Shown here piece after piece: positions 1-64,000 of a stretch of 64,000 bases of DNA. Source of the DNA: Rebecca billardiae RCC1528 (Eukaryota; Protista; Haptophyta); NCBI GenBank assembly GCA_965240325.2, contig OZ251242.1, positions 806,001 through 870,000 on the forward strand, written 5' to 3'. The position numbers were made by a program, and so were the translations under genes. The notes beneath the pieces are model-generated. The model saw only the letters and a program-made list of their open reading frames with translations. It ran no database searches and was not told where the DNA came from. The first letter of the stretch is position 1; every line of letters begins with the position of its first letter.

Positions 1-924
1 AGCGACGGTGGTGCCGTGTACTCCTGTGGGAACAATTATTTCGGCCAGCTGGGCCTGGGCGACAAGGAGACGCGCCGTGTCTTCACCGCGCTGGGCATGA
101 GCAGCATGGGGCTCGTCGTGGGCATCGCCGCTGGTGCATACCACAGCCTCGCGCTCACCGCAGCGGGCGGAGTGTACAGCTGGGGATGGAACGAGGACAG
201 CCAGCACGGTCACGGCGACACTGAGCACCGGCTGGAGCCTGTGCGCATCGAGGCGCTGGACGGTGTGCGAGTGGGCGGCATGTCCGCTGGTTACGGGCAC
301 ACGCTGCTGCTGTCGATGGGCGGTGCTGTGTACTCGTGCGGGTGGGGCGTTCCAGGCTGCCTCGGGCATGGCGACCTGCGCACTCTGCGCACGCCGCAGC
401 GCATCGAGGCGCTCGAGGGCGTGCGCGCCGTGCACGTGAGCGCGGGCGAGAATCACAGCCTGGTGGTGGATGCCACAGGCGGAGTGCACTCGTTCGGGTG
501 GGGGGATTCTGGTCGCCTTGGCCATGGTGACGAGTCCGCCACACTCGTGCCCAGGCGCATCGAGGCGCTGCAGGGCGTGCGCATCGTGCGCGCCTGCGCA
601 GGCTGTGATTGCAGCGCGGTGATGGGCGCGGACGGCAGCGTGTACACGTTTGGCTACAACGAGCGCGGCCAGCTTGGCATCGGCTTAGCTGGTGCAGATC
701 AGCTGCTTCCGGTGCGCGTGCACGCCCCAGCGCACGGCCAGCTGGTGGACTGCTTTCTCGAGGACGGCCAGGCGCTTTGGATCACGTCGGGTTGCGTTGC
801 GCTCTCGTGTGGCAGGCAGTCTGCAGCGCTCGGCCACGGTGTGAGCTTTGACGACGGGATGGACGACCTCGTCTGTCCTGCGCGGATTGCGCAGCTGCCA
901 CCCCTGCGGCGCCGGGGTGCGTAG
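1..924 (+). CDS. RCC1-repeat array gene, copy 0 (5'-truncated by window edge)
   Basis: Open frame from base 1 with RCC1 blades (GxNxxGQLGLGD, IAAGxxHSLAL, VYSWG); same C-terminus LPPLRRRGA* as the other copies. Confidence 0.9.
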   Translation, partial: SDGGAVYSCGNNYFGQLGLGDKETRRVFTALGMSSMGLVVGIAAGAYHSLALTAAGGVYSWGWNEDSQHGHGDTEHRLEPVRIEALDGVRVGGMSAGYGHTLLLSMGGAVYSCGWGVPGCLGHGDLRTLRTPQRIEALEGVRAVHVSAGENHSLVVDATGGVHSFGWGDSGRLGHGDESATLVPRRIEALQGVRIVRACAGCDCSAVMGADGSVYTFGYNERGQLGIGLAGADQLLPVRVHAPAHGQLVDCFLEDGQALWITSGCVALSCGRQSAALGHGVSFDDGMDDLVCPARIAQLPPLRRRGA

Positions 925-1222
925 CACTCGGTGCGCGGTGGCGCGACGGGGCCAAGTCGCAACCGGCCGGCGCGTGCTCGCGGCAGCCGCCGATGGAGAC
1001 GCAGGCGGCGTGTGACGCACGCGAGATGTGTAGTGATGTCTCTGAGCAAACGCGGGTGCTCCGTGCTCCGGCTGCCCGAGTGTCAGGCAACAGCACATAA
1101 CAATGATGCACGCCTTACTACCCTATCAATACTACTACGATACAATCGTAGTCGACGAAATCCGCCGCGCAACGGTCATCGTGAGCACAACGAGGGACGC
1201 GCGCAGGCGAGCTCCGGACGAC

Positions 1223-3055
1223 ATGGAGCCCTCGCGCAAGCGCCCAGCGCTCGCGGACGACGGCGCCGCCGCCGCGTCCCCGGTCTTCGAGGTGCCGTGC
1301 GCGCTATGCGGCGATCGTATTGGCAGCCAGCCTTGGGCGCAGCTCGCGTGCGGCGACGAGCACGTCGCGCACAACGTGTGCCTCTTCCAGCGCGCGCTCG
1401 CGTCCGAGCGCTGCGTCGTGCGGTGCGGCCGGCCGGGGTGCAAGCGCGTGACGAAGGCGGCGTCGGCGAGGACGCAATACGACGGCATTCACGAGCTCGG
1501 CTCTTGGCGGCATATCGACGTGGCGACGTGCACCGGTTGCGCCGCGCTGGATGGGTCGACCGCCATGCAGCGCGAGCCGCCTCCCAGCGACACTGCGGCA
1601 ACGCCGACGATGACAGCTGGACTCACGCTGTGCGACCTGCCGACGGACGTGGTCTCGCGCATCCTCGGCTGGCTCGAGTGCGTGCATGATCTGGCGAGTG
1701 CTAACGCCACGTCGCGCCTCTTCCGCGGCGCGCCCGGCGAACGCTCGCCGGTGGAGCACGCGCTGCGCGAGCGCGCGCGGCGGCGCGGGCACGAGGGCGC
1801 GCTGCCGGCGGCTCTCCCCACTGGCGCGTGCTCGTGGAGGGCGGAGCTGTTCGCGCGCGAGCGTGTGCTGGAGCACGCGGATGCGTATGCGTGCGTGGCC
1901 GTATGCGGCAGCCAAGTCAATGTGCATTGTGCGCTCAGCGCGTTCGTGGATGCATCGGGCGGGCTGCACACGTGCGGTGAGGAGTCTGGTGAGGCGGGGC
2001 TGTGCGCGCCCGCTGCGCTGGGCCATCCGGAGCTGCGCGGCTCAGCCGTCCTCGTGCCGACGCGCGTGGTATCGCTCTCGGCGGTGTGCATGCGTGCGGT
2101 GGCTGCTGGCTATCGACACCTGCTCGCGCTGAGCGACGGTGGTGCCGTGTACGCATGCGGTGAGAATCACCACGGCCAGCTGGGCCTGGGCGACAAGGAG
2201 ACGCGCAGTGTCTTCACCGCGCTGGGCGTAAGCAGCATGGGGCTCGTCGTGGGCATCGCCGCTGGTGGGTCCCACAGCCTCGCGCTCACTGCAGCGGGCG
2301 GTGTGTACAGCTGGGGATGGAACGAGGACAGCCAGCTCGGCCATGGCGACAGTGAGAACCGGCTGGAGCCTGTGCGCATCGAGGCGCTGGACGGCGTGCG
2401 CGTGGGCGGCATGTGCGCGGGCTGGAAGCACACGCTGCTGCTGTCGATGGGCGGTGCCGTGTACTCGTGCGGTGTCGGCGAAGCAGGCGGCCTCGGGCAT
2501 GGCGACGAGCGCACTCTGCGCATGCCGCAGCGCATCGAGGCGCTGGAGGGCGTGCGCGCCGTGCATGTGAGCGCTGGTGATGATCATAGTTTGGTGGTGG
2601 ACGCCACGGGCGGTGTGCACTCGTTCGGGTCTGGCTTGTTGGGCTGCCTTGGTCATGGTGACGACTCCGACGCACTCGTGCCTAGGCGCATCGAGGCGCT
2701 GCAGGGCGTGCGCATCGTGCGCGCCAGCGCGGGCAGCCAGTGCAGCGCGGTGATGGGCGTGGACGGCAGCGTGTACACCTTTGGCGACAACACAAGCGGC
2801 GAGCTCGGCATCGGCTCAGCTGGTGCAGATCAGCTGCTTCCGGTGCGCGTGCACGCCCCAGCGCATGGCCAGCTGGTGGAGTGCTTTCTCGATTACCGCC
2901 AGGCGCTTTGGGTCGCGTCAGACGGCAGCGCGTACTCGTGTGGCAGGCAGTCTGCAGCGCTCGGCCGCGGTGTGATCTCTGACGACGGGATGGACGACCT
3001 CATCTCACCTGCGCGGATTGCGCAGCTGCCACCCTTGCGGCGCCGGGGTGCGTAG
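1223..3055 (+). CDS. RING-like/F-box-like/RCC1-repeat protein, copy 1
   Basis: MEPSRK start shared with paralogues; CxxC..C-x3-H-x2-H-x2-C..C-x4-C cluster; LCDLPTDVVSRILGWL F-box-like motif; RCC1 repeats. Confidence 0.9.
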   Translation: MEPSRKRPALADDGAAAASPVFEVPCALCGDRIGSQPWAQLACGDEHVAHNVCLFQRALASERCVVRCGRPGCKRVTKAASARTQYDGIHELGSWRHIDVATCTGCAALDGSTAMQREPPPSDTAATPTMTAGLTLCDLPTDVVSRILGWLECVHDLASANATSRLFRGAPGERSPVEHALRERARRRGHEGALPAALPTGACSWRAELFARERVLEHADAYACVAVCGSQVNVHCALSAFVDASGGLHTCGEESGEAGLCAPAALGHPELRGSAVLVPTRVVSLSAVCMRAVAAGYRHLLALSDGGAVYACGENHHGQLGLGDKETRSVFTALGVSSMGLVVGIAAGGSHSLALTAAGGVYSWGWNEDSQLGHGDSENRLEPVRIEALDGVRVGGMCAGWKHTLLLSMGGAVYSCGVGEAGGLGHGDERTLRMPQRIEALEGVRAVHVSAGDDHSLVVDATGGVHSFGSGLLGCLGHGDDSDALVPRRIEALQGVRIVRASAGSQCSAVMGVDGSVYTFGDNTSGELGIGSAGADQLLPVRVHAPAHGQLVECFLDYRQALWVASDGSAYSCGRQSAALGRGVISDDGMDDLISPARIAQLPPLRRRGA

Positions 3056-3391
3056 CTGACTCGGTGCGCGGTGCCGGTGGCGCGGGGCCAAGTCGCAACC
3101 GGCTGGCGCGTGCTCGTGGCAGCCGCCGATGGAGACGCAGGCGCGGCGCGTGACGGCACGTGAGCCGTGTATCAATAGTGACGTCAGTGCTCAAGCAAAC
3201 GCGGGTGCTCTGGCTGCCCGAGTAGGCAACAGCACACTGGACGATGATGAACGCCTTACCCCCATAGGCATACGGTTTATAATGCTTATGCTGTACCCGC
3301 CTATCAAAGAGTAGTACAATCGACGAAATCCGCCGCCCAAGCCGAAGGGGATCGTGATCACAACGACCGCGCGCGAGCTCGGGACGACAGC

Positions 3392-5227
3392 ATGATGGAG
3401 CCCTCGCGCAAGCGCTCAGCGCTCGCGGGCGACGGCGCCGCCGCCGCGTCCCCGGTCTTCGATGAGCCGTGCGCACTGTGCGGCGATCGTATTGGCAGCC
3501 AGCCATGGGCGCAGCTCGCGTGCGGCGACGAGCACGTCGCGCACAACGTGTGCCTCTTCCAGCGCGCGCTCGTGTCCGAGCGCTGCGTCGTGCGGTGCGG
3601 CCGGCCGGGGTGCAAGCGCGCGACGAAGGCGGCGTCGGCGAGGACGCAGTTCGACGGCATTCACGAGCTCGGCTCTTGGCGGCATGTCGATGTGGCGACG
3701 TGCACGGGCTGCTCTGCGCCCAACGGGGCGACAGGCGTGCAGCGCGAGCCGCCGCCCAGCCACACGGCGGCAGCACCAACAGAGACGGCAGGCCTCACGC
3801 TGTGTGACCTGCCGACGGACGCGATCTCGCGTATCCTCGGCTGGCTCGAGTGCGCGCATGATCTGGCGCGTGCCAACGCCACGTCGCGCCTCTTCCGCGG
3901 CGCGCCCGGCGAACGCTCGCCGGTGGAGCACGCGCTGCGCGAGCGCGCGCGGCGGCGCGGGCACGAGGGCGCGCTGCCGGCGGCTCTCCCCACGGGCGCG
4001 TGCTCGTGGCGTGCGGAGCTGTTCGCGCGCGAGCGTGTGCTGGAGCACGTGGATGCGCATGCGTGCGTGGCAGTATGCGGCAGCCAAGCCGATGTGCAAA
4101 GTGCGATCAGCGCGTTCGTGGATGGATCGGGCGGGCTGCACACGTGCGGTGAGGAGTCTGGTGAGACCGGGCTGTGCGCGCCCGCTGCGCTGGGCCATCC
4201 GGAGCTGCGCAACTCAGCCGTCCTCGTGCCGACGCGCGTGGCATCGCTCTCGGCGGTGCGCATGCGTGCGGTGGCTGCTGGCTATGGTCACCTGCTCGCG
4301 CTGAGCGACGGTGGTGCCGTGTACGCGTGCGGTGAGAATTATTACGGCCAGCTGGGCCTGGGCGACAAGGAGACGCGCAGTGTCTTTACCGCGCTGGGCA
4401 TGAGCAGCATGGGGCTCGTCGTGGGCATCGCCGCTGGTGGGTCCCACAGCCTCGCGCTCACTGCAGCGGGCGGTGTGTACAGCTGGGGATGGAACCAGGA
4501 CAGCCAGCTCGGCCATGGCGACAGTGAGAACCGGCTGGAGCCTGTGCGCATCGAGGCGCTGGACGGTGTGCGCATGGGCGGCATGTGCGCTGGCTGGAAG
4601 CACACGCTGCTGCTGTCGATGGGCGGTGCCGTGTACTCGTGCGGTGTCGGCGAAGCAGGCCGCCTCGGGCATGGCGACGAGCGCACTCTGCGCATGCCGC
4701 AGCGCATCGAGGCGCTGGAGGGCGTGCGCGCCGTGCACGTGAGCGCTGGTGATGATCATAGTTCGGTGGTGGATGCCACGGGCGGTGTGCACTCGTTTGG
4801 GAAGGACATTGGTGGTTGCCTTGGTCATGGTGACGACTCCGACGCACTCGTGCCTAGGCGCATCGAGGCGCTGCAGGACGTGCGCATCGTGCGCGCCAGC
4901 GCGGGCTGCCAGTGCAGCGCGGTGATGGGCGCGGACGGCAGCGTGTACACGTTTGGCTCCAACGACCACGGCCAGCTCGGCATCGGCTCAGCCGGTGCGA
5001 ATCAGCTGCTTCCGGTGTGCGTGCACGCCCCAGCGCACGGCCAGCTGGTGGACTGCTTTCTCGATTACCGCCAGGCGCTTTGGATCACGTCGGATTGCGT
5101 TGCGCTCTCGTGTGGCAGGCAGTCTGCAGCGCTCGGCCACGGTGTGAGCTCTGTCGACGGGATGGACGACCTCATCTCACCTGCACGGATTGCGCAGCTG
5201 CCGCCCCTGCGGCGCCGGGGTGCGTAG
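3392..5227 (+). CDS. RING-like/F-box-like/RCC1-repeat protein, copy 2 (B-type N-terminus)
   Basis: Intact 611-aa ORF, same architecture. Confidence 0.9.
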   Translation: MMEPSRKRSALAGDGAAAASPVFDEPCALCGDRIGSQPWAQLACGDEHVAHNVCLFQRALVSERCVVRCGRPGCKRATKAASARTQFDGIHELGSWRHVDVATCTGCSAPNGATGVQREPPPSHTAAAPTETAGLTLCDLPTDAISRILGWLECAHDLARANATSRLFRGAPGERSPVEHALRERARRRGHEGALPAALPTGACSWRAELFARERVLEHVDAHACVAVCGSQADVQSAISAFVDGSGGLHTCGEESGETGLCAPAALGHPELRNSAVLVPTRVASLSAVRMRAVAAGYGHLLALSDGGAVYACGENYYGQLGLGDKETRSVFTALGMSSMGLVVGIAAGGSHSLALTAAGGVYSWGWNQDSQLGHGDSENRLEPVRIEALDGVRMGGMCAGWKHTLLLSMGGAVYSCGVGEAGRLGHGDERTLRMPQRIEALEGVRAVHVSAGDDHSSVVDATGGVHSFGKDIGGCLGHGDDSDALVPRRIEALQDVRIVRASAGCQCSAVMGADGSVYTFGSNDHGQLGIGSAGANQLLPVCVHAPAHGQLVDCFLDYRQALWITSDCVALSCGRQSAALGHGVSSVDGMDDLISPARIAQLPPLRRRGA

Positions 5228-5429
5228 CACTCGGTGCGCGGTGGCGCGGGGCCAAGTCGCAACCGGCCGGCGCGTGCTCGCGGCAGCCGCCGATGGAGAC
5301 GCAGGCGGCGCGTGACGGCACGCGAGCCGTGTAGTGATGTCTGTGAGCAAACGCGGGTGCTCCGTGCTCCGGCTGCCCGAGTGTCAGGCAACAGCACATA
5401 ACAATGATGCACGCCTTACCCCAATCAAT

Positions 5430-6754
5430 GGTTGTATAACCGCTCGGTTATGCGGGTATAACTCACCGGTAGCCCTCATGAGGGCGGGCTGGCAGCCAGG
5501 GTCCGGCTGCCTGGAGGTTTTCCGGTCGTCAAGCCGAGCCAGGCCCGGATTGGGCGCGGGCCTGGATTGGCTCAGCAGCTTGGCAAGCCATGCGCGTCTG
5601 GGTGCGGCCGCGCTCGCTGGCTGCACCCGCGGCGCGGCGGCCGGCGTGGCTGCTCTGGTCACCGCTGCGCTGGTGGCTGCTCCTCCTCTGGGAGTTGTTT
5701 CTTCCAGGTGCGTGTGCGTCGGCGGTAGGCCGCCCTCAGCCCTCGCTCTCTCCACTCGTGCACCTGCCCTGCTTGCTCTCTGCTTTCGATGGGGGCGCCT
5801 CGGAGCCGCTTCGAGGCGTCCCCGTCTGCAATCTTCTCATGCTCTATCTGCTTTCGATGGGGGCGCCTCGGAGCCGCTTCGAGGCGTCCCCGTCTGCAAT
5901 CTATCTTCTCATGCTCTGCTTTCGATGGGGGCGCCTCGGAACCGCTTCGAGGCGTCCCCGTCTGCAATCTTCTCATGCTCTGCTTTCAATGGGGGCGCCT
6001 CGGAACCGCTTCGAGGCGTCCCCGTCTGCAATCTTCTCATGCTCTGCTTTCGATGGGGGCGCCTGGGAACCGCTCCCAGGCGTCCCCGTCTGCAATCTTC
6101 TCACGCTTCGCAGTCTCGCTTGCCTTCATCGCCTGGCGGGTGGGTGCTGCTCTCTCCTTCTCTGCCGCCTCCTCTGCAGTCTGCCGTGCACTGCTGTGTG
6201 TGGGATGCGACCTGCTACCTTATCTGACGCTACGCGTGCGTGTCTCGCGCCTGCTTCCCGCCTGCGCCGCCGCCGCCGCGCATGTTTTCGTGCCCACTGT
6301 CTCATGCCGTCTGGATCGTCCTTACTCATACAACCCTGCGGGGAGCCCCTCTGGGCCTCTGCCGCCTTCGGTCCTCGCGCTACCCCTTCGGCGGCCTCGG
6401 CCTCTTCGGGCCCCCGGCCACCACCCCTGCGGGGTGTGGCATTCCACACCTCCTTCTGGGTGGAGGCCCTCGAGGCCTCTGCCTCCTGCGGCGCCGCGCT
6501 CTGCCCAAACTTGCGTTGGGGGGGGGCGTCGGCTGCCAGCGCCTGCGGTCTACGTGCTCCATCGAGTACTTCCTCTTCGGCGTCTAGGCGGTCATCGGCT
6601 TCTGTCGGCGTAGTTGCTCGAATGCATCGGCGAGTCCTTCCTGGTCGGCGTCGCATCCTGGACGGCTTCGGGGGTGTGACCTAGTCACCTCACGCGTTTA
6701 TCAACGCGGCCCCCACCTCAATCTACTCTCATGTGGGTCTACCGAGTGAGTTAT
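5430..6754 (-). mobile_element. Non-autonomous element with asymmetric subterminal inverted repeats and terminal hairpin (Helentron/HINE-like), long copy
   Basis: Absent from other spacers; hairpin ATAACCG-CT-CGGTTAT at 5436-5451; imperfect IR 5458-5482 vs 6728-6754; internal tandem repeats; no clear TSD. Strand inferred from the HINE convention. Confidence 0.65.
5775..6107. repeat. Five 64/68-bp tandem repeats, each a strong hairpin
   Basis: TGCTTTC(G/A)ATGGGGGCGCCT units at 5781, 5849, 5917, 5981, 6045. Confidence 0.9.
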
Positions 6755-7387
6755 GGTTGTATAACCGCTCGGTTATGCGGGTATAACTCACCGGTAGCCC
6801 TCATGAGGGCGGGCTGGCAGCCAGGGTCCGGCTGCCTGGAGGTTTTCCGGTCGTCAAGCCGAGCCAGGCCCGGATTGGGCGCGGGCCTGGATTGGCTCAG
6901 CAGCTTGGCAAGCCATGCGCGTCTGGGTGCGGCCGCGCTCGCTGGCTGCACCCGCGGCGCGGCGGCCGGCGTGGCTGCTCTGGTCACCGCTGCGCTGGTG
7001 GCTGCTCCTCCTCTGGGAGTTGTTTCTCCCTGCCCTCCCACCCTGCTGGTTGCTGGGTGGGCATGGCCTTGGGTGCGCGCGGTGTCGGGGGGGTGGAGGC
7101 CCTCGAGGCCTCTGCCTCCTGCGGCGCCGCGCTCTGCCCAAACTTGCGTTGGGGGGGGGCGTCGGCTGCCAGCGCCTGCGGTCTACGTGCTCCATCGAGT
7201 ACTTCCTCTTCGGCGTCTAGGCGGTCATCGGCTTCTGTCGGCGTAGTTGCTCGAATGCATCGGCGAGTCCTTCCTGGTCGGCGTCGCATCCTGGACGGCT
7301 TCGGGGGTGTGACCTAGTCACCTCACGCGTTTATCAACGCGGCCCCCACCTCAATCTACTCTCATGTGGGTCTACCGAGTGAGTTAT
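6755..7387 (-). mobile_element. Second, internally deleted tandem copy of the same element
   Basis: Both ends match copy 1; the centre (about 5703-6458 equivalent) is replaced by about 65 bp of different sequence. Confidence 0.7.
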
Positions 7388-7481
7388 ACTACTACTACGA
7401 TACAATCGTAGTCGACGAAATCCGCCGCCCAACGGTCATCGTGAGCACACGACCGCGCGCGCAAGGCGAGCTCCGGACGAC

Positions 7482-9311
7482 ATGGAGCCCTCGCGCAAGC
7501 GCTCGCTCGCGGACGACGGCGCCGCCGCCGCGTCCCCGGTCTTCGAGGTGCCGTGCGCGCTGTGCGGCGATCGTATTGGCAGCCAGCCGTGGGCGCAGCT
7601 CGCGTGCGGCGACGAGCACGTCGCGCACAACGTGTGCCTCTTCCAGCGCGCGCTCGCGTCCGAGCGCTGCGTCGTGCGGTGCGGCCGGCCGGGGTGCAAG
7701 CGCGTGACGAAGGCGGCGTCGGCGAGGACGCTATACGACGGCATTCACGAGCTCGGCTCTTGGCGGCATGTCGATGTGGCGACGTGCACCGGCTGCGCCG
7801 CGCTGGATGGGTCGACCGCCATGCAGCGCGAGCCGCCTCCCAGCGACACTGCGGCAACGCCGACGATGACAGCTGGACTCACGCCGTGCGACCTGCCGAC
7901 GGACGTGGTCTCGCGCATCCTCGGCTGGCTCGAGTGCGCGCATGATCTGGCGCGTGCTAACGCCACGTCGCGCCTCTTCCGCGGCGCGCCCGGCGAACGC
8001 TCGCCGGTGGAGCACGCGCTGCTCGAGCGCGCGCGGCAGCGCGGGCATGAGGGCGCGCTGCCGGCGGTTCTCCCCGCGGGCGCGTGCTCGTGGCGGGCGG
8101 AGCTGTTCGCGCGCGAGCGTGTGCTGGAGCACGCGTATGCGCATGCGTGCGTGGCCGTATGCGGCTGCGATTTCGATGTGCAAAGTGCGCTCAGCGCGTT
8201 TGTGGATGCATCGGGCGGGCTGCACACGTGCGGTGAGGAGTCTGGTGAGGCGGGGCTGTGCGCGCCCGCTGCGCTGGGCCATCCGGAGCTGCGCGGCTCA
8301 GCCGTCCTCGTGCCGACGCGCGTGGCATCGCTCTCGGCGGTATGCATGCGTGCGGTGGCTGCTGGCTATCGACACCTGCTCGCGCTGAGCGACTGTGGTG
8401 CCGTGTACGCATGCGGTGAGAATCACCACGGCCAGCTGGGCCTGGGCGACAAGGAGGCGCGCCGTGTCTTCACCGCGCTGGGCATGAGCAGCATGGGGCT
8501 CGTCGTGGGCATCGCCGCTGGTGCATACCACAGCCTCGCGCTCACTGCAGCGGGCGGTATGTACAGCTGGGGATTGAACCACAGCGGCCAGCTCGGCCAC
8601 GGCGACACTGAGTACCGGCTGGAGCCTGTGCGCATCGAGGCGCTGGACGGCGTGCGCGTGGGCGGCATGTCCGCGGGCTGGGGGCACACGCTGCTGCTGT
8701 CGATGGGCGGTGCGGTGTACTCGTGCGGTGTCGGCGACGCAGGCCGCCTCGGGCATGGCGACCAGCGCACTCTGCGCACGCCGCAGCGCATCGAGGCGCT
8801 AGAGGGCGTGCGCGCCGTGCACGTGAGCGCGGGCGAGAATCACAGCCTGGTGGTGGATGCCACAGGCGGTGTGCACTCGTTCGGGTGTGGGGATTGCGGT
8901 TGCCTTGGCCATGGTGACACCTCCGACACACTCGTGCCCAGGCGCATCGAGGCGCTGCAGGGCGTGCGCATCGTGCGCGCCTGCGCAGGCTGTGATTGCA
9001 GCGCGGTGATGGGCGCGGACGGCAGCGTGTACACGTTTGGCTACAACGAGCGCGGCCAGCTTGGCATCTTCTTAGCTGGTGCAGATCAGCTGCTTCCGGT
9101 GCGCGTGCACGCCCCAGCGCATGGCCAGCTGGTGGAGTGCTTTCTCGACTGGCGCCAGGCGCTTTGGGTCGCGTCAGACGGCAGCGCGTACTCGTGTGGC
9201 AGGCAGTCTGCAGCGCTCGGCCACGGTGTGATCTCTGACGACGGGATGGACGACCTCATCTCACCTGCGCGGATTGCGCAGCTGCCACCCTTGCGGCGCC
9301 GGGGTGCGTAG
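7482..9311 (+). CDS. RING-like/F-box-like/RCC1-repeat protein, copy 3
   Basis: Intact 609-aa ORF, same architecture. Confidence 0.9.
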   Translation: MEPSRKRSLADDGAAAASPVFEVPCALCGDRIGSQPWAQLACGDEHVAHNVCLFQRALASERCVVRCGRPGCKRVTKAASARTLYDGIHELGSWRHVDVATCTGCAALDGSTAMQREPPPSDTAATPTMTAGLTPCDLPTDVVSRILGWLECAHDLARANATSRLFRGAPGERSPVEHALLERARQRGHEGALPAVLPAGACSWRAELFARERVLEHAYAHACVAVCGCDFDVQSALSAFVDASGGLHTCGEESGEAGLCAPAALGHPELRGSAVLVPTRVASLSAVCMRAVAAGYRHLLALSDCGAVYACGENHHGQLGLGDKEARRVFTALGMSSMGLVVGIAAGAYHSLALTAAGGMYSWGLNHSGQLGHGDTEYRLEPVRIEALDGVRVGGMSAGWGHTLLLSMGGAVYSCGVGDAGRLGHGDQRTLRTPQRIEALEGVRAVHVSAGENHSLVVDATGGVHSFGCGDCGCLGHGDTSDTLVPRRIEALQGVRIVRACAGCDCSAVMGADGSVYTFGYNERGQLGIFLAGADQLLPVRVHAPAHGQLVECFLDWRQALWVASDGSAYSCGRQSAALGHGVISDDGMDDLISPARIAQLPPLRRRGA

Positions 9312-9577
9312 CTGACTCGGTGCGCGGTGCCGGTGGCGCGGGGCCAAGTCGCAACCGTGAACCGGCTGGCGCGTGCTCGTGGCAGCCGCCGATGGAGACG
9401 CAGGCGCGGCGCGTGACGGCACGTGAGCCGTGTATCATAGTGACGTCAGTGCTCAAGCAAACGCGGGTGCTCTGGCTGCCCGAGTAGGCAACAGCACACT
9501 GGACGATGATGAACGCCTTACCCCCATAGGCATACGGTTTATAATGCTTATGCTGTACCCGCCTATCAAAGAGTAGT

Positions 9578-10371
9578 TTTAAATTCCCCTTTATTATAAC
9601 GGGCTCCGGGTGATCAGGCTGGCGGCCGAAGCCTCCAGCCCTACCCTGGCCAGCCCCCAACCAACCACCACCCTCACCCAACCTCAAACCACTGACCGAG
9701 ACACCTAGTGTCTTGACACCACTCCACTGTGGACAGCCCGCCTCCAGAGGGGGCGGGGGTATGCCATTGCCAACAGCATACGAGCCCAACACTGTGGGGT
9801 GGTCCCAGGTACAAGCAGTGTACGGCCTTGCAATTCAAGATCATCGAGTTTGAGCCGAGTCGGCAGCAGGGGCACCCCCTAGGGTGCCCCAGTGTGGGCA
9901 GAGGGCCAGCCACTAGCCGATCCCTGCGCGGGGAAGGGAACTGAGGGGACTGTCATCGAGCCCAGTAGCTGGGCAGGGGTCTGGGCCACTGGCCCTGGCA
10001 GCGAGGCGCCTGTATTTCACTCGTGCAGCTATGGAGGCAGAGGGGGTCATGTCAGACATGTGTGCTACATCGGGCATCAAGTCCGGGCGCGGGCCGCTGT
10101 AGGAAGCAAGCAAAGTGGTGGCGATGGCTAATACGCCTGGGGAGGTGTCGTTCGCTCGCCTCCGTTCCTGCTGCGCTGTGCAGGGGGTAGCGTGCTCCGC
10201 TGCGGCACATTTGCCTGGCGGGGTGGGCAGTGTCGTTTGGGCGGAGGGCTGTCCTGCTGCGCTTGACTAGGAGGAGGCAGCCCGCGCCTGGGGGCTGCCG
10301 GTGGCCTGGCAGAGCCAGCAGGCGGCTGTGCGGCCTGCTGTCCCGTGTCTGACTGTGTAAGGTCGCTATGA
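9578..10371 (-). mobile_element. 794-bp insertion with TAGT target duplication (possible retroelement-derived fragment)
   Basis: Empty site GAGTAGTACAAT at 3309-3320; TAGT at 9574-9577 and 10372-10375; minus-strand AATAAA at 9590-9595 near one end; no recognisable ORF. Confidence 0.65.
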
Positions 10372-10451
10372 TAGTACAATCGACGAAATCCGCCGCCCAA
10401 GCCGAAGGGGATCGTGATCACAACGACCGCGCGCGAGCTCGGGACGACAGC

Positions 10452-12287
10452 ATGAAGGAGCCCTCGCGCAAGCGCTCAGCGCTCGCGGACGACGGCGCCG
10501 CCGCCGCGTCCCCGGTCTTCGATGAGCCGTGCGCGCTGTGCGGCGATCGTATTGGCAGCCAGCCATGGGCGCAGCTCGCGTGCGGCGACGAGCACGTCGC
10601 GCACAACGTGTGCCTCTTCCAGCGCGCGCTCGCGTCCGAGCGCTGCGTCGTGCGGTGCGGCCGGCCGGGGTGCAAGCGCGCGACGAAAGCGGCGTCGGCG
10701 AGGACGCAGTTCGACGGCATTCACGAGCTCGGCTCTTGGCGGCATGTCGATGTGGCGACGTGCACGGGCTGCTCTGCGCCCAACGGGGCGACAGGCGTGC
10801 AGCGCGAGCCGCCGCCCAGCCACACGGCGGCAGCACCAACAGAGACGGCAGGCCTCACGCTGTGCGACCTGCCGACGGACGCGATCTCGCGTATCCTCGG
10901 CTGGCTCGAGTGCGCGCATGATCTGGCGCGTGCCAACGCCACGTCGCGCCTCTTCCGCGGCGCGCCCGGCGAACGCTCGCCGGTGGAGCACGCGCTGCGC
11001 GAGCGCGCGCGGCGGCGCGGGCACGAGGGCGCGCTGCCGGCGGCTCTCCCCACGGGCGCGTGCTCGTGGCGTGCGGAGCTGTTCGCGCGCGAGCGTGTGC
11101 TGGAGCACGTGGATGCGCATGCGTGCGTGGCAGTATGCGGCAGCCAAGCCGATGTGCAAAGTGCGATCAGCGCGTTCGTGGATGCATCGGGCGGGCTGCA
11201 CACCTGCGGTGAGGAGTCTGGTGAGACCGGGCTGTGCGCGCCCGCTGCGCTGGGCCATCCGGAGCTGCGCAACTCAGCCGTCCTCGTGCCGACGCGCGTG
11301 GCATCGCTCTCGGCGGTGCGCATGCGTGCGGTGGCTGCTGGCTATGGTCACCTGCTCGCGCTGAGCGACGGTGGTGCCGTGTACGCGTGCGGTGAGAATT
11401 TTTACGGCCAGCTGGGCCTGGGCGACAAGGAGACGCGCAGTGTCTTTACCGCGCTGGGCATGAGCAGCATGGGGCTCGTCGTGGGCATCGCCGCTGGTGG
11501 GTCCCACAGCCTCGCGCTCACTGCAGCGGGCGGTGTGTACAGCTGGGGATGGAACCAGGACAGCCAGCTCGGCCATGGCGACAGTGAGAACCGGCTGGAG
11601 CCTGTGCGCATCGAGGCGCTGGACGGCGTGCGCGTGGGCGGCATGTGCGCTGGCTGGAAGCACACGCTGCTGCTGTCGATGGGCGGTGCCGTGTACTCGT
11701 GCGGTGTCGGCGAAGCAGGCCGCCTCGGGCATGGCGACGAGCGCACTCTGCGCATGCCGCAGCGCATCGAGGCGCTAGAGGGCGTGCGCGCCGTGCACGT
11801 GAGCGCGGGCGAGAATCACAGCCTGGTGGTCGATGCCACGGGCGGTGTGCACTCGTTTGGGTCTCACTCGTTTGGTTGCCTTGGCCATGGTGACACCTCC
11901 GACGCACTCGTGCCCAGGCGCATCGAGGCGCTGCAGGGCGTGCGCATCGTGCGCGCCAGCGCGGGCAGCCAGTGCAGCGCGGTGATGGGCGTGGACGGCA
12001 GCGTGTACACCTTTGGCGACAACACAAGCGGCGAGCTCGGCATCGGCTCAGCTGGTGCAGATCAGCTGCTTCCGGTGCGCGTGCACGCCCCAGCGCATGG
12101 CCAGCTGGTGGAGTGCTTTCTCGACTGGCGCCAGGCGCTTTGGGTCGCGTCAGACGGCAGCGCGTACTCGTGTGGCAGGCAGTCTGCAGCGCTCGGCCGC
12201 GGTGTGATCTCTGACGACGGGATGGACGACCTCATCTCACCTGCGCGGATTGCGCAGCTGCCACCCTTGCGGCGCCGGGGTGCGTAG
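10452..12287 (+). CDS. RING-like/F-box-like/RCC1-repeat protein, copy 4 (B-type N-terminus)
   Basis: MKEPSRK start; intact ORF. Confidence 0.9.
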   Translation: MKEPSRKRSALADDGAAAASPVFDEPCALCGDRIGSQPWAQLACGDEHVAHNVCLFQRALASERCVVRCGRPGCKRATKAASARTQFDGIHELGSWRHVDVATCTGCSAPNGATGVQREPPPSHTAAAPTETAGLTLCDLPTDAISRILGWLECAHDLARANATSRLFRGAPGERSPVEHALRERARRRGHEGALPAALPTGACSWRAELFARERVLEHVDAHACVAVCGSQADVQSAISAFVDASGGLHTCGEESGETGLCAPAALGHPELRNSAVLVPTRVASLSAVRMRAVAAGYGHLLALSDGGAVYACGENFYGQLGLGDKETRSVFTALGMSSMGLVVGIAAGGSHSLALTAAGGVYSWGWNQDSQLGHGDSENRLEPVRIEALDGVRVGGMCAGWKHTLLLSMGGAVYSCGVGEAGRLGHGDERTLRMPQRIEALEGVRAVHVSAGENHSLVVDATGGVHSFGSHSFGCLGHGDTSDALVPRRIEALQGVRIVRASAGSQCSAVMGVDGSVYTFGDNTSGELGIGSAGADQLLPVRVHAPAHGQLVECFLDWRQALWVASDGSAYSCGRQSAALGRGVISDDGMDDLISPARIAQLPPLRRRGA

Positions 12288-12509
12288 CTGACTCGGTGCG
12301 CGGTGCCGGTGGCGCGGAGCCAAGTCGCAACCGGCCGGCGCGTGCTCGTGGCAGCCGCCGATGGAGACGCAGGCGGCGCGTGACGGCACGCGAGCCGTGT
12401 AGTGATGTCTGTGAGCAAACGCGGGTGCTCCGTGCTCCGGCTGCCCGAGTGTCAGGCAACAGCACATAACAATGATGCACGCCTTATCCCTATCAATACT
12501 ACTACGATA

Positions 12510-12563
12510 TAGGCTGTCCGACTCTACACCCCCGTAGCCAGCGGAGGGGGGCCGGACAGGCTA
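12510..12563. mobile_element. 54-bp miniature inverted-repeat element
   Basis: TIR TAGGCTGTCCG / CGGACAGGCTA (1 mismatch); 9-bp TSD ACTACGATA at 12501-12509 and 12564-12572; empty site at 1131-1145. Confidence 0.8.
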
Positions 12564-12650
12564 ACTACGATACAATCGTAGTCGACGAAATCCGCCGCCC
12601 AACGGTCATCGTGAGCACACGACCGCGCGCGCAGGCGAGCTCCGGACGAC

Positions 12651-14480
12651 ATGGAGCCCTCGCGGAAGCGCCCAGCGCTCGCGGACGACGGCGCCGCCGC
12701 CGCGTCCCCGGTCTTCGAGGAGCCGTGCGCGCTGTGCGGCGATCGTATTGGTAGCCAGCCGTGGGCGCAGCTCGCGTGCGGCGACGGGCACGTCGCGCAC
12801 AACGTGTGCCTCTTCCAGCGCGCGCTCGCGTCCGAGCGCTGCGTCGTGCGGTGCGGCCGGCCGGGGTGCAAGCGCGTGACGAAGGCGGCGTCGGCGAGGA
12901 CGCAGTACGACGGCATTCACGAGCTCGGCTCTTGGCGGCATGTCGATGTGGCGACGTGCACCGGCTGCGCCGCGCTGGATGGGTCGACCGCCATGCAGCG
13001 CGAGCCGCCTCCCAGCGACACTGCGGCAACGCCGACGATGACAGCTGGACTCACGCTGTGCGACCTGCCGACGGACGTGGTCTCGCGCATCCTCGGCTGG
13101 CTCGAGTGCGCGCATGATCTGGCGCGTGCTAACGCCACGTCGCGCCTCTTCCGCGGCGCGCCCGGCGAACGCTCGCCGGTGGAGCACGCGCTGCGCGAGC
13201 GCGCGCGGCGGCGCGGGCACGAGGGCGCGCTGCCGGCGGCTCTCCCTGCGGGCGCGTGCTCGTGGCGGGCGGAGCTGTTCGCGCGCGAGCGTGTGCTGGA
13301 GCATGCAGATGAGCACGTGTGCGTGGCCGTATGCGGCAGCTACAATGAGGGTCGGGCGTTTAGCGCGTTTGTGGACGCATCGGGCGGGCTGCACACGTGC
13401 GGTGAGGAGCCGGGCGAGGATGAGCCAAACGCGCCCGCTGCGCTGGGCCATCCGGAGCTGCGCGGCTCGGCGGTCCTCGTGCCGACGCGCGTGGCATCGC
13501 TCTCGGCGGTGTGCATGCGTGCGGTGGCTGCTGGCTATCGACACCTGCTCGCGCTGAGCGACGGTGGTGCCGTGTACGCGTGCGGTGAGAATTCTTACGG
13601 CCAGCTGGGCCTGGGCGACAAGCAGGCGCGCCGTGTCTTCACCGCGCTGGGCATGAGCAGCATGGGGCTCGTCGTGGGCATCGCCGCTGGTGGAGACCAC
13701 AGCCTCGCGCTCACCGCAGCGGGCGGAGTGTACAGCTGGGGATGGAACCATTACGGCCAGCTCGGCCACGGCGACACTGCGAATCGGCTGGAGCCTGTGC
13801 GCATCGAGGCGCTGGAGGGTGTGCACGTGGGCGGCATGTCCGCGGGTGGCGGGCACACGCTGCTGCTGTCGACGAGCGGCGCCGTGTACTCATGCGGTGA
13901 CGGCGAAGCAGGCCGCCTCGGGCATGGCGACGAGCGCACTCTGCGCATGCCGCAGCGCATCGAGGCGCTGGAGGGCGTGCGCGCCGTGCACGTGAGCGCG
14001 GGCGAGGATCACAGCCTGGTGGTCGATGCCACGTGCGGTGTGCACTGGTTCGGGTGGGGGGATTGCGGTTGCCTTGGCCATGGTGACACCTCCGCCACAC
14101 TCGTGCCCAGGCGCATCGAGGCGCTGCAGGGCGTGCGTATCGTGCGCGCCAGCGCGGGCTGGATCAGCAGCGCGGTGATGGGCACGGACGGCAGCGTGTA
14201 CACCTTTGGCTACAACGAGCACGGCCAGCTCGGCATCGGCCCAGCTGGTGCAGATCAGCTGCTTCCGGTGCGCGTGCACGACCCAGCGCACGGCCAGCTG
14301 GTGGACTGCTTTCTCGAGTACCGCCAGGCGCTTTGGATCACGTCGGATTGCGTTGCGCTCTCGTGTGGCAGGCAGTCTGCAGCGCTCGGCCACGGTGTGA
14401 GCTTTGACGACGGGATGGACGACCTCGTCTCTCCTGCGCAGATTGCGCAGCTGCCGCCCCTGCGGCGCCGGGGTGCGTAG
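12651..14480 (+). CDS. RING-like/F-box-like/RCC1-repeat protein, copy 5
   Basis: Intact 609-aa ORF; most divergent loop set. Confidence 0.9.
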   Translation: MEPSRKRPALADDGAAAASPVFEEPCALCGDRIGSQPWAQLACGDGHVAHNVCLFQRALASERCVVRCGRPGCKRVTKAASARTQYDGIHELGSWRHVDVATCTGCAALDGSTAMQREPPPSDTAATPTMTAGLTLCDLPTDVVSRILGWLECAHDLARANATSRLFRGAPGERSPVEHALRERARRRGHEGALPAALPAGACSWRAELFARERVLEHADEHVCVAVCGSYNEGRAFSAFVDASGGLHTCGEEPGEDEPNAPAALGHPELRGSAVLVPTRVASLSAVCMRAVAAGYRHLLALSDGGAVYACGENSYGQLGLGDKQARRVFTALGMSSMGLVVGIAAGGDHSLALTAAGGVYSWGWNHYGQLGHGDTANRLEPVRIEALEGVHVGGMSAGGGHTLLLSTSGAVYSCGDGEAGRLGHGDERTLRMPQRIEALEGVRAVHVSAGEDHSLVVDATCGVHWFGWGDCGCLGHGDTSATLVPRRIEALQGVRIVRASAGWISSAVMGTDGSVYTFGYNEHGQLGIGPAGADQLLPVRVHDPAHGQLVDCFLEYRQALWITSDCVALSCGRQSAALGHGVSFDDGMDDLVSPAQIAQLPPLRRRGA

Positions 14481-14777
14481 CACTCGGTGCGCGGTGGCGT
14501 GGAGCCAAGTCGCAACCAGCCGGCGCGTGCTCGCGGCAGCCGCCGATGGAGATGCAGGCGGCGCGTGACGGCACGCGAGCCGTGTAGTGATGTCTCTGAG
14601 CAAACGCGGGTGCTCCGTGCTCCGGCTGCCCGAGTGTCAGGCAACAGCACATAACAATGATGCACGCCTTACTACCCTATCAATACTACTACGATACGAC
14701 AATCGTAGTCGACGAAATCCGCCGCCCAACGGTCATCGTGAGCACACGACCGCGCGCGCAGGCGAGCTCCGGACGAC

Positions 14778-16601
14778 ATGGAGCCCTCGCGCAAGCGCTC
14801 GCTCGCGGACGACGGCGCCGCCGCCGCGTCCCCGGTCTTCGAGGTGCCGTGCGCGCTTTGCGGCGATCGTATTGGCAGCCAGCCGTGGGCGCAGCTTGCG
14901 TGCGGCGACGAGCACGTCGCGCACAACGTGTGCCTCTTCCAGCGCGCGCTTGCGTCCGAGCGCTGCGTCGTGCGGTGCGGCCGTCCGGGGTGCAAGCGCG
15001 TGACGAAGGCGGCGTCGGCGATGACGCAATACGACGGCATTCACGAGCTCGGCCCTTGGCGGCATGTCGATGTGGCGACGTGCACCGGCTGCGCCGCGCT
15101 GGATGGGTCGACCGCCATGCAGCGCGAGCCGCCTCCCAGCGACACTGCGGCAACGCCGACGATGACAGCTGGACTCACGCTGTGCGACCTGCCGACGGAC
15201 GTGGTCTCGCGCATCCTCGGCTGGCTCGAGTGCGTGCATGATCTGGCGCGTGCTAACGCCACGTCGCGCCTCTTCCGCGGCGCGCCCGGCGAACGCTCGC
15301 CGGTGGAGCACGCGCTGCGCGAGCGCGCGCGGCGGCGCGGGCACGAGGGCGCGCTGCCAGCGGTTCTCTCCGCGGGCGCGTGCTCGTGGCGGGCGGAGCT
15401 GTTCGCGCGCGAGCGTGTGCTGGAGCACGCGTATGCGCATGCGTGCGTGGCCGTATGCGGCATCGATGAGCAGTGTGCGTTCAGCGCGTTCGTGGATGCA
15501 TCGGGCGGGCTGCACACGTGCGGTGAGGAGTCTGGTGACACGGGGCTGCGCGCGCCCGCTGCATTGGGCCATCCGGAGCTGCGCGACTCGGCCGTCCTCG
15601 TGCCGACGCGCGTGGCATCGCTCTCGGCGGTGTGCATGCGTGCGGTGGCTGCTGGCTATCGACACCTGCTCGCGCTGAGCGACGGTGGTGCCGTGTACGC
15701 GTGCGGTGAGAATTCTTACGGCCAGCTGGGCCTGGGCGACAAGGAGACACGCAGTGTCTTCACCGCGCTGGGCATGAGCAGCATGGGGCTCGTCGTGGGC
15801 ATCGCCGCTGGTGGGTCCCACAGCCTCGCGCTCACTGCAGCGGGCGGTGTGTATAGCTGGGGATGGAACCAGGACAGCCAGCTCGGCCACGGCGACAGTG
15901 AGAACCGGCTGGAGCCTGTGCGCATCGAGGCGCTGGACGGCGTGCGCGTGGGCGGCATGTGCGCTGGCTGGAAGCACACGCTGCTGCTGTCGATGGGCGG
16001 TGCCGTGTACTCGTGCGGTGTCGGCGAAGCAGGCCGCCTCGGGCATGGCGACGAGCGCACTCTGCGCATGCCGCAGCGCATCGAGGCGCTGGAGGGCGTG
16101 CGCGCCGTGCACGTGAGCGCTGGTGATGATCATAGTTTGGTGGTGGACGTCACGGGCGGTGTGCACTCGTTTGGGGGGGGCTCGTGTGGTTGCCTTGGTC
16201 ATGGTGACGACTCCGACGCACTCGTGCCTAGGCGCATCGAGGCGCTGCAGGGCGTGCGCATCGTGCGCGCCAGCGCGGGCAGCCAGTGCAGCGCGGTGAC
16301 GGGCGTGGACGGCAGCGTGTACATCTTTGGCGACAACACAAGCGGCGTGCTCGGCATCGGCTCAGCTGGTGCAGATCAGCCGCTTCCGGTGCGCGTGCAC
16401 GCCCCAGCGCATGGCCAGCTGGTGGAGTGCTTTCTCGACTGGCGCCAGGCGCTTTGGGTCGCGTCAGACGGCAGCGCGCACTCGTGTGGCAGGCAGTCTG
16501 CAGCGCTCGGCCACGGTGTGAGCTTTGACGACGGGATGGACGACCTCGTCTCTCCTGCGCGGATTGCGCAGCTGCCACCCCTGCGGCGCCGGGGTGCGTA
16601 G
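14778..16601 (+). CDS. RING-like/F-box-like/RCC1-repeat protein, copy 6
   Basis: Intact 607-aa ORF. Confidence 0.9.
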   Translation: MEPSRKRSLADDGAAAASPVFEVPCALCGDRIGSQPWAQLACGDEHVAHNVCLFQRALASERCVVRCGRPGCKRVTKAASAMTQYDGIHELGPWRHVDVATCTGCAALDGSTAMQREPPPSDTAATPTMTAGLTLCDLPTDVVSRILGWLECVHDLARANATSRLFRGAPGERSPVEHALRERARRRGHEGALPAVLSAGACSWRAELFARERVLEHAYAHACVAVCGIDEQCAFSAFVDASGGLHTCGEESGDTGLRAPAALGHPELRDSAVLVPTRVASLSAVCMRAVAAGYRHLLALSDGGAVYACGENSYGQLGLGDKETRSVFTALGMSSMGLVVGIAAGGSHSLALTAAGGVYSWGWNQDSQLGHGDSENRLEPVRIEALDGVRVGGMCAGWKHTLLLSMGGAVYSCGVGEAGRLGHGDERTLRMPQRIEALEGVRAVHVSAGDDHSLVVDVTGGVHSFGGGSCGCLGHGDDSDALVPRRIEALQGVRIVRASAGSQCSAVTGVDGSVYIFGDNTSGVLGIGSAGADQPLPVRVHAPAHGQLVECFLDWRQALWVASDGSAHSCGRQSAALGHGVSFDDGMDDLVSPARIAQLPPLRRRGA

Positions 16602-16810
16602 CACTCGGTGCGCGGTGGCGCGGGGCCAAGTCGCAACCGGCCGGCGCGTGCTCGCGGCAGCCGCCGATGGAGACGCAGGCGGCGCGTGACGGCACGCGAG
16701 CCGTGTAGTGATGTCTCTGAGCAAACGCGGGTGCTCCGTGCTCCGGCTGCCCGAGTGTCAGGCAACAGCACATAACAATGATGCACGCCTTACCCCTATC
16801 AATACTACTA

Positions 16811-16853
16811 ATCACGCCTTAACCAAGTGTGCACGTTAAAACATAGTAAACTG
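16811..16853 (-). mobile_element. 43-bp TA-flanked insertion, probable Tc1/mariner-type terminus remnant
   Basis: Minus strand reads TA-CAGTTTACTATGTTTTAACGTGC; TA on both sides; related sequence at 48745-48773 and 52430-52439. Confidence 0.5.
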
Positions 16854-16939
16854 TACGATACACTCGTAGTCGACGAAATCCGCCGCGCAACGGTCATCGT
16901 GAGCACAACGATCGCCCGCGCAGGCGAGCTCCGGACGAC

Positions 16940-18760
16940 ATGGAGCCCTCGCGCAAGCGCTCGCTCGCGGACGACGGCGCCGCCGCCGCGTCCCCGGTCT
17001 TCGAGGTGCCGTGCGCGCTTTGCGGCGATCGTATTGGCAGCCAGCCGTGGGCGCAGCTCGCGTGCGGCGACGAGCACGTCGCGCACAACGTGTGCCTCTT
17101 CCAGCGCGCGCTCGCGTCCGAGCGCTGCGTCGTGCGGTGCGGCCGTCCGGGGTGCAAGCGCGTGACGAAGGCGGCGTCGGCGAGGACGCTATACGACGGC
17201 ATTCACGAGCTCGGCTCTTGGCGGCATGTCGATGTGGCGAAGTGCACCGGCTGCGCCGCGCTGGATGGGTCGACCGCCATGCAGCGCGAGCCGCCTCCCA
17301 GCGACACTGCGGCAACGCCGACGATGACAGCTGGACTCACGCTGTGCGACCTGCCGACGGACGTGGTCTCGCGCATCCTCGGCTGGCTCGAGTGCGTGCG
17401 TGATCTGGCGCGTGCTAACGCCACGTCGCGCCTCTTTCGCGGCGCGCCCGGCGAACGCTCGCCGGTGGAGCACGCGCTGCGCGAGCGCGCGCGGCGGCGC
17501 GGGCACGAGGGCGCGCTGCCAGCGGTTCTCTCCGCGGGCGCGTGCTCGTGGAGGGCGGAGCTGTTCGCGCGCGAGCGTGTGCTGGAGCACGCGGATGCGC
17601 ATGCGTGCGTGGCCGTATGCGGCATCGATGTGCAGTGTGCGTTCAGCGCGTTCGTGGATGCATCGGGCGGGCTGCACACGTGCGGTGAGGAGTCTGGTGA
17701 CACGGGGCTGCGCGCGCCCGCTGCATTGGGCCATCCGGAGCTGCGCGACTCGGCCGTCCTCGTGCCGACGCGCGTGGCATCGCTCTCGGCGGTGTGCATG
17801 CGTGCGGTGGCTGCTGGCTATCGACACCTGCTCGCGCTGAGCGACGGTGGTGCCGTGTACGCGTGCGGTGAGAATTCTTACGGCCAGCTGGGCCTGGGCG
17901 ACAAGGAGACGCGCAGTGTCTTCACCGCGCTGGGCATGAGCAGCATGGGGCTCGTCGTGGGCATCGCCGCTGGTGGGTCCCACAGCCTCGCGCTCACTGC
18001 AGCGGGCGGTGTGTACAGCTGGGGATGGAACCAGGACAGCCAGCTCGGCCATGGCGACAGTGAGAACCGGCTGGAGCCTGTGCGCATCGAGGCGCTGGAC
18101 GGCGTGCGCGTGGGCGGCATGTGCGCTGGCTGGAAGCACACGCTGCTGCTGTCGATGGGCGGTGCCGTGTACTCGTGCGGTGTCGGCAGAGGAGGCCGCC
18201 TCGGGCATGGCGACCAGCAACCCCTGCGCACGCCGCAGCGCATCGAGGCGCTGGAGGGCGTGCGCGCCGTGCACGTGAGCGCTGGTGATGATCATAGTTT
18301 GGTGGTGGACGTCACAGGCGGTGTGCACTCGTTCGGGCGGCGCTCGTGTGGTTGCCTTGGTCATGGTGACGACTCCGACGCACTCGTGCCTAGGCGCATC
18401 GAGGCGCTGCAGGGCGTGCGCATCGTGCGCGCCAGCGCGGGCAGCCAGTGCAGCGCGGTGATGGGCGTGGACGGCAGCGTGTACACCTTTGGCGACAACA
18501 CAAGCGGCGTGCTCGGCATCGGCTCAGCTGGTGCGAGTCCGCCGCTTCCGGTGCGCGTGCACGCCCCAGCGCACGGCCAGCTGGAGTGCTTTCTCGATTG
18601 GGGCCAGGCGCTTTGGATCACGTCAGACGGCGGCGCGCACTCGTGTGGCAGGCAGTCTGCAGCGCTCGGCCGCGGTGTGAGCTCTGACGACGGGATGGAC
18701 GACCTCATCTCACCTGCGCGGATTGCGCAGCTGCCACCCTTGCGGCGCCGGGGTGCGTAG
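16940..18760 (+). CDS. RING-like/F-box-like/RCC1-repeat protein, copy 7 (last in array)
   Basis: Intact 606-aa ORF. Confidence 0.9.
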   Translation: MEPSRKRSLADDGAAAASPVFEVPCALCGDRIGSQPWAQLACGDEHVAHNVCLFQRALASERCVVRCGRPGCKRVTKAASARTLYDGIHELGSWRHVDVAKCTGCAALDGSTAMQREPPPSDTAATPTMTAGLTLCDLPTDVVSRILGWLECVRDLARANATSRLFRGAPGERSPVEHALRERARRRGHEGALPAVLSAGACSWRAELFARERVLEHADAHACVAVCGIDVQCAFSAFVDASGGLHTCGEESGDTGLRAPAALGHPELRDSAVLVPTRVASLSAVCMRAVAAGYRHLLALSDGGAVYACGENSYGQLGLGDKETRSVFTALGMSSMGLVVGIAAGGSHSLALTAAGGVYSWGWNQDSQLGHGDSENRLEPVRIEALDGVRVGGMCAGWKHTLLLSMGGAVYSCGVGRGGRLGHGDQQPLRTPQRIEALEGVRAVHVSAGDDHSLVVDVTGGVHSFGRRSCGCLGHGDDSDALVPRRIEALQGVRIVRASAGSQCSAVMGVDGSVYTFGDNTSGVLGIGSAGASPPLPVRVHAPAHGQLECFLDWGQALWITSDGGAHSCGRQSAALGRGVSSDDGMDDLISPARIAQLPPLRRRGA

Positions 18761-18987
18761 CTGACTCGGTGCACGGTGCCGGTGGCGCGGGGCCAAGTCG
18801 CAACCGGCCGGCGCGTGCTCGTGGCAGCCGCCGATGGAGACGCAGGCGGCGCGTGACGGCACGCGAGCCGTGTAGTGATGTCTGTGAGCAAACGCGGGTG
18901 CTCCGTGCTCCGGCTGCCCGAGTGTCAGGCAACAGCAGCACATAGCAATGATGCACGCCTTACCCCTATCAATAGACAATACTACTA

Positions 18988-19526
18988 CAGGGTCGTCCCC
19001 AACAATTGTTCGGACACTGATTTTTGCTGATGACTACGCGGCTGCTAACGATGAGATGGGCCAGAGGCTCACATGAGCGCCATGGACCTTACTCCTCGGA
19101 TGACGACAGGGTGTGGGTGCAGCGAGCGGCGCGCTCAGCGTGTGGCCAGGGCTGGCTTGGATGTACAGCTCAACCGACTAGCGGTTGGCTCTGAAGGCAG
19201 GTCCACGGAGCCCCCGCGGGTGGCATGCCTGCTAAAATTCGTATCTGGCGCACGGTTGCATTTGGCGGCGGGTGGGTTGGTGCGCGCAGGCTGGTGGGTC
19301 TCCAGCGTTCGCTGCGGGTAGTGGCGCCGACTGTAGCCCTTGCCTGCACGGCCAGAGCCGATCGATGGGCTGTGCAGCAGCTGTGCAAGCGAGGCCGCGC
19401 AACTGGTAAGTGGTAGGCTGGTCCGATCGGGCCGTATATACTCCTGGTGTAGCGCTACGTCCCGGGGCTTGCCCAGGGCTGTCGAGCGCATGCCGCATAG
19501 TCATCGACCATGCCACGTAATATACT
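18988..19526. mobile_element. Foreign sequence ending the array at the spacer hotspot (possible mariner-like end)
   Basis: Array homology stops at TACTACTA|CAGGGTCGTCCCCAACAATTGT; a relic of the array 3' flank resumes at about 19528-19566; no matching second TIR found. Confidence 0.35.
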
Positions 19527-19939
19527 GAGTCGCAACCGGCCGGCGCGGCTCGTGGCAACCGCCGATATACGCGAGACTTCCATCAAGGTGAAGGTCTCGG
19601 ACAAGGACGAGTGACTATACTACTACTGGAAGTTGGACGGTGCGTCGTAGTATTTACGTAACTCAGCGCAGAGTATACTGCTTGGTCGTGATGACTGATG
19701 ATGGTCGCGCCGCGCGGCGACCGCGACGGTCGACGTGCTACTATATATATATAGCAGCAGTGTCGATCTATCATCACGCCTGCAGTCGCTGGTAACTCAC
19801 GTGACGACAGCTGTCAGCTGGTAACGAGTCCGGTCGTCGTCGCCGATCAGCATCAGTATATTCATTATTCAGTCGTTACAGTCATCCGAGCCGCTGTCGA
19901 TTCTAAACTACGCGACTACAGGCGGATGATCATCTGCTG

Positions 19940-20052
19940 TCTCTCTCTCTCTCTCTCTCATGACTCATCTCATTCTCTGGCTCGATCTCTCTCTCTCTCT
20001 AGTCTCTCTCTCTCTCTCTCACTCTCTCTGGCTCTCTCTATATATATAATAT
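19940..20052. repeat. Compound (CT)n/(TA)n microsatellite
   Basis: Visible CT and TA runs. Confidence 0.85.
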
Positions 20053-20408
20053 GACGCGCAATGGCGCGTGTAGAGTGCATGCATCACATGTCACATCCGT
20101 GCCTCCCTGAGTCCTCGTGCGCACTGTCTCTGGCCACCGTGGCGGGGACATCCGAGTCGGCCGCGTCGTCAGACGCCCCGCCGGATCGGCGTCCGCGGCG
20201 CGCAGAAAGAAGGGCGCAGTCGTAGCTCAAGGCTGCTGTTCACAGCGTGTGCGCAGCACGGAACAAATATGCCGCCGCCGCCCGGCGCGCGGCGGCGGCG
20301 CTCGAGTGCAGCTTGGTGCGTGCGGACGAAGAGAGTCACCCCCCGCCGCCGGCGCGGCACGCCGAGCTCCGAATCTCTGGGAACTGAATAACGGACTCGG
20401 CGCGCCGT

Positions 20409-22548
20409 CTACTTGCGCGGGTCGAGGATGGCGATCTCCTCGGGCAGGAAGAGGCGCGGCACGATGTACAGGCGCACCGGCACGAGCGCGGCGATGAGGA
20501 ACGGCATCGCGCCGCCCGCGCCGACGTACCGCAGCAGCACGATGATGACGAAGCACACGACCTGCAAGAGCGTGAACTTGTGGATCGTGCGCTCCTCCAG
20601 CTCCTCCACCCAGTCCTCGTCCGGCCAGCGGTCCTTCTCAAACGTGAAGAAGAGGAACATGCGCGTGAACATGTTGTTGCCGCGGATCGACGACATGCCG
20701 AGGTAGAGGAAGATGCCGATGATCAGGTACTGCGGCACGAGCTTGAGCAGCGGCGTGAGCGCGAGCGAGACGAACATGAAGAGGTGCACGACCAGGTGCG
20801 TCACGCGCGTCTCGATGATGCCGACGATGCGCGTGTCGCGGTTGCCCTCCTCGTCCTCGAAGGTCTCGTACTGCGTGAGCGCGATCACGTGGGCGAGCGA
20901 GCGCACGGTCGCCGCGTGCGTGAAGGGCAGGCCCAACACCGAGAGCAGCGGGTACATGCCCGCGCCGCAGACGAACAGGTCGAGGTGGTAGCCTGCGGCG
21001 GGCGGAGGGCGGAGCGAGCAGGCGGCGCGGCGGCGGCGGCGCGCACGCGGCGGGCGCGCGTGAGCGCGGCTCGCCTCGCCTCCCCTCGCGCACGGGCGAT
21101 GGCGCCGAGGGCGAGGCGCGCGCGCGCGCGCGCGGAGGGGGCGGGGGGCACGCACCGGGCGACTTCTTGAAGAGGCGCTCCTTCTTGTTCACGATCACCT
21201 CCGTGAGGTTCTGGTCGAGGTAGCCGAGGATGGTGAGGCCGAGCGCGAACGGGCACGCGAGGAACACGCCCCAGAACGGGAACTCGGTCTCGATGCCGGA
21301 CGGGTCGACGACCCACGGGCGCGGCTGGCCGTTGGAGAGGGTGAGCGTCGGGCGCACCGACTCGGGCACGTTGAGGAACTGCAGGTCGGTGATCCCCATC
21401 GCGGGGATGACGAGGTTGGTGATGAGCGTGCCGAGGAAGATCACGATCACGACGCCGTAGTTCGAGATGTGCTTGCGCCAGGTCTTGTTGAACCAGTCGG
21501 ACGCGCGGAGCTCGCGGAACTTGACGCACGAGATGTACGTGCACGCGGTGAGGATCGCCGAGAAGAGCTGCGTGCCGAGCGTGCGGTCCGAGAGGAAGAT
21601 GTTCACGATGGCCGTGAGCGCGGCGGCGATCTCGAGCACCGAGACGATCGACGAGAAGATCTCCTCCGTGAAGATGGTCACGTACTTCATCAGCGCGGAC
21701 CAGTCGAAGACGGCGCACGCGACGGTGAAGAGCGCCGTCCACATGCCCTGCCACCAGCGCGCCGGGAGGAACTCGAGGCCGACCTGCTGGCAGACCTGGT
21801 AGAAGACGATGGTGTACGCGAGCTCGGGGCCTGTCGCGCCCATGATGGTGAGCGGCTGCCCCGAGAAGAGCGCGTAGATCACGCCGCAGATCGCCGTCGA
21901 GATGACCATCTCGATGATGCCGACCTGGCCCTCGGTGGCGATGTCGAAGAGCGCGCCGAAGGCGAGCGCGGGCGCGTAGCACGCGAAGAAGAGGAAGATC
22001 GTCGCCGGCGCGACCATCGCAAAGTTGCCGTTCGTGAACGCCTCCGTGTAGTCCGAGAGGTATGTCTTCGGGTTCATGCGCCGCTTGATGTCGATCATCA
22101 GGCCGCCGAACGCCCACTTGCCCGACCACTCGAGGGGCCCCGGCATGCCGTCGCCGTCCCACGGGTTCGCGATTGTGATCATCGGCACGTCCGCCTCGAC
22201 GTCGCGGCCCGCCGCCTTGCCAACATCCTTGCCGTTGCCGCCGGGCGTCGGGTCGACGTGCACCTGGTTGCTGTTGATCGGCTCGCGATCGCCCGTCCCC
22301 TTGGGCGTGCGCGCCGCCGACGGCCCTCGTGAGCCCTTCGGCGAGCCGCCGCGCGAGCCGGGCTTCGACGTCGGGCGCGAGGTCATTCGCGACGCCGCCT
22401 TGGATGCCGCTCGTGAGCCCTGGCGCGACTGCTCGCGCGAGCGCGCGTACTGCGGCGTGTGCTCGGGGAGCGGCAGGTGGTCGGCTGCGGGGACCGGGTT
22501 CTTGCGCCGGTAGTCGTCAACCGCATCATCGTACGGGATGTCACCCAT
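20409..22548 (-). CDS. SLC4-family bicarbonate/borate transporter; exons 22548-21156 and 20992-20409
   Basis: Motifs IFLFFACYAPALAFG, FSGQPLTIMGATGP, FTEEIFS, YLDQNLT, K..GYHLDL, GLPFTHAATVRSLAHV, IETRVT, GIFLYLG; GT-AG intron 21155-20993 joins the frames. Confidence 0.92.
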
Positions 22549-23414
22549 GGTGGTGCACGCGCTGAGGTCTGCGGCCGCGCGCAGGGGCGCGCGCGCGATC
22601 GCGCGCGCACAGGCGGCGGGGCGGCGGGCGAGGCTCGGCGGGTGAGCAGCGGGCACGCGGGAGGGCGGGATACTCCCACAGATGGCGCGCGCGCGCGCGC
22701 GCGCGCGCGCGCTGGGCGCGGCGTGCGCGCCGCGCGCGTCGTACCGCCTCGGGGCCGCGAGGGATTGCCAAGCCGTCGCTCTCCCGCACGGACGGGTGGG
22801 CGCAAAGCGAAATGTGCGAGCCCGAAAGTAGGGATGTTGGCGCGGCCTGATTGTGCATCTCAGCTTCGCTGGGGCGCGGCACAAGCTTCTCATTGCCTGG
22901 AGATCGGCGGCGAGATTGCAAAAAATGCCGGTGCAGCGCAGAATCTTTGGTGAATCTTTGCATCCTCGAGCCTTCGACGGGCGAAGGGCTTTCCATGTGC
23001 CGAAACAGAGCCCCGGATTGATCGCGTTCTACTACGGGCACGAATAGGAAACAACCGACACAAAATTACCCGAGGCCAAAAATCTTCGAACAAGATGCGC
23101 CGGTTTCAATACGTCGTTACATGACGTGAACCGCTTTCTCCGTGTGTGAAGCGTGTTGATTAAACATCTTTTCGGTGCTCAACGTAATCATCTATTGGGG
23201 AATCGCAACAACGGCACAACCGGATTCTCCCCCACCTATATCATCACTAGGGCGATTGGCACTCACATGGGTGATGACAGATGGCTGATGAATTACATCA
23301 GTACGGCGCGTCAAACTGGGTACATTCGGTTGACATAACCACCCTGCTCATCAAAAACTGCCTGCCAACTCGCAACACGCGTCGTGGTGAAACCAGCTCA
23401 TGGCCGCATGGCCA

Positions 23415-25641
23415 TCACTTCGGCCGCTCGATCTGGTACAGGCGCGTGTACTTGTCCGTCAGGTACTCGATGAGGTACTGCGGCTTGAGCGGCTCGCCCA
23501 CTGCCTCGGTGAGGAGCGCATCCATCGACGTTGGCACCGAGCCACGCTTGTGCACCTGCGCGCACCGCATTCGCGCATCGGATTATAGGACGGGCGACGG
23601 CACCGCCGAGTGCGCACAGTGAATGGGCGTTGGCAGCGTGGCTCGAATCCGCGCAGATCGACCGCGTTCCCAGCCCCGCGGACCCACCGCCGCTCCCCCC
23701 CCCTCGCCGCTCGGCCGCGCGCGTCGCACGGCGCCGCTGCCGTGCCGCACCTTCTCCCCGAGCCAAGCCCTGATCGGCGCAAAGTCGCCCGCCGCCACCT
23801 TGGCGTCGATGTCGGGCATGTCGCGCCGAATGTGATGCGCCAGCTGGGCAGCCATCATCGCCCCGAGCAGGTACGTGGGGAAGTAGCCGATGGCCAGCCC
23901 CGACCTGGCGGGCGCGCGCCGCGGCGGCGCGGCGGCGGCGTGCACGACGGCTCAGCCGCGCGAGATCCGCCATGCGCGCAGCGCAGCCCGCAGGCGGCGC
24001 GCGCGCGCGTGCGCGCGCGCGCGCACCAGTGTACGTCCTGTAGACAGCCGCGCCGGTCATCCGGCACCTCCACGCCCAGCAGCTCGCGCATCTTGGCGCT
24101 CCAGACCGCGGGCAGCTCGTCGACGCTCATGTCCCCGTGCAGCAGCGCGCGCTCGATCTCAAAGCGCATGATGACGTGCATCGGGTACGTGAGCTCGTCC
24201 GCTTCGACACGGATCAGTGACGGCCGCACTCGGTTCGTCGCGCCATAGAGCGCGTTCGCGTCCGAGCCCACGCCGAGGTGCTTGCTCAGCTTGGGCGCGG
24301 CGTACTGCCAAAAGGGCGAGGAGAGACCGATGTGCCGCTCCCAGAACAGGCTCTGCGACTCGTGCACGCCCATCGACAGCGCCTCGTCGATGGGCAGCCC
24401 CGAGCGCCCGAGCGCACTCTCATACAGGGCATGGCCCGTCTCATGCACCGAGCCAGCGAGACCTTGATACCTGCCGCGCGGCGCGCGAGCGGAGCGCGGC
24501 GCGGCGCGGCGCGGGGCGAGGCCGTCAGCGCGTAGTCACGAGCGCGACGCGCGCGCCAGCGGCCGCGCGGCGCGGCGGCGCGCGGGCAGCCGGAGCGCGC
24601 GCGCGCGCGCGCGCGCGCACCACTCGTCCTCGCGGAAGCGCGAGGTGATCCGAACATCGGCGGGCGAGAACGATGTCGTGAACGGGTGGACTGACACGTC
24701 GACGCGGCCGTGCGAAAAGCCGAGCTCGCGGACGATCTCCTTGTTGAGCGCCTCCTGCGCGGTGATGGCGAACGGCTTGGCCGCGCTGAGCGGCTCGGCG
24801 GCCGGCGCGTGCTTCGAGGCGAGCACGGCCGCGATCAGCGGTTTGAGCGCTTCGCGCGTCGCGCTGAAGAGCTCCTGCAGCCGCGCCGCCGTCATCCCCG
24901 GCTCAAACTCGGCCATGCACACGTCGTACAGCTGCGGGCGGCGGGGGCACGCGGCGTGCGCGCGGCGGGCGGGTGGGCACGCGCCGCCGCCGCGCGCGCG
25001 GGGGCGCGCGCAGCTCCCGGACTCGCGCGCGCGCGCGCGCGCCTCCGCACCTCCTTCTCATCGCGACGCGTGCAGCGCGCGACCTCTGCGGCCGTCTCGA
25101 AGCAGTCGGCGAGCACCGGCTTGAAGGCGGCGAAGTCGTTGTCGGCGCGCGCCTTGGCCCACGCGGCGTACGCGGCGGATGCGAGCTTCGCCTTCTTCTC
25201 CGCCAGCGCCGCGGGGATCTTCGTGTTGCGGTCAAACTGCCGCCGCGCCTCGCGCAGCACAGCGCTCGCGACCGGATCGGTCGGCCCAGCCGCCTCCGCC
25301 TGCGCGATGAGCTCGCCGAGGCCGGCGTCGGTCTCGCGCTCGTGCACCACGGCGGCGAGCGCGGCCAGCTGCTCCCCCCGCTCCTCGTGCGCCGGCTCCA
25401 CGTCCGGCATCATCACGAGCTGGTCCCACTCGGCGAGCGCAGAGACGCGCTTCAGGTGCGACACTTCCTTCAGCTTCGCCACGAGGCGCGGGGGCAGCTG
25501 CGAGAGCGCGGGCGCGCGCGCGTCGGCGGTGGAGGCGGCCGTCGCACTCATCGTCGCGAGCCCCGACGCGCTCCCCACGAAGCCCGCGGCGAGCGCGCCC
25601 GCGCCGAGCGCGACGGCGCGGCCGAAGAGCGTGACGCGCAT
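23415..25641 (-). CDS. Carboxypeptidase of family M32 (Taq-type); 5 exons (25641-25051, 24931-24621, 24470-24027, 23904-23751, 23555-23415)
   Basis: HPF, HETGH zinc motif, HESQS, IRVEADE, QDVHW, GYFPTY; four GT-AG introns give a continuous frame. Confidence 0.92.
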
Positions 25642-25711
25642 CGCGGCCGATGCGCCCAGGTCGAGCGGCGCGGTGCCTCCGGACTTCCTTCCGGACCCGC
25701 ACGAATGCACG

Positions 25712-26134
25712 ATGGCCGACCAGGGGCTCTCCCCAGAAGAGAGAACGCGCGTCGAGATCGCGGCGCGCTACTACCTCTCGAATGGGCCGTCATTCGAGCA
25801 GATGATTCGCGACAAGAAGCGGGACGACCCGTCGTTCGCCTGGTTCTTCGACCCGTCGTCGCCCGGCTATCGGCACTACCAGCGCTGCGTCGCGCCCCAG
25901 CAGGCGGACGCTGCGGCCCCGCCGGCTTCACTAGACTTGGTCCCAGCGGGCGTGCTGGCAACTCTGGTCGCGCACGCGCGCCATGCGAATCCGGGCTGGA
26001 CGCCGTACGGCCCGCTCGACGCGGAGACAGTGGCACGCTTCATGCACAGCCTGCCGCCTCCGGAGTACACCCAGCCCTCGGCGGCCGTGCTGGCCGCCCT
26101 GAGCCGCTACGACGCTGGTGGTTGGCCCGACTGA
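25712..26134 (+). CDS. Small SURP/SWAP-domain protein
   Basis: EIAARYYLSNGPSFEQMIRDKKRDDPSFAWFFDPSSPGYRHY resembles the SURP consensus. Confidence 0.75.
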   Translation: MADQGLSPEERTRVEIAARYYLSNGPSFEQMIRDKKRDDPSFAWFFDPSSPGYRHYQRCVAPQQADAAAPPASLDLVPAGVLATLVAHARHANPGWTPYGPLDAETVARFMHSLPPPEYTQPSAAVLAALSRYDAGGWPD

Positions 26135-26582
26135 GCGGACGACGATGGTGTTGGAGCCTTGGCGCGGCATTCGCGGTATGTATGTGACCGAGCGATCGCG
26201 GTGTCGGCACTGGCCGGATGCGGACCATCAGACCGGGCCGCAGTCTGCCGACGACCCACTCACTGGCGCGCGTCTCGTCGCCGCTTGGCAAAGTCGTCGC
26301 TTCGTCGCCTTCGGCTTCGACGGCTTATTCAGATGTCCGGAGTGCTGCGACGCGCATCGGCATATATCGGCTGACTCTGATAATGCATCGAAGCAGTCGT
26401 CGCGTCGACCATACTGTCACGTACTCGGTCAAGAGTGTCATCTGCTCAAACTCTGAGACTCGTCGCCTGCCCCGGCCCGGCGGGATATAGTCGTATGATT
26501 ATGAAAGTTCTAGACAACGGCAACTTGGCTTACGGCAAAGGTGAGGCCGGTAGGCAGCACTTATCGCTTACTCTACTCCCGC

Positions 26583-28145
26583 CTAGGCACGAAGCCATTG
26601 CTCGTGCGCCCGCAGCACGGCACTGGCACCCGCCATCTGCCCGGGTCGCTCGGCCATCAGCGCGGCGGAACGTAGGGCGCCCTCGTCGGTGCCATCGCCG
26701 AGCAGGTCCGCGAGCAGCAGCCAGCCTCCGCCCAGCGGCGCGTCGGGCTCCGCCGCCGCCGCCTCGCGCGGCTCCTGTGCTGCTGCTGCTGCCTCGCCAG
26801 CCGCGGAGTCGAGCAGCTCGACGGCCTCGCGCCAGCGCGGCTCCGCCTCGCAGTACGCGCGGAAGCGACGCATGTCGCAGCCGTAGACATCCTCGAGGAG
26901 CCTGCGAAGCGATGCCTGGTCCACTGCGGGCGCACGCGGCGGCGGCGGCGGCGGCGGCGGTGCTGTGAGCGTGCTTGATGCGCCGGCAGCGGCCGTTCCG
27001 CCAGCGCCAGGCGCAGGCGCGGGGCCCGACTTGTCGGCCGGGCTGCTCGGCGCGCTGCCGCCCGCGCCCTGCGTCTCGACGGCGTGCACGCCCTCCGCCG
27101 CGGCCAGCAGCACCTCGAGCAGCGTGTACCCGAGGGCACGGAGATCATCCCGCTCGAGCAGAGCACTCAGCTGCTCCGGACTCGGCTGCTCTGCGCCCGC
27201 GGGCGCGGCCGCGCGCGCGCGCCTCACGAGCTCAATGTCCTCCGCCGCCTGCGCGAGGGTGAGCGCGAAGCCGAAGTTGTCGATGCGCACGCTGAGCGTG
27301 TCGGCCGCGCGCTCGTCGAGCGTTGAGAGCCCGAAGCACGCCGGCCCCAGCCCGCGATGCGCCACGCCGGCTCCGTGGACTGCGCAGAGGGCGCGCAAAG
27401 CGCCACGCGCAAACGCGCGCACGAAGCGCCCTCGGATGGCGCTATCGGCGCTGGCCGCCTGCGGGCCCGATCGGCCACCGAACACGCTCGCGAGCTGTGC
27501 CAGCGCGCCCAGGCCGCCAGCCGGCTGCTGTCGCCGCTGCGCTGCCGCCGCCGCCACTGCCGGTGGCCAGTTGGCTGCGGTGCGCAAGCCTTCGAACCGA
27601 AAGAGCAGCCACGGGTTCCCGACGGCCGGCGGGTCGCAGCGCATATTCACGGCCCAGGAAGCGAGGAAGACCGGGTCAGCGAAGGACTGGCCGCTCTCCA
27701 TGAAGCCCACCAACGCCGACACGCTCGCGGCCGCGTCGTCGCCTGCACGGCCGCCCAGGCTGTCCATCGCACGCCACACCGTGTAAAGCCGCTCGTAAGC
27801 CGCGAGCTCCGTGGCCGCGAGCTCGCCGGCCGAGGAAATGTACTCTTTCATGAGCAGCCGCTCCCCCGTGCGCATCTCACCAGCGAAGAGCCGCACGGCG
27901 GCGCCCGAGTCCTCCGTCGTGCGCGACGGATTCGACGAGTCGAGCGGCGAGGGCGTCACGCGCGCGCCCGTGTCCAGCTCAGAGTACTCCCAGTCCGTCA
28001 CGGTGGTGAAGCCGACGGAGCCGATGAGCGATCGGATGAGCACATCTGACGGCCGCACCTGCGGAACCATCCCAGCGTGGGCCACGGCGAGCACGCCGCA
28101 GAGGATCGCCGGCGCGCGCGCGCCCGTCATCGTCATTACGCGCAT
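26583..28145 (-). CDS. Protein-kinase-like protein (degenerate catalytic loop), signal-peptide-like N-terminus, possibly plastid-targeted
   Basis: LLMKEY, VHGAGVAHRGL, IDNFGFA, DDLRALG; hydrophobic N-terminus. Confidence 0.7.
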   Translation of the reverse strand: MRVMTMTGARAPAILCGVLAVAHAGMVPQVRPSDVLIRSLIGSVGFTTVTDWEYSELDTGARVTPSPLDSSNPSRTTEDSGAAVRLFAGEMRTGERLLMKEYISSAGELAATELAAYERLYTVWRAMDSLGGRAGDDAAASVSALVGFMESGQSFADPVFLASWAVNMRCDPPAVGNPWLLFRFEGLRTAANWPPAVAAAAAQRRQQPAGGLGALAQLASVFGGRSGPQAASADSAIRGRFVRAFARGALRALCAVHGAGVAHRGLGPACFGLSTLDERAADTLSVRIDNFGFALTLAQAAEDIELVRRARAAAPAGAEQPSPEQLSALLERDDLRALGYTLLEVLLAAAEGVHAVETQGAGGSAPSSPADKSGPAPAPGAGGTAAAGASSTLTAPPPPPPPPRAPAVDQASLRRLLEDVYGCDMRRFRAYCEAEPRWREAVELLDSAAGEAAAAAQEPREAAAAEPDAPLGGGWLLLADLLGDGTDEGALRSAALMAERPGQMAGASAVLRAHEQWLRA

Positions 28146-28290
28146 GACTGAGCGGCGGACGCGAACAAAAAAAAACTGAGATCCGGGGATCCTGCGCAGT
28201 CTTAGTGGCAGCCGCATCCCGGGTAGACCGTAACCGTATTTTCAGTTCTCAGGCCCGCTGCTCGGCTCGAGGTTGAGCGGGTCCTCCAGC

Positions 28291-28752
28291 ATGTCGGAAC
28301 GCCATGGGCTCACCGACGAGGAGCTCGCGGAGTTCCGCGAGATATTCAATCTGGTGGACCTCGACAAGGGTGGGACCATCTCAAAAGACGAGCTGAAGCA
28401 GCTCATGCACACCCTGGGCCTCAAGCCCACGCAGGAAGAGCTCAACGCCATGGTCGAGGAGATTGACTCGGATGGCAACGGCGAGATCGACTTTGACGAG
28501 TTCGTGATGGTGATGTCGCGCAAAGTGCAGACCTCGTACACGCCGGATCAGGTGAAGGCCGCTTTTAAGGTGTTCGAGAAGGAATCGCCCTCCGGCTTCG
28601 TCAAGGCCGAGGTGATCGAGCACGCGCTCACCACGTACGGCGCCGATCGGTTATCCATCGCGGACGCAAAGGACCTGCTCGCACAAATCGAGCCCGACGA
28701 GAACGGGCTGATAAACTACGCGGAGTTCGTTGACATGATGACGGCTAGTTGA
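28291..28752 (+). CDS. Calmodulin-like EF-hand protein
   Basis: DLDKGGTISKDEL, DSDGNGEIDFDEF, DENGLINYAEF. Confidence 0.92.
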   Translation: MSERHGLTDEELAEFREIFNLVDLDKGGTISKDELKQLMHTLGLKPTQEELNAMVEEIDSDGNGEIDFDEFVMVMSRKVQTSYTPDQVKAAFKVFEKESPSGFVKAEVIEHALTTYGADRLSIADAKDLLAQIEPDENGLINYAEFVDMMTAS

Positions 28753-30175
28753 CGCGGGCGCGCTTGGCCCAGCGCGTCGTCAAACGGCTTTGCCGTCGCA
28801 CACTGTGAGGTGTGTACGTAACTACACGAGTGATCGCGGCAGGCCGCAGGGCCGGTAGGCTCAGGCGACAGGCTGCTACCATCAGTCTCAAGTCACGCAG
28901 CCCGCACGGTGACGCTTCCGCAGATCATATTAATACTACCGACTCAGGCGCAGTTCGTCTCGGTCATATACCGTTCAGCGAGCAGTGCCCGGTGCCTGTG
29001 TATTCAGAATCTGAGTGCCTCAATTGACGGCACTTCCGGCAGGATCAGCCGCCACTCAGTCTCATGCCAAATGAGTCCGTGCCGTCTGATGCGGCGCAGC
29101 CATCTAAGTATTATCTGAGTAGTAATAAGTAAACATCTCTCTCTCTCTCTCTCTCTCTCTCTGCTACAGTACGGCTGACGACACGTGGCACCGGCGACCA
29201 CCGCGGTGGCGCGCGCGCGTCCACGCCAGACGGAGCGTCGATTAGCTTCCGCTCGGCGATGGAGTGATGGGCGACTACGAGGGGGGGGGACGACGGCGAG
29301 GAGCGCTGATCCTGGTGTTTGTCTCTGCTGCTCGATCTGCTGCTACAGCTTGCTGACTCTGACGCCTGCCTGCGTTGCATACCACGTCGTTAATATATAT
29401 CTGCTTACTGCTAATTCAGTCGTCCGCGAGACCGGGGCCGAGTGACACCGCCAGTCAAACAAGTAGTTACAGTAGGCAAGTACCGCCACATCAGTGTCTA
29501 TAGCTTATATCGTCCGGTGGATTTGCATTTGGCATCACCTTTTTGTCCGCGCGCTGCCGCTGCCCATGTACTACTAGTATGTAACCTCGGCAATAACGCG
29601 GTTCGTTCGCGGTCGGGTCGAGCGAGATTCTACGAGCCGACGGCTTGGAGCCGAGTCGGGTGAAGCAAACCGCGTCTCGATGTCTGCTCCCAGTTCGGAA
29701 GTTATGGGCATGGCGGCGGCCGAAAAACGTGGTGCCTTAGGATGATGCAGTCAATGAGTCATTTTGGGCCCTCGAAGTCGAACCACGGACTGACGGAGTC
29801 ACGGACCGTACTCCCGGTAGCAAGCTACTCGGGATGGTATTGTTTTGCCACGACTCCGGTGAGTCACCTCTGAGGCGAGCTTACTGAGCAGTTGCCAGAA
29901 GCTGAAGCAATGCTCTGAACATGCAAGTTTCGGCTGAGCGCCGTATCTACTTGCGCTCGGTCGCTGCGGGCAAGAAGGTGCTCTGGGAGAGCCATCAGGA
30001 GTGCGCCAAATGCAAATCCGCCACCGGACGAAAATCAGTCTGCATTGAGTATTGTCTGCTCGGCACTCACTCGGCAGTCAGTCTGCTCGGACTCGATAGT
30101 CGATATCCAGTTGGATGACCGCGCTGCACGACCATGGCCACGTGCTGACGACGGCGGTCTCCGCGCAGGCACACG

Positions 30176-31813
30176 TCACGATCTCACCAGCACACGTCCG
30201 CATGCCTCCCCGTGCGAAGGAGCGGCGTCCTCGCCTCGTGCCGCGTCCGGCTCGTGGCGGAACGCCTCGCGCCCGCGCACGTACGTGCGCCGCACGTGTC
30301 CGCGCAGGCGCATGCCTGCGTACGGCGTGCCTGCGTGGCGGTGGAAGATGTGGTCCATCGCGCCCACGGCCCACGGGTCCCACGCGACGAAGTCCGCGTC
30401 CTTCCCCTCTGCCAGGCTCCCCTTGCGCGCCCACGTGCCCGCGAGCCGGGCCGGGTTTTCGCTCCACCACAGCGCGAGGTCCGCTGCACTGCGCCGCAGC
30501 TGGGCGAGGTCGTGCGCTCCGGCGCGGCGTACGAGCTCGGTGAAGGTGGCGGCGAGGCTGAACTGCAGCCCACTGATCCCCGCCCACGCGCGCAGGAAGT
30601 CGCCCTCGCCGCCCAGCCGCAGCTCCGCGGCCGTCAGCGAGTGGTCGCTCGCCAAAAGGTCAATCGTCCGCTCGCGCAGCGCGTGCCACAGGCCCAGGCG
30701 ATTCTCTGGGTCGCGCAGCGGAGGGAAGCACTTGAAGCGCGTGTCGCCGTCGGGCACGCTGGCGTCGTCGAAGGCGAGGTAGTGCGGGCACGTCTCGACC
30801 GTCAGCCGGTGCGCCAGCGCACCCGCAGCGAGCGCCGCGTCGGGCGGTGGCCCCAGCTCGGCGCGAGCGGCGCGCAGCCGCCCAGCCGCGGCCGCTGCGG
30901 CGGAGAGGTGGACCACGTGCGCTCGCAGCGCGGGCAGCTGGCGCGCCGTGTCGACGAGGGCGTCGATCGCGCGGGTCTCGAACGCGGGCGGGCGCGTGCG
31001 CACGAACGAGCCGAAGTCGCGCGGCGTGCCGCGCGCCGCCGCCTCGGCCACAAGGGTGTCCAGCTCGGCGGCTGTCATCAGCTCGCAATGCACAAGCAGC
31101 GGCAAGGACGCGGCGGCGGCCTCGGCCGCGGCCGCGCGCAGCTCGGTCGGGCTGAGTGCCTCGAAGCCCGCGGCGGGCGGGAGCGGCGAGAGGAAGGCCT
31201 TTACACCGAGCACGCGCTCGTCGCGCAGCAGCTCGCGCAGCGTGCCGTCGCGCACGCTCGCCGGCACCGCGCCGGCCCAGAAGCCAACGTCAACCCAAGC
31301 GCCGGCCGCGCGCAGCGCCTCCGCCTCCGCGCGCAGCGCGGCGGCGCTCGTGGTCGGAGGCAGCGAGTTGAGCGGCATGCACACGATGGCGGTGAGCCCG
31401 CCCGCCGCGGCCGCGCGCGTCGCGCTCTCGTACCCCTCCCACGCGCGGCCCACGCCCGAGACGTGCACGTGAACGTCAATCAGCCCGGGAGAAATGAACA
31501 GGTGAGCGTGGTCCACAAACGGGAGGGCGTGCGCCGCCGCGTACGCGCGCGCGGCGTCGCGCGCGCTCGGCTGCACGCGTGCCAGCGTGCCGTTTCGCGC
31601 GACGTGCAGAAGAGCGCTCGCCACGCCGTGCTCGAGCACGACGCTGTCGGCGTAGTGCACGGCCGCGCGGCCGTCGCCCGATTCGCATGCGCGCACTGCG
31701 GCCGGCGCGCGCTCGATGCTGAGGCGCTGCGAGCGCGGCTGCAGGAACAAGGCGACGGCGAGCGCCCAGATCGCCAGGGCCTGCGCCGTGATGATGCACG
31801 TAGTGGCGCGCAT
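30176..31813 (-). CDS. Allantoinase-like amidohydrolase with N-terminal signal/anchor
   Basis: PGLIDVHVH, WEGYESATRAAAAGG, MPLNSLP, ETCPHYL, FKCFPPLR, SDHS, AWAGISGLQ. Confidence 0.88.
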   Translation of the reverse strand: MRATTCIITAQALAIWALAVALFLQPRSQRLSIERAPAAVRACESGDGRAAVHYADSVVLEHGVASALLHVARNGTLARVQPSARDAARAYAAAHALPFVDHAHLFISPGLIDVHVHVSGVGRAWEGYESATRAAAAGGLTAIVCMPLNSLPPTTSAAALRAEAEALRAAGAWVDVGFWAGAVPASVRDGTLRELLRDERVLGVKAFLSPLPPAAGFEALSPTELRAAAAEAAAASLPLLVHCELMTAAELDTLVAEAAARGTPRDFGSFVRTRPPAFETRAIDALVDTARQLPALRAHVVHLSAAAAAAGRLRAARAELGPPPDAALAAGALAHRLTVETCPHYLAFDDASVPDGDTRFKCFPPLRDPENRLGLWHALRERTIDLLASDHSLTAAELRLGGEGDFLRAWAGISGLQFSLAATFTELVRRAGAHDLAQLRRSAADLALWWSENPARLAGTWARKGSLAEGKDADFVAWDPWAVGAMDHIFHRHAGTPYAGMRLRGHVRRTYVRGREAFRHEPDAARGEDAAPSHGEACGRVLVRS

Positions 31814-32010
31814 GCCACGCCACCACTCACCGCCGGCGCATCGATCACGCGGCCGCCATCATGGATGGACGCGGTTGGCAAGCGCAATTGGCAAGGCGGC
31901 AAGCCGGCGCACTGGCAAGACAGTGCCGGCTCTCACGCACAGCCGGAACCTTGCGCGTGCGCGCGGTAGCAGGCCGGTGTACAATCGAGGACGAACCGTT
32001 GCGAGCACAA

Positions 32011-32937
32011 ATGGCGGGCGAGGACGAGGGCTTCGCGGCGACGCTCGAGCGGACGAGGAGGCCGCCCTCCGACGCCGAGCGGGACGCGGTGGCGAAGCTG
32101 CGCGAGATCGTTCCTCCCCCAGCCGACGAGCCCCTCTCCGATGCCGACTACCTCCGCTTCCTGCGCGCGCGCGGCGGCGACCTTCCCAAGGCGCGCGAGT
32201 TTCTGGAGCAGCACCTGGCGTGGCGGCTCGAGCATCAACCGGCGCGCATCGGCGTCGAGAGCGTGCACAAGGTGCTCGTGAGTGGCGTGTGCCGCCTCAC
32301 GGGCGTCACGCGCGAGCGCACGGCCATCCTCTGGTTCCGCGTCGACCTGTGGGAGCCTTCGGGCATCAGCATGGAGCAATGGCTGCAGTTCATCATCTTT
32401 GTGATCGAGCGGACGCTGAGCGCCGCCGAGCGCTTCGTCGCGATGTTCGACATGGACGGGTGGAGGCTCTCGCACGCCATGCACCTTGGCAAGATCCACG
32501 GCATGATCCAGACGCTGCAGAACCACTACCCAGAGCGGCTCGAGGCGTCGCTCCTGCTGCGCGCGCCCGCAATCTTCGACGCCGCGTGGTCGCTGATCAA
32601 GCCGGTCATCGACCCAGTGACGGCTGCCAAGGTGTTCTTCGTGCGCCGCGCGGATGAGGCACGGCGCCTCCCGACCTTCGTCTCGCCCGAGGTGCTCCCG
32701 GATTCCTTCGGTGGCGGACGCCAGCCCGCCGCGCAGCTGCCCATGCCCAACCTGCCAGGTGTCACCAACCTCCAACCTGGCCAGGCGGGCGGCGGCGCGG
32801 CCGCGGCATCGCACGCGCCGCACGGCGCGGGCAGCGGCGACGACGCTGCGGTGGGCGCTGATGGGGCAGGGGTCGCGCTGGGTGTGGACACGGTGGTTGC
32901 CAACGCCGCGCCCGCGCCTGCTGTATCTGCGGGATGA
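32011..32937 (+). CDS. CRAL-TRIO/Sec14 lipid-binding protein
   Basis: DYLRFLRAR, LQNHYPERL, WSLIKPVIDPVTAAKVFF, LPDSFGG. Confidence 0.9.
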   Translation: MAGEDEGFAATLERTRRPPSDAERDAVAKLREIVPPPADEPLSDADYLRFLRARGGDLPKAREFLEQHLAWRLEHQPARIGVESVHKVLVSGVCRLTGVTRERTAILWFRVDLWEPSGISMEQWLQFIIFVIERTLSAAERFVAMFDMDGWRLSHAMHLGKIHGMIQTLQNHYPERLEASLLLRAPAIFDAAWSLIKPVIDPVTAAKVFFVRRADEARRLPTFVSPEVLPDSFGGGRQPAAQLPMPNLPGVTNLQPGQAGGGAAAASHAPHGAGSGDDAAVGADGAGVALGVDTVVANAAPAPAVSAG

Positions 32938-33535
32938 GCAGTGCTTCCTCGGCCTCGTTCATACTTCATCTTTTCAGACGAAGTCGAATGGCGTCGTATT
33001 GTTTAAGCTGCGCGCAGCGCAGTTATTCATCACGAACACGGACGAACGGCACCTGCTCGCGCCACTCACGGGTGATCGATGACGGGCGGGTCGGGCGGGC
33101 CGGATGAGGCCACTAGTCACTACTCTGCGCACTGCATGAAGTGTCGTCTGATAATATATATATATATATCGCGATTATTATAAATTATCGTCGACGCGAC
33201 GAATTTATCGATATCGGCCCGACCGCCCGACGAATCCGACGATGTGATTGTGAGTATGTCACCGATGGCGCCCCCAGATATATTAGTAATTAAGTAATTT
33301 AAAATCATATATATATATATATATATTTAACGACGTGGCAGCATCGGACAAGCGTCAGGCTCAGAGTGCAACAGACACATGGAATGCGTCCGCGCCATCC
33401 GTCCAGGTCAGACAGTGCGCCACCCGCAGCCCTGCCCCCCTACGGGAGCGGGGCCGGGATGGAGCACCGCCTCGGCCTGGGGCACGCGGCGGCGACGGCA
33501 GATGCCGCCGCGGCCGAGCGCCTTCCGGAGCACTT

Positions 33536-33790
33536 GGATGAGGGTGAGGTCGTAGTCGATGTCGCCGCCCGCCGACCTAGCGGCGAGCAGCTCCGGCAAG
33601 CGGCAGCCGCGGCTGTCGCCCCCGTGCGCCCGCGTGGGCGCCTGGATGAGGATGAGGTCGTAGTACGCGTCGCCGCGCGCCGGCCAAGCGGCGCGCAGCT
33701 GCAGAAGAGGGGCTTGGAGAGTGAGCGCGCCGCCTAGCGCGCTCTGGGCGATGAAGCAGATGAGGTGGTAGTCGATGTCGCAGCCCAGCC
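33536..33790. repeat. Degenerate ~108-bp repeat (about 2.5 copies)
   Basis: GATGAGG.TGAGGTCGTAGT motif at 33536, 33644 and, more degenerate, about 33750. Confidence 0.6.
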
Positions 33791-33925
33791 CGCCGGCGGG
33801 CTGCTGCAGATGCAGTCAGCAGTGCTTGATGCTGGGGAACCTGGCCCCTGGGCGCGTCACACCCCGCACCCCCTGCCCCACCTAGGGTGGAGCGAAGGGC
33901 ACGGAGGAGGCCAGCGCCAAGGGCC

Positions 33926-34127
<202 letters not shown>

Positions 34128-34775
34128 CGACGAGCGAGCGAGCACGAGCAAAGAAGCACGCGACGGCGAAGGAGATGGGGCCTCGTTTGCTGATGATGAG
34201 GCAAGGGGCCGACTGGCAGTAACTGATGAGCAGCTTGTGAGCTCGGCGCGAAAGGTCGTAAAGTGCCGATTTGTGTGAGCTCGACTGGTTAGTTGCTTGA
34301 TGAACTGGAAAGCTGCCACTCGGATGACTGCAGATGATCTTGGATATGATCTCGAGCGCCGTACCAGCACGAAGCAACTACCTGCAGGATCAGGTAGACG
34401 ATGGAGGCCCTTGGCCTTGGCTGTCACGACACTGCGACGCATCACCTTCCAGCCTCCCGACACATTCGGTTATAACTGCGTTATAACGCCACATATATAT
34501 ATATATATAATATCGTCTAGTTATTGAGTCACGACTACGGATTAATACGAGTATCGAGTAATAAGATCATGGATCATGGACACGGTCACCGTCGGGCCGG
34601 TGGCCGGTCCCGCCCGTCCGGCGTCCCGCCATCCCGGTGGCCCCCCGGGAGAATGATGATGACGCCGACGAGAAACTGCGTCGTCGCACCACGATCCGCG
34701 CTGATGACGATAGCCCGCTGGCAACGGGATCTCGACGATGATGTCATCGCCGGGTCATCGCGCCATCACGGCTCC

Positions 34776-37118
34776 CTACTCGAGCACGACGGTATCGTGC
34801 GCGCCCTCTGCTCCCGCCGCGCCGCATCCGCCGGCGGCCACCTTGCGCCGCTTGCTCGCAGGCGCCTTCCCCGCGGCGCTGGGCGGCGTCACCGTCTGCG
34901 GGTCCTCGTCCTCGATCAGCTCGATCTCGTCGTCGAGATCGACCGCGCCCGCCGCGGATCCGGCGGCACCGCCGCCCGTCGCGCCGCCGCCCGCGCCGCC
35001 GCCCGCCGCGCCGCCCGCGGCGGGCGCGACGGCCGCCGCCGCCGCGCCGTTGACGACGAATCCGGCCGGGTGCTTCTCCGGGTCGATCGCGCCGTCGTGC
35101 CGGACGATTAGCTGACAAGAGAGGCTCTGTGATTGGTCGTCCACGTCCAGCATCGCGCCGTCTGTGAGGAGGAAGGGCGGCTCCGTGAGCAGCTTCTCGA
35201 GCTTCGCCTCCTCCACCTCGCGCTCGTCGTCGTCGAGATCGCCGCACTCGTACAGCAGGCGCTCGCCTGCGCGGCGCGCGGCGCGGGCGCACGCGTGAGC
35301 GCGGCCACGGAAGGAAGCGCAGCGCGCCGCGCGCCCGCGTGCCGCTCGCGCGCGTCCGTCCCCTCGCATCCCTCGCTCTCCCGCTCGCTCCCACAAGCTC
35401 CCGGCCCTCTCTCTCTCTCTCTCGAGCGCGCGCCGCACGCTCGCGCAACGTGGGCTCGTGGCACCCTCCTTCCCTCCGTCGGTCCCCCGCCCGTCGGCGC
35501 CCAAGTCGCGCGCGCGCGCGCGCGCCGCACCGTCGCGCAGGTTTGGCTCGTGGAAGGAGAGCTTGGCGCGGAGCACGTCGCGGACGAGCAGCCCGGCGGT
35601 GGCGCGGCCGAGGTCGAGCGCGACGGTGACACTCGCCGTGCCGCACACGAAGCACGCCGGGTCGGGCGCGTGCAGCCGCGAGGTGACGAGCAGCCGATCC
35701 TTGCGCTTGCCCGAGAGCGTGCGGCAGAGATAGGCGGAGCCGCAGCCGTTGAGCGGCGGAGCGCCCTCCGTCTGCGCGGCGCGCAGCGCCTTGAGCGCCT
35801 CGACGACGATGTACCCGGCGATGATGGCGTTGGTCGTCGCGATGGCGGGGATGATGTTCCCCGCGATCTCCTTCACCTTGAAGCGCGACTGCAGCGGGAT
35901 GCCGAAGATCGCCGCGCGCAGGTTGGACGCGGCCGTGACGAAGTCGAGGCACGCGTCGTCGTCCTTGTCAAAGGCAGCAAGCTGGCCGACGCGCAGGCCG
36001 CGCACCTCGAACACGGCGACGATCGCGCCGATGAAGGCGGCGGCGGACTCGGCGACGGACCACGCCTGCTGGTCGATGGCGGGCGACTCCGCCGACACCG
36101 CGCTGAGATCCGGCACCAGCTCGCCGAGCGAGAGCGCCGTCGGCCTGCGCCGGTTCTTCCACAGAGAATCCATCGCGAGCAGACGACGCACGTCCGCGGC
36201 GAACACGGCGTCGAAGACGCGCGCGGCGTACTCGCGCGCGGGCTCGGCCGGGCGCATCTCGAGCGGCGGCGGGTGCGGCGGCGCGCCGCCCTCGCCGCCG
36301 GCCCCGCCGCCCTCCGCGCCGCCCTCTGCGCCCTCCCCGTCGGCCGCGGCCGCGGGCGCGCCCGCCTCTGCGGTGTCAACCAGGTCGGTCTGCTCGCCGG
36401 CAAACACTTTCTTGAAGAGCAGCTCCTTGGCCCAGGCGATGCAGTGGACGGGCTTGTCCGGGTGGTTGCGCACCGTGCAGATCGGGTACGTCTTCTTGTT
36501 GTCCGACTTGGGCTGGCACTCGTAGCACTCCGACACGGCCTTCTGCACGACGGTCACCTGACCGAGGTAGCCCTCAGTGCCAGACTCGACGAGCGGCACG
36601 CCCGCGGCGAGGCAGAGGCGGTTGACGTGCCGCCGCGCGTCGAGGTTGTCGAGGGCGTTGAGCACGATCGAGAACCGCGCGAAGTAGTCGATGCCGAACT
36701 CCGCCACCTTCACGTTGCCGTGGTGCGCCGTGATCTCGACGTCGGCGCCGATCGGAAAGGAGAGGACCGTCTCGCGCGCGACCTCGACCTTCGAGCGGTC
36801 AACGTGCTGCTTGCGAAAGAGGAACTGCCGGTTGAGGTTGCTGTAGTCGATCGTGTCCAGGTCGATCTGCGCGTACGGCCGCGGCGGCGCGCGCGCGCGC
36901 GAGCGTGCGCGCGGCGCGCGCGTCGGCGTGCATGCGCGCGGGCAACGGCTGCGCCGCGGCGCGCGCGGTGCGCGCACCGCCTCGATGCGCTTGAAGCCGC
37001 ACATGACGAGGTTCTTGAGCAGCTCGCAGCCGATTCCGCCCGCGCCGACCATCAGCACCCGCGCCTCGCGCACGTCACAGCCCGCCACCCCGCGCGTGTG
37101 CTCCGCTCGGGTGGACAT
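34776..37118 (-). CDS. UBA2: SUMO-activating enzyme subunit 2; introns 36977-36867 and 35530-35267
   Basis: VGAGGIGCELLKNL, IDLDTIDYSNLNRQFLFR, CYEC, YPICTVRNHP (catalytic Cys), FDKDD, AGNIIPAIATTNA. Confidence 0.92.
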   Translation of the reverse strand: MSTRAEHTRGVAGCDVREARVLMVGAGGIGCELLKNLVMCGFKRIEAVRAPRAPRRSRCPRACTPTRAPRARSRARAPPRPYAQIDLDTIDYSNLNRQFLFRKQHVDRSKVEVARETVLSFPIGADVEITAHHGNVKVAEFGIDYFARFSIVLNALDNLDARRHVNRLCLAAGVPLVESGTEGYLGQVTVVQKAVSECYECQPKSDNKKTYPICTVRNHPDKPVHCIAWAKELLFKKVFAGEQTDLVDTAEAGAPAAAADGEGAEGGAEGGGAGGEGGAPPHPPPLEMRPAEPAREYAARVFDAVFAADVRRLLAMDSLWKNRRRPTALSLGELVPDLSAVSAESPAIDQQAWSVAESAAAFIGAIVAVFEVRGLRVGQLAAFDKDDDACLDFVTAASNLRAAIFGIPLQSRFKVKEIAGNIIPAIATTNAIIAGYIVVEALKALRAAQTEGAPPLNGCGSAYLCRTLSGKRKDRLLVTSRLHAPDPACFVCGTASVTVALDLGRATAGLLVRDVLRAKLSFHEPNLRDGAARARARDLGADGRGTDGGKEGATSPRCASVRRALERERERAGSLWERAGERGMRGDGRARAARGRAARCASFRGRAHACARAARRAGERLLYECGDLDDDEREVEEAKLEKLLTEPPFLLTDGAMLDVDDQSQSLSCQLIVRHDGAIDPEKHPAGFVVNGAAAAAVAPAAGGAAGGGAGGGATGGGAAGSAAGAVDLDDEIELIEDEDPQTVTPPSAAGKAPASKRRKVAAGGCGAAGAEGAHDTVVLE

Positions 37119-37658
37119 GGCGCTGGCGGAAAGCCGTGAGCCACCGACTCGCCCGCGCCTTGCGCGCTCCGCCGCCGCGCTGCTCACGAGCGGAGGGCTG
37201 CCAGGGCACCGGACGTGGCCGCCCAGAGAGTCCGGATGCCTACGAGGATTCCCGGACATATGATCATCCGGACATTCTGACGACAATCGAACGGATATCT
37301 CCGGACTGAGATCATACAAAATAAACATAATCAGGAACTCTTCATTACCGAGTAGGTCACCTTCATTATCAGTCCATTAACAATCATCAATGAAAGTGAT
37401 GAGAGCCTTAGCCGCCAACTTTCAATATTGCGCATATGAAACGTCGGTAACGCCGAATGAGCCCGCGCGCGCTAATATGATGACCATATGATTTTTTGCA
37501 CTCCCTTGACGAACAACACTCAAACGTGGCTCCAAAGTACAAGTACTTCACCCAAATCGATCAATCTCGGTCTTCAGTCATTATCGATCTCGGGGCGTCG
37601 AAGAACGACCTGACCGCGCACGCCGGCCTCGCACCCCTCGCGCGGATAGCCGGCGGCA

Positions 37659-40571
37659 ATGCCCGTCCGGCCGCTCACGCACCCGTTCTGGACGCGCCCG
37701 CTCCGCGTCTCCTCGGGCTCGCGCACGCGCCTCTCGCGCGCGAGAGACCCGCAGCAGGACATCTCGTTACTCACGTCGCGCTTCCGCTCGGCCGCGCTCA
37801 ACCGCGAGTGCGAGAGCGCGCGCGCGCGGCGCGGCTCGGCGACGCTCGTCGCGGCCAATGTGCTACTCGCGCTCGCGCTCGGCACGCACCTCATCGGCAC
37901 GCACGCCTCCGTCCCAGGCATTCGCGTGACTGACATGCGGCACGCCGCCCTCGCGCTCGTCGGCGTGTACTGCGCGCTCTGGCTCGCGCGCTTGCTCGCG
38001 CTAGCGGTGCACGTGGGCGGGCGCGCGCCGCGGTGGGCGTTCGAGCTCGCCACGGCGTCCGAGGTGATCGCACGCTGCGTGCTGCGCGCCTCCGTGACCA
38101 TCCCGATGGCGCTCGCCGCCGGGCAGCACGCGGTCGCGACGGCCGCATACGTGGAGCTCGCGTTCGGCGCGGTCGAGGTGGCAGTGCTCGCGCGGTACGA
38201 GCTCGCGCCGGCGGTGTGCGCGACGGTGCTCGGGCTGCTCTGCTGGCTCGCCCTCGCCCCTACGCCCGCGCCGTACCGCGCCGAGCTGGGCGTCGGCCTC
38301 GGCGCGGCCCTCTCGCTGCCCGTGCTGCTCGCGCAGCAGGTCGCCGAGCGGAGCGCGTGGCTCGAGGCGCGAAGACTGGACGCGCTGCGCGCAGAGGTGA
38401 GCCACTTCGGGCTGAACCACCTGTACCACGCGACCTCGACGATCGAGCTCGCGCTCGAGCTCGCCGAGGACGTCGCCAGGGACACTGACGCGCCCGCCGC
38501 CGACGGCCCTGCCGCCGGTCGCCGCCGCGCGGCGTGGCTGACCCCCTCCCTCAGCTCCGTGTCTGAGACGCTCGACGAGGTGACCAAGCTTCTGCGCATG
38601 GTGGTGGACGACGACTCGCTCGCGCCGGAGGCGCGGCACATCGACTTCAACCTCGACGACTTCGCCGCGATCGCGTTCCGAGGCATCGCGCACTCGGTCG
38701 AGCCGAGCGCGGCGGGCGTGCGCGCGTGCTTCGCGTCGTGGGCGGCGCGCGCCATCCTCGCAGACATGATGGCTGCCGCGGCGCAGCTCTCGAGCGCGCC
38801 GCTCCAGGGCAGCGTGCTGCTGGACGATCGGCAGGGCAGGGTCGTGCTCTGCCTCTGGGCGCGCACCGACGGCCTCGACCTCACCCCGCCCTCCGCCCGC
38901 CGCCCGGCCGCCACCGCGGGCAGCTCCCGCAAGCGCACGCTCGGCGGCACGCGCGGCGGGAGCCATAGCAAGCGCGGCAGCCAGAGCCGCTCGCAGCACG
39001 CGGGCGTTCGGCCGTCAGGCAGAAAGGTGGCGGCGGCGGCCGGCGGCACGGCGGGCCCAGCGCCGCGCCCGCCCGCCGAGCTCGCCGCAGGCACCGCGCA
39101 CCGCGCCGCCGCGCCCGACGGCGCCGTGCACCGCGGCCCGCTCGCACGGGCCGCCAAGGGCGCGCGGAGCGCCGGCGGCGCGCTCGACGTGCTTCAAGAC
39201 GCAGAGTGTGAGTGGGCGCTCATTGAGCTCAGCCTGCCCGTGGACTCGGTGCGCGGCTCGTGGTCGCATGCGCCGCTCACGATGCCGCACTGGAACACGG
39301 GCCTGACGCCGGGGCTCGCCGTGCAGGCCTCCGCCGCGTCCTCTGCTGCGGGCTCCTCGAGCTGCAGCGTCGCCGCCTCGGCCTCGCAGCTACTGCGCGC
39401 GGCGCAGGCGAGGCGCGCGGCCGCTGAGCGCGCAGACTCGGGGCGGCGGGCTCGCACGGAGGGCGAGAGCGGCGAGTCAGGCTCCGCCCGCTGTCTCGCG
39501 CTCTTGCGGAGCGCGTCGGCCGACGGCGGCGCCGCGACCGCCGACGGCCACGCGGGGCTCTCGCCGCCCGCGCCGGAGCGGCAGCACTCCGCGGCCTCGC
39601 AGCCGGAGCGGCGGCACTCGTCGGCAGCCCCGCAGACCGACGCTGCGCCGCTCACGCCCGCGGCGGCATGGGCGTCGCCGGCGCGCGTGGGCTTGAGGGC
39701 CGCGCGGCCGGCGGCAGTCGCGGTCACCCCGGCCGCCGACGTGCCGCCGCCGCCGCCACCGCCGCCGCTCTCGGGCCTGGGGCACCCGTCGCTCTCACCG
39801 CCGGCGCCCTCGCGCGGCGCATCTGGGGAGTGCTCGCCCGTGGCCTCCCCCGCGCCGACTGGCGGCGGCACGGCGGCGCACGCTTCCATGCCGCCCAAGC
39901 ACATTGGCGTCGAGCGCTCCCGCTTCCGCCCGCCCGCCACGGCCGCGGAGCGCGCGGTGCGGCTGCTCTTCGTCCTGGACAACCACCTCGACCCGCCGCG
40001 CTGGAGCGGCGCGCTCACCGGCTCCTCGATCGCGCGCACGCTGCGCGAGCGCGGCGTCGACGCGACGGTCGTCCTTCACACGGGCTGCTCGCCCGACGAG
40101 CTCGCCGACCTCGTCGCAGAGGGCTGCGTCGACGCCGTCATTCTCAAGGACAAGGCGGGGCGCGCGCGGATCTGCGAGCTGTGCGCGCAGCACGAGCTGT
40201 GCGTGTTCGTGGACGACATGCCGATGGTGCTCACCTCGCTCGACCTCGCACTGTGCCGGCAGCTGTACAACAAGGCGCGGGCGCCGGGCGCCGCCGCCGG
40301 CGGCTGGCTGGCCACGACCAACGCGCACGTGCGGTACGCCATGATTGCGTGCGAGTCGGAGCTCGACCTCGTGTACGCGGTCGCCGAGCGCCGGCTCGTC
40401 TTCGACGACAACCTTCTCATGTGGCTTCCGACGCCGGCCGTCGGCGCGGCGGTCTCGCCGGGGCCGCCGACGCTCGGGCTCTCGCCCTCGGTGAGCGAGC
40501 ACGTGCGCGTCGGCGCGACGTCGGGGGCGGCGCCGCCACGGCATACAGCCTTGTCACCCGACGCGGTCTGA
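37659..40571 (+). CDS. Membrane protein resembling a degenerate hybrid histidine kinase with C-terminal receiver-like region
   Basis: Several N-terminal hydrophobic segments; H-box-like EVSHFGLNHL; receiver-like motifs FVLDNHL..LTG..VLHTG..VILK and VFVDD. Confidence 0.55.
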   Translation: MPVRPLTHPFWTRPLRVSSGSRTRLSRARDPQQDISLLTSRFRSAALNRECESARARRGSATLVAANVLLALALGTHLIGTHASVPGIRVTDMRHAALALVGVYCALWLARLLALAVHVGGRAPRWAFELATASEVIARCVLRASVTIPMALAAGQHAVATAAYVELAFGAVEVAVLARYELAPAVCATVLGLLCWLALAPTPAPYRAELGVGLGAALSLPVLLAQQVAERSAWLEARRLDALRAEVSHFGLNHLYHATSTIELALELAEDVARDTDAPAADGPAAGRRRAAWLTPSLSSVSETLDEVTKLLRMVVDDDSLAPEARHIDFNLDDFAAIAFRGIAHSVEPSAAGVRACFASWAARAILADMMAAAAQLSSAPLQGSVLLDDRQGRVVLCLWARTDGLDLTPPSARRPAATAGSSRKRTLGGTRGGSHSKRGSQSRSQHAGVRPSGRKVAAAAGGTAGPAPRPPAELAAGTAHRAAAPDGAVHRGPLARAAKGARSAGGALDVLQDAECEWALIELSLPVDSVRGSWSHAPLTMPHWNTGLTPGLAVQASAASSAAGSSSCSVAASASQLLRAAQARRAAAERADSGRRARTEGESGESGSARCLALLRSASADGGAATADGHAGLSPPAPERQHSAASQPERRHSSAAPQTDAAPLTPAAAWASPARVGLRAARPAAVAVTPAADVPPPPPPPPLSGLGHPSLSPPAPSRGASGECSPVASPAPTGGGTAAHASMPPKHIGVERSRFRPPATAAERAVRLLFVLDNHLDPPRWSGALTGSSIARTLRERGVDATVVLHTGCSPDELADLVAEGCVDAVILKDKAGRARICELCAQHELCVFVDDMPMVLTSLDLALCRQLYNKARAPGAAAGGWLATTNAHVRYAMIACESELDLVYAVAERRLVFDDNLLMWLPTPAVGAAVSPGPPTLGLSPSVSEHVRVGATSGAAPPRHTALSPDAV

Positions 40572-41041
40572 CGAGTTACGGCACGCGCGACTGACCGAGC
40601 GCCACTGCGCCGCGAGGAGCCGCACTGCTCTGTCTGCGCCGTGCTCGGCCGGAACGATCGATGATGTATTGCCTAATGGATCGGACCTTGTCTACTGGCC
40701 TCTGCCAGGCTAGCGCTCCATGCACGCGGCGCGGTGCAGAGGCAGTGCGAAATGATCGACCGCCAAATTGCTGACGATGCGTGCTTGATGAAGTTGATGA
40801 TGATGCATGACAATGAGCGCTGTCAAAAGTGAACAATAAATAAAAGTCGTCTCAATCCTGAATGACTTCCAGAGCTAGCTGATGCTCGTCATTGATGCTT
40901 TCGTCAGCCGGGAGCCGGCGGCGCAAAGTCGGCGGCGCTCGCCCAGCGCGGACTCGCCAGTCGCGGGCCAAGCCGGGCAAGCGGCGCCGAAGAGGCGCTC
41001 GTCGTCGTCGTCGATCCGTGAGGTCGACGCCTGCGCGCGCC

Positions 41042-41986
41042 ATGGGTTGCGTCGCCTCGGTGCCGACGAACATTGCGTTCGTGTTCGTGAAGCCGCACGC
41101 CGTGACGGACGCGACGAAGGAGCTCGTCAAATCGACGCTCGAGGAAAAGGGCATCAAGATCCTCGCCGAGGGCGACATCGCCGCGGAGGAGATTGACAAG
41201 AAGAAGCTGATCGACCAGCACTACTACACGATCGCGTCCAAAGCAACCCTTCTCAAGCCCGAGCAGCTCGACGTGCCAGCGGACACGTTCAAGCAGAAGT
41301 TTGGGCTGGAATGGTCCAAGGCGCTCGCGGACAGGCGTGTCTTCAACTCGGCGGACGCATGCGTGGCGCTCAAGCTCGACGCGGCTGGGCTCGGCGCCGC
41401 GTGGGACAAGGCGAAGAGGGCGGACAAGGTGGTCAAATTCGGCGGCGGCTTCTACTGCGCCGAGCTCTCGATCCGCGGCAAGCCGCGCACGTTTGTTCTG
41501 AATGGCTTCTTCATGCAGATGCGCCAGCGATTCGTCGTCCCGGGCGCGTCCATCCACTACTACGTGGTGGAGTGGGATGGCTCGAAGCTGCCGTGGGCAG
41601 AGTTCAGGGGCAGCGTAGTCGGGCCGACAGACCCCGCCGCCGCGCCCGCGGACTCGATCCGCGGGATGATCCGCGCGCGCTGGAAGGCCCTCGGTCTGCC
41701 CGCGGAGCCCAACATGACCGAAAACGGTGTGCATGCGTCCGCGTCGCCCTTCGAGGGCCTCGCCGAGCGGATGAACTGGCTCGGCGTCGCGCCCGAGGCC
41801 GACCCGTTCGGGAGGGCGCTGGTCCACGCGGGCGTGTCGGCAGAGACCATCCGCGCCTGGGTCAACGACCCCGTTGTGACGTACGACGCGCTCGGGCAGA
41901 CGAGAGGGTCCCTCTTCGAGATCCTCGAGGAGCAGGACGCGCGCACCGTCGTCGACATGTGTGCCGAGATGATCTCGTACCAGTAG
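41042..41986 (+). CDS. Nucleoside-diphosphate-kinase-like protein with MGC N-terminus
   Basis: AFVFVKPHA, GPTDPAAAPADSIRG, ENGVHASAS. Confidence 0.85.
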   Translation: MGCVASVPTNIAFVFVKPHAVTDATKELVKSTLEEKGIKILAEGDIAAEEIDKKKLIDQHYYTIASKATLLKPEQLDVPADTFKQKFGLEWSKALADRRVFNSADACVALKLDAAGLGAAWDKAKRADKVVKFGGGFYCAELSIRGKPRTFVLNGFFMQMRQRFVVPGASIHYYVVEWDGSKLPWAEFRGSVVGPTDPAAAPADSIRGMIRARWKALGLPAEPNMTENGVHASASPFEGLAERMNWLGVAPEADPFGRALVHAGVSAETIRAWVNDPVVTYDALGQTRGSLFEILEEQDARTVVDMCAEMISYQ

Positions 41987-42983
41987 CGCAGCATCAGGCT
42001 CCGTCTGAGCAGTGGCAGGCTTTCAGCGTGCATCTACAGCTAGCAGCCCAGTATTAGTGACGTCGACGCAGTCGACGCCAGGAGCCGGGCCGACGCCGGG
42101 TCCGGTAGGGCCGGGCGCGGACCCGGCGCCGCGCGGCGCGGGCCGCCGCAGGTCGTCGTCCGATGACGACGCGACGCGGATGAATATCGGCCCGACGAGA
42201 TCCCTGGAGACCCTAGACTGTATATATGCATGATGTACAGTTGTATATTATAGTCGTCGTCAATAATAATCCTCAGATGACTGCTACTCATAGTGTAGTG
42301 CTGTCGCGGACGCTGCCGGGATCGGCGCATCATCATAATCAGATAAGCGCAGCCTCACGCGGGCCGCGCCGGGGCGCCATTCGCCACTTAGTCGGGGTCA
42401 AAGGCTATCGATGGCCGGACGAGTGTAAATAATAATAATATGTCCAGCGGCAGCTGCCAGCGGGCGTTGCGTAAATAGTATAATGAGACACCGAGTGACC
42501 AGATGCTCATGTCACTGGCTTGCCGGAGTTGCAGTTGCATCACTTATATTGCAGCATCTGCCGATGATTATATATTAATGCTGTCGTCACGACAGCAGAC
42601 AGCTGCTTGTGTCGCGGATGACGAATTATTTAATAACGATGACGATGAGTCCGGGTGTGGCCACCGGCCGCGCCGTACTCTCGGCCGAGTGCCCGGCAGT
42701 ACTTGCTCGGGCCGTACAGTAGGGCCGTGCATGGGCCGGCCGCCAGTGGGCCAGTGGCCACCGCCGGGACGATAAATACGACAGTGAGCCGCTCACGCCC
42801 TCGGGCGCCTTCCCATCAAGTTGGCGGGGGTAGGTTGAAGTAGGATCGGCATCATCGTGCCGGAGGCCAAAATAATCCGGTTTGTGCTCATCGGCACGAT
42901 CGAGGAGTGCGGCGCAACCGCGGCTGCGCCGCGACAAGGGCGAGGGACGGGATGTGGCTGGTGCGCGGACGCTGCCAGCCATC

Positions 42984-44603
42984 TCAGGCGCCGCCGAGAC
43001 GCATCGCCGCGACACGCGCGGCCACACCCGTGAGCGCCTGCGAGAGACGCGGTGGCGGCGCGGCGCATGCACACGTGAGCGTTTGGTCGCGGGGCCATCG
43101 GCGGTGCGCGGCTGGCGCGCGGGCGCAGGCAGGGTGTACGCGCACACGCGAGCGGCGCACCTGCGCGCATGAGCCGAGCGCTGTCCGCACGGCGGCGAGC
43201 GAGCTCGAGGCAGCGCCCGGCGCGGCGGCACACAGGGCGCGCACGGCGTCGATGCTGGCGGTCGCGCCCGCCTGCGTCGCATCTGCGAGCACTGCGACGC
43301 ACGCGAGCGTGCCGGCCTTGAGCGCCGACGCCACGCTCGCGCTCGCCGCCCCGGCCGAGGCAGCCGCGGGCCCGAGCTTGGCGATGCCTGCCAGCGTGCC
43401 GGCCTTGAGCGCTGACGCCGCGCCCGCGCTCGCCGCCCCGGCCGAGGCAGCCGCGGGCCCGAGCGCATCGACGCAGGCCAGCGTGCCGGCCTTGAGCGCC
43501 GACGCCGCGCTCGCGGCCACGCCGGCGGCCGCGGCCGCGGCGGGCGCGAGCGGCGCGAGCGCCGGCGCCACCGCGGCGCGTGCGGGCTCCATCAAGACGG
43601 GCGCGAGCCGCTGCAGCGCGACGCACGCCGCGGCGGCCGCCGTGAGCAGAACGATTGCGCCGATCAGCTCGGTGCTCTTGGGCAGCGGAAGGATGAGCTG
43701 CAGCCAGGAGCGCGGGGTGCGCGACGAGCGCGGCGCCGCGGGCGCGTCCACGGCCGCGCTGGCGTCCGTGGCCGCGACAACCGCGCCAGCGGAGGCGGCC
43801 GCAGCCGACCCATCCATATTTGCCGCAATCTGATCCGTATCTCCCGCAATCTGATCCGTATCTCCCGCAATCTCGTACGCGTACGCCGCGGCGCCCTCGA
43901 GGGGCTGGGCCGCGCCCTCGAGCTGGTCGGCGTACGCGCCGTCCTCCTCGAGCGGCGCGCCCTGCTGCTCCTGCACGCCCTCGTCCATCTCCGCGTACTC
44001 CTCCATCAGGTTGTCCCGCACTTTCCCGACGGCCTTGTACAGGAAGGGCAGGACAGCGGGCGCGCTGAAGAGGCCGACCGTGTACATGATCGCCGTGTTG
44101 AGCGAGATCACGCCGATGGGCAGGCCCGCCGCCTGCGCCGCGGCCTGGCCCGCCTTGGCCGTCGCCGCGGCCGCGCCCGTGGCCGCCGCGCCGCCAGCCG
44201 CCGCGCTGCCGCCGGCCGCTGCCGCGCCCGCCGGCGCCTTTGGCAGCGGCGGCAGCCCGCGCCGCTGGCGCGCGAGGGCCTGCACGAGCTCCTCGTCGCC
44301 GACCTGGCCGAGAAGGCCGCCGAGGTAGAAGGACGAGCCCGTAAGTGCTGCCGCCTGCGTGAGCTTGCGCCGCGTGCTCGGCTTCTCGGGCTCGGGTGGC
44401 GGGTCAGGCGAACGCGGCCGCTGCGTGACCGCGCGCAGGTGCCGCGCGCCGCTGCCACGCGCCGCCGCGCGCGGCGACAAGTGGGCGCGCGCATGCGGAG
44501 CGACATGCGCCGACGCAAAGGCCGATGCGAGGGTCAGTGCGGCGACCGCCGCGACCGCCACGCGCCCAATGCTGATCGCGCGCGTCGCGCGAGGCGGCCC
44601 CAT
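42984..44603 (-). CDS. Hypothetical Ala-rich membrane protein with signal peptide and internal repeats
   Basis: Long ORF with a hydrophobic leader; about 3 copies of ASALKAGTLA at an 87-bp period; IAGDTDQ repeated; possible in-frame intron 43160-43038. Confidence 0.6.
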   Translation of the reverse strand: MGPPRATRAISIGRVAVAAVAALTLASAFASAHVAPHARAHLSPRAAARGSGARHLRAVTQRPRSPDPPPEPEKPSTRRKLTQAAALTGSSFYLGGLLGQVGDEELVQALARQRRGLPPLPKAPAGAAAAGGSAAAGGAAATGAAAATAKAGQAAAQAAGLPIGVISLNTAIMYTVGLFSAPAVLPFLYKAVGKVRDNLMEEYAEMDEGVQEQQGAPLEEDGAYADQLEGAAQPLEGAAAYAYEIAGDTDQIAGDTDQIAANMDGSAAAASAGAVVAATDASAAVDAPAAPRSSRTPRSWLQLILPLPKSTELIGAIVLLTAAAAACVALQRLAPVLMEPARAAVAPALAPLAPAAAAAAGVAASAASALKAGTLACVDALGPAAASAGAASAGAASALKAGTLAGIAKLGPAAASAGAASASVASALKAGTLACVAVLADATQAGATASIDAVRALCAAAPGAASSSLAAVRTALGSCAQVRRSRVRVHPACARAPAAHRRWPRDQTLTCACAAPPPRLSQALTGVAARVAAMRLGGA

Positions 44604-44853
44604 CCCTCGTAGCGGAGGGGCGGCGTGCACTCGTGCAGCGAGTCGGTCCAAGATCCTGACTCCTCGGAGGCGCAAGGCCTGTACCGGTGTGCAGTGTGCA
44701 CCGCGTCGCTTCACCTCACCGTGAGGGATCGATCCGGACTACCGTACAGTATCCGGACTCTCGCGGAGCGGGAAACTGGGGAGGTTGAGGCGCGGGCGGA
44801 GCGCCTTTGTGGCCCGCTTGACCCTGCCGCGGCCCGCCCGGCAGCGCGGGGGC

Positions 44854-47800
44854 ATGCTGCCATCGTCGACGCCTCAGCAGCACGGACAGGATACTCCGGA
44901 ATTCCTCACGCTGCTCCGCGAGGTGCGCGACGAGCTCGCCGCGCTCCGCGATGACGCCGGAACGTCCGCCAGCCCTGCACGACTCTCGTGCGCCGTGCCG
45001 GTGCATCAGCTGGCGCCCATACCGCTCGGGGCACTAGGCACGGCAGGCGGCATCACGGTGCCCTTCCGGCCGTATCGGGGCTCAGTGACGCGCGGCTCGG
45101 CGGGGCTGTTCAGCGAGGCGCGCCCCACTGGCCTCGACGCGGCCGCGACCGCCGACGCCGTGCGCAGTGCTCACGAGCGCCTGCTGCGCCAGGGCGAGCC
45201 GCGTCTCTCGGCGCTGCTCAGCGACGGCGGCGCTGCCGAGCCGCTCGGGGCACTAGGCGCGACAGGTGGCATCGCGGTGCCCATGCGCACGCGTATGACG
45301 AGCATCCGTCGGCGAATGAGCTCTGTGGTCAGCGTAAGCCCACATCCCGCCGCGCCCGCGCCCGCCGCTGCCGCCGACGCCGAGGCAGGCTCGGGCAGCG
45401 CGGCGCTCGGCGGCGACGCTGCCTCACGCTGCTCCCCCTCGTCGGAGACGCGCGACCTCGTGGCACAGCTGCAGGCAATGGCTGCGGCACAAGCGGGCGC
45501 CCAGACACGCGTGCCTCAGCGCGGCTCGACCCTGGACGCCGCCGCGCTCCAGCTCGCGCGCAGGAAGGCCGCGCGAGCCGAGCATGCGGTGCGCTCGGAC
45601 GCGCGTTTTGTCTTGCTGCCCGACTGCACGGCGCGGCGTGCGTGGGAGCTGAGCGTCGCGCTCGCGCTCGTGGCGGCCGGCGTGCTCTCGCCTCTCCTCG
45701 CGGCGTTCGCGCCTGAGCTCGGCGTACCCCGCCACCGTGCCGCCTGGCGGGCTCTCGCGCTCCTCGTGCACATGCAGATTGGCGCCGACGTTCCGATGTC
45801 TTTCCGCAAGGCGATTGTGCGCGAGGGAGTGTACGTGACTGCCCCGCGCGCGATCGCCGCGCACTACGCGGGCTCGCGCGCGTTCGCGGTGGACGTGCTC
45901 GCGGCGCTGCCGCTACGGCTCTGCCTTGCGGGCGGCCTGTGGCGCGGGCTCGAGGGCACTGCGGCCGGAGGCCACATCACCGCCGGGCCGGCCGGCGCGG
46001 CCGCAGCCGCCGGCGCCGAGGACGCGCCTCCTGGCAATGATTCGCTGTTGTTTGAGCTGGTGTGTCTCTGGGACCTCCTCAAGCTGGCCAAGCTGTACGG
46101 GCTGCTCTCCGCATTCGAGGCACGCGCGCACGCGCCGCGCCCGCGCGCGATACACCGCCCCGACGTGCCCCGTGCGCGGCGCGCTGGAGGCCAGCTGCGC
46201 GAGGCGCGCGACGTTGACACCAAAGCTCGTCTCGAGCTTGCCGCGCGTGACGCGGTACAGCAGCGTCAATGAGCCCGCTTCGCCCGCGCGCGCGCGCGCG
46301 CTCTCCGTGCGCCGCAGGGCCCTTTGGTGCCAGCCCTGGTCAACCTCTGCCGCATGTGCCTCGTGCTGAGCTTCGTGTGGCTGTGGATGGGCTGCCTGTG
46401 GTGGTACGTCGGCCGCGCGGAGGAGGCGCGGCTCGACGCGGAGGGCCGGCCACGCACCGCCTTCGGCCCGCACAACTTTGTCGACCTCGAGGCCGCGTCC
46501 GCAGCGCTGCGCGTGAGCCGCGCTCTGCTGTGGGGCGTGTCCGTCACCTCCGGACTCGGTCCGGACGTCGAGCCCGAGACGCTGGCCGAGGTGGCGCTGA
46601 TGGGCGCGTGCTCGCTCCTCTCGATCTCGGTGTACGCCGTGGTGATTGGCTCCGCCTCCACCGCCATCTCCAACCTTCAGGCGCCGCAGCTCGAGCGGCG
46701 GCGCGCGCTCGCGCCGCTGAACGATTACATGCGGCAGGCGCGCGTGCCCGAGCGGCTGCGCGCGCGCGTGAACAGCTTCTTCGAGTACCGCGCGCAGTCG
46801 CTGCTCGGGCTGGCGGAGTCGGACGTGCTCGATCGGATGCCCGTCTCACTCTCCGTCGAGCTCAGCATCGCGCTCAACGCGCGGCTCTTCACGCGCGTGC
46901 CGCTCTTCAGCGCGTGCGAGCACACGCTGCTGCTCGCAATGGTGGCGCGGCTCGAGCCGCTCATCTTCGTGCCAGGAGATGTGATTATCACGCAGGGCGA
47001 GGAGGGGCGCGCGCTGTACTTCATCAACAGGGGCACCTGCCTCGTCCTCCACACCGCGCGCGCGCTCGACCGCGCCGCAGCACCGCCCCGCTCCACGCCA
47101 CGCGCCGAGCCCGGGGCCGACGAGATTGCATCTCCCTGCGAGATTGCATCTCCCCGCAATACTAGTAGGTCCAAGCCGAGCCGCCCCGCCGTCTCGTCGT
47201 CCCGCGCCCCGTGGCCGCGCGACAGTGCCGAGGGGCTCCAGCCGCGCCGCGTGCGCACGCCACCCGTCCCGCCGCCGCACGGCGCGCGGCGGCGGCAGCC
47301 AGCAGCGCAGCCCGCCCCGCAGGCGCGCGTGCTCGCCGTCCTCGCCGAGTCTGACTTCTTCGGTGCGCGCGAGCGAGCGCGCACGCGCGACGCGCGCCGC
47401 CTGTTGCGCCGCGCCGTGCCCGCCGCCGTGACGCCCCCTCATCTGCTGCTCGCGCGCACGCGGCGCGACGCGCGCGCCTCCCCGCGGCAGGCGAGCGGGC
47501 GATGCTGTCCGAGTGCCAAACAGCGGCGACGGTGCAGGCGGTGACGTTCGCAGACCTGAGCATGCTGCAGCGTACCGACTTTGAGGACGTGTGCAAGAGC
47601 TTCCCAAGCTTTGCCGCGCAGGTGCGTGTGGAGGCCGCGCGGCTGGAGCGCACGGCGGCGGTCGCGGCGGAGCACGTGGCGGGCGGCGCGCCCGCGCCTG
47701 CGGGCAGCCTGCATGCAGTCGTGCGCGTCGCGCGGCTCATGGGCTGCGCGGCCGGCAGAGCGGCGGTGGCAGCGGACGCGAGCGACGGGCCGGCGTCTAC

Positions 47801-48152
47801 TCGGACGACGACTCGGATGGCACCGGCGGCGGCGGAGGAGCACGCCGCGTGCGCCGCGTCACTCCACGACTGGACTGGCGTCGACGTGAGCGGCCGCGAA
47901 GCGGGTATGCGCGCACACGCGGGCATGGGTGCGCGCGCGCGCACAGTCGATGGGGTCTTCTTCGACGCCCACCAGTGCCGCGCCACCGCGGCGATGCGCG
48001 CATCCCAGCAGACTCCGGATGAAATCACTCTCGGCGTCAACGCGGCGACGGAGGGCAGTAGCCTCCTCCTCTCGACACGCTGCGGGCGGCGCGCGGCGGC
48101 GCCGATGGCAGGCGCGTCCACCAGCGCACTCATGCCCATCGTCGACCTGTGA
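44854..48152 (+). CDS. Cyclic-nucleotide-binding-domain cation channel (KCNH/CNG/HCN-like); introns 46120-46317 (GC-AG) and 47363-47490
   Basis: FVLLPD..RRAWE, IAAHY, DVLAALP, C-linker YMRQARVPERLRARV, PGDVIITQGEEG..LYFINRG, spliced FFGERAML..ATVQA. Confidence 0.85.
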
Positions 48153-49732
48153 GGCACGAGCAGAGAGTCTGGTATAGACTTGCGCGTTGTCAGCACGGCT
48201 CGCCAAGGGCATGCAGGACCGCTCCAACGCCGCGAGTGAGCCCCGGCAGAATCGGACAGCAGCAGGCCGCGCGCGTCAGGCGGGAGATGTAATTCATCGG
48301 GGCCGCTGAGTCTGACGCCGACGCAGGCCGGCGGCCCCGCGCGACGAGCAGGCCGACATGGCCGCACGCGTGCGGGCACCGCGCTGAATTATTGGCCGTA
48401 GTCGGCGCGTATATCGTCATCAGTTCAGTCGACAGTCGCCGTATAGTACATGCGCATGCATACGTTCGCGCAAAGTCAGTTCCCGGGGCCCACGTACTGC
48501 CCATCACTCATCAGGCGCTGCCGCGCGGGGCTCGCCAACCGGGCCAACCACGTTGCCAGCTGGCGCCGCCAGTCACATGCAGTCGTGCCGCATCGACTGA
48601 TGATTCGACACCATCACACCATCGGCATCGACATCTGTCATCCGGCGGTCTGCACACAGACGCCGCGGACACCGCTGCCGCCGGCTGTATACGTATCTGC
48701 TGAATTAATTATTAGTAGTATTTACGTCATCGCTGCTACTACTACAGTTTATAATTAATTTGTTTTAACGTGCGTAAGGCTCACGGTGGCAGGTTGCCGC
48801 GCCATCCTTCATCGCGGCTTCATCGCACGCTCTCCGAAAAGAGACCTGGAAACTGGTTTTGAACCAATGCCGACGAATCAGGAGACCCGCGTCGTCCGCT
48901 AGGCGCTAGGCCTGTGTCGTTAAATCTGATAGGCGGATAGAATGAGTATATATGATTAATATATATATATATATATATTATCATATATATATAGTATATA
49001 TGAGCCGCACGGACGAATTCAGGCGACGACAGCGGCGACCGTGCTAATAGAGAGAGAGAGAGAGCCGTGAGTGCAGGCGGTACCGTGCGTGCTGCAGACT
49101 GCCGAGGAGTCCGACAAAGCGGTGATCGGCCATCGGGTCGGCTGCGGATCGCGGATTACGTCGGCGCCGGAGTAGACCTTGTCGTGCCCCAGGGAGTCCG
49201 CAACAACTGCCTTGCAGGACTGTGGCGGCCAGGACCAGCTGCCGCGCCGCGACAGCACAGACCCCGCGGCCCCGCCCGCCCGCTGGACAGTGGCCGATTT
49301 CGCGGCCGCACGCCGTCAACAGCTGGCACCTGCCCGCCTCGCCACCATCCGGGTGCATCGCCGAGTGCAGTCGAGAGCAGCCGCGCCGCTGGCCAGGCTG
49401 CCGCCACCTGGCACACTATGTGGCGGGGCTGCCGCTGCGCAGCTGCTCTCGATAGCCGCCCTGGGGCTCGCAGTGCGAGCCTGCTGGCGCCTCGGGGTGG
49501 TTGGCAGCCGCCGCGCACCGTCACCGGTGTGCGGCGAAGCCAGCCCGAGAGCGCGCACCGCGTCCGGCGCCGCCTTCGTCCGGGTTCACATGGCCCTGCG
49601 CGGTCGAGTGCGCGGCGCGCGCGCGGGCCCGCTTCACCCGCGTGCGGCTGCCACGCGTCCCTCGCCGCGATGGCGGCGCCTGCAGCGCTCGGCCCGCCTG
49701 CGAGCGCGCGCGCTCAGGGCTTGGCGTGCTGC

Positions 49733-50248
49733 TCAGGCGATGTACGAAAGTGAGGGGCACGCGCCGCCATTGCTGATGGCGGCGTGGTCAGCCATCATGA
49801 AGGAGAGCTCCTCGTCGACCTCGTCGTGCGCGGCCCAATTCGTGGTCACGTACCGCGAGTCGGGCGATCGTGCTCGTCTCGCTCCCGGCGCGGCTGCGGT
49901 GGGCGGCGGCGGCGGCGAGCCAAAGGCTGCAGCGCGCTCGCGCACGGCCGCGCGGGCCGCGGTGTCGAAGGAGCCGGGCGCGAGCGCAGCCGGCGGCGCC
50001 GGCGGCTGCGCGGTTGCGTGCGCGGCGTGCACTGGCGCGGCCAGCGCCAGCGCGGCGGGTGGCGCCGCAGCCGCCAAGGCTGGCTGCGGCGGGGGCGCTG
50101 CGGGCTGCGGCGGCCCCATGGGCCGCGCCGCGCGCGCACGTGCTGCGTCGCCGGGCGAGATGCGCATGTTGTGGAGGAGCTGGTTCAGATGCGCCGTCGA
50201 GTGCTCTGCGCCGCTCGCCTGCGCCCGCAACACTTCCACAGACGCCAT
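49733..50248 (-). CDS. Hypothetical protein
   Basis: ATG-initiated 171-aa ORF divergent from the sulfotransferase gene; no recognised domain. Confidence 0.4.
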   Translation of the reverse strand: MASVEVLRAQASGAEHSTAHLNQLLHNMRISPGDAARARAARPMGPPQPAAPPPQPALAAAAPPAALALAAPVHAAHATAQPPAPPAALAPGSFDTAARAAVRERAAAFGSPPPPPTAAAPGARRARSPDSRYVTTNWAAHDEVDEELSFMMADHAAISNGGACPSLSYIA

Positions 50249-50608
50249 CGCTGCCCGGCGCGCTGTGGATGGAGGTCGTGAGTGGGCGCAACAACTTCAG
50301 TGGTGGCGGCGGATGAGTCGGCTGCTGCAGACCTGCCGCTGCCGCAGCTGCAGGAGGTCTGACCAGGAAAGCCGGGTACTTGACTTGCAGACGAGTCATC
50401 AGCGAGTCAATAGGGCGAACCTCACGACGTCTAAAAAATCATGTGGATCGTCCGCGTCGCCTATCATAGTCGGCGGTCATCGGAAACGACGTCAACGTCT
50501 CAGCTACCGCCCTTGTCTCAGCTCTCCATCCGGACTCCTCACGACTCCAACTTTCCCAGGACGGTCGGCAGGTTTTATTCACGCCGCCATTTCGCGTGAA
50601 GCGATGCG

Positions 50609-52306
50609 ATGGCGGAGGGTACTCGACGGAAAAAAGTGGCGCTCGCGCTGGCATTGCTGGGCGCAGCGGGCGCGCAGGCGGGTCGGCCGATCCTCGCCCA
50701 CCACGCCGGCGAGAGCAGCCGTCCGCAGCCCAACTGCTCCATCGTCATCGACCGGCACAACCACAAGACGGGCGGCACGACGATGCGCAGCATCTTCCTG
50801 CACAACTCGTTCGCGGGCGGGTGTTTGTACTGGGGGTACGGCGTGAACGGCGAGATCTGGGAGCGCTTCATGCGCTATCTCGAGGCCAACCCGCCCAACG
50901 GATCCACGCTCTTCCGCATGTGCATCGAGGCGCATTTTCCGGTCACGTACTTTGAGGCGTCGGTGCCGCGGCTCGCGGCGGTGCGCGAGGCGGCGGCGGC
51001 GCGCGGCTGCGCGGTGACGCTGGTGACGCGCGTGCGCGAGCCGCTTGCCTTCTACCTCTCCTACTTCCGCTGGGCCATCATGGGCCGGCAGCTCGCCGTC
51101 CTCGAGTGCGAGCGCGCACGCGCCCGGGGCACGGATGGCCATCTCTCCGCCAACATGCCCAGGGAGATGGTCTGCGACGCAAAGCCGGCGCCGAGGGGGC
51201 CGAGCGAATGGCGCTGGGGCCGCGACTTTGCGGACTGGGCGAGGCGCACGCCCAACCTGCAGTCGCGCCTCCTCCTCGACGCCGGCGCGTCGCGCTGCGT
51301 CGAGGAGCCCGCCCTCCGCGGCGACTGCCGGCGCAGGCGGCCGTTCGGCGCGGCCGAGCGAGAGCGGCTGTTTGCGATGCTGCGGCAGATGGACGTGGTC
51401 GGCACCACCGAGGCGTTCGACGAGCACGCGCTGCTGGTGCAGCAGCGCACGGGGCTCCCCGACGTGCGCTACGCGCGCGAGCAGCTCAGGTACCGCTACG
51501 TGCCCCCGGGCGACCCGCCGCTGCCACTCGACCATCCACGCCTCTGCGCGAACCGAAGCGCGTGCGCCGAGCTCGTGCGCGCGGTCGCGCCGCATGACCA
51601 CGAGCTGTACGCGCGCTTCGGCGCGGGGTTTGGCGCGCGCGCGGTCGCGGCGCTCGGCGGCGAGGCCGCGGTCGCGCCGCGGCTCGCGCGCCTGCGCGCA
51701 CGCCTCCGCGCGCTCGAGCGCTTCAAGCGCGCGCTGGACGCCGCGGGCGAGGCGAAGAGCAAGGGGCAGCAGGCGAGGATGGACTGGATCGTGGCGCGAG
51801 ACGCGCGCCGGAAGCGCGGCGAGGCCGCGCCGGCCGGCGAGAGGCCGCCGCGCGTGCCTGAAGGGCCGCAGCGCTTCCTGCCGTACACGCGCGCGCGCTT
51901 CTCGCTCCCGCGCGTGTGCCGGCAGACGAAGGACGGCACGCGCTCGCGCGGCGGCACGCCGTGCATGCCCGTGCCGCCCGAGGTGGCGGCGCTCTGGCAG
52001 GACAATCTGCTCAAGAGGCACCCGGCCGACGCCCGGCTGCAGTCGATGCAGGAGTCCACGCCCAGCCTGGGCCAGCTCAGGCCGTACGCCGCCTGGGCGA
52101 GCACGCACCGCGAGCTCGTCGAGGCGGCCGAGATGCCAGTCGTGCCGCCCGCTTGCCCCGAAGCCCAGCTCGCGGCGACGCCGACGAGCGGCGGAGTTGG
52201 AGCCTGGATGACGAGCAGCTGGCATGGGCGGCCCGGGTCGTCTTCCGGTGGGCGCTCGGCGGTGGAGCAGGCGGCAGCGTCGCACCCGGAGCCACGTTGC
52301 CTGTGA
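50609..52306 (+). CDS. Sulfotransferase-like protein (membrane/secretory type)
   Basis: Signal/anchor; 5'-PSB HNHKTGGTTMR; 3'-PB VREPLAFYLSYF; VGTTEAFD; HDHELY. Confidence 0.8.
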   Translation: MAEGTRRKKVALALALLGAAGAQAGRPILAHHAGESSRPQPNCSIVIDRHNHKTGGTTMRSIFLHNSFAGGCLYWGYGVNGEIWERFMRYLEANPPNGSTLFRMCIEAHFPVTYFEASVPRLAAVREAAAARGCAVTLVTRVREPLAFYLSYFRWAIMGRQLAVLECERARARGTDGHLSANMPREMVCDAKPAPRGPSEWRWGRDFADWARRTPNLQSRLLLDAGASRCVEEPALRGDCRRRRPFGAAERERLFAMLRQMDVVGTTEAFDEHALLVQQRTGLPDVRYAREQLRYRYVPPGDPPLPLDHPRLCANRSACAELVRAVAPHDHELYARFGAGFGARAVAALGGEAAVAPRLARLRARLRALERFKRALDAAGEAKSKGQQARMDWIVARDARRKRGEAAPAGERPPRVPEGPQRFLPYTRARFSLPRVCRQTKDGTRSRGGTPCMPVPPEVAALWQDNLLKRHPADARLQSMQESTPSLGQLRPYAAWASTHRELVEAAEMPVVPPACPEAQLAATPTSGGVGAWMTSSWHGRPGSSSGGRSAVEQAAASHPEPRCL

Positions 52307-52556
52307 TCATGGGCAGCGAGCACCGCGTGCGCGCGGTGCTCACCAGTCTGTGGCGCTGCCCCTATGAATAGGTACGTAGTGTAGTGGATGATGAATGCGA
52401 TCTATGGCGGGCCGTTGTACATACGGGTACAGTTTACTAAGAATAAGAGACGCACACAGCTCAGGCAGGCGAAGCGATAAAGTTTCAAGGGTCAGGCAGG
52501 CGAGATTACCACCAACGATGCCGCCTTGCTCGGCGGAGCCACCACATGCATGGGCC

Positions 52557-53843
52557 ATGAGCGCAGCATGGGCGAGGTCGTCACGATCGCTGGCGCGACT
52601 GGCGCTGCTCTCTTGCTGGTCAGCATCAGCGCTCGCGCAACCGGCGGGAGGAAGGGCGAGGCTCTTCTTCGTCATCGACACCATGGATAGCGCGCAGGGC
52701 CGTGAGCTGCGGGCGGCACTGCGCAGAACGTGGCTCGCGGATGTCATGCGCTTCGGGCACGACTACCGCTTCTTCCTATTCGATGTGCGCAGCGGGCACG
52801 ACTACCGCACGAACCGCACCGACACGAACATCGCTCGGATGGGCGACACGGCCGTCGAGCCGGCGGACATGGTCAGATTACCGCACCGCTTCTGGCGTGA
52901 GCTCAGGCCCGAGCGGGAGATGCAGCTCCTTGTCTTTGCGTTCAGCTGGACACTGTCGTCCCTCAGTGCGGCGTCGCGCTCGGTGGACTTCATCGTCAAG
53001 GCGGATCACGACACGTACGTGTGCGTCGATCACCTCGCGCACGACCTGGAATCGCGCCCGCGCGAGCGCTTTTTCGCCGGGCTGTACTGGAATCTGCCAC
53101 GGCCACTGTGCCGAGCAGACCAGTTTTTTAACGTCTACTCACCCGACGTGCTGCGGCGCGCGCTCGAGCGGCACGAGGTGGACCCGTTCTGGCAGGCGGA
53201 GGGTGGGCACCCAGCGCTCAACTGGGCGAAGAACTGGGGTGAGTACTCGGCCACCCTGTGGGCGCGACACGAGCTCACCGTGGTCAGCGACGTGGTGCGC
53301 ACGGACTCGCAGCTGAGCAACTACACACCCTCGCTCGCGCAGATCCAGGGTCAGTACGGCCGGCACGCGTGCGCGCGGCCTGTCGCTGAGGGGCCTGGGA
53401 GCTGCGCATTCTACTGCGCGTCGCGGCTGCTGCTCCACCTGTTTGCAAAAGGCGTGCACAAGGACCCAAAGGTGCTGCAAGTGCTGCACAGCAACACACA
53501 GGACTTCCACAGCCGGCTCAGGCTGCGGGGCGGCGGTGAGAGCGGGCTGCGCTGGCAGTACCCTCGCGCGCCAGCGGCGGTGAGTGCCCCGTCGTGCCTT
53601 GCCTCGCAACCACAGCCCAGCGACAGCAGAGGAGGAGAGGGCATTCGGACGACCTCACAACGGCGGCCTGGCCTGGCGAGCACAGTGGAGCGCAAGCACG
53701 CGGCCAAGTGCTCCCGTTCTAGATGCGACGGCGGTGGTGGCAGCGCCGCAGCTGCAGCAGCAGCCACGTCAAAGCGCACTGCTGACAGTCACCACAGCGG
53801 CGGACGGATTGTGCGCATGATGCAGGGGCCGCACACGACTTGA
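52557..53843 (+). CDS. GT31-like galactosyltransferase
   Basis: RAALRRTW, FIVKADHDTYV (DxD), signal peptide; start uncertain (52518 or 52557). Confidence 0.7.
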   Translation: MSAAWARSSRSLARLALLSCWSASALAQPAGGRARLFFVIDTMDSAQGRELRAALRRTWLADVMRFGHDYRFFLFDVRSGHDYRTNRTDTNIARMGDTAVEPADMVRLPHRFWRELRPEREMQLLVFAFSWTLSSLSAASRSVDFIVKADHDTYVCVDHLAHDLESRPRERFFAGLYWNLPRPLCRADQFFNVYSPDVLRRALERHEVDPFWQAEGGHPALNWAKNWGEYSATLWARHELTVVSDVVRTDSQLSNYTPSLAQIQGQYGRHACARPVAEGPGSCAFYCASRLLLHLFAKGVHKDPKVLQVLHSNTQDFHSRLRLRGGGESGLRWQYPRAPAAVSAPSCLASQPQPSDSRGGEGIRTTSQRRPGLASTVERKHAAKCSRSRCDGGGGSAAAAAAATSKRTADSHHSGGRIVRMMQGPHTT

Positions 53844-54589
53844 CTCGGACAGTACGGTTTCAGCTCCGGGCAGCTAGGCCGGCTCATTATACACGTACGG
53901 GCCGTCGTCAGCCGTAACGACGGCCCGTCGGCGCGGGCGTCGCCGCGGGCGCGGCGTCGCGAAGCCGACCACACTCACATCGGCGTGGTCGGCGGTGGAC
54001 GCATCAGGCCATCATGTGAGGCCATCGGCATTATCAGGAGGCGGCGCGGTGCCGCCGCGGTGTGAGTGTGACGCCTGACGGTGACGGGTGAATGCGCATG
54101 ATGATATACGGTCTACTGATACTAGAGTCTAGATCAGTAGATGCGGTCCATCAGCATTAGTCGGTCACAATTTCACCGGGCCTGCCGGCGCAGACCACAC
54201 GACGCCTGACAGGCTGACTCAGACTACTAGTACTCGTCGTCACCGGCGCGGGCGGCGGCGCCCGCGCTGGCTGCGCGGGCGCGAGCGCGACTCAGAGACA
54301 GAGAGCAGCCTTGTCCGGAGACCGGACTGCTGAGTTCGTCATCCGATCACGGCGCCGAGCAGGCGCTTCGCCGCTGCTTGCTGACAAGTCACTAGGCAGT
54401 TGAGACAGTTCGTCAGTCGACTCCGCAGTCGTCACTTGCCTGCCGCCTGCTACCAGGTAGCTGAGTACTTCCGGTGTACCCGGCCGGGTGAGTAACTAGT
54501 TACGGCCCCCTTTATGATAGCTTTCATGAGCAAGCTTTGGCCCGTGAGCCGTGACCAAGTGATGACCAACCGCCACTTCGCAGCTCAGC

Positions 54590-56529
54590 ATGAAGCAGGC
54601 CGCGCTCACGCGCTGGTTTGGCCGGCCGCAGCAGGTGGCGCCGCCGAGCGAGCCGCAGCCGCCCTCACCCAAGCCCGCGCCATCGGCGCCCACGCCTTCG
54701 CGCCCGACCGAGCCGCGCGCGAGCGCTCCCAGCCCGCCCGCCGCCGACGGCCTGAGCGAGTATGAGAGACAGCGGCTGGCCAACATTGCGGCCAACAACG
54801 CGCTGCTCGCGCGGCTGGGCCTACTCGGGACGACCGGCACGAGCGCGCCGGCACCGCCACCAGCCAAGCGCGTGCGCCGCGCGCGTGACGCGGCGGCCCA
54901 GCCGACGCGCGTGCCAGCCGTCGAGCGCGCGACGCGCTCGCGCGCCCGCCGCGCTGAGGCTGCCGAGACCCCCAACTCTGCGCCGCGCGAAGAGGAGGGC
55001 GCGGAGGCGGAGGTGGCCGGCGAGGAGGCGGTGGCGTACGGCCCCTCCAACGTCGTGCTCTACGCTGCATCGCGCGCCGCACGCGGCGGCGCCGGCGCCT
55101 CCGTGTGCCTCCCGCGCTCCGCGCCGGAGCTCTTCTCAGCGTGTGCGCACCTGCGTGAGTGCCGCTCCGCCGGCCTGGCGCGAGCGTACGCGCTCGATCT
55201 GCGGGACCGGACGGAGGCGGGGTCGGTGCCGCTGCTCGCCGTGGGTGGCGAGAAGGGCGTCGTCGAGCTGTACGGCCCCGCACCCCCAGCCGAGCACGCT
55301 GACGCCGACGCCGACGCAGACGCCGGTGCTCCTGGCACGGCAGCCGTTTTGGAGGAGAATGAGAAGGCGCGCGGGGAGAGTCCGGAGACATGTCCGGGCG
55401 AGTCCGGGGCGGCGGACGCCCTGCTGTCGTTCGAGGCACACCGAGGCTGGGTGGGCGGCGTGCAGCTCCTCGAGCTCAGCGGGGCCACGGGCTGCGAGAT
55501 GGACGACGACGCGTGTGCCCACGCCGACACCGCAGCATTGCCCGCAGCGGGGTGCCTGCTGAGCGGAGCCAACGATGGCTGCCTCTGCCTGTGGGACCTT
55601 CAGCGCTCGGCGGCGCACAGCGGCGCGCCCAGGCTGATGGCGAGAGAGGCGCGCGCGCACGGCGGCAAGGTGCGCGCGCGCGAGTACGCGTGCCGGCCGG
55701 CCCACACTGTGCGCGTCGCGCGCTCCGCCCCTCGCGCGCGTGCGACTGCGCCGCGCCCTCACCTCCGCTCGCCCGCGCTCGCCTGCGCTTGTTCGCTTTT
55801 CTTTATTCATCGTAGGGCGTGTTTGCGCTGCATGCGGCGGGCACGGCCGTGCTGAGCGCGGGCAAGGATGGCGCAGTGGCGCTCAGCCGGATCACGCCGA
55901 CCGGGCTGCGCGTCGAGCGCTCGTGGGCCGAGCTGTGCGGCGGTGGCGTCGTCAAGACGTGCCGCTGGCGGCCGGATGGCGCGCCGACGGTGTTTGCCGC
56001 CGCGGGCCGGCACGGCGCGCTGTTCCTACTCGACGCGCGCGCGCCTGCGGGCGGCAGCTGCGGCGGCGCGGCGCCGACAGTCGCGGAGGCGCACCCGCGC
56101 GACGTGCACTGCGTGCGCTGGCAGCCCGCAGGCGCGAGCCCGGCGCTGCTGCTCAGCGCGGGGTACGACCCAGTGGTCCGTCTCTGGGACACGCGCCGAG
56201 CGGCCGCGCCTGTCGCGGAGCTGAGCGGGCACGTGGCGCCGGGCGTGTTGCGTCAGAAGAAGATCCACCAGCCTGAATTCTGCGCGCCGGGCGGGCGGCT
56301 GGTCGCCGCGTCGGGCGAGGGCGTCGGTGCCATCACGCTCTTCTGCGCGGCCTCGGGCACGGCGCTGGGGCGCAGCGACCTGGGCGCTGAGCCGAGCGCG
56401 ATCGCGGCATCAAGCTGCGGCGACGCCGGCTCGCGCGTCGCTGTCGCGTGCGGCCGGCGCGTGGTGCTGTACCACGCGCGCGCGCCGGCGGTGTCTCCTG
56501 ACGACGAGGCCGTGATGCGGCGCTCGTGA
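54590..56529 (+). CDS. WD40-repeat protein (WDR76/CMR1-like N-terminal motif); intron 55670-55815
   Basis: LSEYERQRLANIAANNALLARLGL; LSGANDGCLCLWD; LSAGYDPVVRLWDTR. Confidence 0.8.
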
Positions 56530-56813
56530 GCGGCCACGATGACAACGTGAAGCCGGTCAGTGTGGCTGGCTGTGTGCGCGGCCCGGGTCCGAACGCGATC
56601 GGTCGATCAGAACTACGCCAGAACGCGGCCGACACTCGACAGTCGCACAGCTCAGAGTCAGTCAGATGCCGCGGCCCCGGCCGGGGAGTGGTCTTTGAGT
56701 GATGTGACTTAGACTACTATGTACGCAGGTAGTGTCCAGTGACCGCCGCCGCATCAGTTCCTGGTTGCGACTGATGCCTGATGCCAGTGGTGGGGCTGAC
56801 AAAGTGACAAGAC

Positions 56814-56911
56814 GTGTATTTACACAAACAGACATGCCAGACTGCAAGTGCAACACACACGAGTGTATTTACACAAACAGACATGCCAGACTGCAAGTGC
56901 AACACACACGA
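56814..56911. repeat. 49-bp direct repeat x2 in a lower-GC intergenic stretch
   Basis: GTGTATTTACACAAACAGACATGCCAGACTGCAAGTGCAACACACACGA at 56814 and 56863. Confidence 0.9.
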
Positions 56912-57284
56912 CTGTATGCCACTCGTGCACACAGTCCCACATCGGTGCGTGTGTTTGTTATCTAGGGTGAGCGACCTTGGCAGTAGTGCAGCGCACAAGG
57001 TCACTCGATCAAGGGCGGCCAGCAAGCCAGACGCTCTTGCCCTTCTGAAAAATCTATGTGATTGTTGTCTCAAAGAGACGTATTACTAATCACAGTAATA
57101 AGAACAGATACTACACTTGATCATAGCCAAGAGGCCAGAGAAGGTGCCCGTCCCTGCTGCGCGACGGTGGTGGTCGCTGGCGCGCGCAGCGCGACGATTG
57201 TGGGTTGGGCGCGAATATTTGTCTCGAAGGCGGGCACGCGGCAGCACACGCCCGGTCGCGTGGTCGCCGCGGCAGCCGAGCATC

Positions 57285-60200
57285 ATGGCGGGTACGCACT
57301 GCACGGCGGCAAGTGCGCACACGCGCGCGGCCGTGCTCACGCCGCCGGCTCCCTCCGACCCCTCGCGCGGTGCGTGTGCGCGCGCAGCGCCGCGCAAGTC
57401 GAAGGCGACCAAAAAGTTCGCGCCCAAGCTCGGCGCCGCGATCGCCAAGCGGCGCGAGGGCAAACAGGTCGCGCGCTCAAAGCAAGCGCGCGACGCGGCG
57501 CGCACGGCGCCCGAGCCGGAGCCGCCGTCCGTCCTCGAGCGCCACGCGCGGCAGCAGGCAAGTCACAAGCCGGCCAGGTGCGTGCCCTGCCCGCCGCGCG
57601 CCGCGTCGCGCATCCGGCGCTCCGAAGCGTGCAAACACAACGGGCGTACTCGCGCGTGCGCGCGCGCGCGCCCGCACCCGCGCGGCACACGCACAGCGAT
57701 GAGCTGGCCGCGCTCTCGGTGGACGATTTTATGGAGAAGGGCTTCTTTCGCGCGCTGGAGGAGGCGTCGTCCGACGAGGAGGCCGACGACCTGCCGGAGG
57801 CGGACATGGACGGCGCATCGAGCGGCGAGGAGGAGGCGGAGGAGGAGGCGGAGGAGGAGGCGGAGGAGGAGGCGGAGGAGGAGGGCAGCGACTCCGAGGA
57901 CGGCGACGACGGCGCGTCCGACGACTCCGACGCCGACGCCGACGCTGATGCCGAGGAGCACCACCCGCGCGCGCCGGCCGCGCGCGCCGGCGGCCGCGGC
58001 CGCGGCCACCGCGCCGAGCTGGAGGCCCTCCGGACTTCCGACCCGGACTTCTACGCGTACCTGCGGGAGAATGACGCGTCGCTGCTCGATTTCGAGGAGG
58101 GCGGCGAGGAGGAGGAGGCCGAGAGCGAGGAGGAGGACGACGAGGCGGAGGACGGCGCGCGCGGCGCGTCGGCGCGGCAGCCGCGCGCGGCCGAGCCGCC
58201 CAACCGGCCTTCCTCCAATCAGGGGGCACCTCAGCCGCCGGCTGCGGAGCAGGTGGTGTCGCAGGAGCTGGTGGAGGGCTGGCGCGGCGAGCTCGAGCGC
58301 ACGCACTCGACGCGCGCGCTGCGGCAGCTGGTGGCTGCGTTCCGCGCTGCCGTGCGCGCGGGCGAGGCGGACGGCGGCGGCGGCGGCGCGAAGGGCGGCG
58401 CGAAGGGCGGCGGCGCGGCCGCGCGCGAGCGCGCAGCCGGCAGCCCATACGTCATTCTGAGCGCAGACGCGTTCAACGCGGTGGTGCAGCTGGCGTTCGC
58501 GCGCGTGCACCTGGCGTTGGCCCACCACCTGCTGCCGGCGGGCGGAGGGCGCGGCGCGGATGCGGCCGCGGCGGCCGCCGGCGCGGCCGCGGACGACGCG
58601 GCCGGCGGCGCAGCCCTCAGCCGGCGCGCGCGCGGGCTTGCGGGCGGCAAGCGCGCGCGCGAGGCCGCGGCGGCGGCGGCGGCGGCCGGCGCGGGCACCG
58701 AGGGCGGCGCGGGCGCTGCGGGCTCGGAGGTCGCCGAGCTCTCCCGCCGCGCCGCCGCCGCCGGCCGGCTGCCCGACCCGAGCGCGCACGCGCGCTGGGC
58801 GAAGCTCGGCCCCGTCGCCAAATCGTACGCGACGCATCTGCTGGCGTTGCTCGACGGCATGGCAGAGGGCGGGATGGTGATGGCGGCGCTCGCGCAGCTG
58901 CGCGCGCTGCTGCCGTTCGTCCGGCCGTTCCCCGCGCTGCGCAAGCGCGCGATCAAGGCGCTCCTCGCGCACTGGAGCGCCGCCGACTCGAGCGCCGCCG
59001 TCCGCCTCGGCGCCTTTGGCGTTCTGCTCGAGCTCGCGCGCCGGTTCCCGCCGCCGTGCCTCGAGCTGTGCCTCAAGGGTACCTATCTGGCGTTTGCGCG
59101 GAACTGCAAGGTGAGCGCGCGCCGCTCGCTGCCGCCGATCGTGCTCATGTCGCAGTGCGTGGTCGAGCTGTACGGGCTCGACATGGCGCTCTCGTACGAG
59201 CACGCGTACGTGTACCTCCGGCAGATTGGCGTCGCGGTGCGCAACGCGATCGCGGGCAAGAAGGCAGCCAAGGAGAAAGCGCACGCGTCGGTGTACAACT
59301 GGGCGGTGGTCAACTCGCTCCGGCTGTGGTCGGCTGTGCTCTGCGCGCACGCCGACCGGCCGGGCTCGCAGCTCCGGCTGCTCGCCTCGCCGCTCGTGCA
59401 GACCACGCTCGCGCTCGCGCGGCTCCTCCCGTCCGCGCGCTTCGTCCCGCTCCGCTTCCAGTGCTGCAAGCTGCTGCTCGAGCTGTCGCGCGGCCTCGGC
59501 CTATTCGTGCCACTAACTGCCGAGCTGATGGAAGTTCTCGAGAAGGCGGAGCTCGGGCGGCGGCCCAAGGCGCTGGCGGGGCGGCCGGTGGACTGGCGGT
59601 GCACGCTCAAGGTGGCGCGCTCCGCCGTGAACACGCGCGCGTTCCAGGACGGCATGGTCACGCGCATGCTCCTCCTTCTCACCGAGTGGCTTGCCCTGCA
59701 CTCCACTTCCATCGCCTTCCCCGAGCTCGGCGCGCCAATCTCGCACGATCTCGGCCGCGCGGCCAAGGCGGCTAAGGTGGTGCGCTTCGCGCGGCAGCTC
59801 AAGCACCTGAGCACGCAGGTGCGCGCTGCGCCGCGCGGCGGGATGCACGCCCGCCGGGCGCGCGCGGGGCCCGCCCGCGCGGAGGGCGCGGAGGGCGCGC
59901 GCCGCGCCGCGCCTCGATCGCCGACGGGCGCACCGCCGCGCGCGCTTACTCCGTCACGCCGCCGGTGCGCGCACGCGGGTCCACGCGCCTGCCGCCTGCG
60001 CCCTGCGCCGCGCCGCTGCGCCGCAGATCCAGCGCAACTCCGCGCTCGTGCTCGCCGAGCGGCGTGGCGTGGGCTTCGCGCCGCGTGACATGGACAAGTG
60101 CGTCGCGCTGGCGCGCCCGCCGCCCCCCCACTGCCCTGCCGGCCCGCGCGCCGTGCCGCAAGCCGCAAGCCGCGCGCGCGCCGCGCGCGAGGCGCGCTCA

Positions 60201-60610
60201 CGCGCCGCGCCGCGCGCGCGGCACCGCGCAGGGTGCTGGCCTTCGAGCGCGAGCTGGCGGCGAAGGGCGAGACGCCGATGCAGGCGCTGCTGCGCGAGGA
60301 GCAGCGCGCCGCCGACCAGTACGACAGCCAGTTCGCCGCCGAGGGCACGGCACCGGAGGAGGAGGAGGAGGAGGAGGAGGAGGCGGCGGAGGCGAAGCGC
60401 GCGCCGGGCCGCGCGCGCGCCAAGGCGGCGGCGGCGGGGAGGGATGCGGAGGACGCGGAGGAGGCGGAGGCGGAGGCGGAGGCGGTGGCGGCGTTCCCCA
60501 CGCCGAGCAAGCGCGCGCGCGCCGCCAAGCCCGAGCGGCGCGGCGGGGCGCGGGCGGCGCCCACCGCCGACGAGGTGAAGGACTTCGACGCGTCCGACTT
60601 TGGGCTCTGA
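57285..60610 (+). CDS. NOC2: Nucleolar complex protein 2 homologue; introns 57292-57387, 57578-57696, 59819-60026, 60098-60231
   Basis: KATKKF, SVDDFM, L...DPDFYAYLREND..LLDF, YEHAYVYLRQI, SVYNW, PLRFQC, SIAFPEL. Confidence 0.9.
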
Positions 60611-60809
60611 GGTGCTTACGAATCTGCGCCCCGGAGATTTCAGATTGATCGATGCGCGCACGCGCATGCAAAAATAATGTGCGGGCGCCGGGCGGCTGGT
60701 TCCGGTCATCCGGTTTCGAAACAGTCACCGGTGGTAGTTGAAACAGCCTTTTCGGCTCGGCCAGCGCGTCGCGCCCATCGATCGGATCATCGGCCTTTCC
60801 CCTCCAGCC

Positions 60810-61731
60810 ATGAGCGGCGGCGGCATGTACGAGACGGAGCACATGCGCGCGTACAGCCCGCCGCCGACGGCGCGCTCGCACGTGTACGTGCGGCCACGGC
60901 CTCCGCTCCACGCCGCCGACGACGCCGCGGCGCGCGCCAGCACGGCGCCGCGCGCGCTTGTGCCGGCGGCACCGCGCACAGCGCCGCACACGCGCCTGCC
61001 AGCCGCGCGCGCGCCCGCGGGCACGCCGAGCGCGGCGATGAGCTGGCGCGTGCTGCGCGACGCCGGGATCTCTCCCTCACTCACGCACGACGACTACCGC
61101 CCGCCGACCACCCGGCAGTCGCCGCGCGCCTTCTCGGGCGCGCCGCCCTACTCGACCTATGGCGATTCGCGACCAGGCACCGCCGCGGCCGTGGAGGGCT
61201 GGGAGGCGCGCCCGCCGGTGCCGTACGACACGTACGGGCTGAACGGCGCGTACATCAACGCCGACGCCAAAGCCGACCCGCACGCCGCCGCCGCCGCCGA
61301 CACTGCGCGCGCGCGCGCGTCGCATGACAAGGCCGTTGCGCGCGCGGGCTCGGCGGCACGCCTGCGCGGCGGCCGGCAGCGCGTGACGCCGACGCGGCTG
61401 CACGGCACGCTGGAGTACGCGCGCAACATGGGCGAGTGGCTCGACGCGTCCCTCGAGCGCGTCCGCCCGCCCGCGCTCGAGAACCGCTCGAGGAGCGCGC
61501 CGCCGCGCCGCCCTGCGGCCGAAGCGCCAGCCTACTCCGACGAGCCGCCGGCACAGCAAGAGCGCTCGGCGGCGGGCGTGCGCTGGCCCGTGGGCTGGGC
61601 GCCGGACTCGCCGCGCTCGGCGCGGCGGCCTGCGCCGTACGCGACCGACGCGGACGAGATGCCGAGCGCGTGGCCCACGAGCCCGCGCAGCCCGCGCCCG
61701 CGCGCGGTGCCACTTACTTACGGTGACGCGG

Positions 61732-61787
<56 letters not shown>

Positions 61788-63650
61788 TGGGCGACAGTTG
61801 AGGGCAGCGGCCCGGGCACTCGCACGCCGCCGCGCGGCGCGCACGCCGCCGCTGCGCCGGGGTCCGTGTTCGTCGAGCCGCGGCGCGCGGGCCTCGCCGG
61901 CGTGCGCGTCGACCCGTGGCACGCCGAGACCACCGCGCAGCTCGCGCGCCATTGGTCGGCCGATGACCCGACAGCGCCGGAGCCCGGGCGCGCGCACACG
62001 CCGCGGCACACGCCGAGATCGGAGCTCGAGTACGAGCTGCCCCGACGGCGGCGGCACTCGGGGCCGGAGGCGGGCATGCGGCCCGGCGAGGCGCTGGACA
62101 CGGCGGCGCGGCTCGGGCTGCGCGCGCCGGAGGACGACGCGTCGCCGCGCCGCGCCGCCCAAGCAGCGGCCATCGCCGACGCCGATCTTTACGCAGATCG
62201 GCGCAGCGGCCATGTTCGGCTGCAGGCTCGGAAGCGGGTGCCGGCGCCGGGCAGCGTGGAGCGCGGCGGGCCCGTGGCGCTGCCGCCGCCGCCCAGCGCG
62301 GGCGCCGGGGTGCGCTACGAGGAGCCCGTGCCCGCCGCGACGCCCGAGCGCCTCGTCCCTCGCTTTGACGAGGAGGCGCGATCGCTGCCCCGACCCCAGC
62401 CGGAGACGGCTGGGCCCTACGCTGCCGAGCGTGACACTTTGCCGCCGCCACAGCCGCAGCCGCAGCAGCTGCAGCAGCCGCAGGAGCAGCCGCACGAGCA
62501 GCAGCCGCAGCAGCAGCCGCAGCCGCAGCACTGGGACGCGCCTGGCGAGTTCTACGAGGAGGCGGGCTGGGCGCGTCCGCCACCGCCGCCGCTGCCGCCG
62601 CCGCCGCCGCCGCGCGCGCGCGCAGTCTCTCCGGCGCGCGAGCGTTCAATCTCGCCGCGAGATCGCGAGCTGCGCGCGTTCGGAGTCCGGTTCAAGGGGG
62701 AAGTCCGGGAGCCGGTGTCGCCGAGGGAGCCGGCGCTGCGCGGCGCGGTGTTCAAGGGGCGGCCGGCCGAGGCGGACGAGGCATGGCGCACCGCGGTGCA
62801 GCGCCCGCCCGAGCGCCCGCCGCCATCGCGCTACCAGCAGCTGCTGTCGCCCGGCAGCGGCGGCGCGCACCGTCACGCCGCCGACAACGTCGGCGGCGTC
62901 GGCGCTGGCGGCGGCGACGCGCTGGCGGGGTGGGCCGGGGTCGACGACGACTACGCCGGACTGACGTCGGAGGAGGTGCCGCGCGTCGCCTTCCCTCTTG
63001 GCTCCGACCCGCTCGCCGCGGGCAACGACGTCGTGCGCTACCGGTACTACTATGAGCACCCGGCGGCCGGCGCGACCAGCCCGCGGCGCGGCGGCCATGC
63101 GATGGCGGCGGAGGAGTGGCGAGGGAGCCCGCGCGCCGCGGGCGGCGTGAGCCCGCGGGGCGTCCGCGGCGGCGGCGGCGGAGATGGCGGCGGCGCGTGG
63201 ACACGCCAGTATGAGCAGCACTCCCAGTATGAACACCAGCAGCCGTCGCAGCAGCAGCAGCTGCGAGCCGCGTCGCCGCCGTGGCAGCGCGCCGCGTCGC
63301 CGCCGCCCGCGGTCGCGGTCACGCGCGCGTACACACCCTCGCCGCCGCACGCCGCCTCGCGCGAGCGCGGCGGCGGTGGGGGCTTCACGTATGCGTCGCC
63401 GCCGCCGCCAGCGAGCGCCGGCGGCCACGCCGCGCACGCGTCCGCCTCGGCCTCGGCCAGCCGGCTCGAGGCCGCGCGTGCGGCGTACAGGCACGCGGTG
63501 CGTGGCTCGCCGCGCGCCGCGGGCTCATCGGCGAGGCAGCCCGGCGGCCTCGGGCCCGGCGTGCGCGAGCACCAGCCGGGCGGCGGTCCCGCGTCCTCCC
63601 CATACAGGCTCGTGTGGAGCGACACCACGACCCCGAGCTATTGGCAGTAG
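60810..63650 (+). CDS. Hypothetical low-complexity Pro/Ala/Gly/Gln-rich protein
   Basis: About 946-aa ATG ORF followed by an AT-rich 3' region; many SPR motifs; (GGC)n at about 61733-61787. Confidence 0.6.
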
Positions 63651-64000
63651 TAGTAGCACACGCCCACAGGCGGCAGTAGTAGTAGTAGCACACGCCCACG
63701 GGCGGGGGTGCGTGCAGTTATTATTTATATATATTCATTTTCGATATAATCAGCTATAGCATCATCATCACTCATCGGCATGGCCCGCGGTGCACTCGGG
63801 GCGGCCAGCGCGCAGCAGCGTGGAGCCTGCCCGCGGCCCGGGGGCCCTGACACTACGTTCATTAGTACGTACGTAGTCAAAAAGCGCCGAGATCGGAGGC
63901 GGATATTAATTACATTATTATTATTATTATTATATGACCGCGTTCCGCGGTCCTTTTCCGTAGAACGAACGAATAGTTCAGGGCCCGCGGTGGCGGTGCA

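What the first reader, a model, noticed from the sequence alone, without database searches (positions are those of the whole stretch)
1..18760. Tandem array of RING/F-box/RCC1 genes with hypervariable propeller loops: candidate diversifying ubiquitin-ligase receptor repertoire
Seen: at least 8 intact paralogues whose scaffolds are nearly identical at DNA level, with differences concentrated in 2-4-residue patches at equivalent positions of each RCC1 blade. The patches are after G(E/N)N (YF/HH/YY/HH/FY/SY/SY/SY), after AAG (AY/GS/GD), after WG(W/L)N (EDS/QDS/HSG/HYG), after AG (YG/WK/WG/GG), after SCG (WGVP/VGEA/VGDA/DGEA/VGRG), after SAG (EN/DD/ED), after FG (8 variants), after AG (CDC/SQC/CQC/WIS), after FG (YNER/DNTS/SNDH/YNEH), after CFL (EDG/DYR/DWR/EYR/DWG), plus a length-variable loop after VAVCG. 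Known: RCC1 repeats form beta-propellers, and F-box and RING domains couple substrates to ubiquitination. Inference: the patches form one binding face under diversifying selection, as in immune receptors, perhaps targeting viral or pathogen proteins for degradation.
Basis: partly seen in the sequence, partly recalled or inferred. Interest (0 to 1): 0.9.

Follow-up and report, generated by a model that had tools for sequence, protein, structure and literature searches.

The report
Fast-evolving F-box/RCC1 propeller gene array
A very GC-rich, haptophyte-like alga carries a tandem row of eight near-copies of a gene for a probable ubiquitin-ligase adaptor; the propeller framework is kept constant while short loops on one face change faster than neighbouring silent DNA, as in a recognition repertoire, though its targets are unknown.

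Summary
Window 1-18760 carries seven complete intronless genes of 606-611 codons and one copy cut by the window edge, all on the + strand. They are 88-98% identical in DNA.

Each gene encodes a Cys/His finger, an F-box-like helix bundle and a seven-bladed RCC1 propeller.
- I fixed 42 loop codons in advance from the repeat register. They are 11% of propeller codons and hold 41% of its amino-acid-changing differences.
- Their dN is 3.0 times the scaffold dS and about 2 times the dS of codons within 3 positions.
- Within the loops alone dN/dS is 1.1 (CI 0.69-1.75).
- By strand topology the loops lie on one face. They match the register positions that form the partner-binding face of UVR8, the closest solved structure.
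- The copies are recombinant mosaics (Rm >= 31).

The RING label is not verified: no Pfam or PDB hit and a low-confidence fold. The F-box sits just below the Pfam cut-off but is supported across the family. An immune role, transcription and Skp1 binding are untested. The reads were uninformative.

This scan has already reported similar F-box/RCC1 arrays elsewhere in this genome; the added finger is particular to this array.

The parts
1..924 (+). copy 1, partial: the last 307 codons plus stop. The gene runs off the window start.
1223..3055 (+). copy 2, complete (610 codons from MEPSRKR). An in-frame upstream ATG at 1103 extends the ORF into the spacer.
3395..5227 (+). copy 3, complete (610 codons)
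5228..7481 (.). enlarged spacer (2254 nt, against about 300-360 in most others). It holds a 64-bp tandem repeat (5778-6107, 5 copies) and two copies of a 28-nt palindromic element (5435, 6760).
7482..9311 (+). copy 4, complete (609 codons). Reference copy for the structure model.
7554..7697 (+). Cys/His finger of copy 4 (residues 25-72): C-x2-C-x13-C-x3-H-x2-H-x2-C-x14-C-x4-C. All ligands are invariant in the 7 copies. dN/dS is 0.28.
7881..8006 (+). F-box-like segment of copy 4 (residues 134-175; LP-x-D-V-V...SRLF), followed by a helical linker up to residue 222
8148..9275 (+). seven-bladed RCC1-like propeller of copy 4 (residues 223-598; block-mean pLDDT above 90 for most of residues 281-520, lower in blades 1 and 7)
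8886..8897 (+). most variable patch (blade-5 loop, CGDC in copy 4). The 12 nt differ in all eight copies while the flanking codons are almost identical.
10452..12287 (+). copy 5, complete (611 codons). An upstream in-frame ATG lies at 10368.
12651..14480 (+). copy 6, complete (609 codons)
14778..16601 (+). copy 7, complete (607 codons)
16940..18760 (+). copy 8, complete (606 codons). It is the last copy: the shared 3' flank ends near 18990.

Best explanation
The array encodes a family of paralogous substrate receptors for a cullin-type (SCF-like) ubiquitin ligase.

The F-box-like helices would dock the protein on Skp1 (inferred). The seven-bladed RCC1 propeller would bind the target through one face (inferred from UVR8). 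That face is built from two short loops per blade: four residues after the last strand and two residues in the AG-xx-H hairpin.

Shown here:
- Frequent exchange between copies (gene conversion or unequal crossover) keeps the scaffold similar and reshuffles loop alleles.
- The loop codons differ more than adjacent silent sites.

From this I infer selection for different binding specificities. The result would be a repertoire of at least eight receptors with different loop combinations. The targets are unknown; viral or other fast-evolving proteins are one possibility.

The conserved N-terminal Cys/His finger is a lineage-restricted, probably zinc-binding module with a RING-H2-like ligand pattern. 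Its role is open: E2 recruitment, regulation or a second binding site.
For: - Domains: RCC1 by Pfam 6e-70. UVR8 is the best solved relative at 4e-82 and Foldseek gives TM 0.78. The AF2 propeller has block-mean pLDDT above 90 over most blades.
- F-box: 19-23 bits in window copies. 14 of 17 family members hit PF12937 (best 3.8e-8). Thirteen of the 14 PDB profile hits at E<=1 are F-box proteins: FBXO22 at 1.4e-3, FBXW7, FBXO31, GID2, cyclin F, AnkB, FBH1.
- Constraint: all copies are intact. dN/dS is 0.44 in the scaffold and 0.28 in the finger.
- Clustering: the 42 a-priori loop codons hold 41% of the propeller's nonsynonymous differences, and 0 of 5000 random sets match them.
- Rate: loop dN over scaffold dS is 3.0 (2.0-4.3). 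Against dS of codons within 3 positions it is 2.06 (1.23-3.8).
- Independent pairs: four non-overlapping pairs of copies give 3.7x (p = 3e-17). Against immediate flanks they give 1.9x (p = 0.001).
- Neutral proxy: the non-coding 3' flanks differ by only 5%.
- One face: the two loop classes are two strands apart. Every UVR8 interface residue listed in PMC9860181 falls in these registers.
- Composition: loop residues are rich in W, Y, N, D, E and S. Loop GC3 is 0.65 against 0.82 elsewhere in the propeller.
- Mosaicism: PHI-like p = 0.001 and Rm >= 31.
- Other homologues join the same propeller type to U-box or BTB modules.
Against: - Within the loop codons alone dN/dS is 1.10 (CI 0.69-1.75), so it is not significantly above 1.
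- Pairwise counts are not phylogenetically independent, and recombination rules out a clean site-model test.
- The F-box is below Pfam's cut-off in every window copy.
- No evidence of transcription: the one run holding the sequence gave only sparse short contigs.
- Skp1 binding, substrates and zinc binding are untested.
- I had no 3D coordinates, so surface exposure rests on topology and on homology to UVR8.
Confidence: 0.6

Rival explanations
1. Neutral concerted evolution. The loop residues are simply unconstrained, and gene conversion homogenises the rest, so the loops only look hypervariable.
For: Within-loop dN/dS is 1.10, which is compatible with neutrality. Conversion is clearly active. 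Synonymous divergence is slightly raised next to the loops (pS 0.15 at 1-2 codons against about 0.09).
Against: Loop pN is 2-3 times the pS of flanking and scaffold codons and 5 times the non-coding flank divergence. Conversion tracts cannot spare 6-12 nt while homogenising the codons on both sides unless homogenised loops are selected against. The loop residues are a biased set typical of binding sites (W, Y, N, D, E, S).
Confidence: 0.15
2. The proteins are not ubiquitin-ligase adaptors. The RCC1 propeller acts on its own as a binding or GEF-like module, for instance in signalling as in UVR8. The F-box-like helices would then be a structural cap without Skp1 binding.
For: The F-box score is below the Pfam cut-off. 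The best structural relative, UVR8, is a receptor and not an E3 component.
Against: Family-level F-box support. The canonical LP-x-(E/D)-hydrophobic ... (S/C)-(R/K)-x-(W/F) signature is retained. Related propellers are fused to U-box or BTB modules.
Confidence: 0.15
3. The diversified receptors serve an endogenous recognition task rather than defence. Candidates are non-self recognition in mating, as with plant S-locus F-box arrays, or selfish toxin-antidote or incompatibility genes as described for a nematode F-box gene.
For: The anatomy is the same as under the best explanation. Nothing in the window points to a pathogen. Precedent: PMC11573670 (listed; not read in detail).
Against: None specific. 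No mating-type or toxin genes were recognised among the ORFs scanned in the window, and only part of the window was scanned.
Confidence: 0.2
4. Assembly artefact: one or a few genes were expanded into a false tandem array, or alleles were stacked.
For: Short-read contigs of the only run found do not span the genes.
Against: The copies differ by 2-12% with copy-specific loops and indels. The spacers have different lengths and different inserts (298-2254 nt). The mosaic pattern is orderly.
Confidence: 0.03

Closest known systems
Expanded F-box (FBA/FTH) and MATH-BTB adaptor families of nematodes and plants (Thomas 2006, as cited in PMC8120010)
   Same: Tandemly duplicated ubiquitin-ligase adaptors. 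The ligase-docking domain is under purifying selection and the substrate-binding domain under positive selection. A defence role has been proposed.
   Different: Here the binding domain is an RCC1 propeller with the variation confined to two short loops per blade. The host is a haptophyte-like alga. A Cys/His finger precedes the F-box.
HERC5/HERC6 (RCC1-like domain plus HECT E3 ligases of vertebrates)
   Same: An RCC1-like propeller coupled to ubiquitin-like conjugation. Positive selection acts on the propeller, and that region determines antiviral activity (PMC6002735). HERC3/4/6 are among the best fold matches.
   Different: HERC proteins carry a HECT domain, not an F-box. Selection is concentrated in blade 1 and is seen between orthologues. 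Here it is spread over blades 1-6 and seen among tandem paralogues.
UVR8 (plant UV-B receptor), the closest solved structure
   Same: Seven-bladed RCC1 propeller (E 4e-82, TM 0.78). Its dimer, RUP2 and COP1 contacts use exactly the two register positions that vary here.
   Different: UVR8 is a single-copy photoreceptor with conserved Trp/Arg at these positions. It has no F-box and no finger. The array proteins lack the GWRHT triad.
FBXO24-type F-box/RCC1 proteins of animals (recalled from memory, not tested here)
   Same: The same domain order, F-box then RCC1 repeats.
   Different: Single-copy and conserved. It was not among the 30 best Swiss-Prot fold matches, so no specific relationship is shown.
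TRIM5/TRIM22-type restriction factors (general knowledge)
   Same: A zinc finger joined to a binding domain whose surface loops evolve fast, within clustered paralogues.
   Different: An unrelated binding fold (SPRY) and a true RING. The RING identity of the finger here is unproven.

Membership tests
RCC1-like domain (seven-bladed propeller) | Repeated RCC1 motifs scoring above Pfam cut-offs | tested here: met
   PF25390 at 237 bits (cut-off 150) and PF00415 at 212 bits with 6 stretches
RCC1-like domain (seven-bladed propeller) | Seven four-stranded blades; fold match to solved RCC1-like propellers | tested here: met
   AF2 model with 28 strands in residues 225-597 and high pLDDT. UVR8 TM 0.78, rmsd 2.0 over 384 residues.
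F-box proteins (SCF substrate receptors) | F-box domain recognised by Pfam above its cut-off | tested here: inconclusive
   Window copies score 18.9-23.1 bits against 24.3. 14 of 17 aligned family members hit PF12937 (best 3.8e-8) and 5 hit PF00646. 13 of the 14 PDB profile hits at E<=1 are F-box proteins, the best at 1.4e-3.
F-box proteins (SCF substrate receptors) | Binding to Skp1 and assembly with a cullin | not testable with these tools
   Needs co-purification or a two-hybrid test with the alga's Skp1
RING / RING-H2 finger | Recognition by RING profile models | tested here: not met
   No Pfam family at E<=10 for residues 1-135. No RING among PDB profile hits at E<=10.
RING / RING-H2 finger | Eight Cys/His ligands with cross-brace spacing C-x2-C-x9-39-C-x1-3-H-x2-3-H-x2-C-x4-48-C-x2-C | tested here: inconclusive
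   The first six ligands fit (C-x2-C-x13-C-x3-H-x2-H-x2-C). The last pair is C-x4-C, not C-x2-C. All ligands are conserved in a 51%-identical relative.
RING / RING-H2 finger | RING fold | tested here: inconclusive
   AF2 pLDDT is 48 for the finger alone and below 50 in the full model, too low for a fold search. The nearest named clusters by language-model features are all RING families, but at 0.83-0.85, below the reliable range.
Diversifying recognition repertoire | Variable sites clustered on one surface of a conserved scaffold | tested here: met
   0 of 5000 random sets match the clustering. Same face by strand parity. Correspondence to the UVR8 interface residues.
Diversifying recognition repertoire | Amino-acid-changing rate above the neutral rate at those sites | tested here: met
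   Loop dN over scaffold dS is 3.0. Against adjacent dS it is 2.06 (CI 1.23-3.8). Four independent pairs against immediate flanks give p = 0.001. Within-loop dN/dS is only 1.10.
Diversifying recognition repertoire | Expression, and different ligands for different copies | not testable with these tools
   Only sparse Logan contigs were available

The most novel reading that the evidence does not exclude
These finger/F-box/RCC1 genes are one branch of a genome-wide intracellular recognition system of haptophyte algae, reshuffled by recombination. RCC1 propellers would serve as the variable receptor and deliver fast-evolving foreign proteins, for example from giant viruses, to ubiquitination. That would be an innate-immunity-like system of a kind not described for algae. 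The lineage-specific finger would add a second ligase or sensor function.
Probability: 0.2. Interest if true: 0.85.

Novelty: new variant of a known kind. Interest (0 to 1): 0.68.

Why it matters
Fast-evolving ubiquitin-ligase adaptor families are known from nematodes, plants and vertebrates, and they are suspected to act in defence. How marine algae such as haptophytes recognise their viruses inside the cell is largely unknown.

This array offers a compact natural set of receptors. The scaffold is fixed and about 30 residues on one propeller face vary, so loop-swap, binding and infection experiments are straightforward to design. It also shows the RCC1 propeller being used as a diversifiable binding scaffold. 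I found no paper describing F-box/RCC1 arrays of this kind.

Tried and rejected
- Reads. The single run found (X1) and its two sister runs gave only 17 short low-depth contigs, mostly in spacers. They bear on neither transcription nor assembly.
- RING tests. Pfam at E<=10, a PDB profile search and an AF2 model of the finger alone were all negative or low-confidence. I ran no fold search on that model because its pLDDT was 48.
- Relatives of the finger. Exhaustive HMMER over 1.84 billion representatives found one true relative (P0121) and one spurious LRR match. A JGI metagenome scan found none.
- Literature. Two 'RCC1' hits turned out to be strain numbers (RCC1433 and the like).
- The E. huxleyi homologue P0050 is a single gene at its locus, not part of an array.
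- Tree-based site models were not run. With Rm >= 31 in 1.8 kb no single tree applies, so I used pairwise counts on register-defined classes instead.
- No 3D coordinates are returned by the tools, so solvent exposure could not be computed.
Full report
**What is there**

The first 18.8 kb of the window is about 69% G+C. It holds a head-to-tail row of eight copies of one gene on the + strand. Seven are complete, at 1223-3055, 3395-5227, 7482-9311, 10452-12287, 12651-14480, 14778-16601 and 16940-18760. They are 606-611 codons long and have no internal stops. One copy (1-924) is cut by the window start.

Most spacers are 297-363 nt. Two are enlarged, to 2254 and 1140 nt. The window is eukaryotic, since a U2 snRNA lies at 56962-57147. 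A neighbouring SUMO-E1 gene has its best named relatives in the haptophytes Prymnesium and Chrysotila, at about 50% identity.

**Observation check**

Copies are 88-98% identical in DNA and 82-96% in protein. Protein identity below DNA identity already points to an excess of amino-acid-changing differences.

To avoid circularity I defined the loop classes from the repeat register alone, in all seven blades. Class X is the four residues after the Gly that ends the last strand of a blade, just before GQLG. Class Y is the two residues between AG and H. Together they make 42 codons.
- They are 11% of propeller codons but hold 41% of its nonsynonymous differences.
- None of 5000 random block sets reached their pN of 0.25.
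- The only 12-nt windows that differ in all eight copies are the two covering the blade-5 X loop.
- At the DNA level these codons differ at two or three positions, while flanking codons are identical even at silent sites.

**Selection**

| Comparison | Result |
|---|---|
| Scaffold dN/dS | 0.44 (0.35-0.56) |
| Finger dN/dS | 0.28 |
| Loop dN / scaffold dS (loop dN 0.30) | 3.0 (bootstrap 2.0-4.3) |
| Loop dN / dS of codons within 3 positions | 2.06 (1.23-3.8) |
| Four non-overlapping pairs, loop pN vs scaffold pS | higher in all four; pooled 3.7x, p = 3e-17 |
| Same pairs, against immediate flanks | 1.9x, p = 0.001 |
| Non-coding 3' flank divergence | 5% |
| Within-loop dN/dS | 1.10 (0.69-1.75) |

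The scaffold and finger values show that the genes are constrained. The non-coding flank value shows that silent sites are not unusually slow.

The within-loop ratio rests on few silent sites and multiply-hit codons, and it is not significantly above 1. I therefore treat positive selection as well supported but not formally proven.

Loop codons also have lower GC3 (0.65 against 0.82; 1 of 2000 random sets is as low). They are rich in W, Y, N, D, E and S. Both fit rapidly turning-over binding residues.

**Mosaicism**

Nearest-neighbour relations change along the gene. For example, copy 5 follows copy 3 in the first two thirds and copy 2 near the end. 47% of informative site pairs fail the four-gamete test, a PHI-like permutation test gives p = 0.001, and Hudson-Kaplan Rm is at least 31. 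Exchange between copies is therefore frequent.

With that much exchange, eight different alleles at a 12-nt patch between near-identical flanks would be hard to maintain unless homogenised loops are selected against.

**Structure**

Pfam finds the RCC1-like domain at 6e-70. The closest solved structure is UVR8 (4e-82). The AF2 model has a mean pLDDT of 78.5, with block means above 90 over most of the propeller. It matches UVR8 with TM 0.78.

Each repeat has four strands. Y lies between strands 2 and 3, and X follows strand 4. In an up-and-down sheet, loops two strands apart lie on the same face, so all the variable patches share one face.

Independently, the alignment to UVR8 chain 8gqe_B has an offset of +10, which I checked at the W285A site. 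It places every residue that PMC9860181 lists at the UVR8 dimer/RUP2/COP1 interface in the X or Y register. These residues are R41, E43, D44, D77, D96, D129, W233, R234, W285, R286, K304, W337, R338 and R354. The same columns are also the most variable in 40 distant homologues (entropy 2.88 against 1.23, p = 5e-14).

**F-box**

Window copies score 19-23 bits against PF12937, whose cut-off is 24.3. At family level, 14 of 17 aligned relatives hit PF12937. A family profile hits 14 PDB chains at E<=1, and 13 of them are F-box proteins. The LP-x-D-hydrophobic ... SRLF signature is retained. The segment is modelled as three helices with pLDDT 71-89. I call it a probable F-box.

**Finger**

Residues 25-72 read C-x2-C-x13-C-x3-H-x2-H-x2-C-x14-C-x4-C. 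That is RING-H2-like apart from the last pair. The tests gave the following.
- No Pfam model matches at E<=10.
- No RING appears among PDB profile hits.
- AF2 confidence is 48.
- Language-model neighbours are RING families, but only at 0.83-0.85.
- Exhaustive HMMER over 1.84 billion representatives finds a single relative.

On its contig that relative is a stand-alone 134-residue finger protein. Its end (LPPMRRPHA) resembles the array's conserved tail (LPPLRRRGA).

The finger is real and under constraint, and it appears restricted to this lineage. Its RING identity is unproven.

**What is known**

Tandemly expanded F-box families with positive selection in the substrate-binding domain are established in nematodes and plants (Thomas 2006, via PMC8120010). 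HERC5/6 show positive selection in an RCC1-like domain that determines antiviral activity (PMC6002735). I found no paper on F-box/RCC1 arrays with loop hypervariability.

Earlier notes of this scan report several similar arrays elsewhere in this genome. I treat those as leads.

**Verdict**

This is a real tandem family of probable SCF-type adaptors. One propeller face is under selection for diversity and is reshuffled by exchange between paralogues. It is a new variant of a known kind. The immune reading remains a hypothesis.

Noticed in passing
L001:1405-1809 (Logan contig from sample ERR14847151): A related organism encodes a stand-alone 134-residue protein with the same Cys/His finger (51% identity, all ligands kept). 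It ends in LPPMRRPHA, like the array proteins' tail LPPLRRRGA. This looks like the array gene without its F-box and propeller, or like the ancestral finger gene.
   Followed up: partly
window 5228-7481: The spacer between copies 3 and 4 is enlarged to 2254 nt. It holds a 64-bp tandem repeat (5778-6107, 5 copies, 92% match) and two exact copies of a 28-nt palindromic element at 5435 and 6760. The same element also appears as a loose end in a read contig at 7387.
   Followed up: partly
window, spacers between copies: About 180 nt after each stop and about 90 nt before each ATG are conserved. The stretch between them differs in length and content from spacer to spacer, as if insertions recur at one site. 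In copies 2 and 5 this creates longer in-frame upstream ATGs (1103, 10368).
   Followed up: partly
window, all copies, last 11 codons: The C-terminal tail AQLPPLRRRGA is invariant in all eight copies. The related stand-alone finger protein ends in a similar tail (LPPMRRPHA), which may be a shared signal or docking motif.
   Followed up: no
window, loop codons of the propeller: Hypervariable codons have a clearly lower third-position G+C (0.65) than the rest of the propeller (0.82) in a 69% G+C region.
   Followed up: yes
proteins P0011, P0110, P0118: Metagenomic homologues of the same propeller carry a U-box (PF04564) or a BTB domain (PF00651) instead of an F-box. Propellers of this kind therefore occur with different ubiquitin-ligase modules.
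   Followed up: no
window 56962-57147 (-): U2 spliceosomal RNA gene (110 bits, full length).
   Followed up: no
window 20638-22893 (-), 30176-31813 (-), 34776-37328 (-): Ordinary neighbours: a bicarbonate-transporter family gene, an amidohydrolase and a SUMO-activating enzyme subunit 2 gene. The ORF of the last is about 200 residues longer than its relatives.
   Followed up: partly
window 12606-13856 (-), 14733-16202 (-), 17189-18364 (-): Long antisense ORFs (391-489 codons) overlap the array genes. They are Arg/Ala-rich and are probably a by-product of the G+C-rich coding strand. They were not tested.
   Followed up: no

Follow-up and report, generated by a model that had tools for sequence, protein, structure and literature searches.

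A question raised by this locus of Rebecca billardiae RCC1528 (contig OZ251242.1, positions 806,001 to 870,000) is why spacer after spacer of a tandem gene array carries foreign DNA at one and the same short site, and whether that site attracts mobile elements or simply accommodates them.

A gene array with one AT-rich island per spacer

The array consists of nine intact, intronless F-box-like/RCC1 genes, 1.5 of which lie upstream of the window, that is, of the whole 64,000-nucleotide stretch that was analysed. Its repeat unit measures 2.1 kb, including a spacer of ~300 bp, the genome is ~70% GC, and the units differ from one another by 2.4-9%. All the array genes in the window lie on the forward strand. 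Gene 1 starts 899 bases before the window, which holds its 3' part (1-924, RCC1 repeat family); joined with the upstream sequence, it forms an intact 1,824-nt ORF. It is followed by gene 2 (1223-3055, F-box-like plus RCC1 repeats), gene 3 (3395-5227), gene 4 (7482-9311), gene 5 (10452-12287), gene 6 (12651-14480), gene 7 (14778-16601), and gene 8, the last copy (16940-18760). The coding sequences are intact in all nine genes, and the view of the initial annotation that no insertion interrupts an ORF was confirmed.

Each spacer contains an AT-rich island of ~45 bp, which lies 80-94 bp 5' of the ATG between two conserved spacer halves. One conserved block covers the 3' region of the gene before the spacer; the other, ~70 bp long, precedes the next ATG and probably holds the core promoter and the leader. 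The island is the AT-richest 30-mer of the 2.1-kb unit (67% AT vs 30%), and 8 of the 25 TA dinucleotides of the unit fall inside it.

Not every difference between the islands is itself a mobile element. The shortest allele is that of spacer 1 (1113-1156), which contains the palindrome CTACGAT-ACA-ATCGTAG; it had been taken as the empty site, and its coordinates and minimal length held, but it need not be the ancestral allele. Spacer 6 differs by a 3-bp indel (14698-14700) and is otherwise empty. The last island has an extra GACAATA (18975-18981), an imperfect 7-bp tandem duplication that is possibly an excision footprint. Spacers 2 and 4 share a private 32-bp segment (3262-3293 and again 9524-9555), of which a genome search returned two copies only, so that it is not a dispersed repeat and a mini-MITE was ruled out. 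On either side of the island, this spacer-2/4 haplotype has diverged by 11-19%; the segment therefore belongs to a divergent haplotype and, contrary to what had been proposed, did not arise as a mobile insertion in the 'empty' allele. The coordinates listed earlier for the empty site and the inserts all proved correct.

Six families of mobile elements in the islands

Six of the ten islands are occupied by a dispersed, mostly recent mobile element, every one from a different family (A to F). Family A is a TA-flanked 607-bp MITE in a tenth spacer at C25:804197-805110, just upstream of the window. It has ~23-bp terminal inverted repeats with 2 mismatches, a TA duplication in 6/6 copies, and at least 168 genome candidates. 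Its insertion point is the same TA as that of the family E insert in spacer 7 (16811-16853, minus strand). The latter comprises the 43 nt at one end of an abundant, CAGTTTAC-ended element with inverted ends CAGTTTACTATG..., and has TA on both sides (16809-16810 and 16854-16855). A 25-mer and a 20-mer of family E gave 387 and 528 genome matches (exact among those listed), while controls gave 0; the 25-mer, from the inner end of the 43-nt piece, matched about equally on the two strands (195 and 192). With their TA duplication and terminal inverted repeats, families A and E fit Tc1/mariner-type (Stowaway-like) MITEs, family E having a CAGT-type end; unlike an intact element of this type, however, the spacer-7 copy of E is one 43-nt end only.

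Between genes 3 and 4, family B (5430-7387, minus strand) is a non-coding, Helitron2-like, head-to-tail dimer of 1,958 bp (1,325 + 633 bp), inserted between CAAT and ACTAC. An inverted repeat of ~25 bp (ATAACTCAC..CATGAG) forms the 5' end and recurs 28 nt short of the 3' end, the 3' tail carries a hairpin with a 7-bp stem (ATAACCG..CGGTTAT), and the two units meet at GAGTTAT|GGTTG with zero bases between them. Target duplication was absent in the six copies inspected, and no Pfam domain was found in the ORFs of this insert. At least 76 genome candidates were detected, several of them full-length with 100% identity. Helitron2 elements have a terminal hairpin and asymmetric terminal inverted repeats, of which the 3' one is set back from the end by 20-40 bp (PMC5148889). 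Family B is Helitron2-like in its ends, its tail hairpin, its lack of target duplication and its head-to-tail tandems, but its insertion dinucleotide is T|A, whereas the insertion sites listed for Helitron2 are TT-type (PMC5148889). We also considered Replitrons, which have short direct terminal repeats (PMC10288648), and rejected this assignment given the inverted repeats and hairpin of family B.

Family C (9578-10371, minus strand) is a 794-bp retroposon-like copy in spacer 4; one end, TTTAAATTCCCC, is constant, and the opposite end is truncated. The copy is flanked by duplicated TAGT (9574-9577 and 10372-10375), and spacer 2 represents the corresponding empty site. At least 563 genome candidates were found, with identities of 88-99%; the TTTAAATTCCCC end is common to copies measuring 794, 841 and at least 1,060 bp, whose duplications vary in length. 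The constant 3' end, variable 5' truncation and variable-length duplications fit a non-LTR retroposon. For two ORFs at one longer-copy locus (not full-length), one lying in the element and the other in the flank beyond the alignable end, no Pfam match of any kind, reverse transcriptase and endonuclease included, was obtained.

The remaining two elements are family D, a 54-bp MITE (12510-12563), and family F, a ~540-bp dispersed repeat (18983-19522, left edge +/- about 6 bases). Family D is bounded by the terminal inverted repeat TAGGCTGTCCG, with the 9-bp sequence ACTACGATA duplicated on its two sides (12501-12509 and 12564-12572); its terminal 24-mer had 32 genome matches at no more than 3 mismatches, vs 0 for the control. 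Family F is present here as a single copy. It corresponds to the foreign DNA noted earlier after GACAATA in the last island, which can now be specified as a member of a family with at least 615 first-look genome candidates (92-96% identity). Elsewhere in the genome, its copies form direct pairs at distances of 1.6-3.6 kb, resembling the terminal repeats of retrotransposons. The copy in the array is followed directly by a 39-bp relic (19528-19566, plus strand), which stems from the left spacer half (positions 36-75).

Target duplications and corresponding empty alleles are available for families A, C, D and E. Moreover, the array copies of families A, B and C match dispersed genome copies at 99-100% identity, while the array units are 2.4-9% apart; therefore, these insertions are younger than the units and mutually independent.

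Target preference and possible origins of the clustering

The insertion points of the six families all fall inside ~15 bp of the aligned island. If insertion were uniform over a 300-bp spacer, six points falling in a stretch of 15 bp would have a P of about 5e-7, and the same clustering inside the 45-bp island alone a P of about 0.02. The proposal that unrelated element types converge on an AT-rich site was borne out, for six families at 80-94 bp 5' of the ATG. A similar preference was seen elsewhere: of 10 other genomic copies of families A and B, 7 are located in the ~7% AT-richest 50-mers of their 3-kb surroundings (binomial P about 8e-7). Likewise, in the other 45 kb of the window, every dispersed element that emerged from genome searches and from reading lies in or beside an AT island. 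A scan for the ends of families A-E in this remainder of the window found none, and an E-related copy at 48746 was spotted by eye. Overall, the locus shows mobile DNA in this host genome to reside mainly in AT islands, which is relevant to its annotation and to the choice of neutral integration sites.

Elements occupy 6/10 array islands vs 4/19 other AT regions in the window (Fisher P = 0.047), the background count being a lower bound, as 39-40 candidates, mostly of one family, were scored per genome search. An insertion density equal to the background, together with expression independent of the inserts, had been named as the outcome that would refute a special site; in a crude comparison against this lower bound, array islands appear roughly tenfold richer in elements per AT-rich base than the other AT islands of the window, with a Poisson P of about 1e-5 to 4e-3 depending on the assumed incompleteness of the census.

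We consider it fairly probable that the island is a passive AT-rich landing pad, the outcome of element preference, constrained flanks and gene redundancy. The island is the sole TA/AT-rich target within a 2.1-kb unit of a ~70% GC genome, and the mobile elements active here would prefer AT peaks as landing sites. Insertions in coding sequence or in the conserved blocks would be rare or purged by selection, whereas those in the island would be tolerated, the more so as nine redundant copies may buffer damage to one promoter. The pad would thus have been struck independently and recently in most copies. TA availability alone gives a probability of (8/25)^6, about 0.001, for six of six insertions in the island; therefore, selection or a stronger context preference must be assumed. 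Two further points weigh against a passive pad. Nine redundant copies should weaken selection on coding insertions, yet none is seen, and the apparent, roughly tenfold per-base excess in the array islands is explained by redundancy only by assumption.

A possible, though doubtful, alternative is that the island is hot beyond its base composition, in that the palindrome structure or a nucleosome-free promoter-proximal state would attract many element classes; open chromatin, and a different promoter or terminator context for each copy, had been proposed in the initial annotation. The apparent density excess described above is consistent with this alternative, as is the narrow clustering, over 15 bp of an island that itself measures 45 bp, mostly at the left arm of the palindrome; however, the background behind that excess is a lower bound. 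Family C struck the spacer-2/4 allele although the palindrome is missing from it. In the paralogous arrays on C25 and C5, both spacer halves align but the island does not; these islands also lack the palindrome and nevertheless carry family E pieces, which differ in orientation and subfamily, a pattern that favours the passive reading. A strong form of this idea, in which a local structure or chromatin state, ~10x hotter per base than other AT islands, is read alike by DDE transposases, rolling-circle Rep proteins and target-primed reverse transcription, appears unlikely to us. If it were true, mobile elements in this GC-rich alga would be confined to a few such pads 5' of genes, and a diversifying receptor-like gene array would have every one of its copies rewired in a different way.

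Two further explanations invoke the history of the array. The island might be a break-prone site, as raised in the initial annotation with regard to array recombination; it would then drive unequal exchange and array growth and capture elements during repair. The right end of the array does fall in the last island, where family F and the 39-bp relic of a further spacer follow, and the first copies of the paralogous arrays start near the right edge of the island. In contrast, the sole clearly recent exchange block (spacers 2/4, at least 1.5 kb, 98-100% identity) spans the island and has its left end in coding sequence, about 200 bp before the stop codon. The distance matrices left and right of the island are concordant, a correlation that is informative for the spacer-2/4 pair only, the other spacers differing by 1-4%. 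Most inserts also bear signatures of ordinary transposition rather than of filler DNA. Exchange breakpoints are thus not concentrated at the island, the array right end alone coinciding with it, and we judge a break-prone driver of recombination improbable. It is also highly improbable that the insertions are not independent and trace back to one ancestral junction, laden with elements, which then decayed along a different path in each copy. Array D and spacer 7 do share family E terminal repeats at corresponding positions, with identical orientation and TACG following in both cases, and palindromic strings in the paralogous islands, such as ACAGTACTGT, resemble what may be old excision footprints. 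Against this stand the six unrelated families, the near-identity of families A, B and C to their dispersed copies compared with the 2.4-9% divergence of the units, and clean filled/empty pairs such as spacer 4 vs spacer 2, which largely refute a common junction for families A-D and F; even the 43-nt piece of family E in spacer 7 exactly matches a sequence found genome-wide.

Comparison with known insertion hotspots

The array site is an insertion hotspot, a known phenomenon, of which it is a real and very tight example, and it reveals no new mechanism. A hotspot implies that at least two unrelated families have inserted independently at the same short site, and six have done so here, with different ends and duplications. 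It also implies inserts that are mobile and have dispersed copies; this holds for families A-F but not for the 32-bp segment. Multi-family hotspots in AT-rich promoter-proximal DNA are known for the P element, mPing and other MITEs, Tf1 and Hermes. As in these systems, different elements have inserted independently just 5' of genes in AT-rich DNA, sparing the coding sequence, and nested or adjacent pile-ups occur. What sets the present locus apart is that ten near-identical targets adjoin one another, so that an empty allele is at hand for comparison with the insertion of each family, and that the contrast in composition between the island (67% AT) and the unit (70% GC) is extreme. The locus thereby offers a natural replicate experiment, in which six of ten near-identical promoter-proximal targets carry a different element near the same base, with empty alleles alongside. 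It permits the target choice of several transposon classes to be read in a little-studied, very GC-rich algal genome, and allows one to ask, copy by copy, how an insertion 85 bp 5' of the ATG affects expression.

Tandem gene arrays also host site-specific elements, such as R1/R2 and Pokey in rDNA and SLACS/CZAR in spliced-leader arrays. The present case resembles these in that a redundant array tolerates insertions in some of its copies, recurring at one position of the unit. Those elements, however, are single families that use a sequence-specific nuclease and are confined to the array, whereas six dispersed families have struck here, at points spread over ~15 bp. An assignment to array-specific elements of the R2/Pokey/SLACS type was accordingly rejected, since every family has copies on many other contigs.

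The gene array and its spacer islands

The window corresponds to C25:806001-870000. The assembly searched comprises 72 Mb in 41 contigs, has a GC content of ~70% and is eukaryote-like. The first 19 kb of the window are occupied by a tandem array of intronless genes of ~608 residues, whose products give strong matches to RCC1 repeats and a weak F-box-like match. In the window together with 10 kb of upstream DNA, the array contains nine genes, all nine intact, with pairwise nucleotide identities of 91-97.6%. Each ~300-bp spacer (spacer 0 lies just upstream of the window) consists of a conserved left half directly after the stop codon, an island of ~45 bp and a conserved right half of ~70 bp preceding the ATG. 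AT content peaks in the island (67% in 30 bp vs 30% for the whole 2.1-kb unit), where 8 of the 25 TA dinucleotides of the unit are located. The first gene of the array, upstream of the window (L031:6200-6390 = C25:802200-802390), lacks the conserved right half and thus has a promoter context unlike that of all other copies; upstream of its ATG lie only GCTCCCGGAC and a CCTTACTAATGAC string.

Mobile elements in the islands

The initial annotation had interpreted the spacer inserts as mobile elements. Its coordinates were all correct on re-reading, and six element families (A-F) with dispersed copies in the genome were indeed found in the islands. Array-specific elements were rejected, as copies of each family are scattered across many contigs. 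Family A lies in spacer 0 (C25:804406-805012, just outside the window); the element is 607 bp long, its ends form inverted repeats of ~23 bp (TGGAGCG...) and TA is duplicated. It has at least 168 candidate copies in the genome, the scored ones being 97-100% identical. Spacer 3 (5430-7387) holds, on the minus strand, a head-to-tail dimer of family B (1,325 + 633 bp) with zero bases between the units. Read on the minus strand, family B has a terminal inverted repeat, whose partner repeat lies 28 nt inside the 3' end, and a hairpin with a 7-bp stem in its 3' tail; a target duplication was not found. All three features match the hallmarks of Helitron2-type elements, namely inverted repeats, a 3'-tail hairpin and the absence of a target duplication (PMC5148889). 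Complete dimers 100% identical to that of spacer 3 are present on several other contigs, indicating that the dimer moves or is copied as one unit. Its second unit is internally shortened, and a five-copy hairpin repeat of 64-68 bp lies at 5767-6107.

The family C element of spacer 4 (9578-10371) is flanked by duplicated TAGT, and its exact empty site is spacer 2. The TTTAAATTCCCC end is constant while the other end is truncated to varying degrees, so that copies measure 794, 841 and at least 1,060 bp, and the length of the duplication varies among them. 5'-truncated non-LTR retroposons would show this pattern, although the family yielded no reverse transcriptase. Family D is a 54-bp MITE in spacer 5 (12510-12563) with inverted ends TAGGCTGTCCG and a 9-bp duplication, whose terminal 24-mer has 32 genome matches at up to 3 mismatches (control, none). 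The 43-bp insert of spacer 7 (16811-16853) is the terminal 43 nt of an element with inverted ends starting CAGTTTACTATG (family E), for which a 25-mer gave 387 and a 20-mer 528 genome matches, exact among the matches listed. This piece has a TA on either side and occupies the very TA position that family A does in spacer 0. The "foreign DNA" of the initial annotation in spacer 8 is a ~540-bp repeat (family F), for which at least 615 candidates were obtained (92-96% identical) and which elsewhere occurs in direct pairs, 1.6-3.6 kb apart, resembling retrotransposon terminal repeats. The additions of 3 bp (14698-14700) and of GACAATA (18975-18981) are genuine small indels, as reported, and might, we conjecture, be excision footprints.

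One of the reported insertions, a 32-bp segment with flanking TACCC, is confined within the genome to spacers 2 and 4. The two spacers differ by 0-1.4% from each other and, to the left as well as to the right of the island, by 11-19% from all others, and their left half is equally close to paralogous arrays and to its own array. Insertion of the segment into the "empty" allele (spacer 1, 1113-1156) was therefore rejected, its only two copies lying in a divergent spacer haplotype, and the segment belongs to that old haplotype. The "empty" allele is simply the shortest island allele and need not be the ancestral one, given the longer island of paralogous arrays.

Convergence of insertions on the island

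The six insertion points fall at positions 16-30 of the aligned island. Under uniform insertion over the 300-bp spacer, six points within 15 bp have P ~5e-7; tested inside the 45-bp island alone, the same clustering gives P ~0.02. Between the array insertions of families A, B and C and their copies elsewhere, identity is 99-100%, against differences of 2.4-9% among the array units, indicating that these insertions postdate the units and were independent events. The same gene family forms four further arrays or remnants, which share 85-89% identity with the present one, have homologous spacers and lie at C25:875-886 kb (minus strand), C25:1,010-1,019 kb, C25:1,042-1,051 kb and C5:~629-631 kb. 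In the paralogous arrays on both contigs, the two spacer halves align at 75-95% and no alignment to the island was found; their islands hold family-E pieces of differing subfamily and orientation, indicating that the position was struck repeatedly over a long time while the flanks were conserved. These islands also contain strings such as ACAGTACTGTACTGTACG (L033:4908-5020, 7013-7131; L034:6579-6799, 8870-9019), which have the appearance of TA + CAG/CTG footprints, stacked on one another, left by excision of the CAGTTTAC-ended family.

Three lines of evidence, namely composition, a general AT preference of the elements and constraint around the island, point to a passive landing pad, which upholds the core of the interpretation in the initial annotation; the open chromatin and the altered promoter or terminator contexts that it also proposed are possible. 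When 50-mers are ranked by AT content within 3 kb of surrounding DNA, seven of ten other A and B copies fall in the top ~7% (P ~8e-7 by chance), and several are located at a TA beside a family-E end or in a (TAC)n-like context; the ends of elements are favoured targets in their own right. Every dispersed element found in the remaining 45 kb of the window is likewise in or beside an AT island: repeats at 29171-29400 and 63902-64000 (continuing past the window end), a ~620-bp high-copy element at 33307-33925 (copies 95-99% identical on many contigs) that adjoins a (TA)101 microsatellite at 33926-34126, and a family-E-related element (CAGTTTATAATTAATTTGTTTTAACGTGCG...) from 48746 to ~48880, at CTACTACTA/CAGTTT in an AT island beside a (TA)n run. 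The subfamily of the latter also occurs in the paralogous array at C25:875-886 kb, where it fills three spacers that are identical and 517 bp long. Elsewhere, two of five other family A copies (L042, L043) are at, or within 3 bases of, a TA flanking a family-E end (...TAGTAAACTGTA), and one family B copy (L051) is 8 bp from such an end.

As for constraint, 3' end signals would lie in the left spacer half and the core promoter or leader in the right, which would leave the island as the sole tolerated target; the nine redundant gene copies plausibly relax selection on any single promoter. TA availability alone would place six of six insertions in the island with a probability of (8/25)^6, or ~0.001, and is thus too weak, so that either selection or a stronger preference for context must be at work. 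Alternatively, the island could be intrinsically hot. Elements were found in 6 of 10 array islands vs 4 of 19 other AT regions (Fisher P = 0.047), and per base of island DNA the array islands show a ~ten-fold excess (Poisson P 1e-5 to 4e-3, rising with the assumed number of missed elements), in both cases against a background census that is a lower bound, with 39-40 candidates scored per genome search. This crude comparison suggests that the array island may be hotter than other AT islands and keeps an intrinsically hot site alive as an explanation. A palindrome (CTACGAT-ACA-ATCGTAG) underlying most insertion points is suggestive in the same direction; however, the spacer-2/4 allele and the paralogous arrays lack it and were also struck.

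Insertion hotspots in AT-rich, promoter-proximal DNA have been described for many elements, and the array island works like these. Tandem arrays also tolerate insertions, and the tolerance seen here resembles that of rDNA with its elements. The observation is real and unusually clean, and is a fresh example of an already known phenomenon.

Recombination and the right end of the array

Another part of the interpretation in the initial annotation, in which the island might be a break-prone site driving array recombination, is not supported overall, though it may hold for the end of the array. Spacers 2 and 4 share a block of at least 1.5 kb (98-100% identical; ~2830-4311 and ~9090-11369, family C omitted), which begins in the upstream gene ~200 bp short of its stop codon, crosses the island and reaches the midpoint of the following gene or beyond. 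The block is a recent duplication or gene conversion, with the island inside it. Its left breakpoint lies in coding sequence rather than in the island, and the other spacers differ too little for exchanges to be placed. The right end of the array, on the other hand, does coincide with an island. Here family F is directly followed by a relic, 39 bp long, that derives from the left spacer half (19528-19566; positions 36-75, 95% identical) and suggests an element-associated deletion or rearrangement, and the array may once have had one more unit, since deleted or rearranged. An island-like GACTATACTACTACTGG lies ~85 bp beyond the relic.
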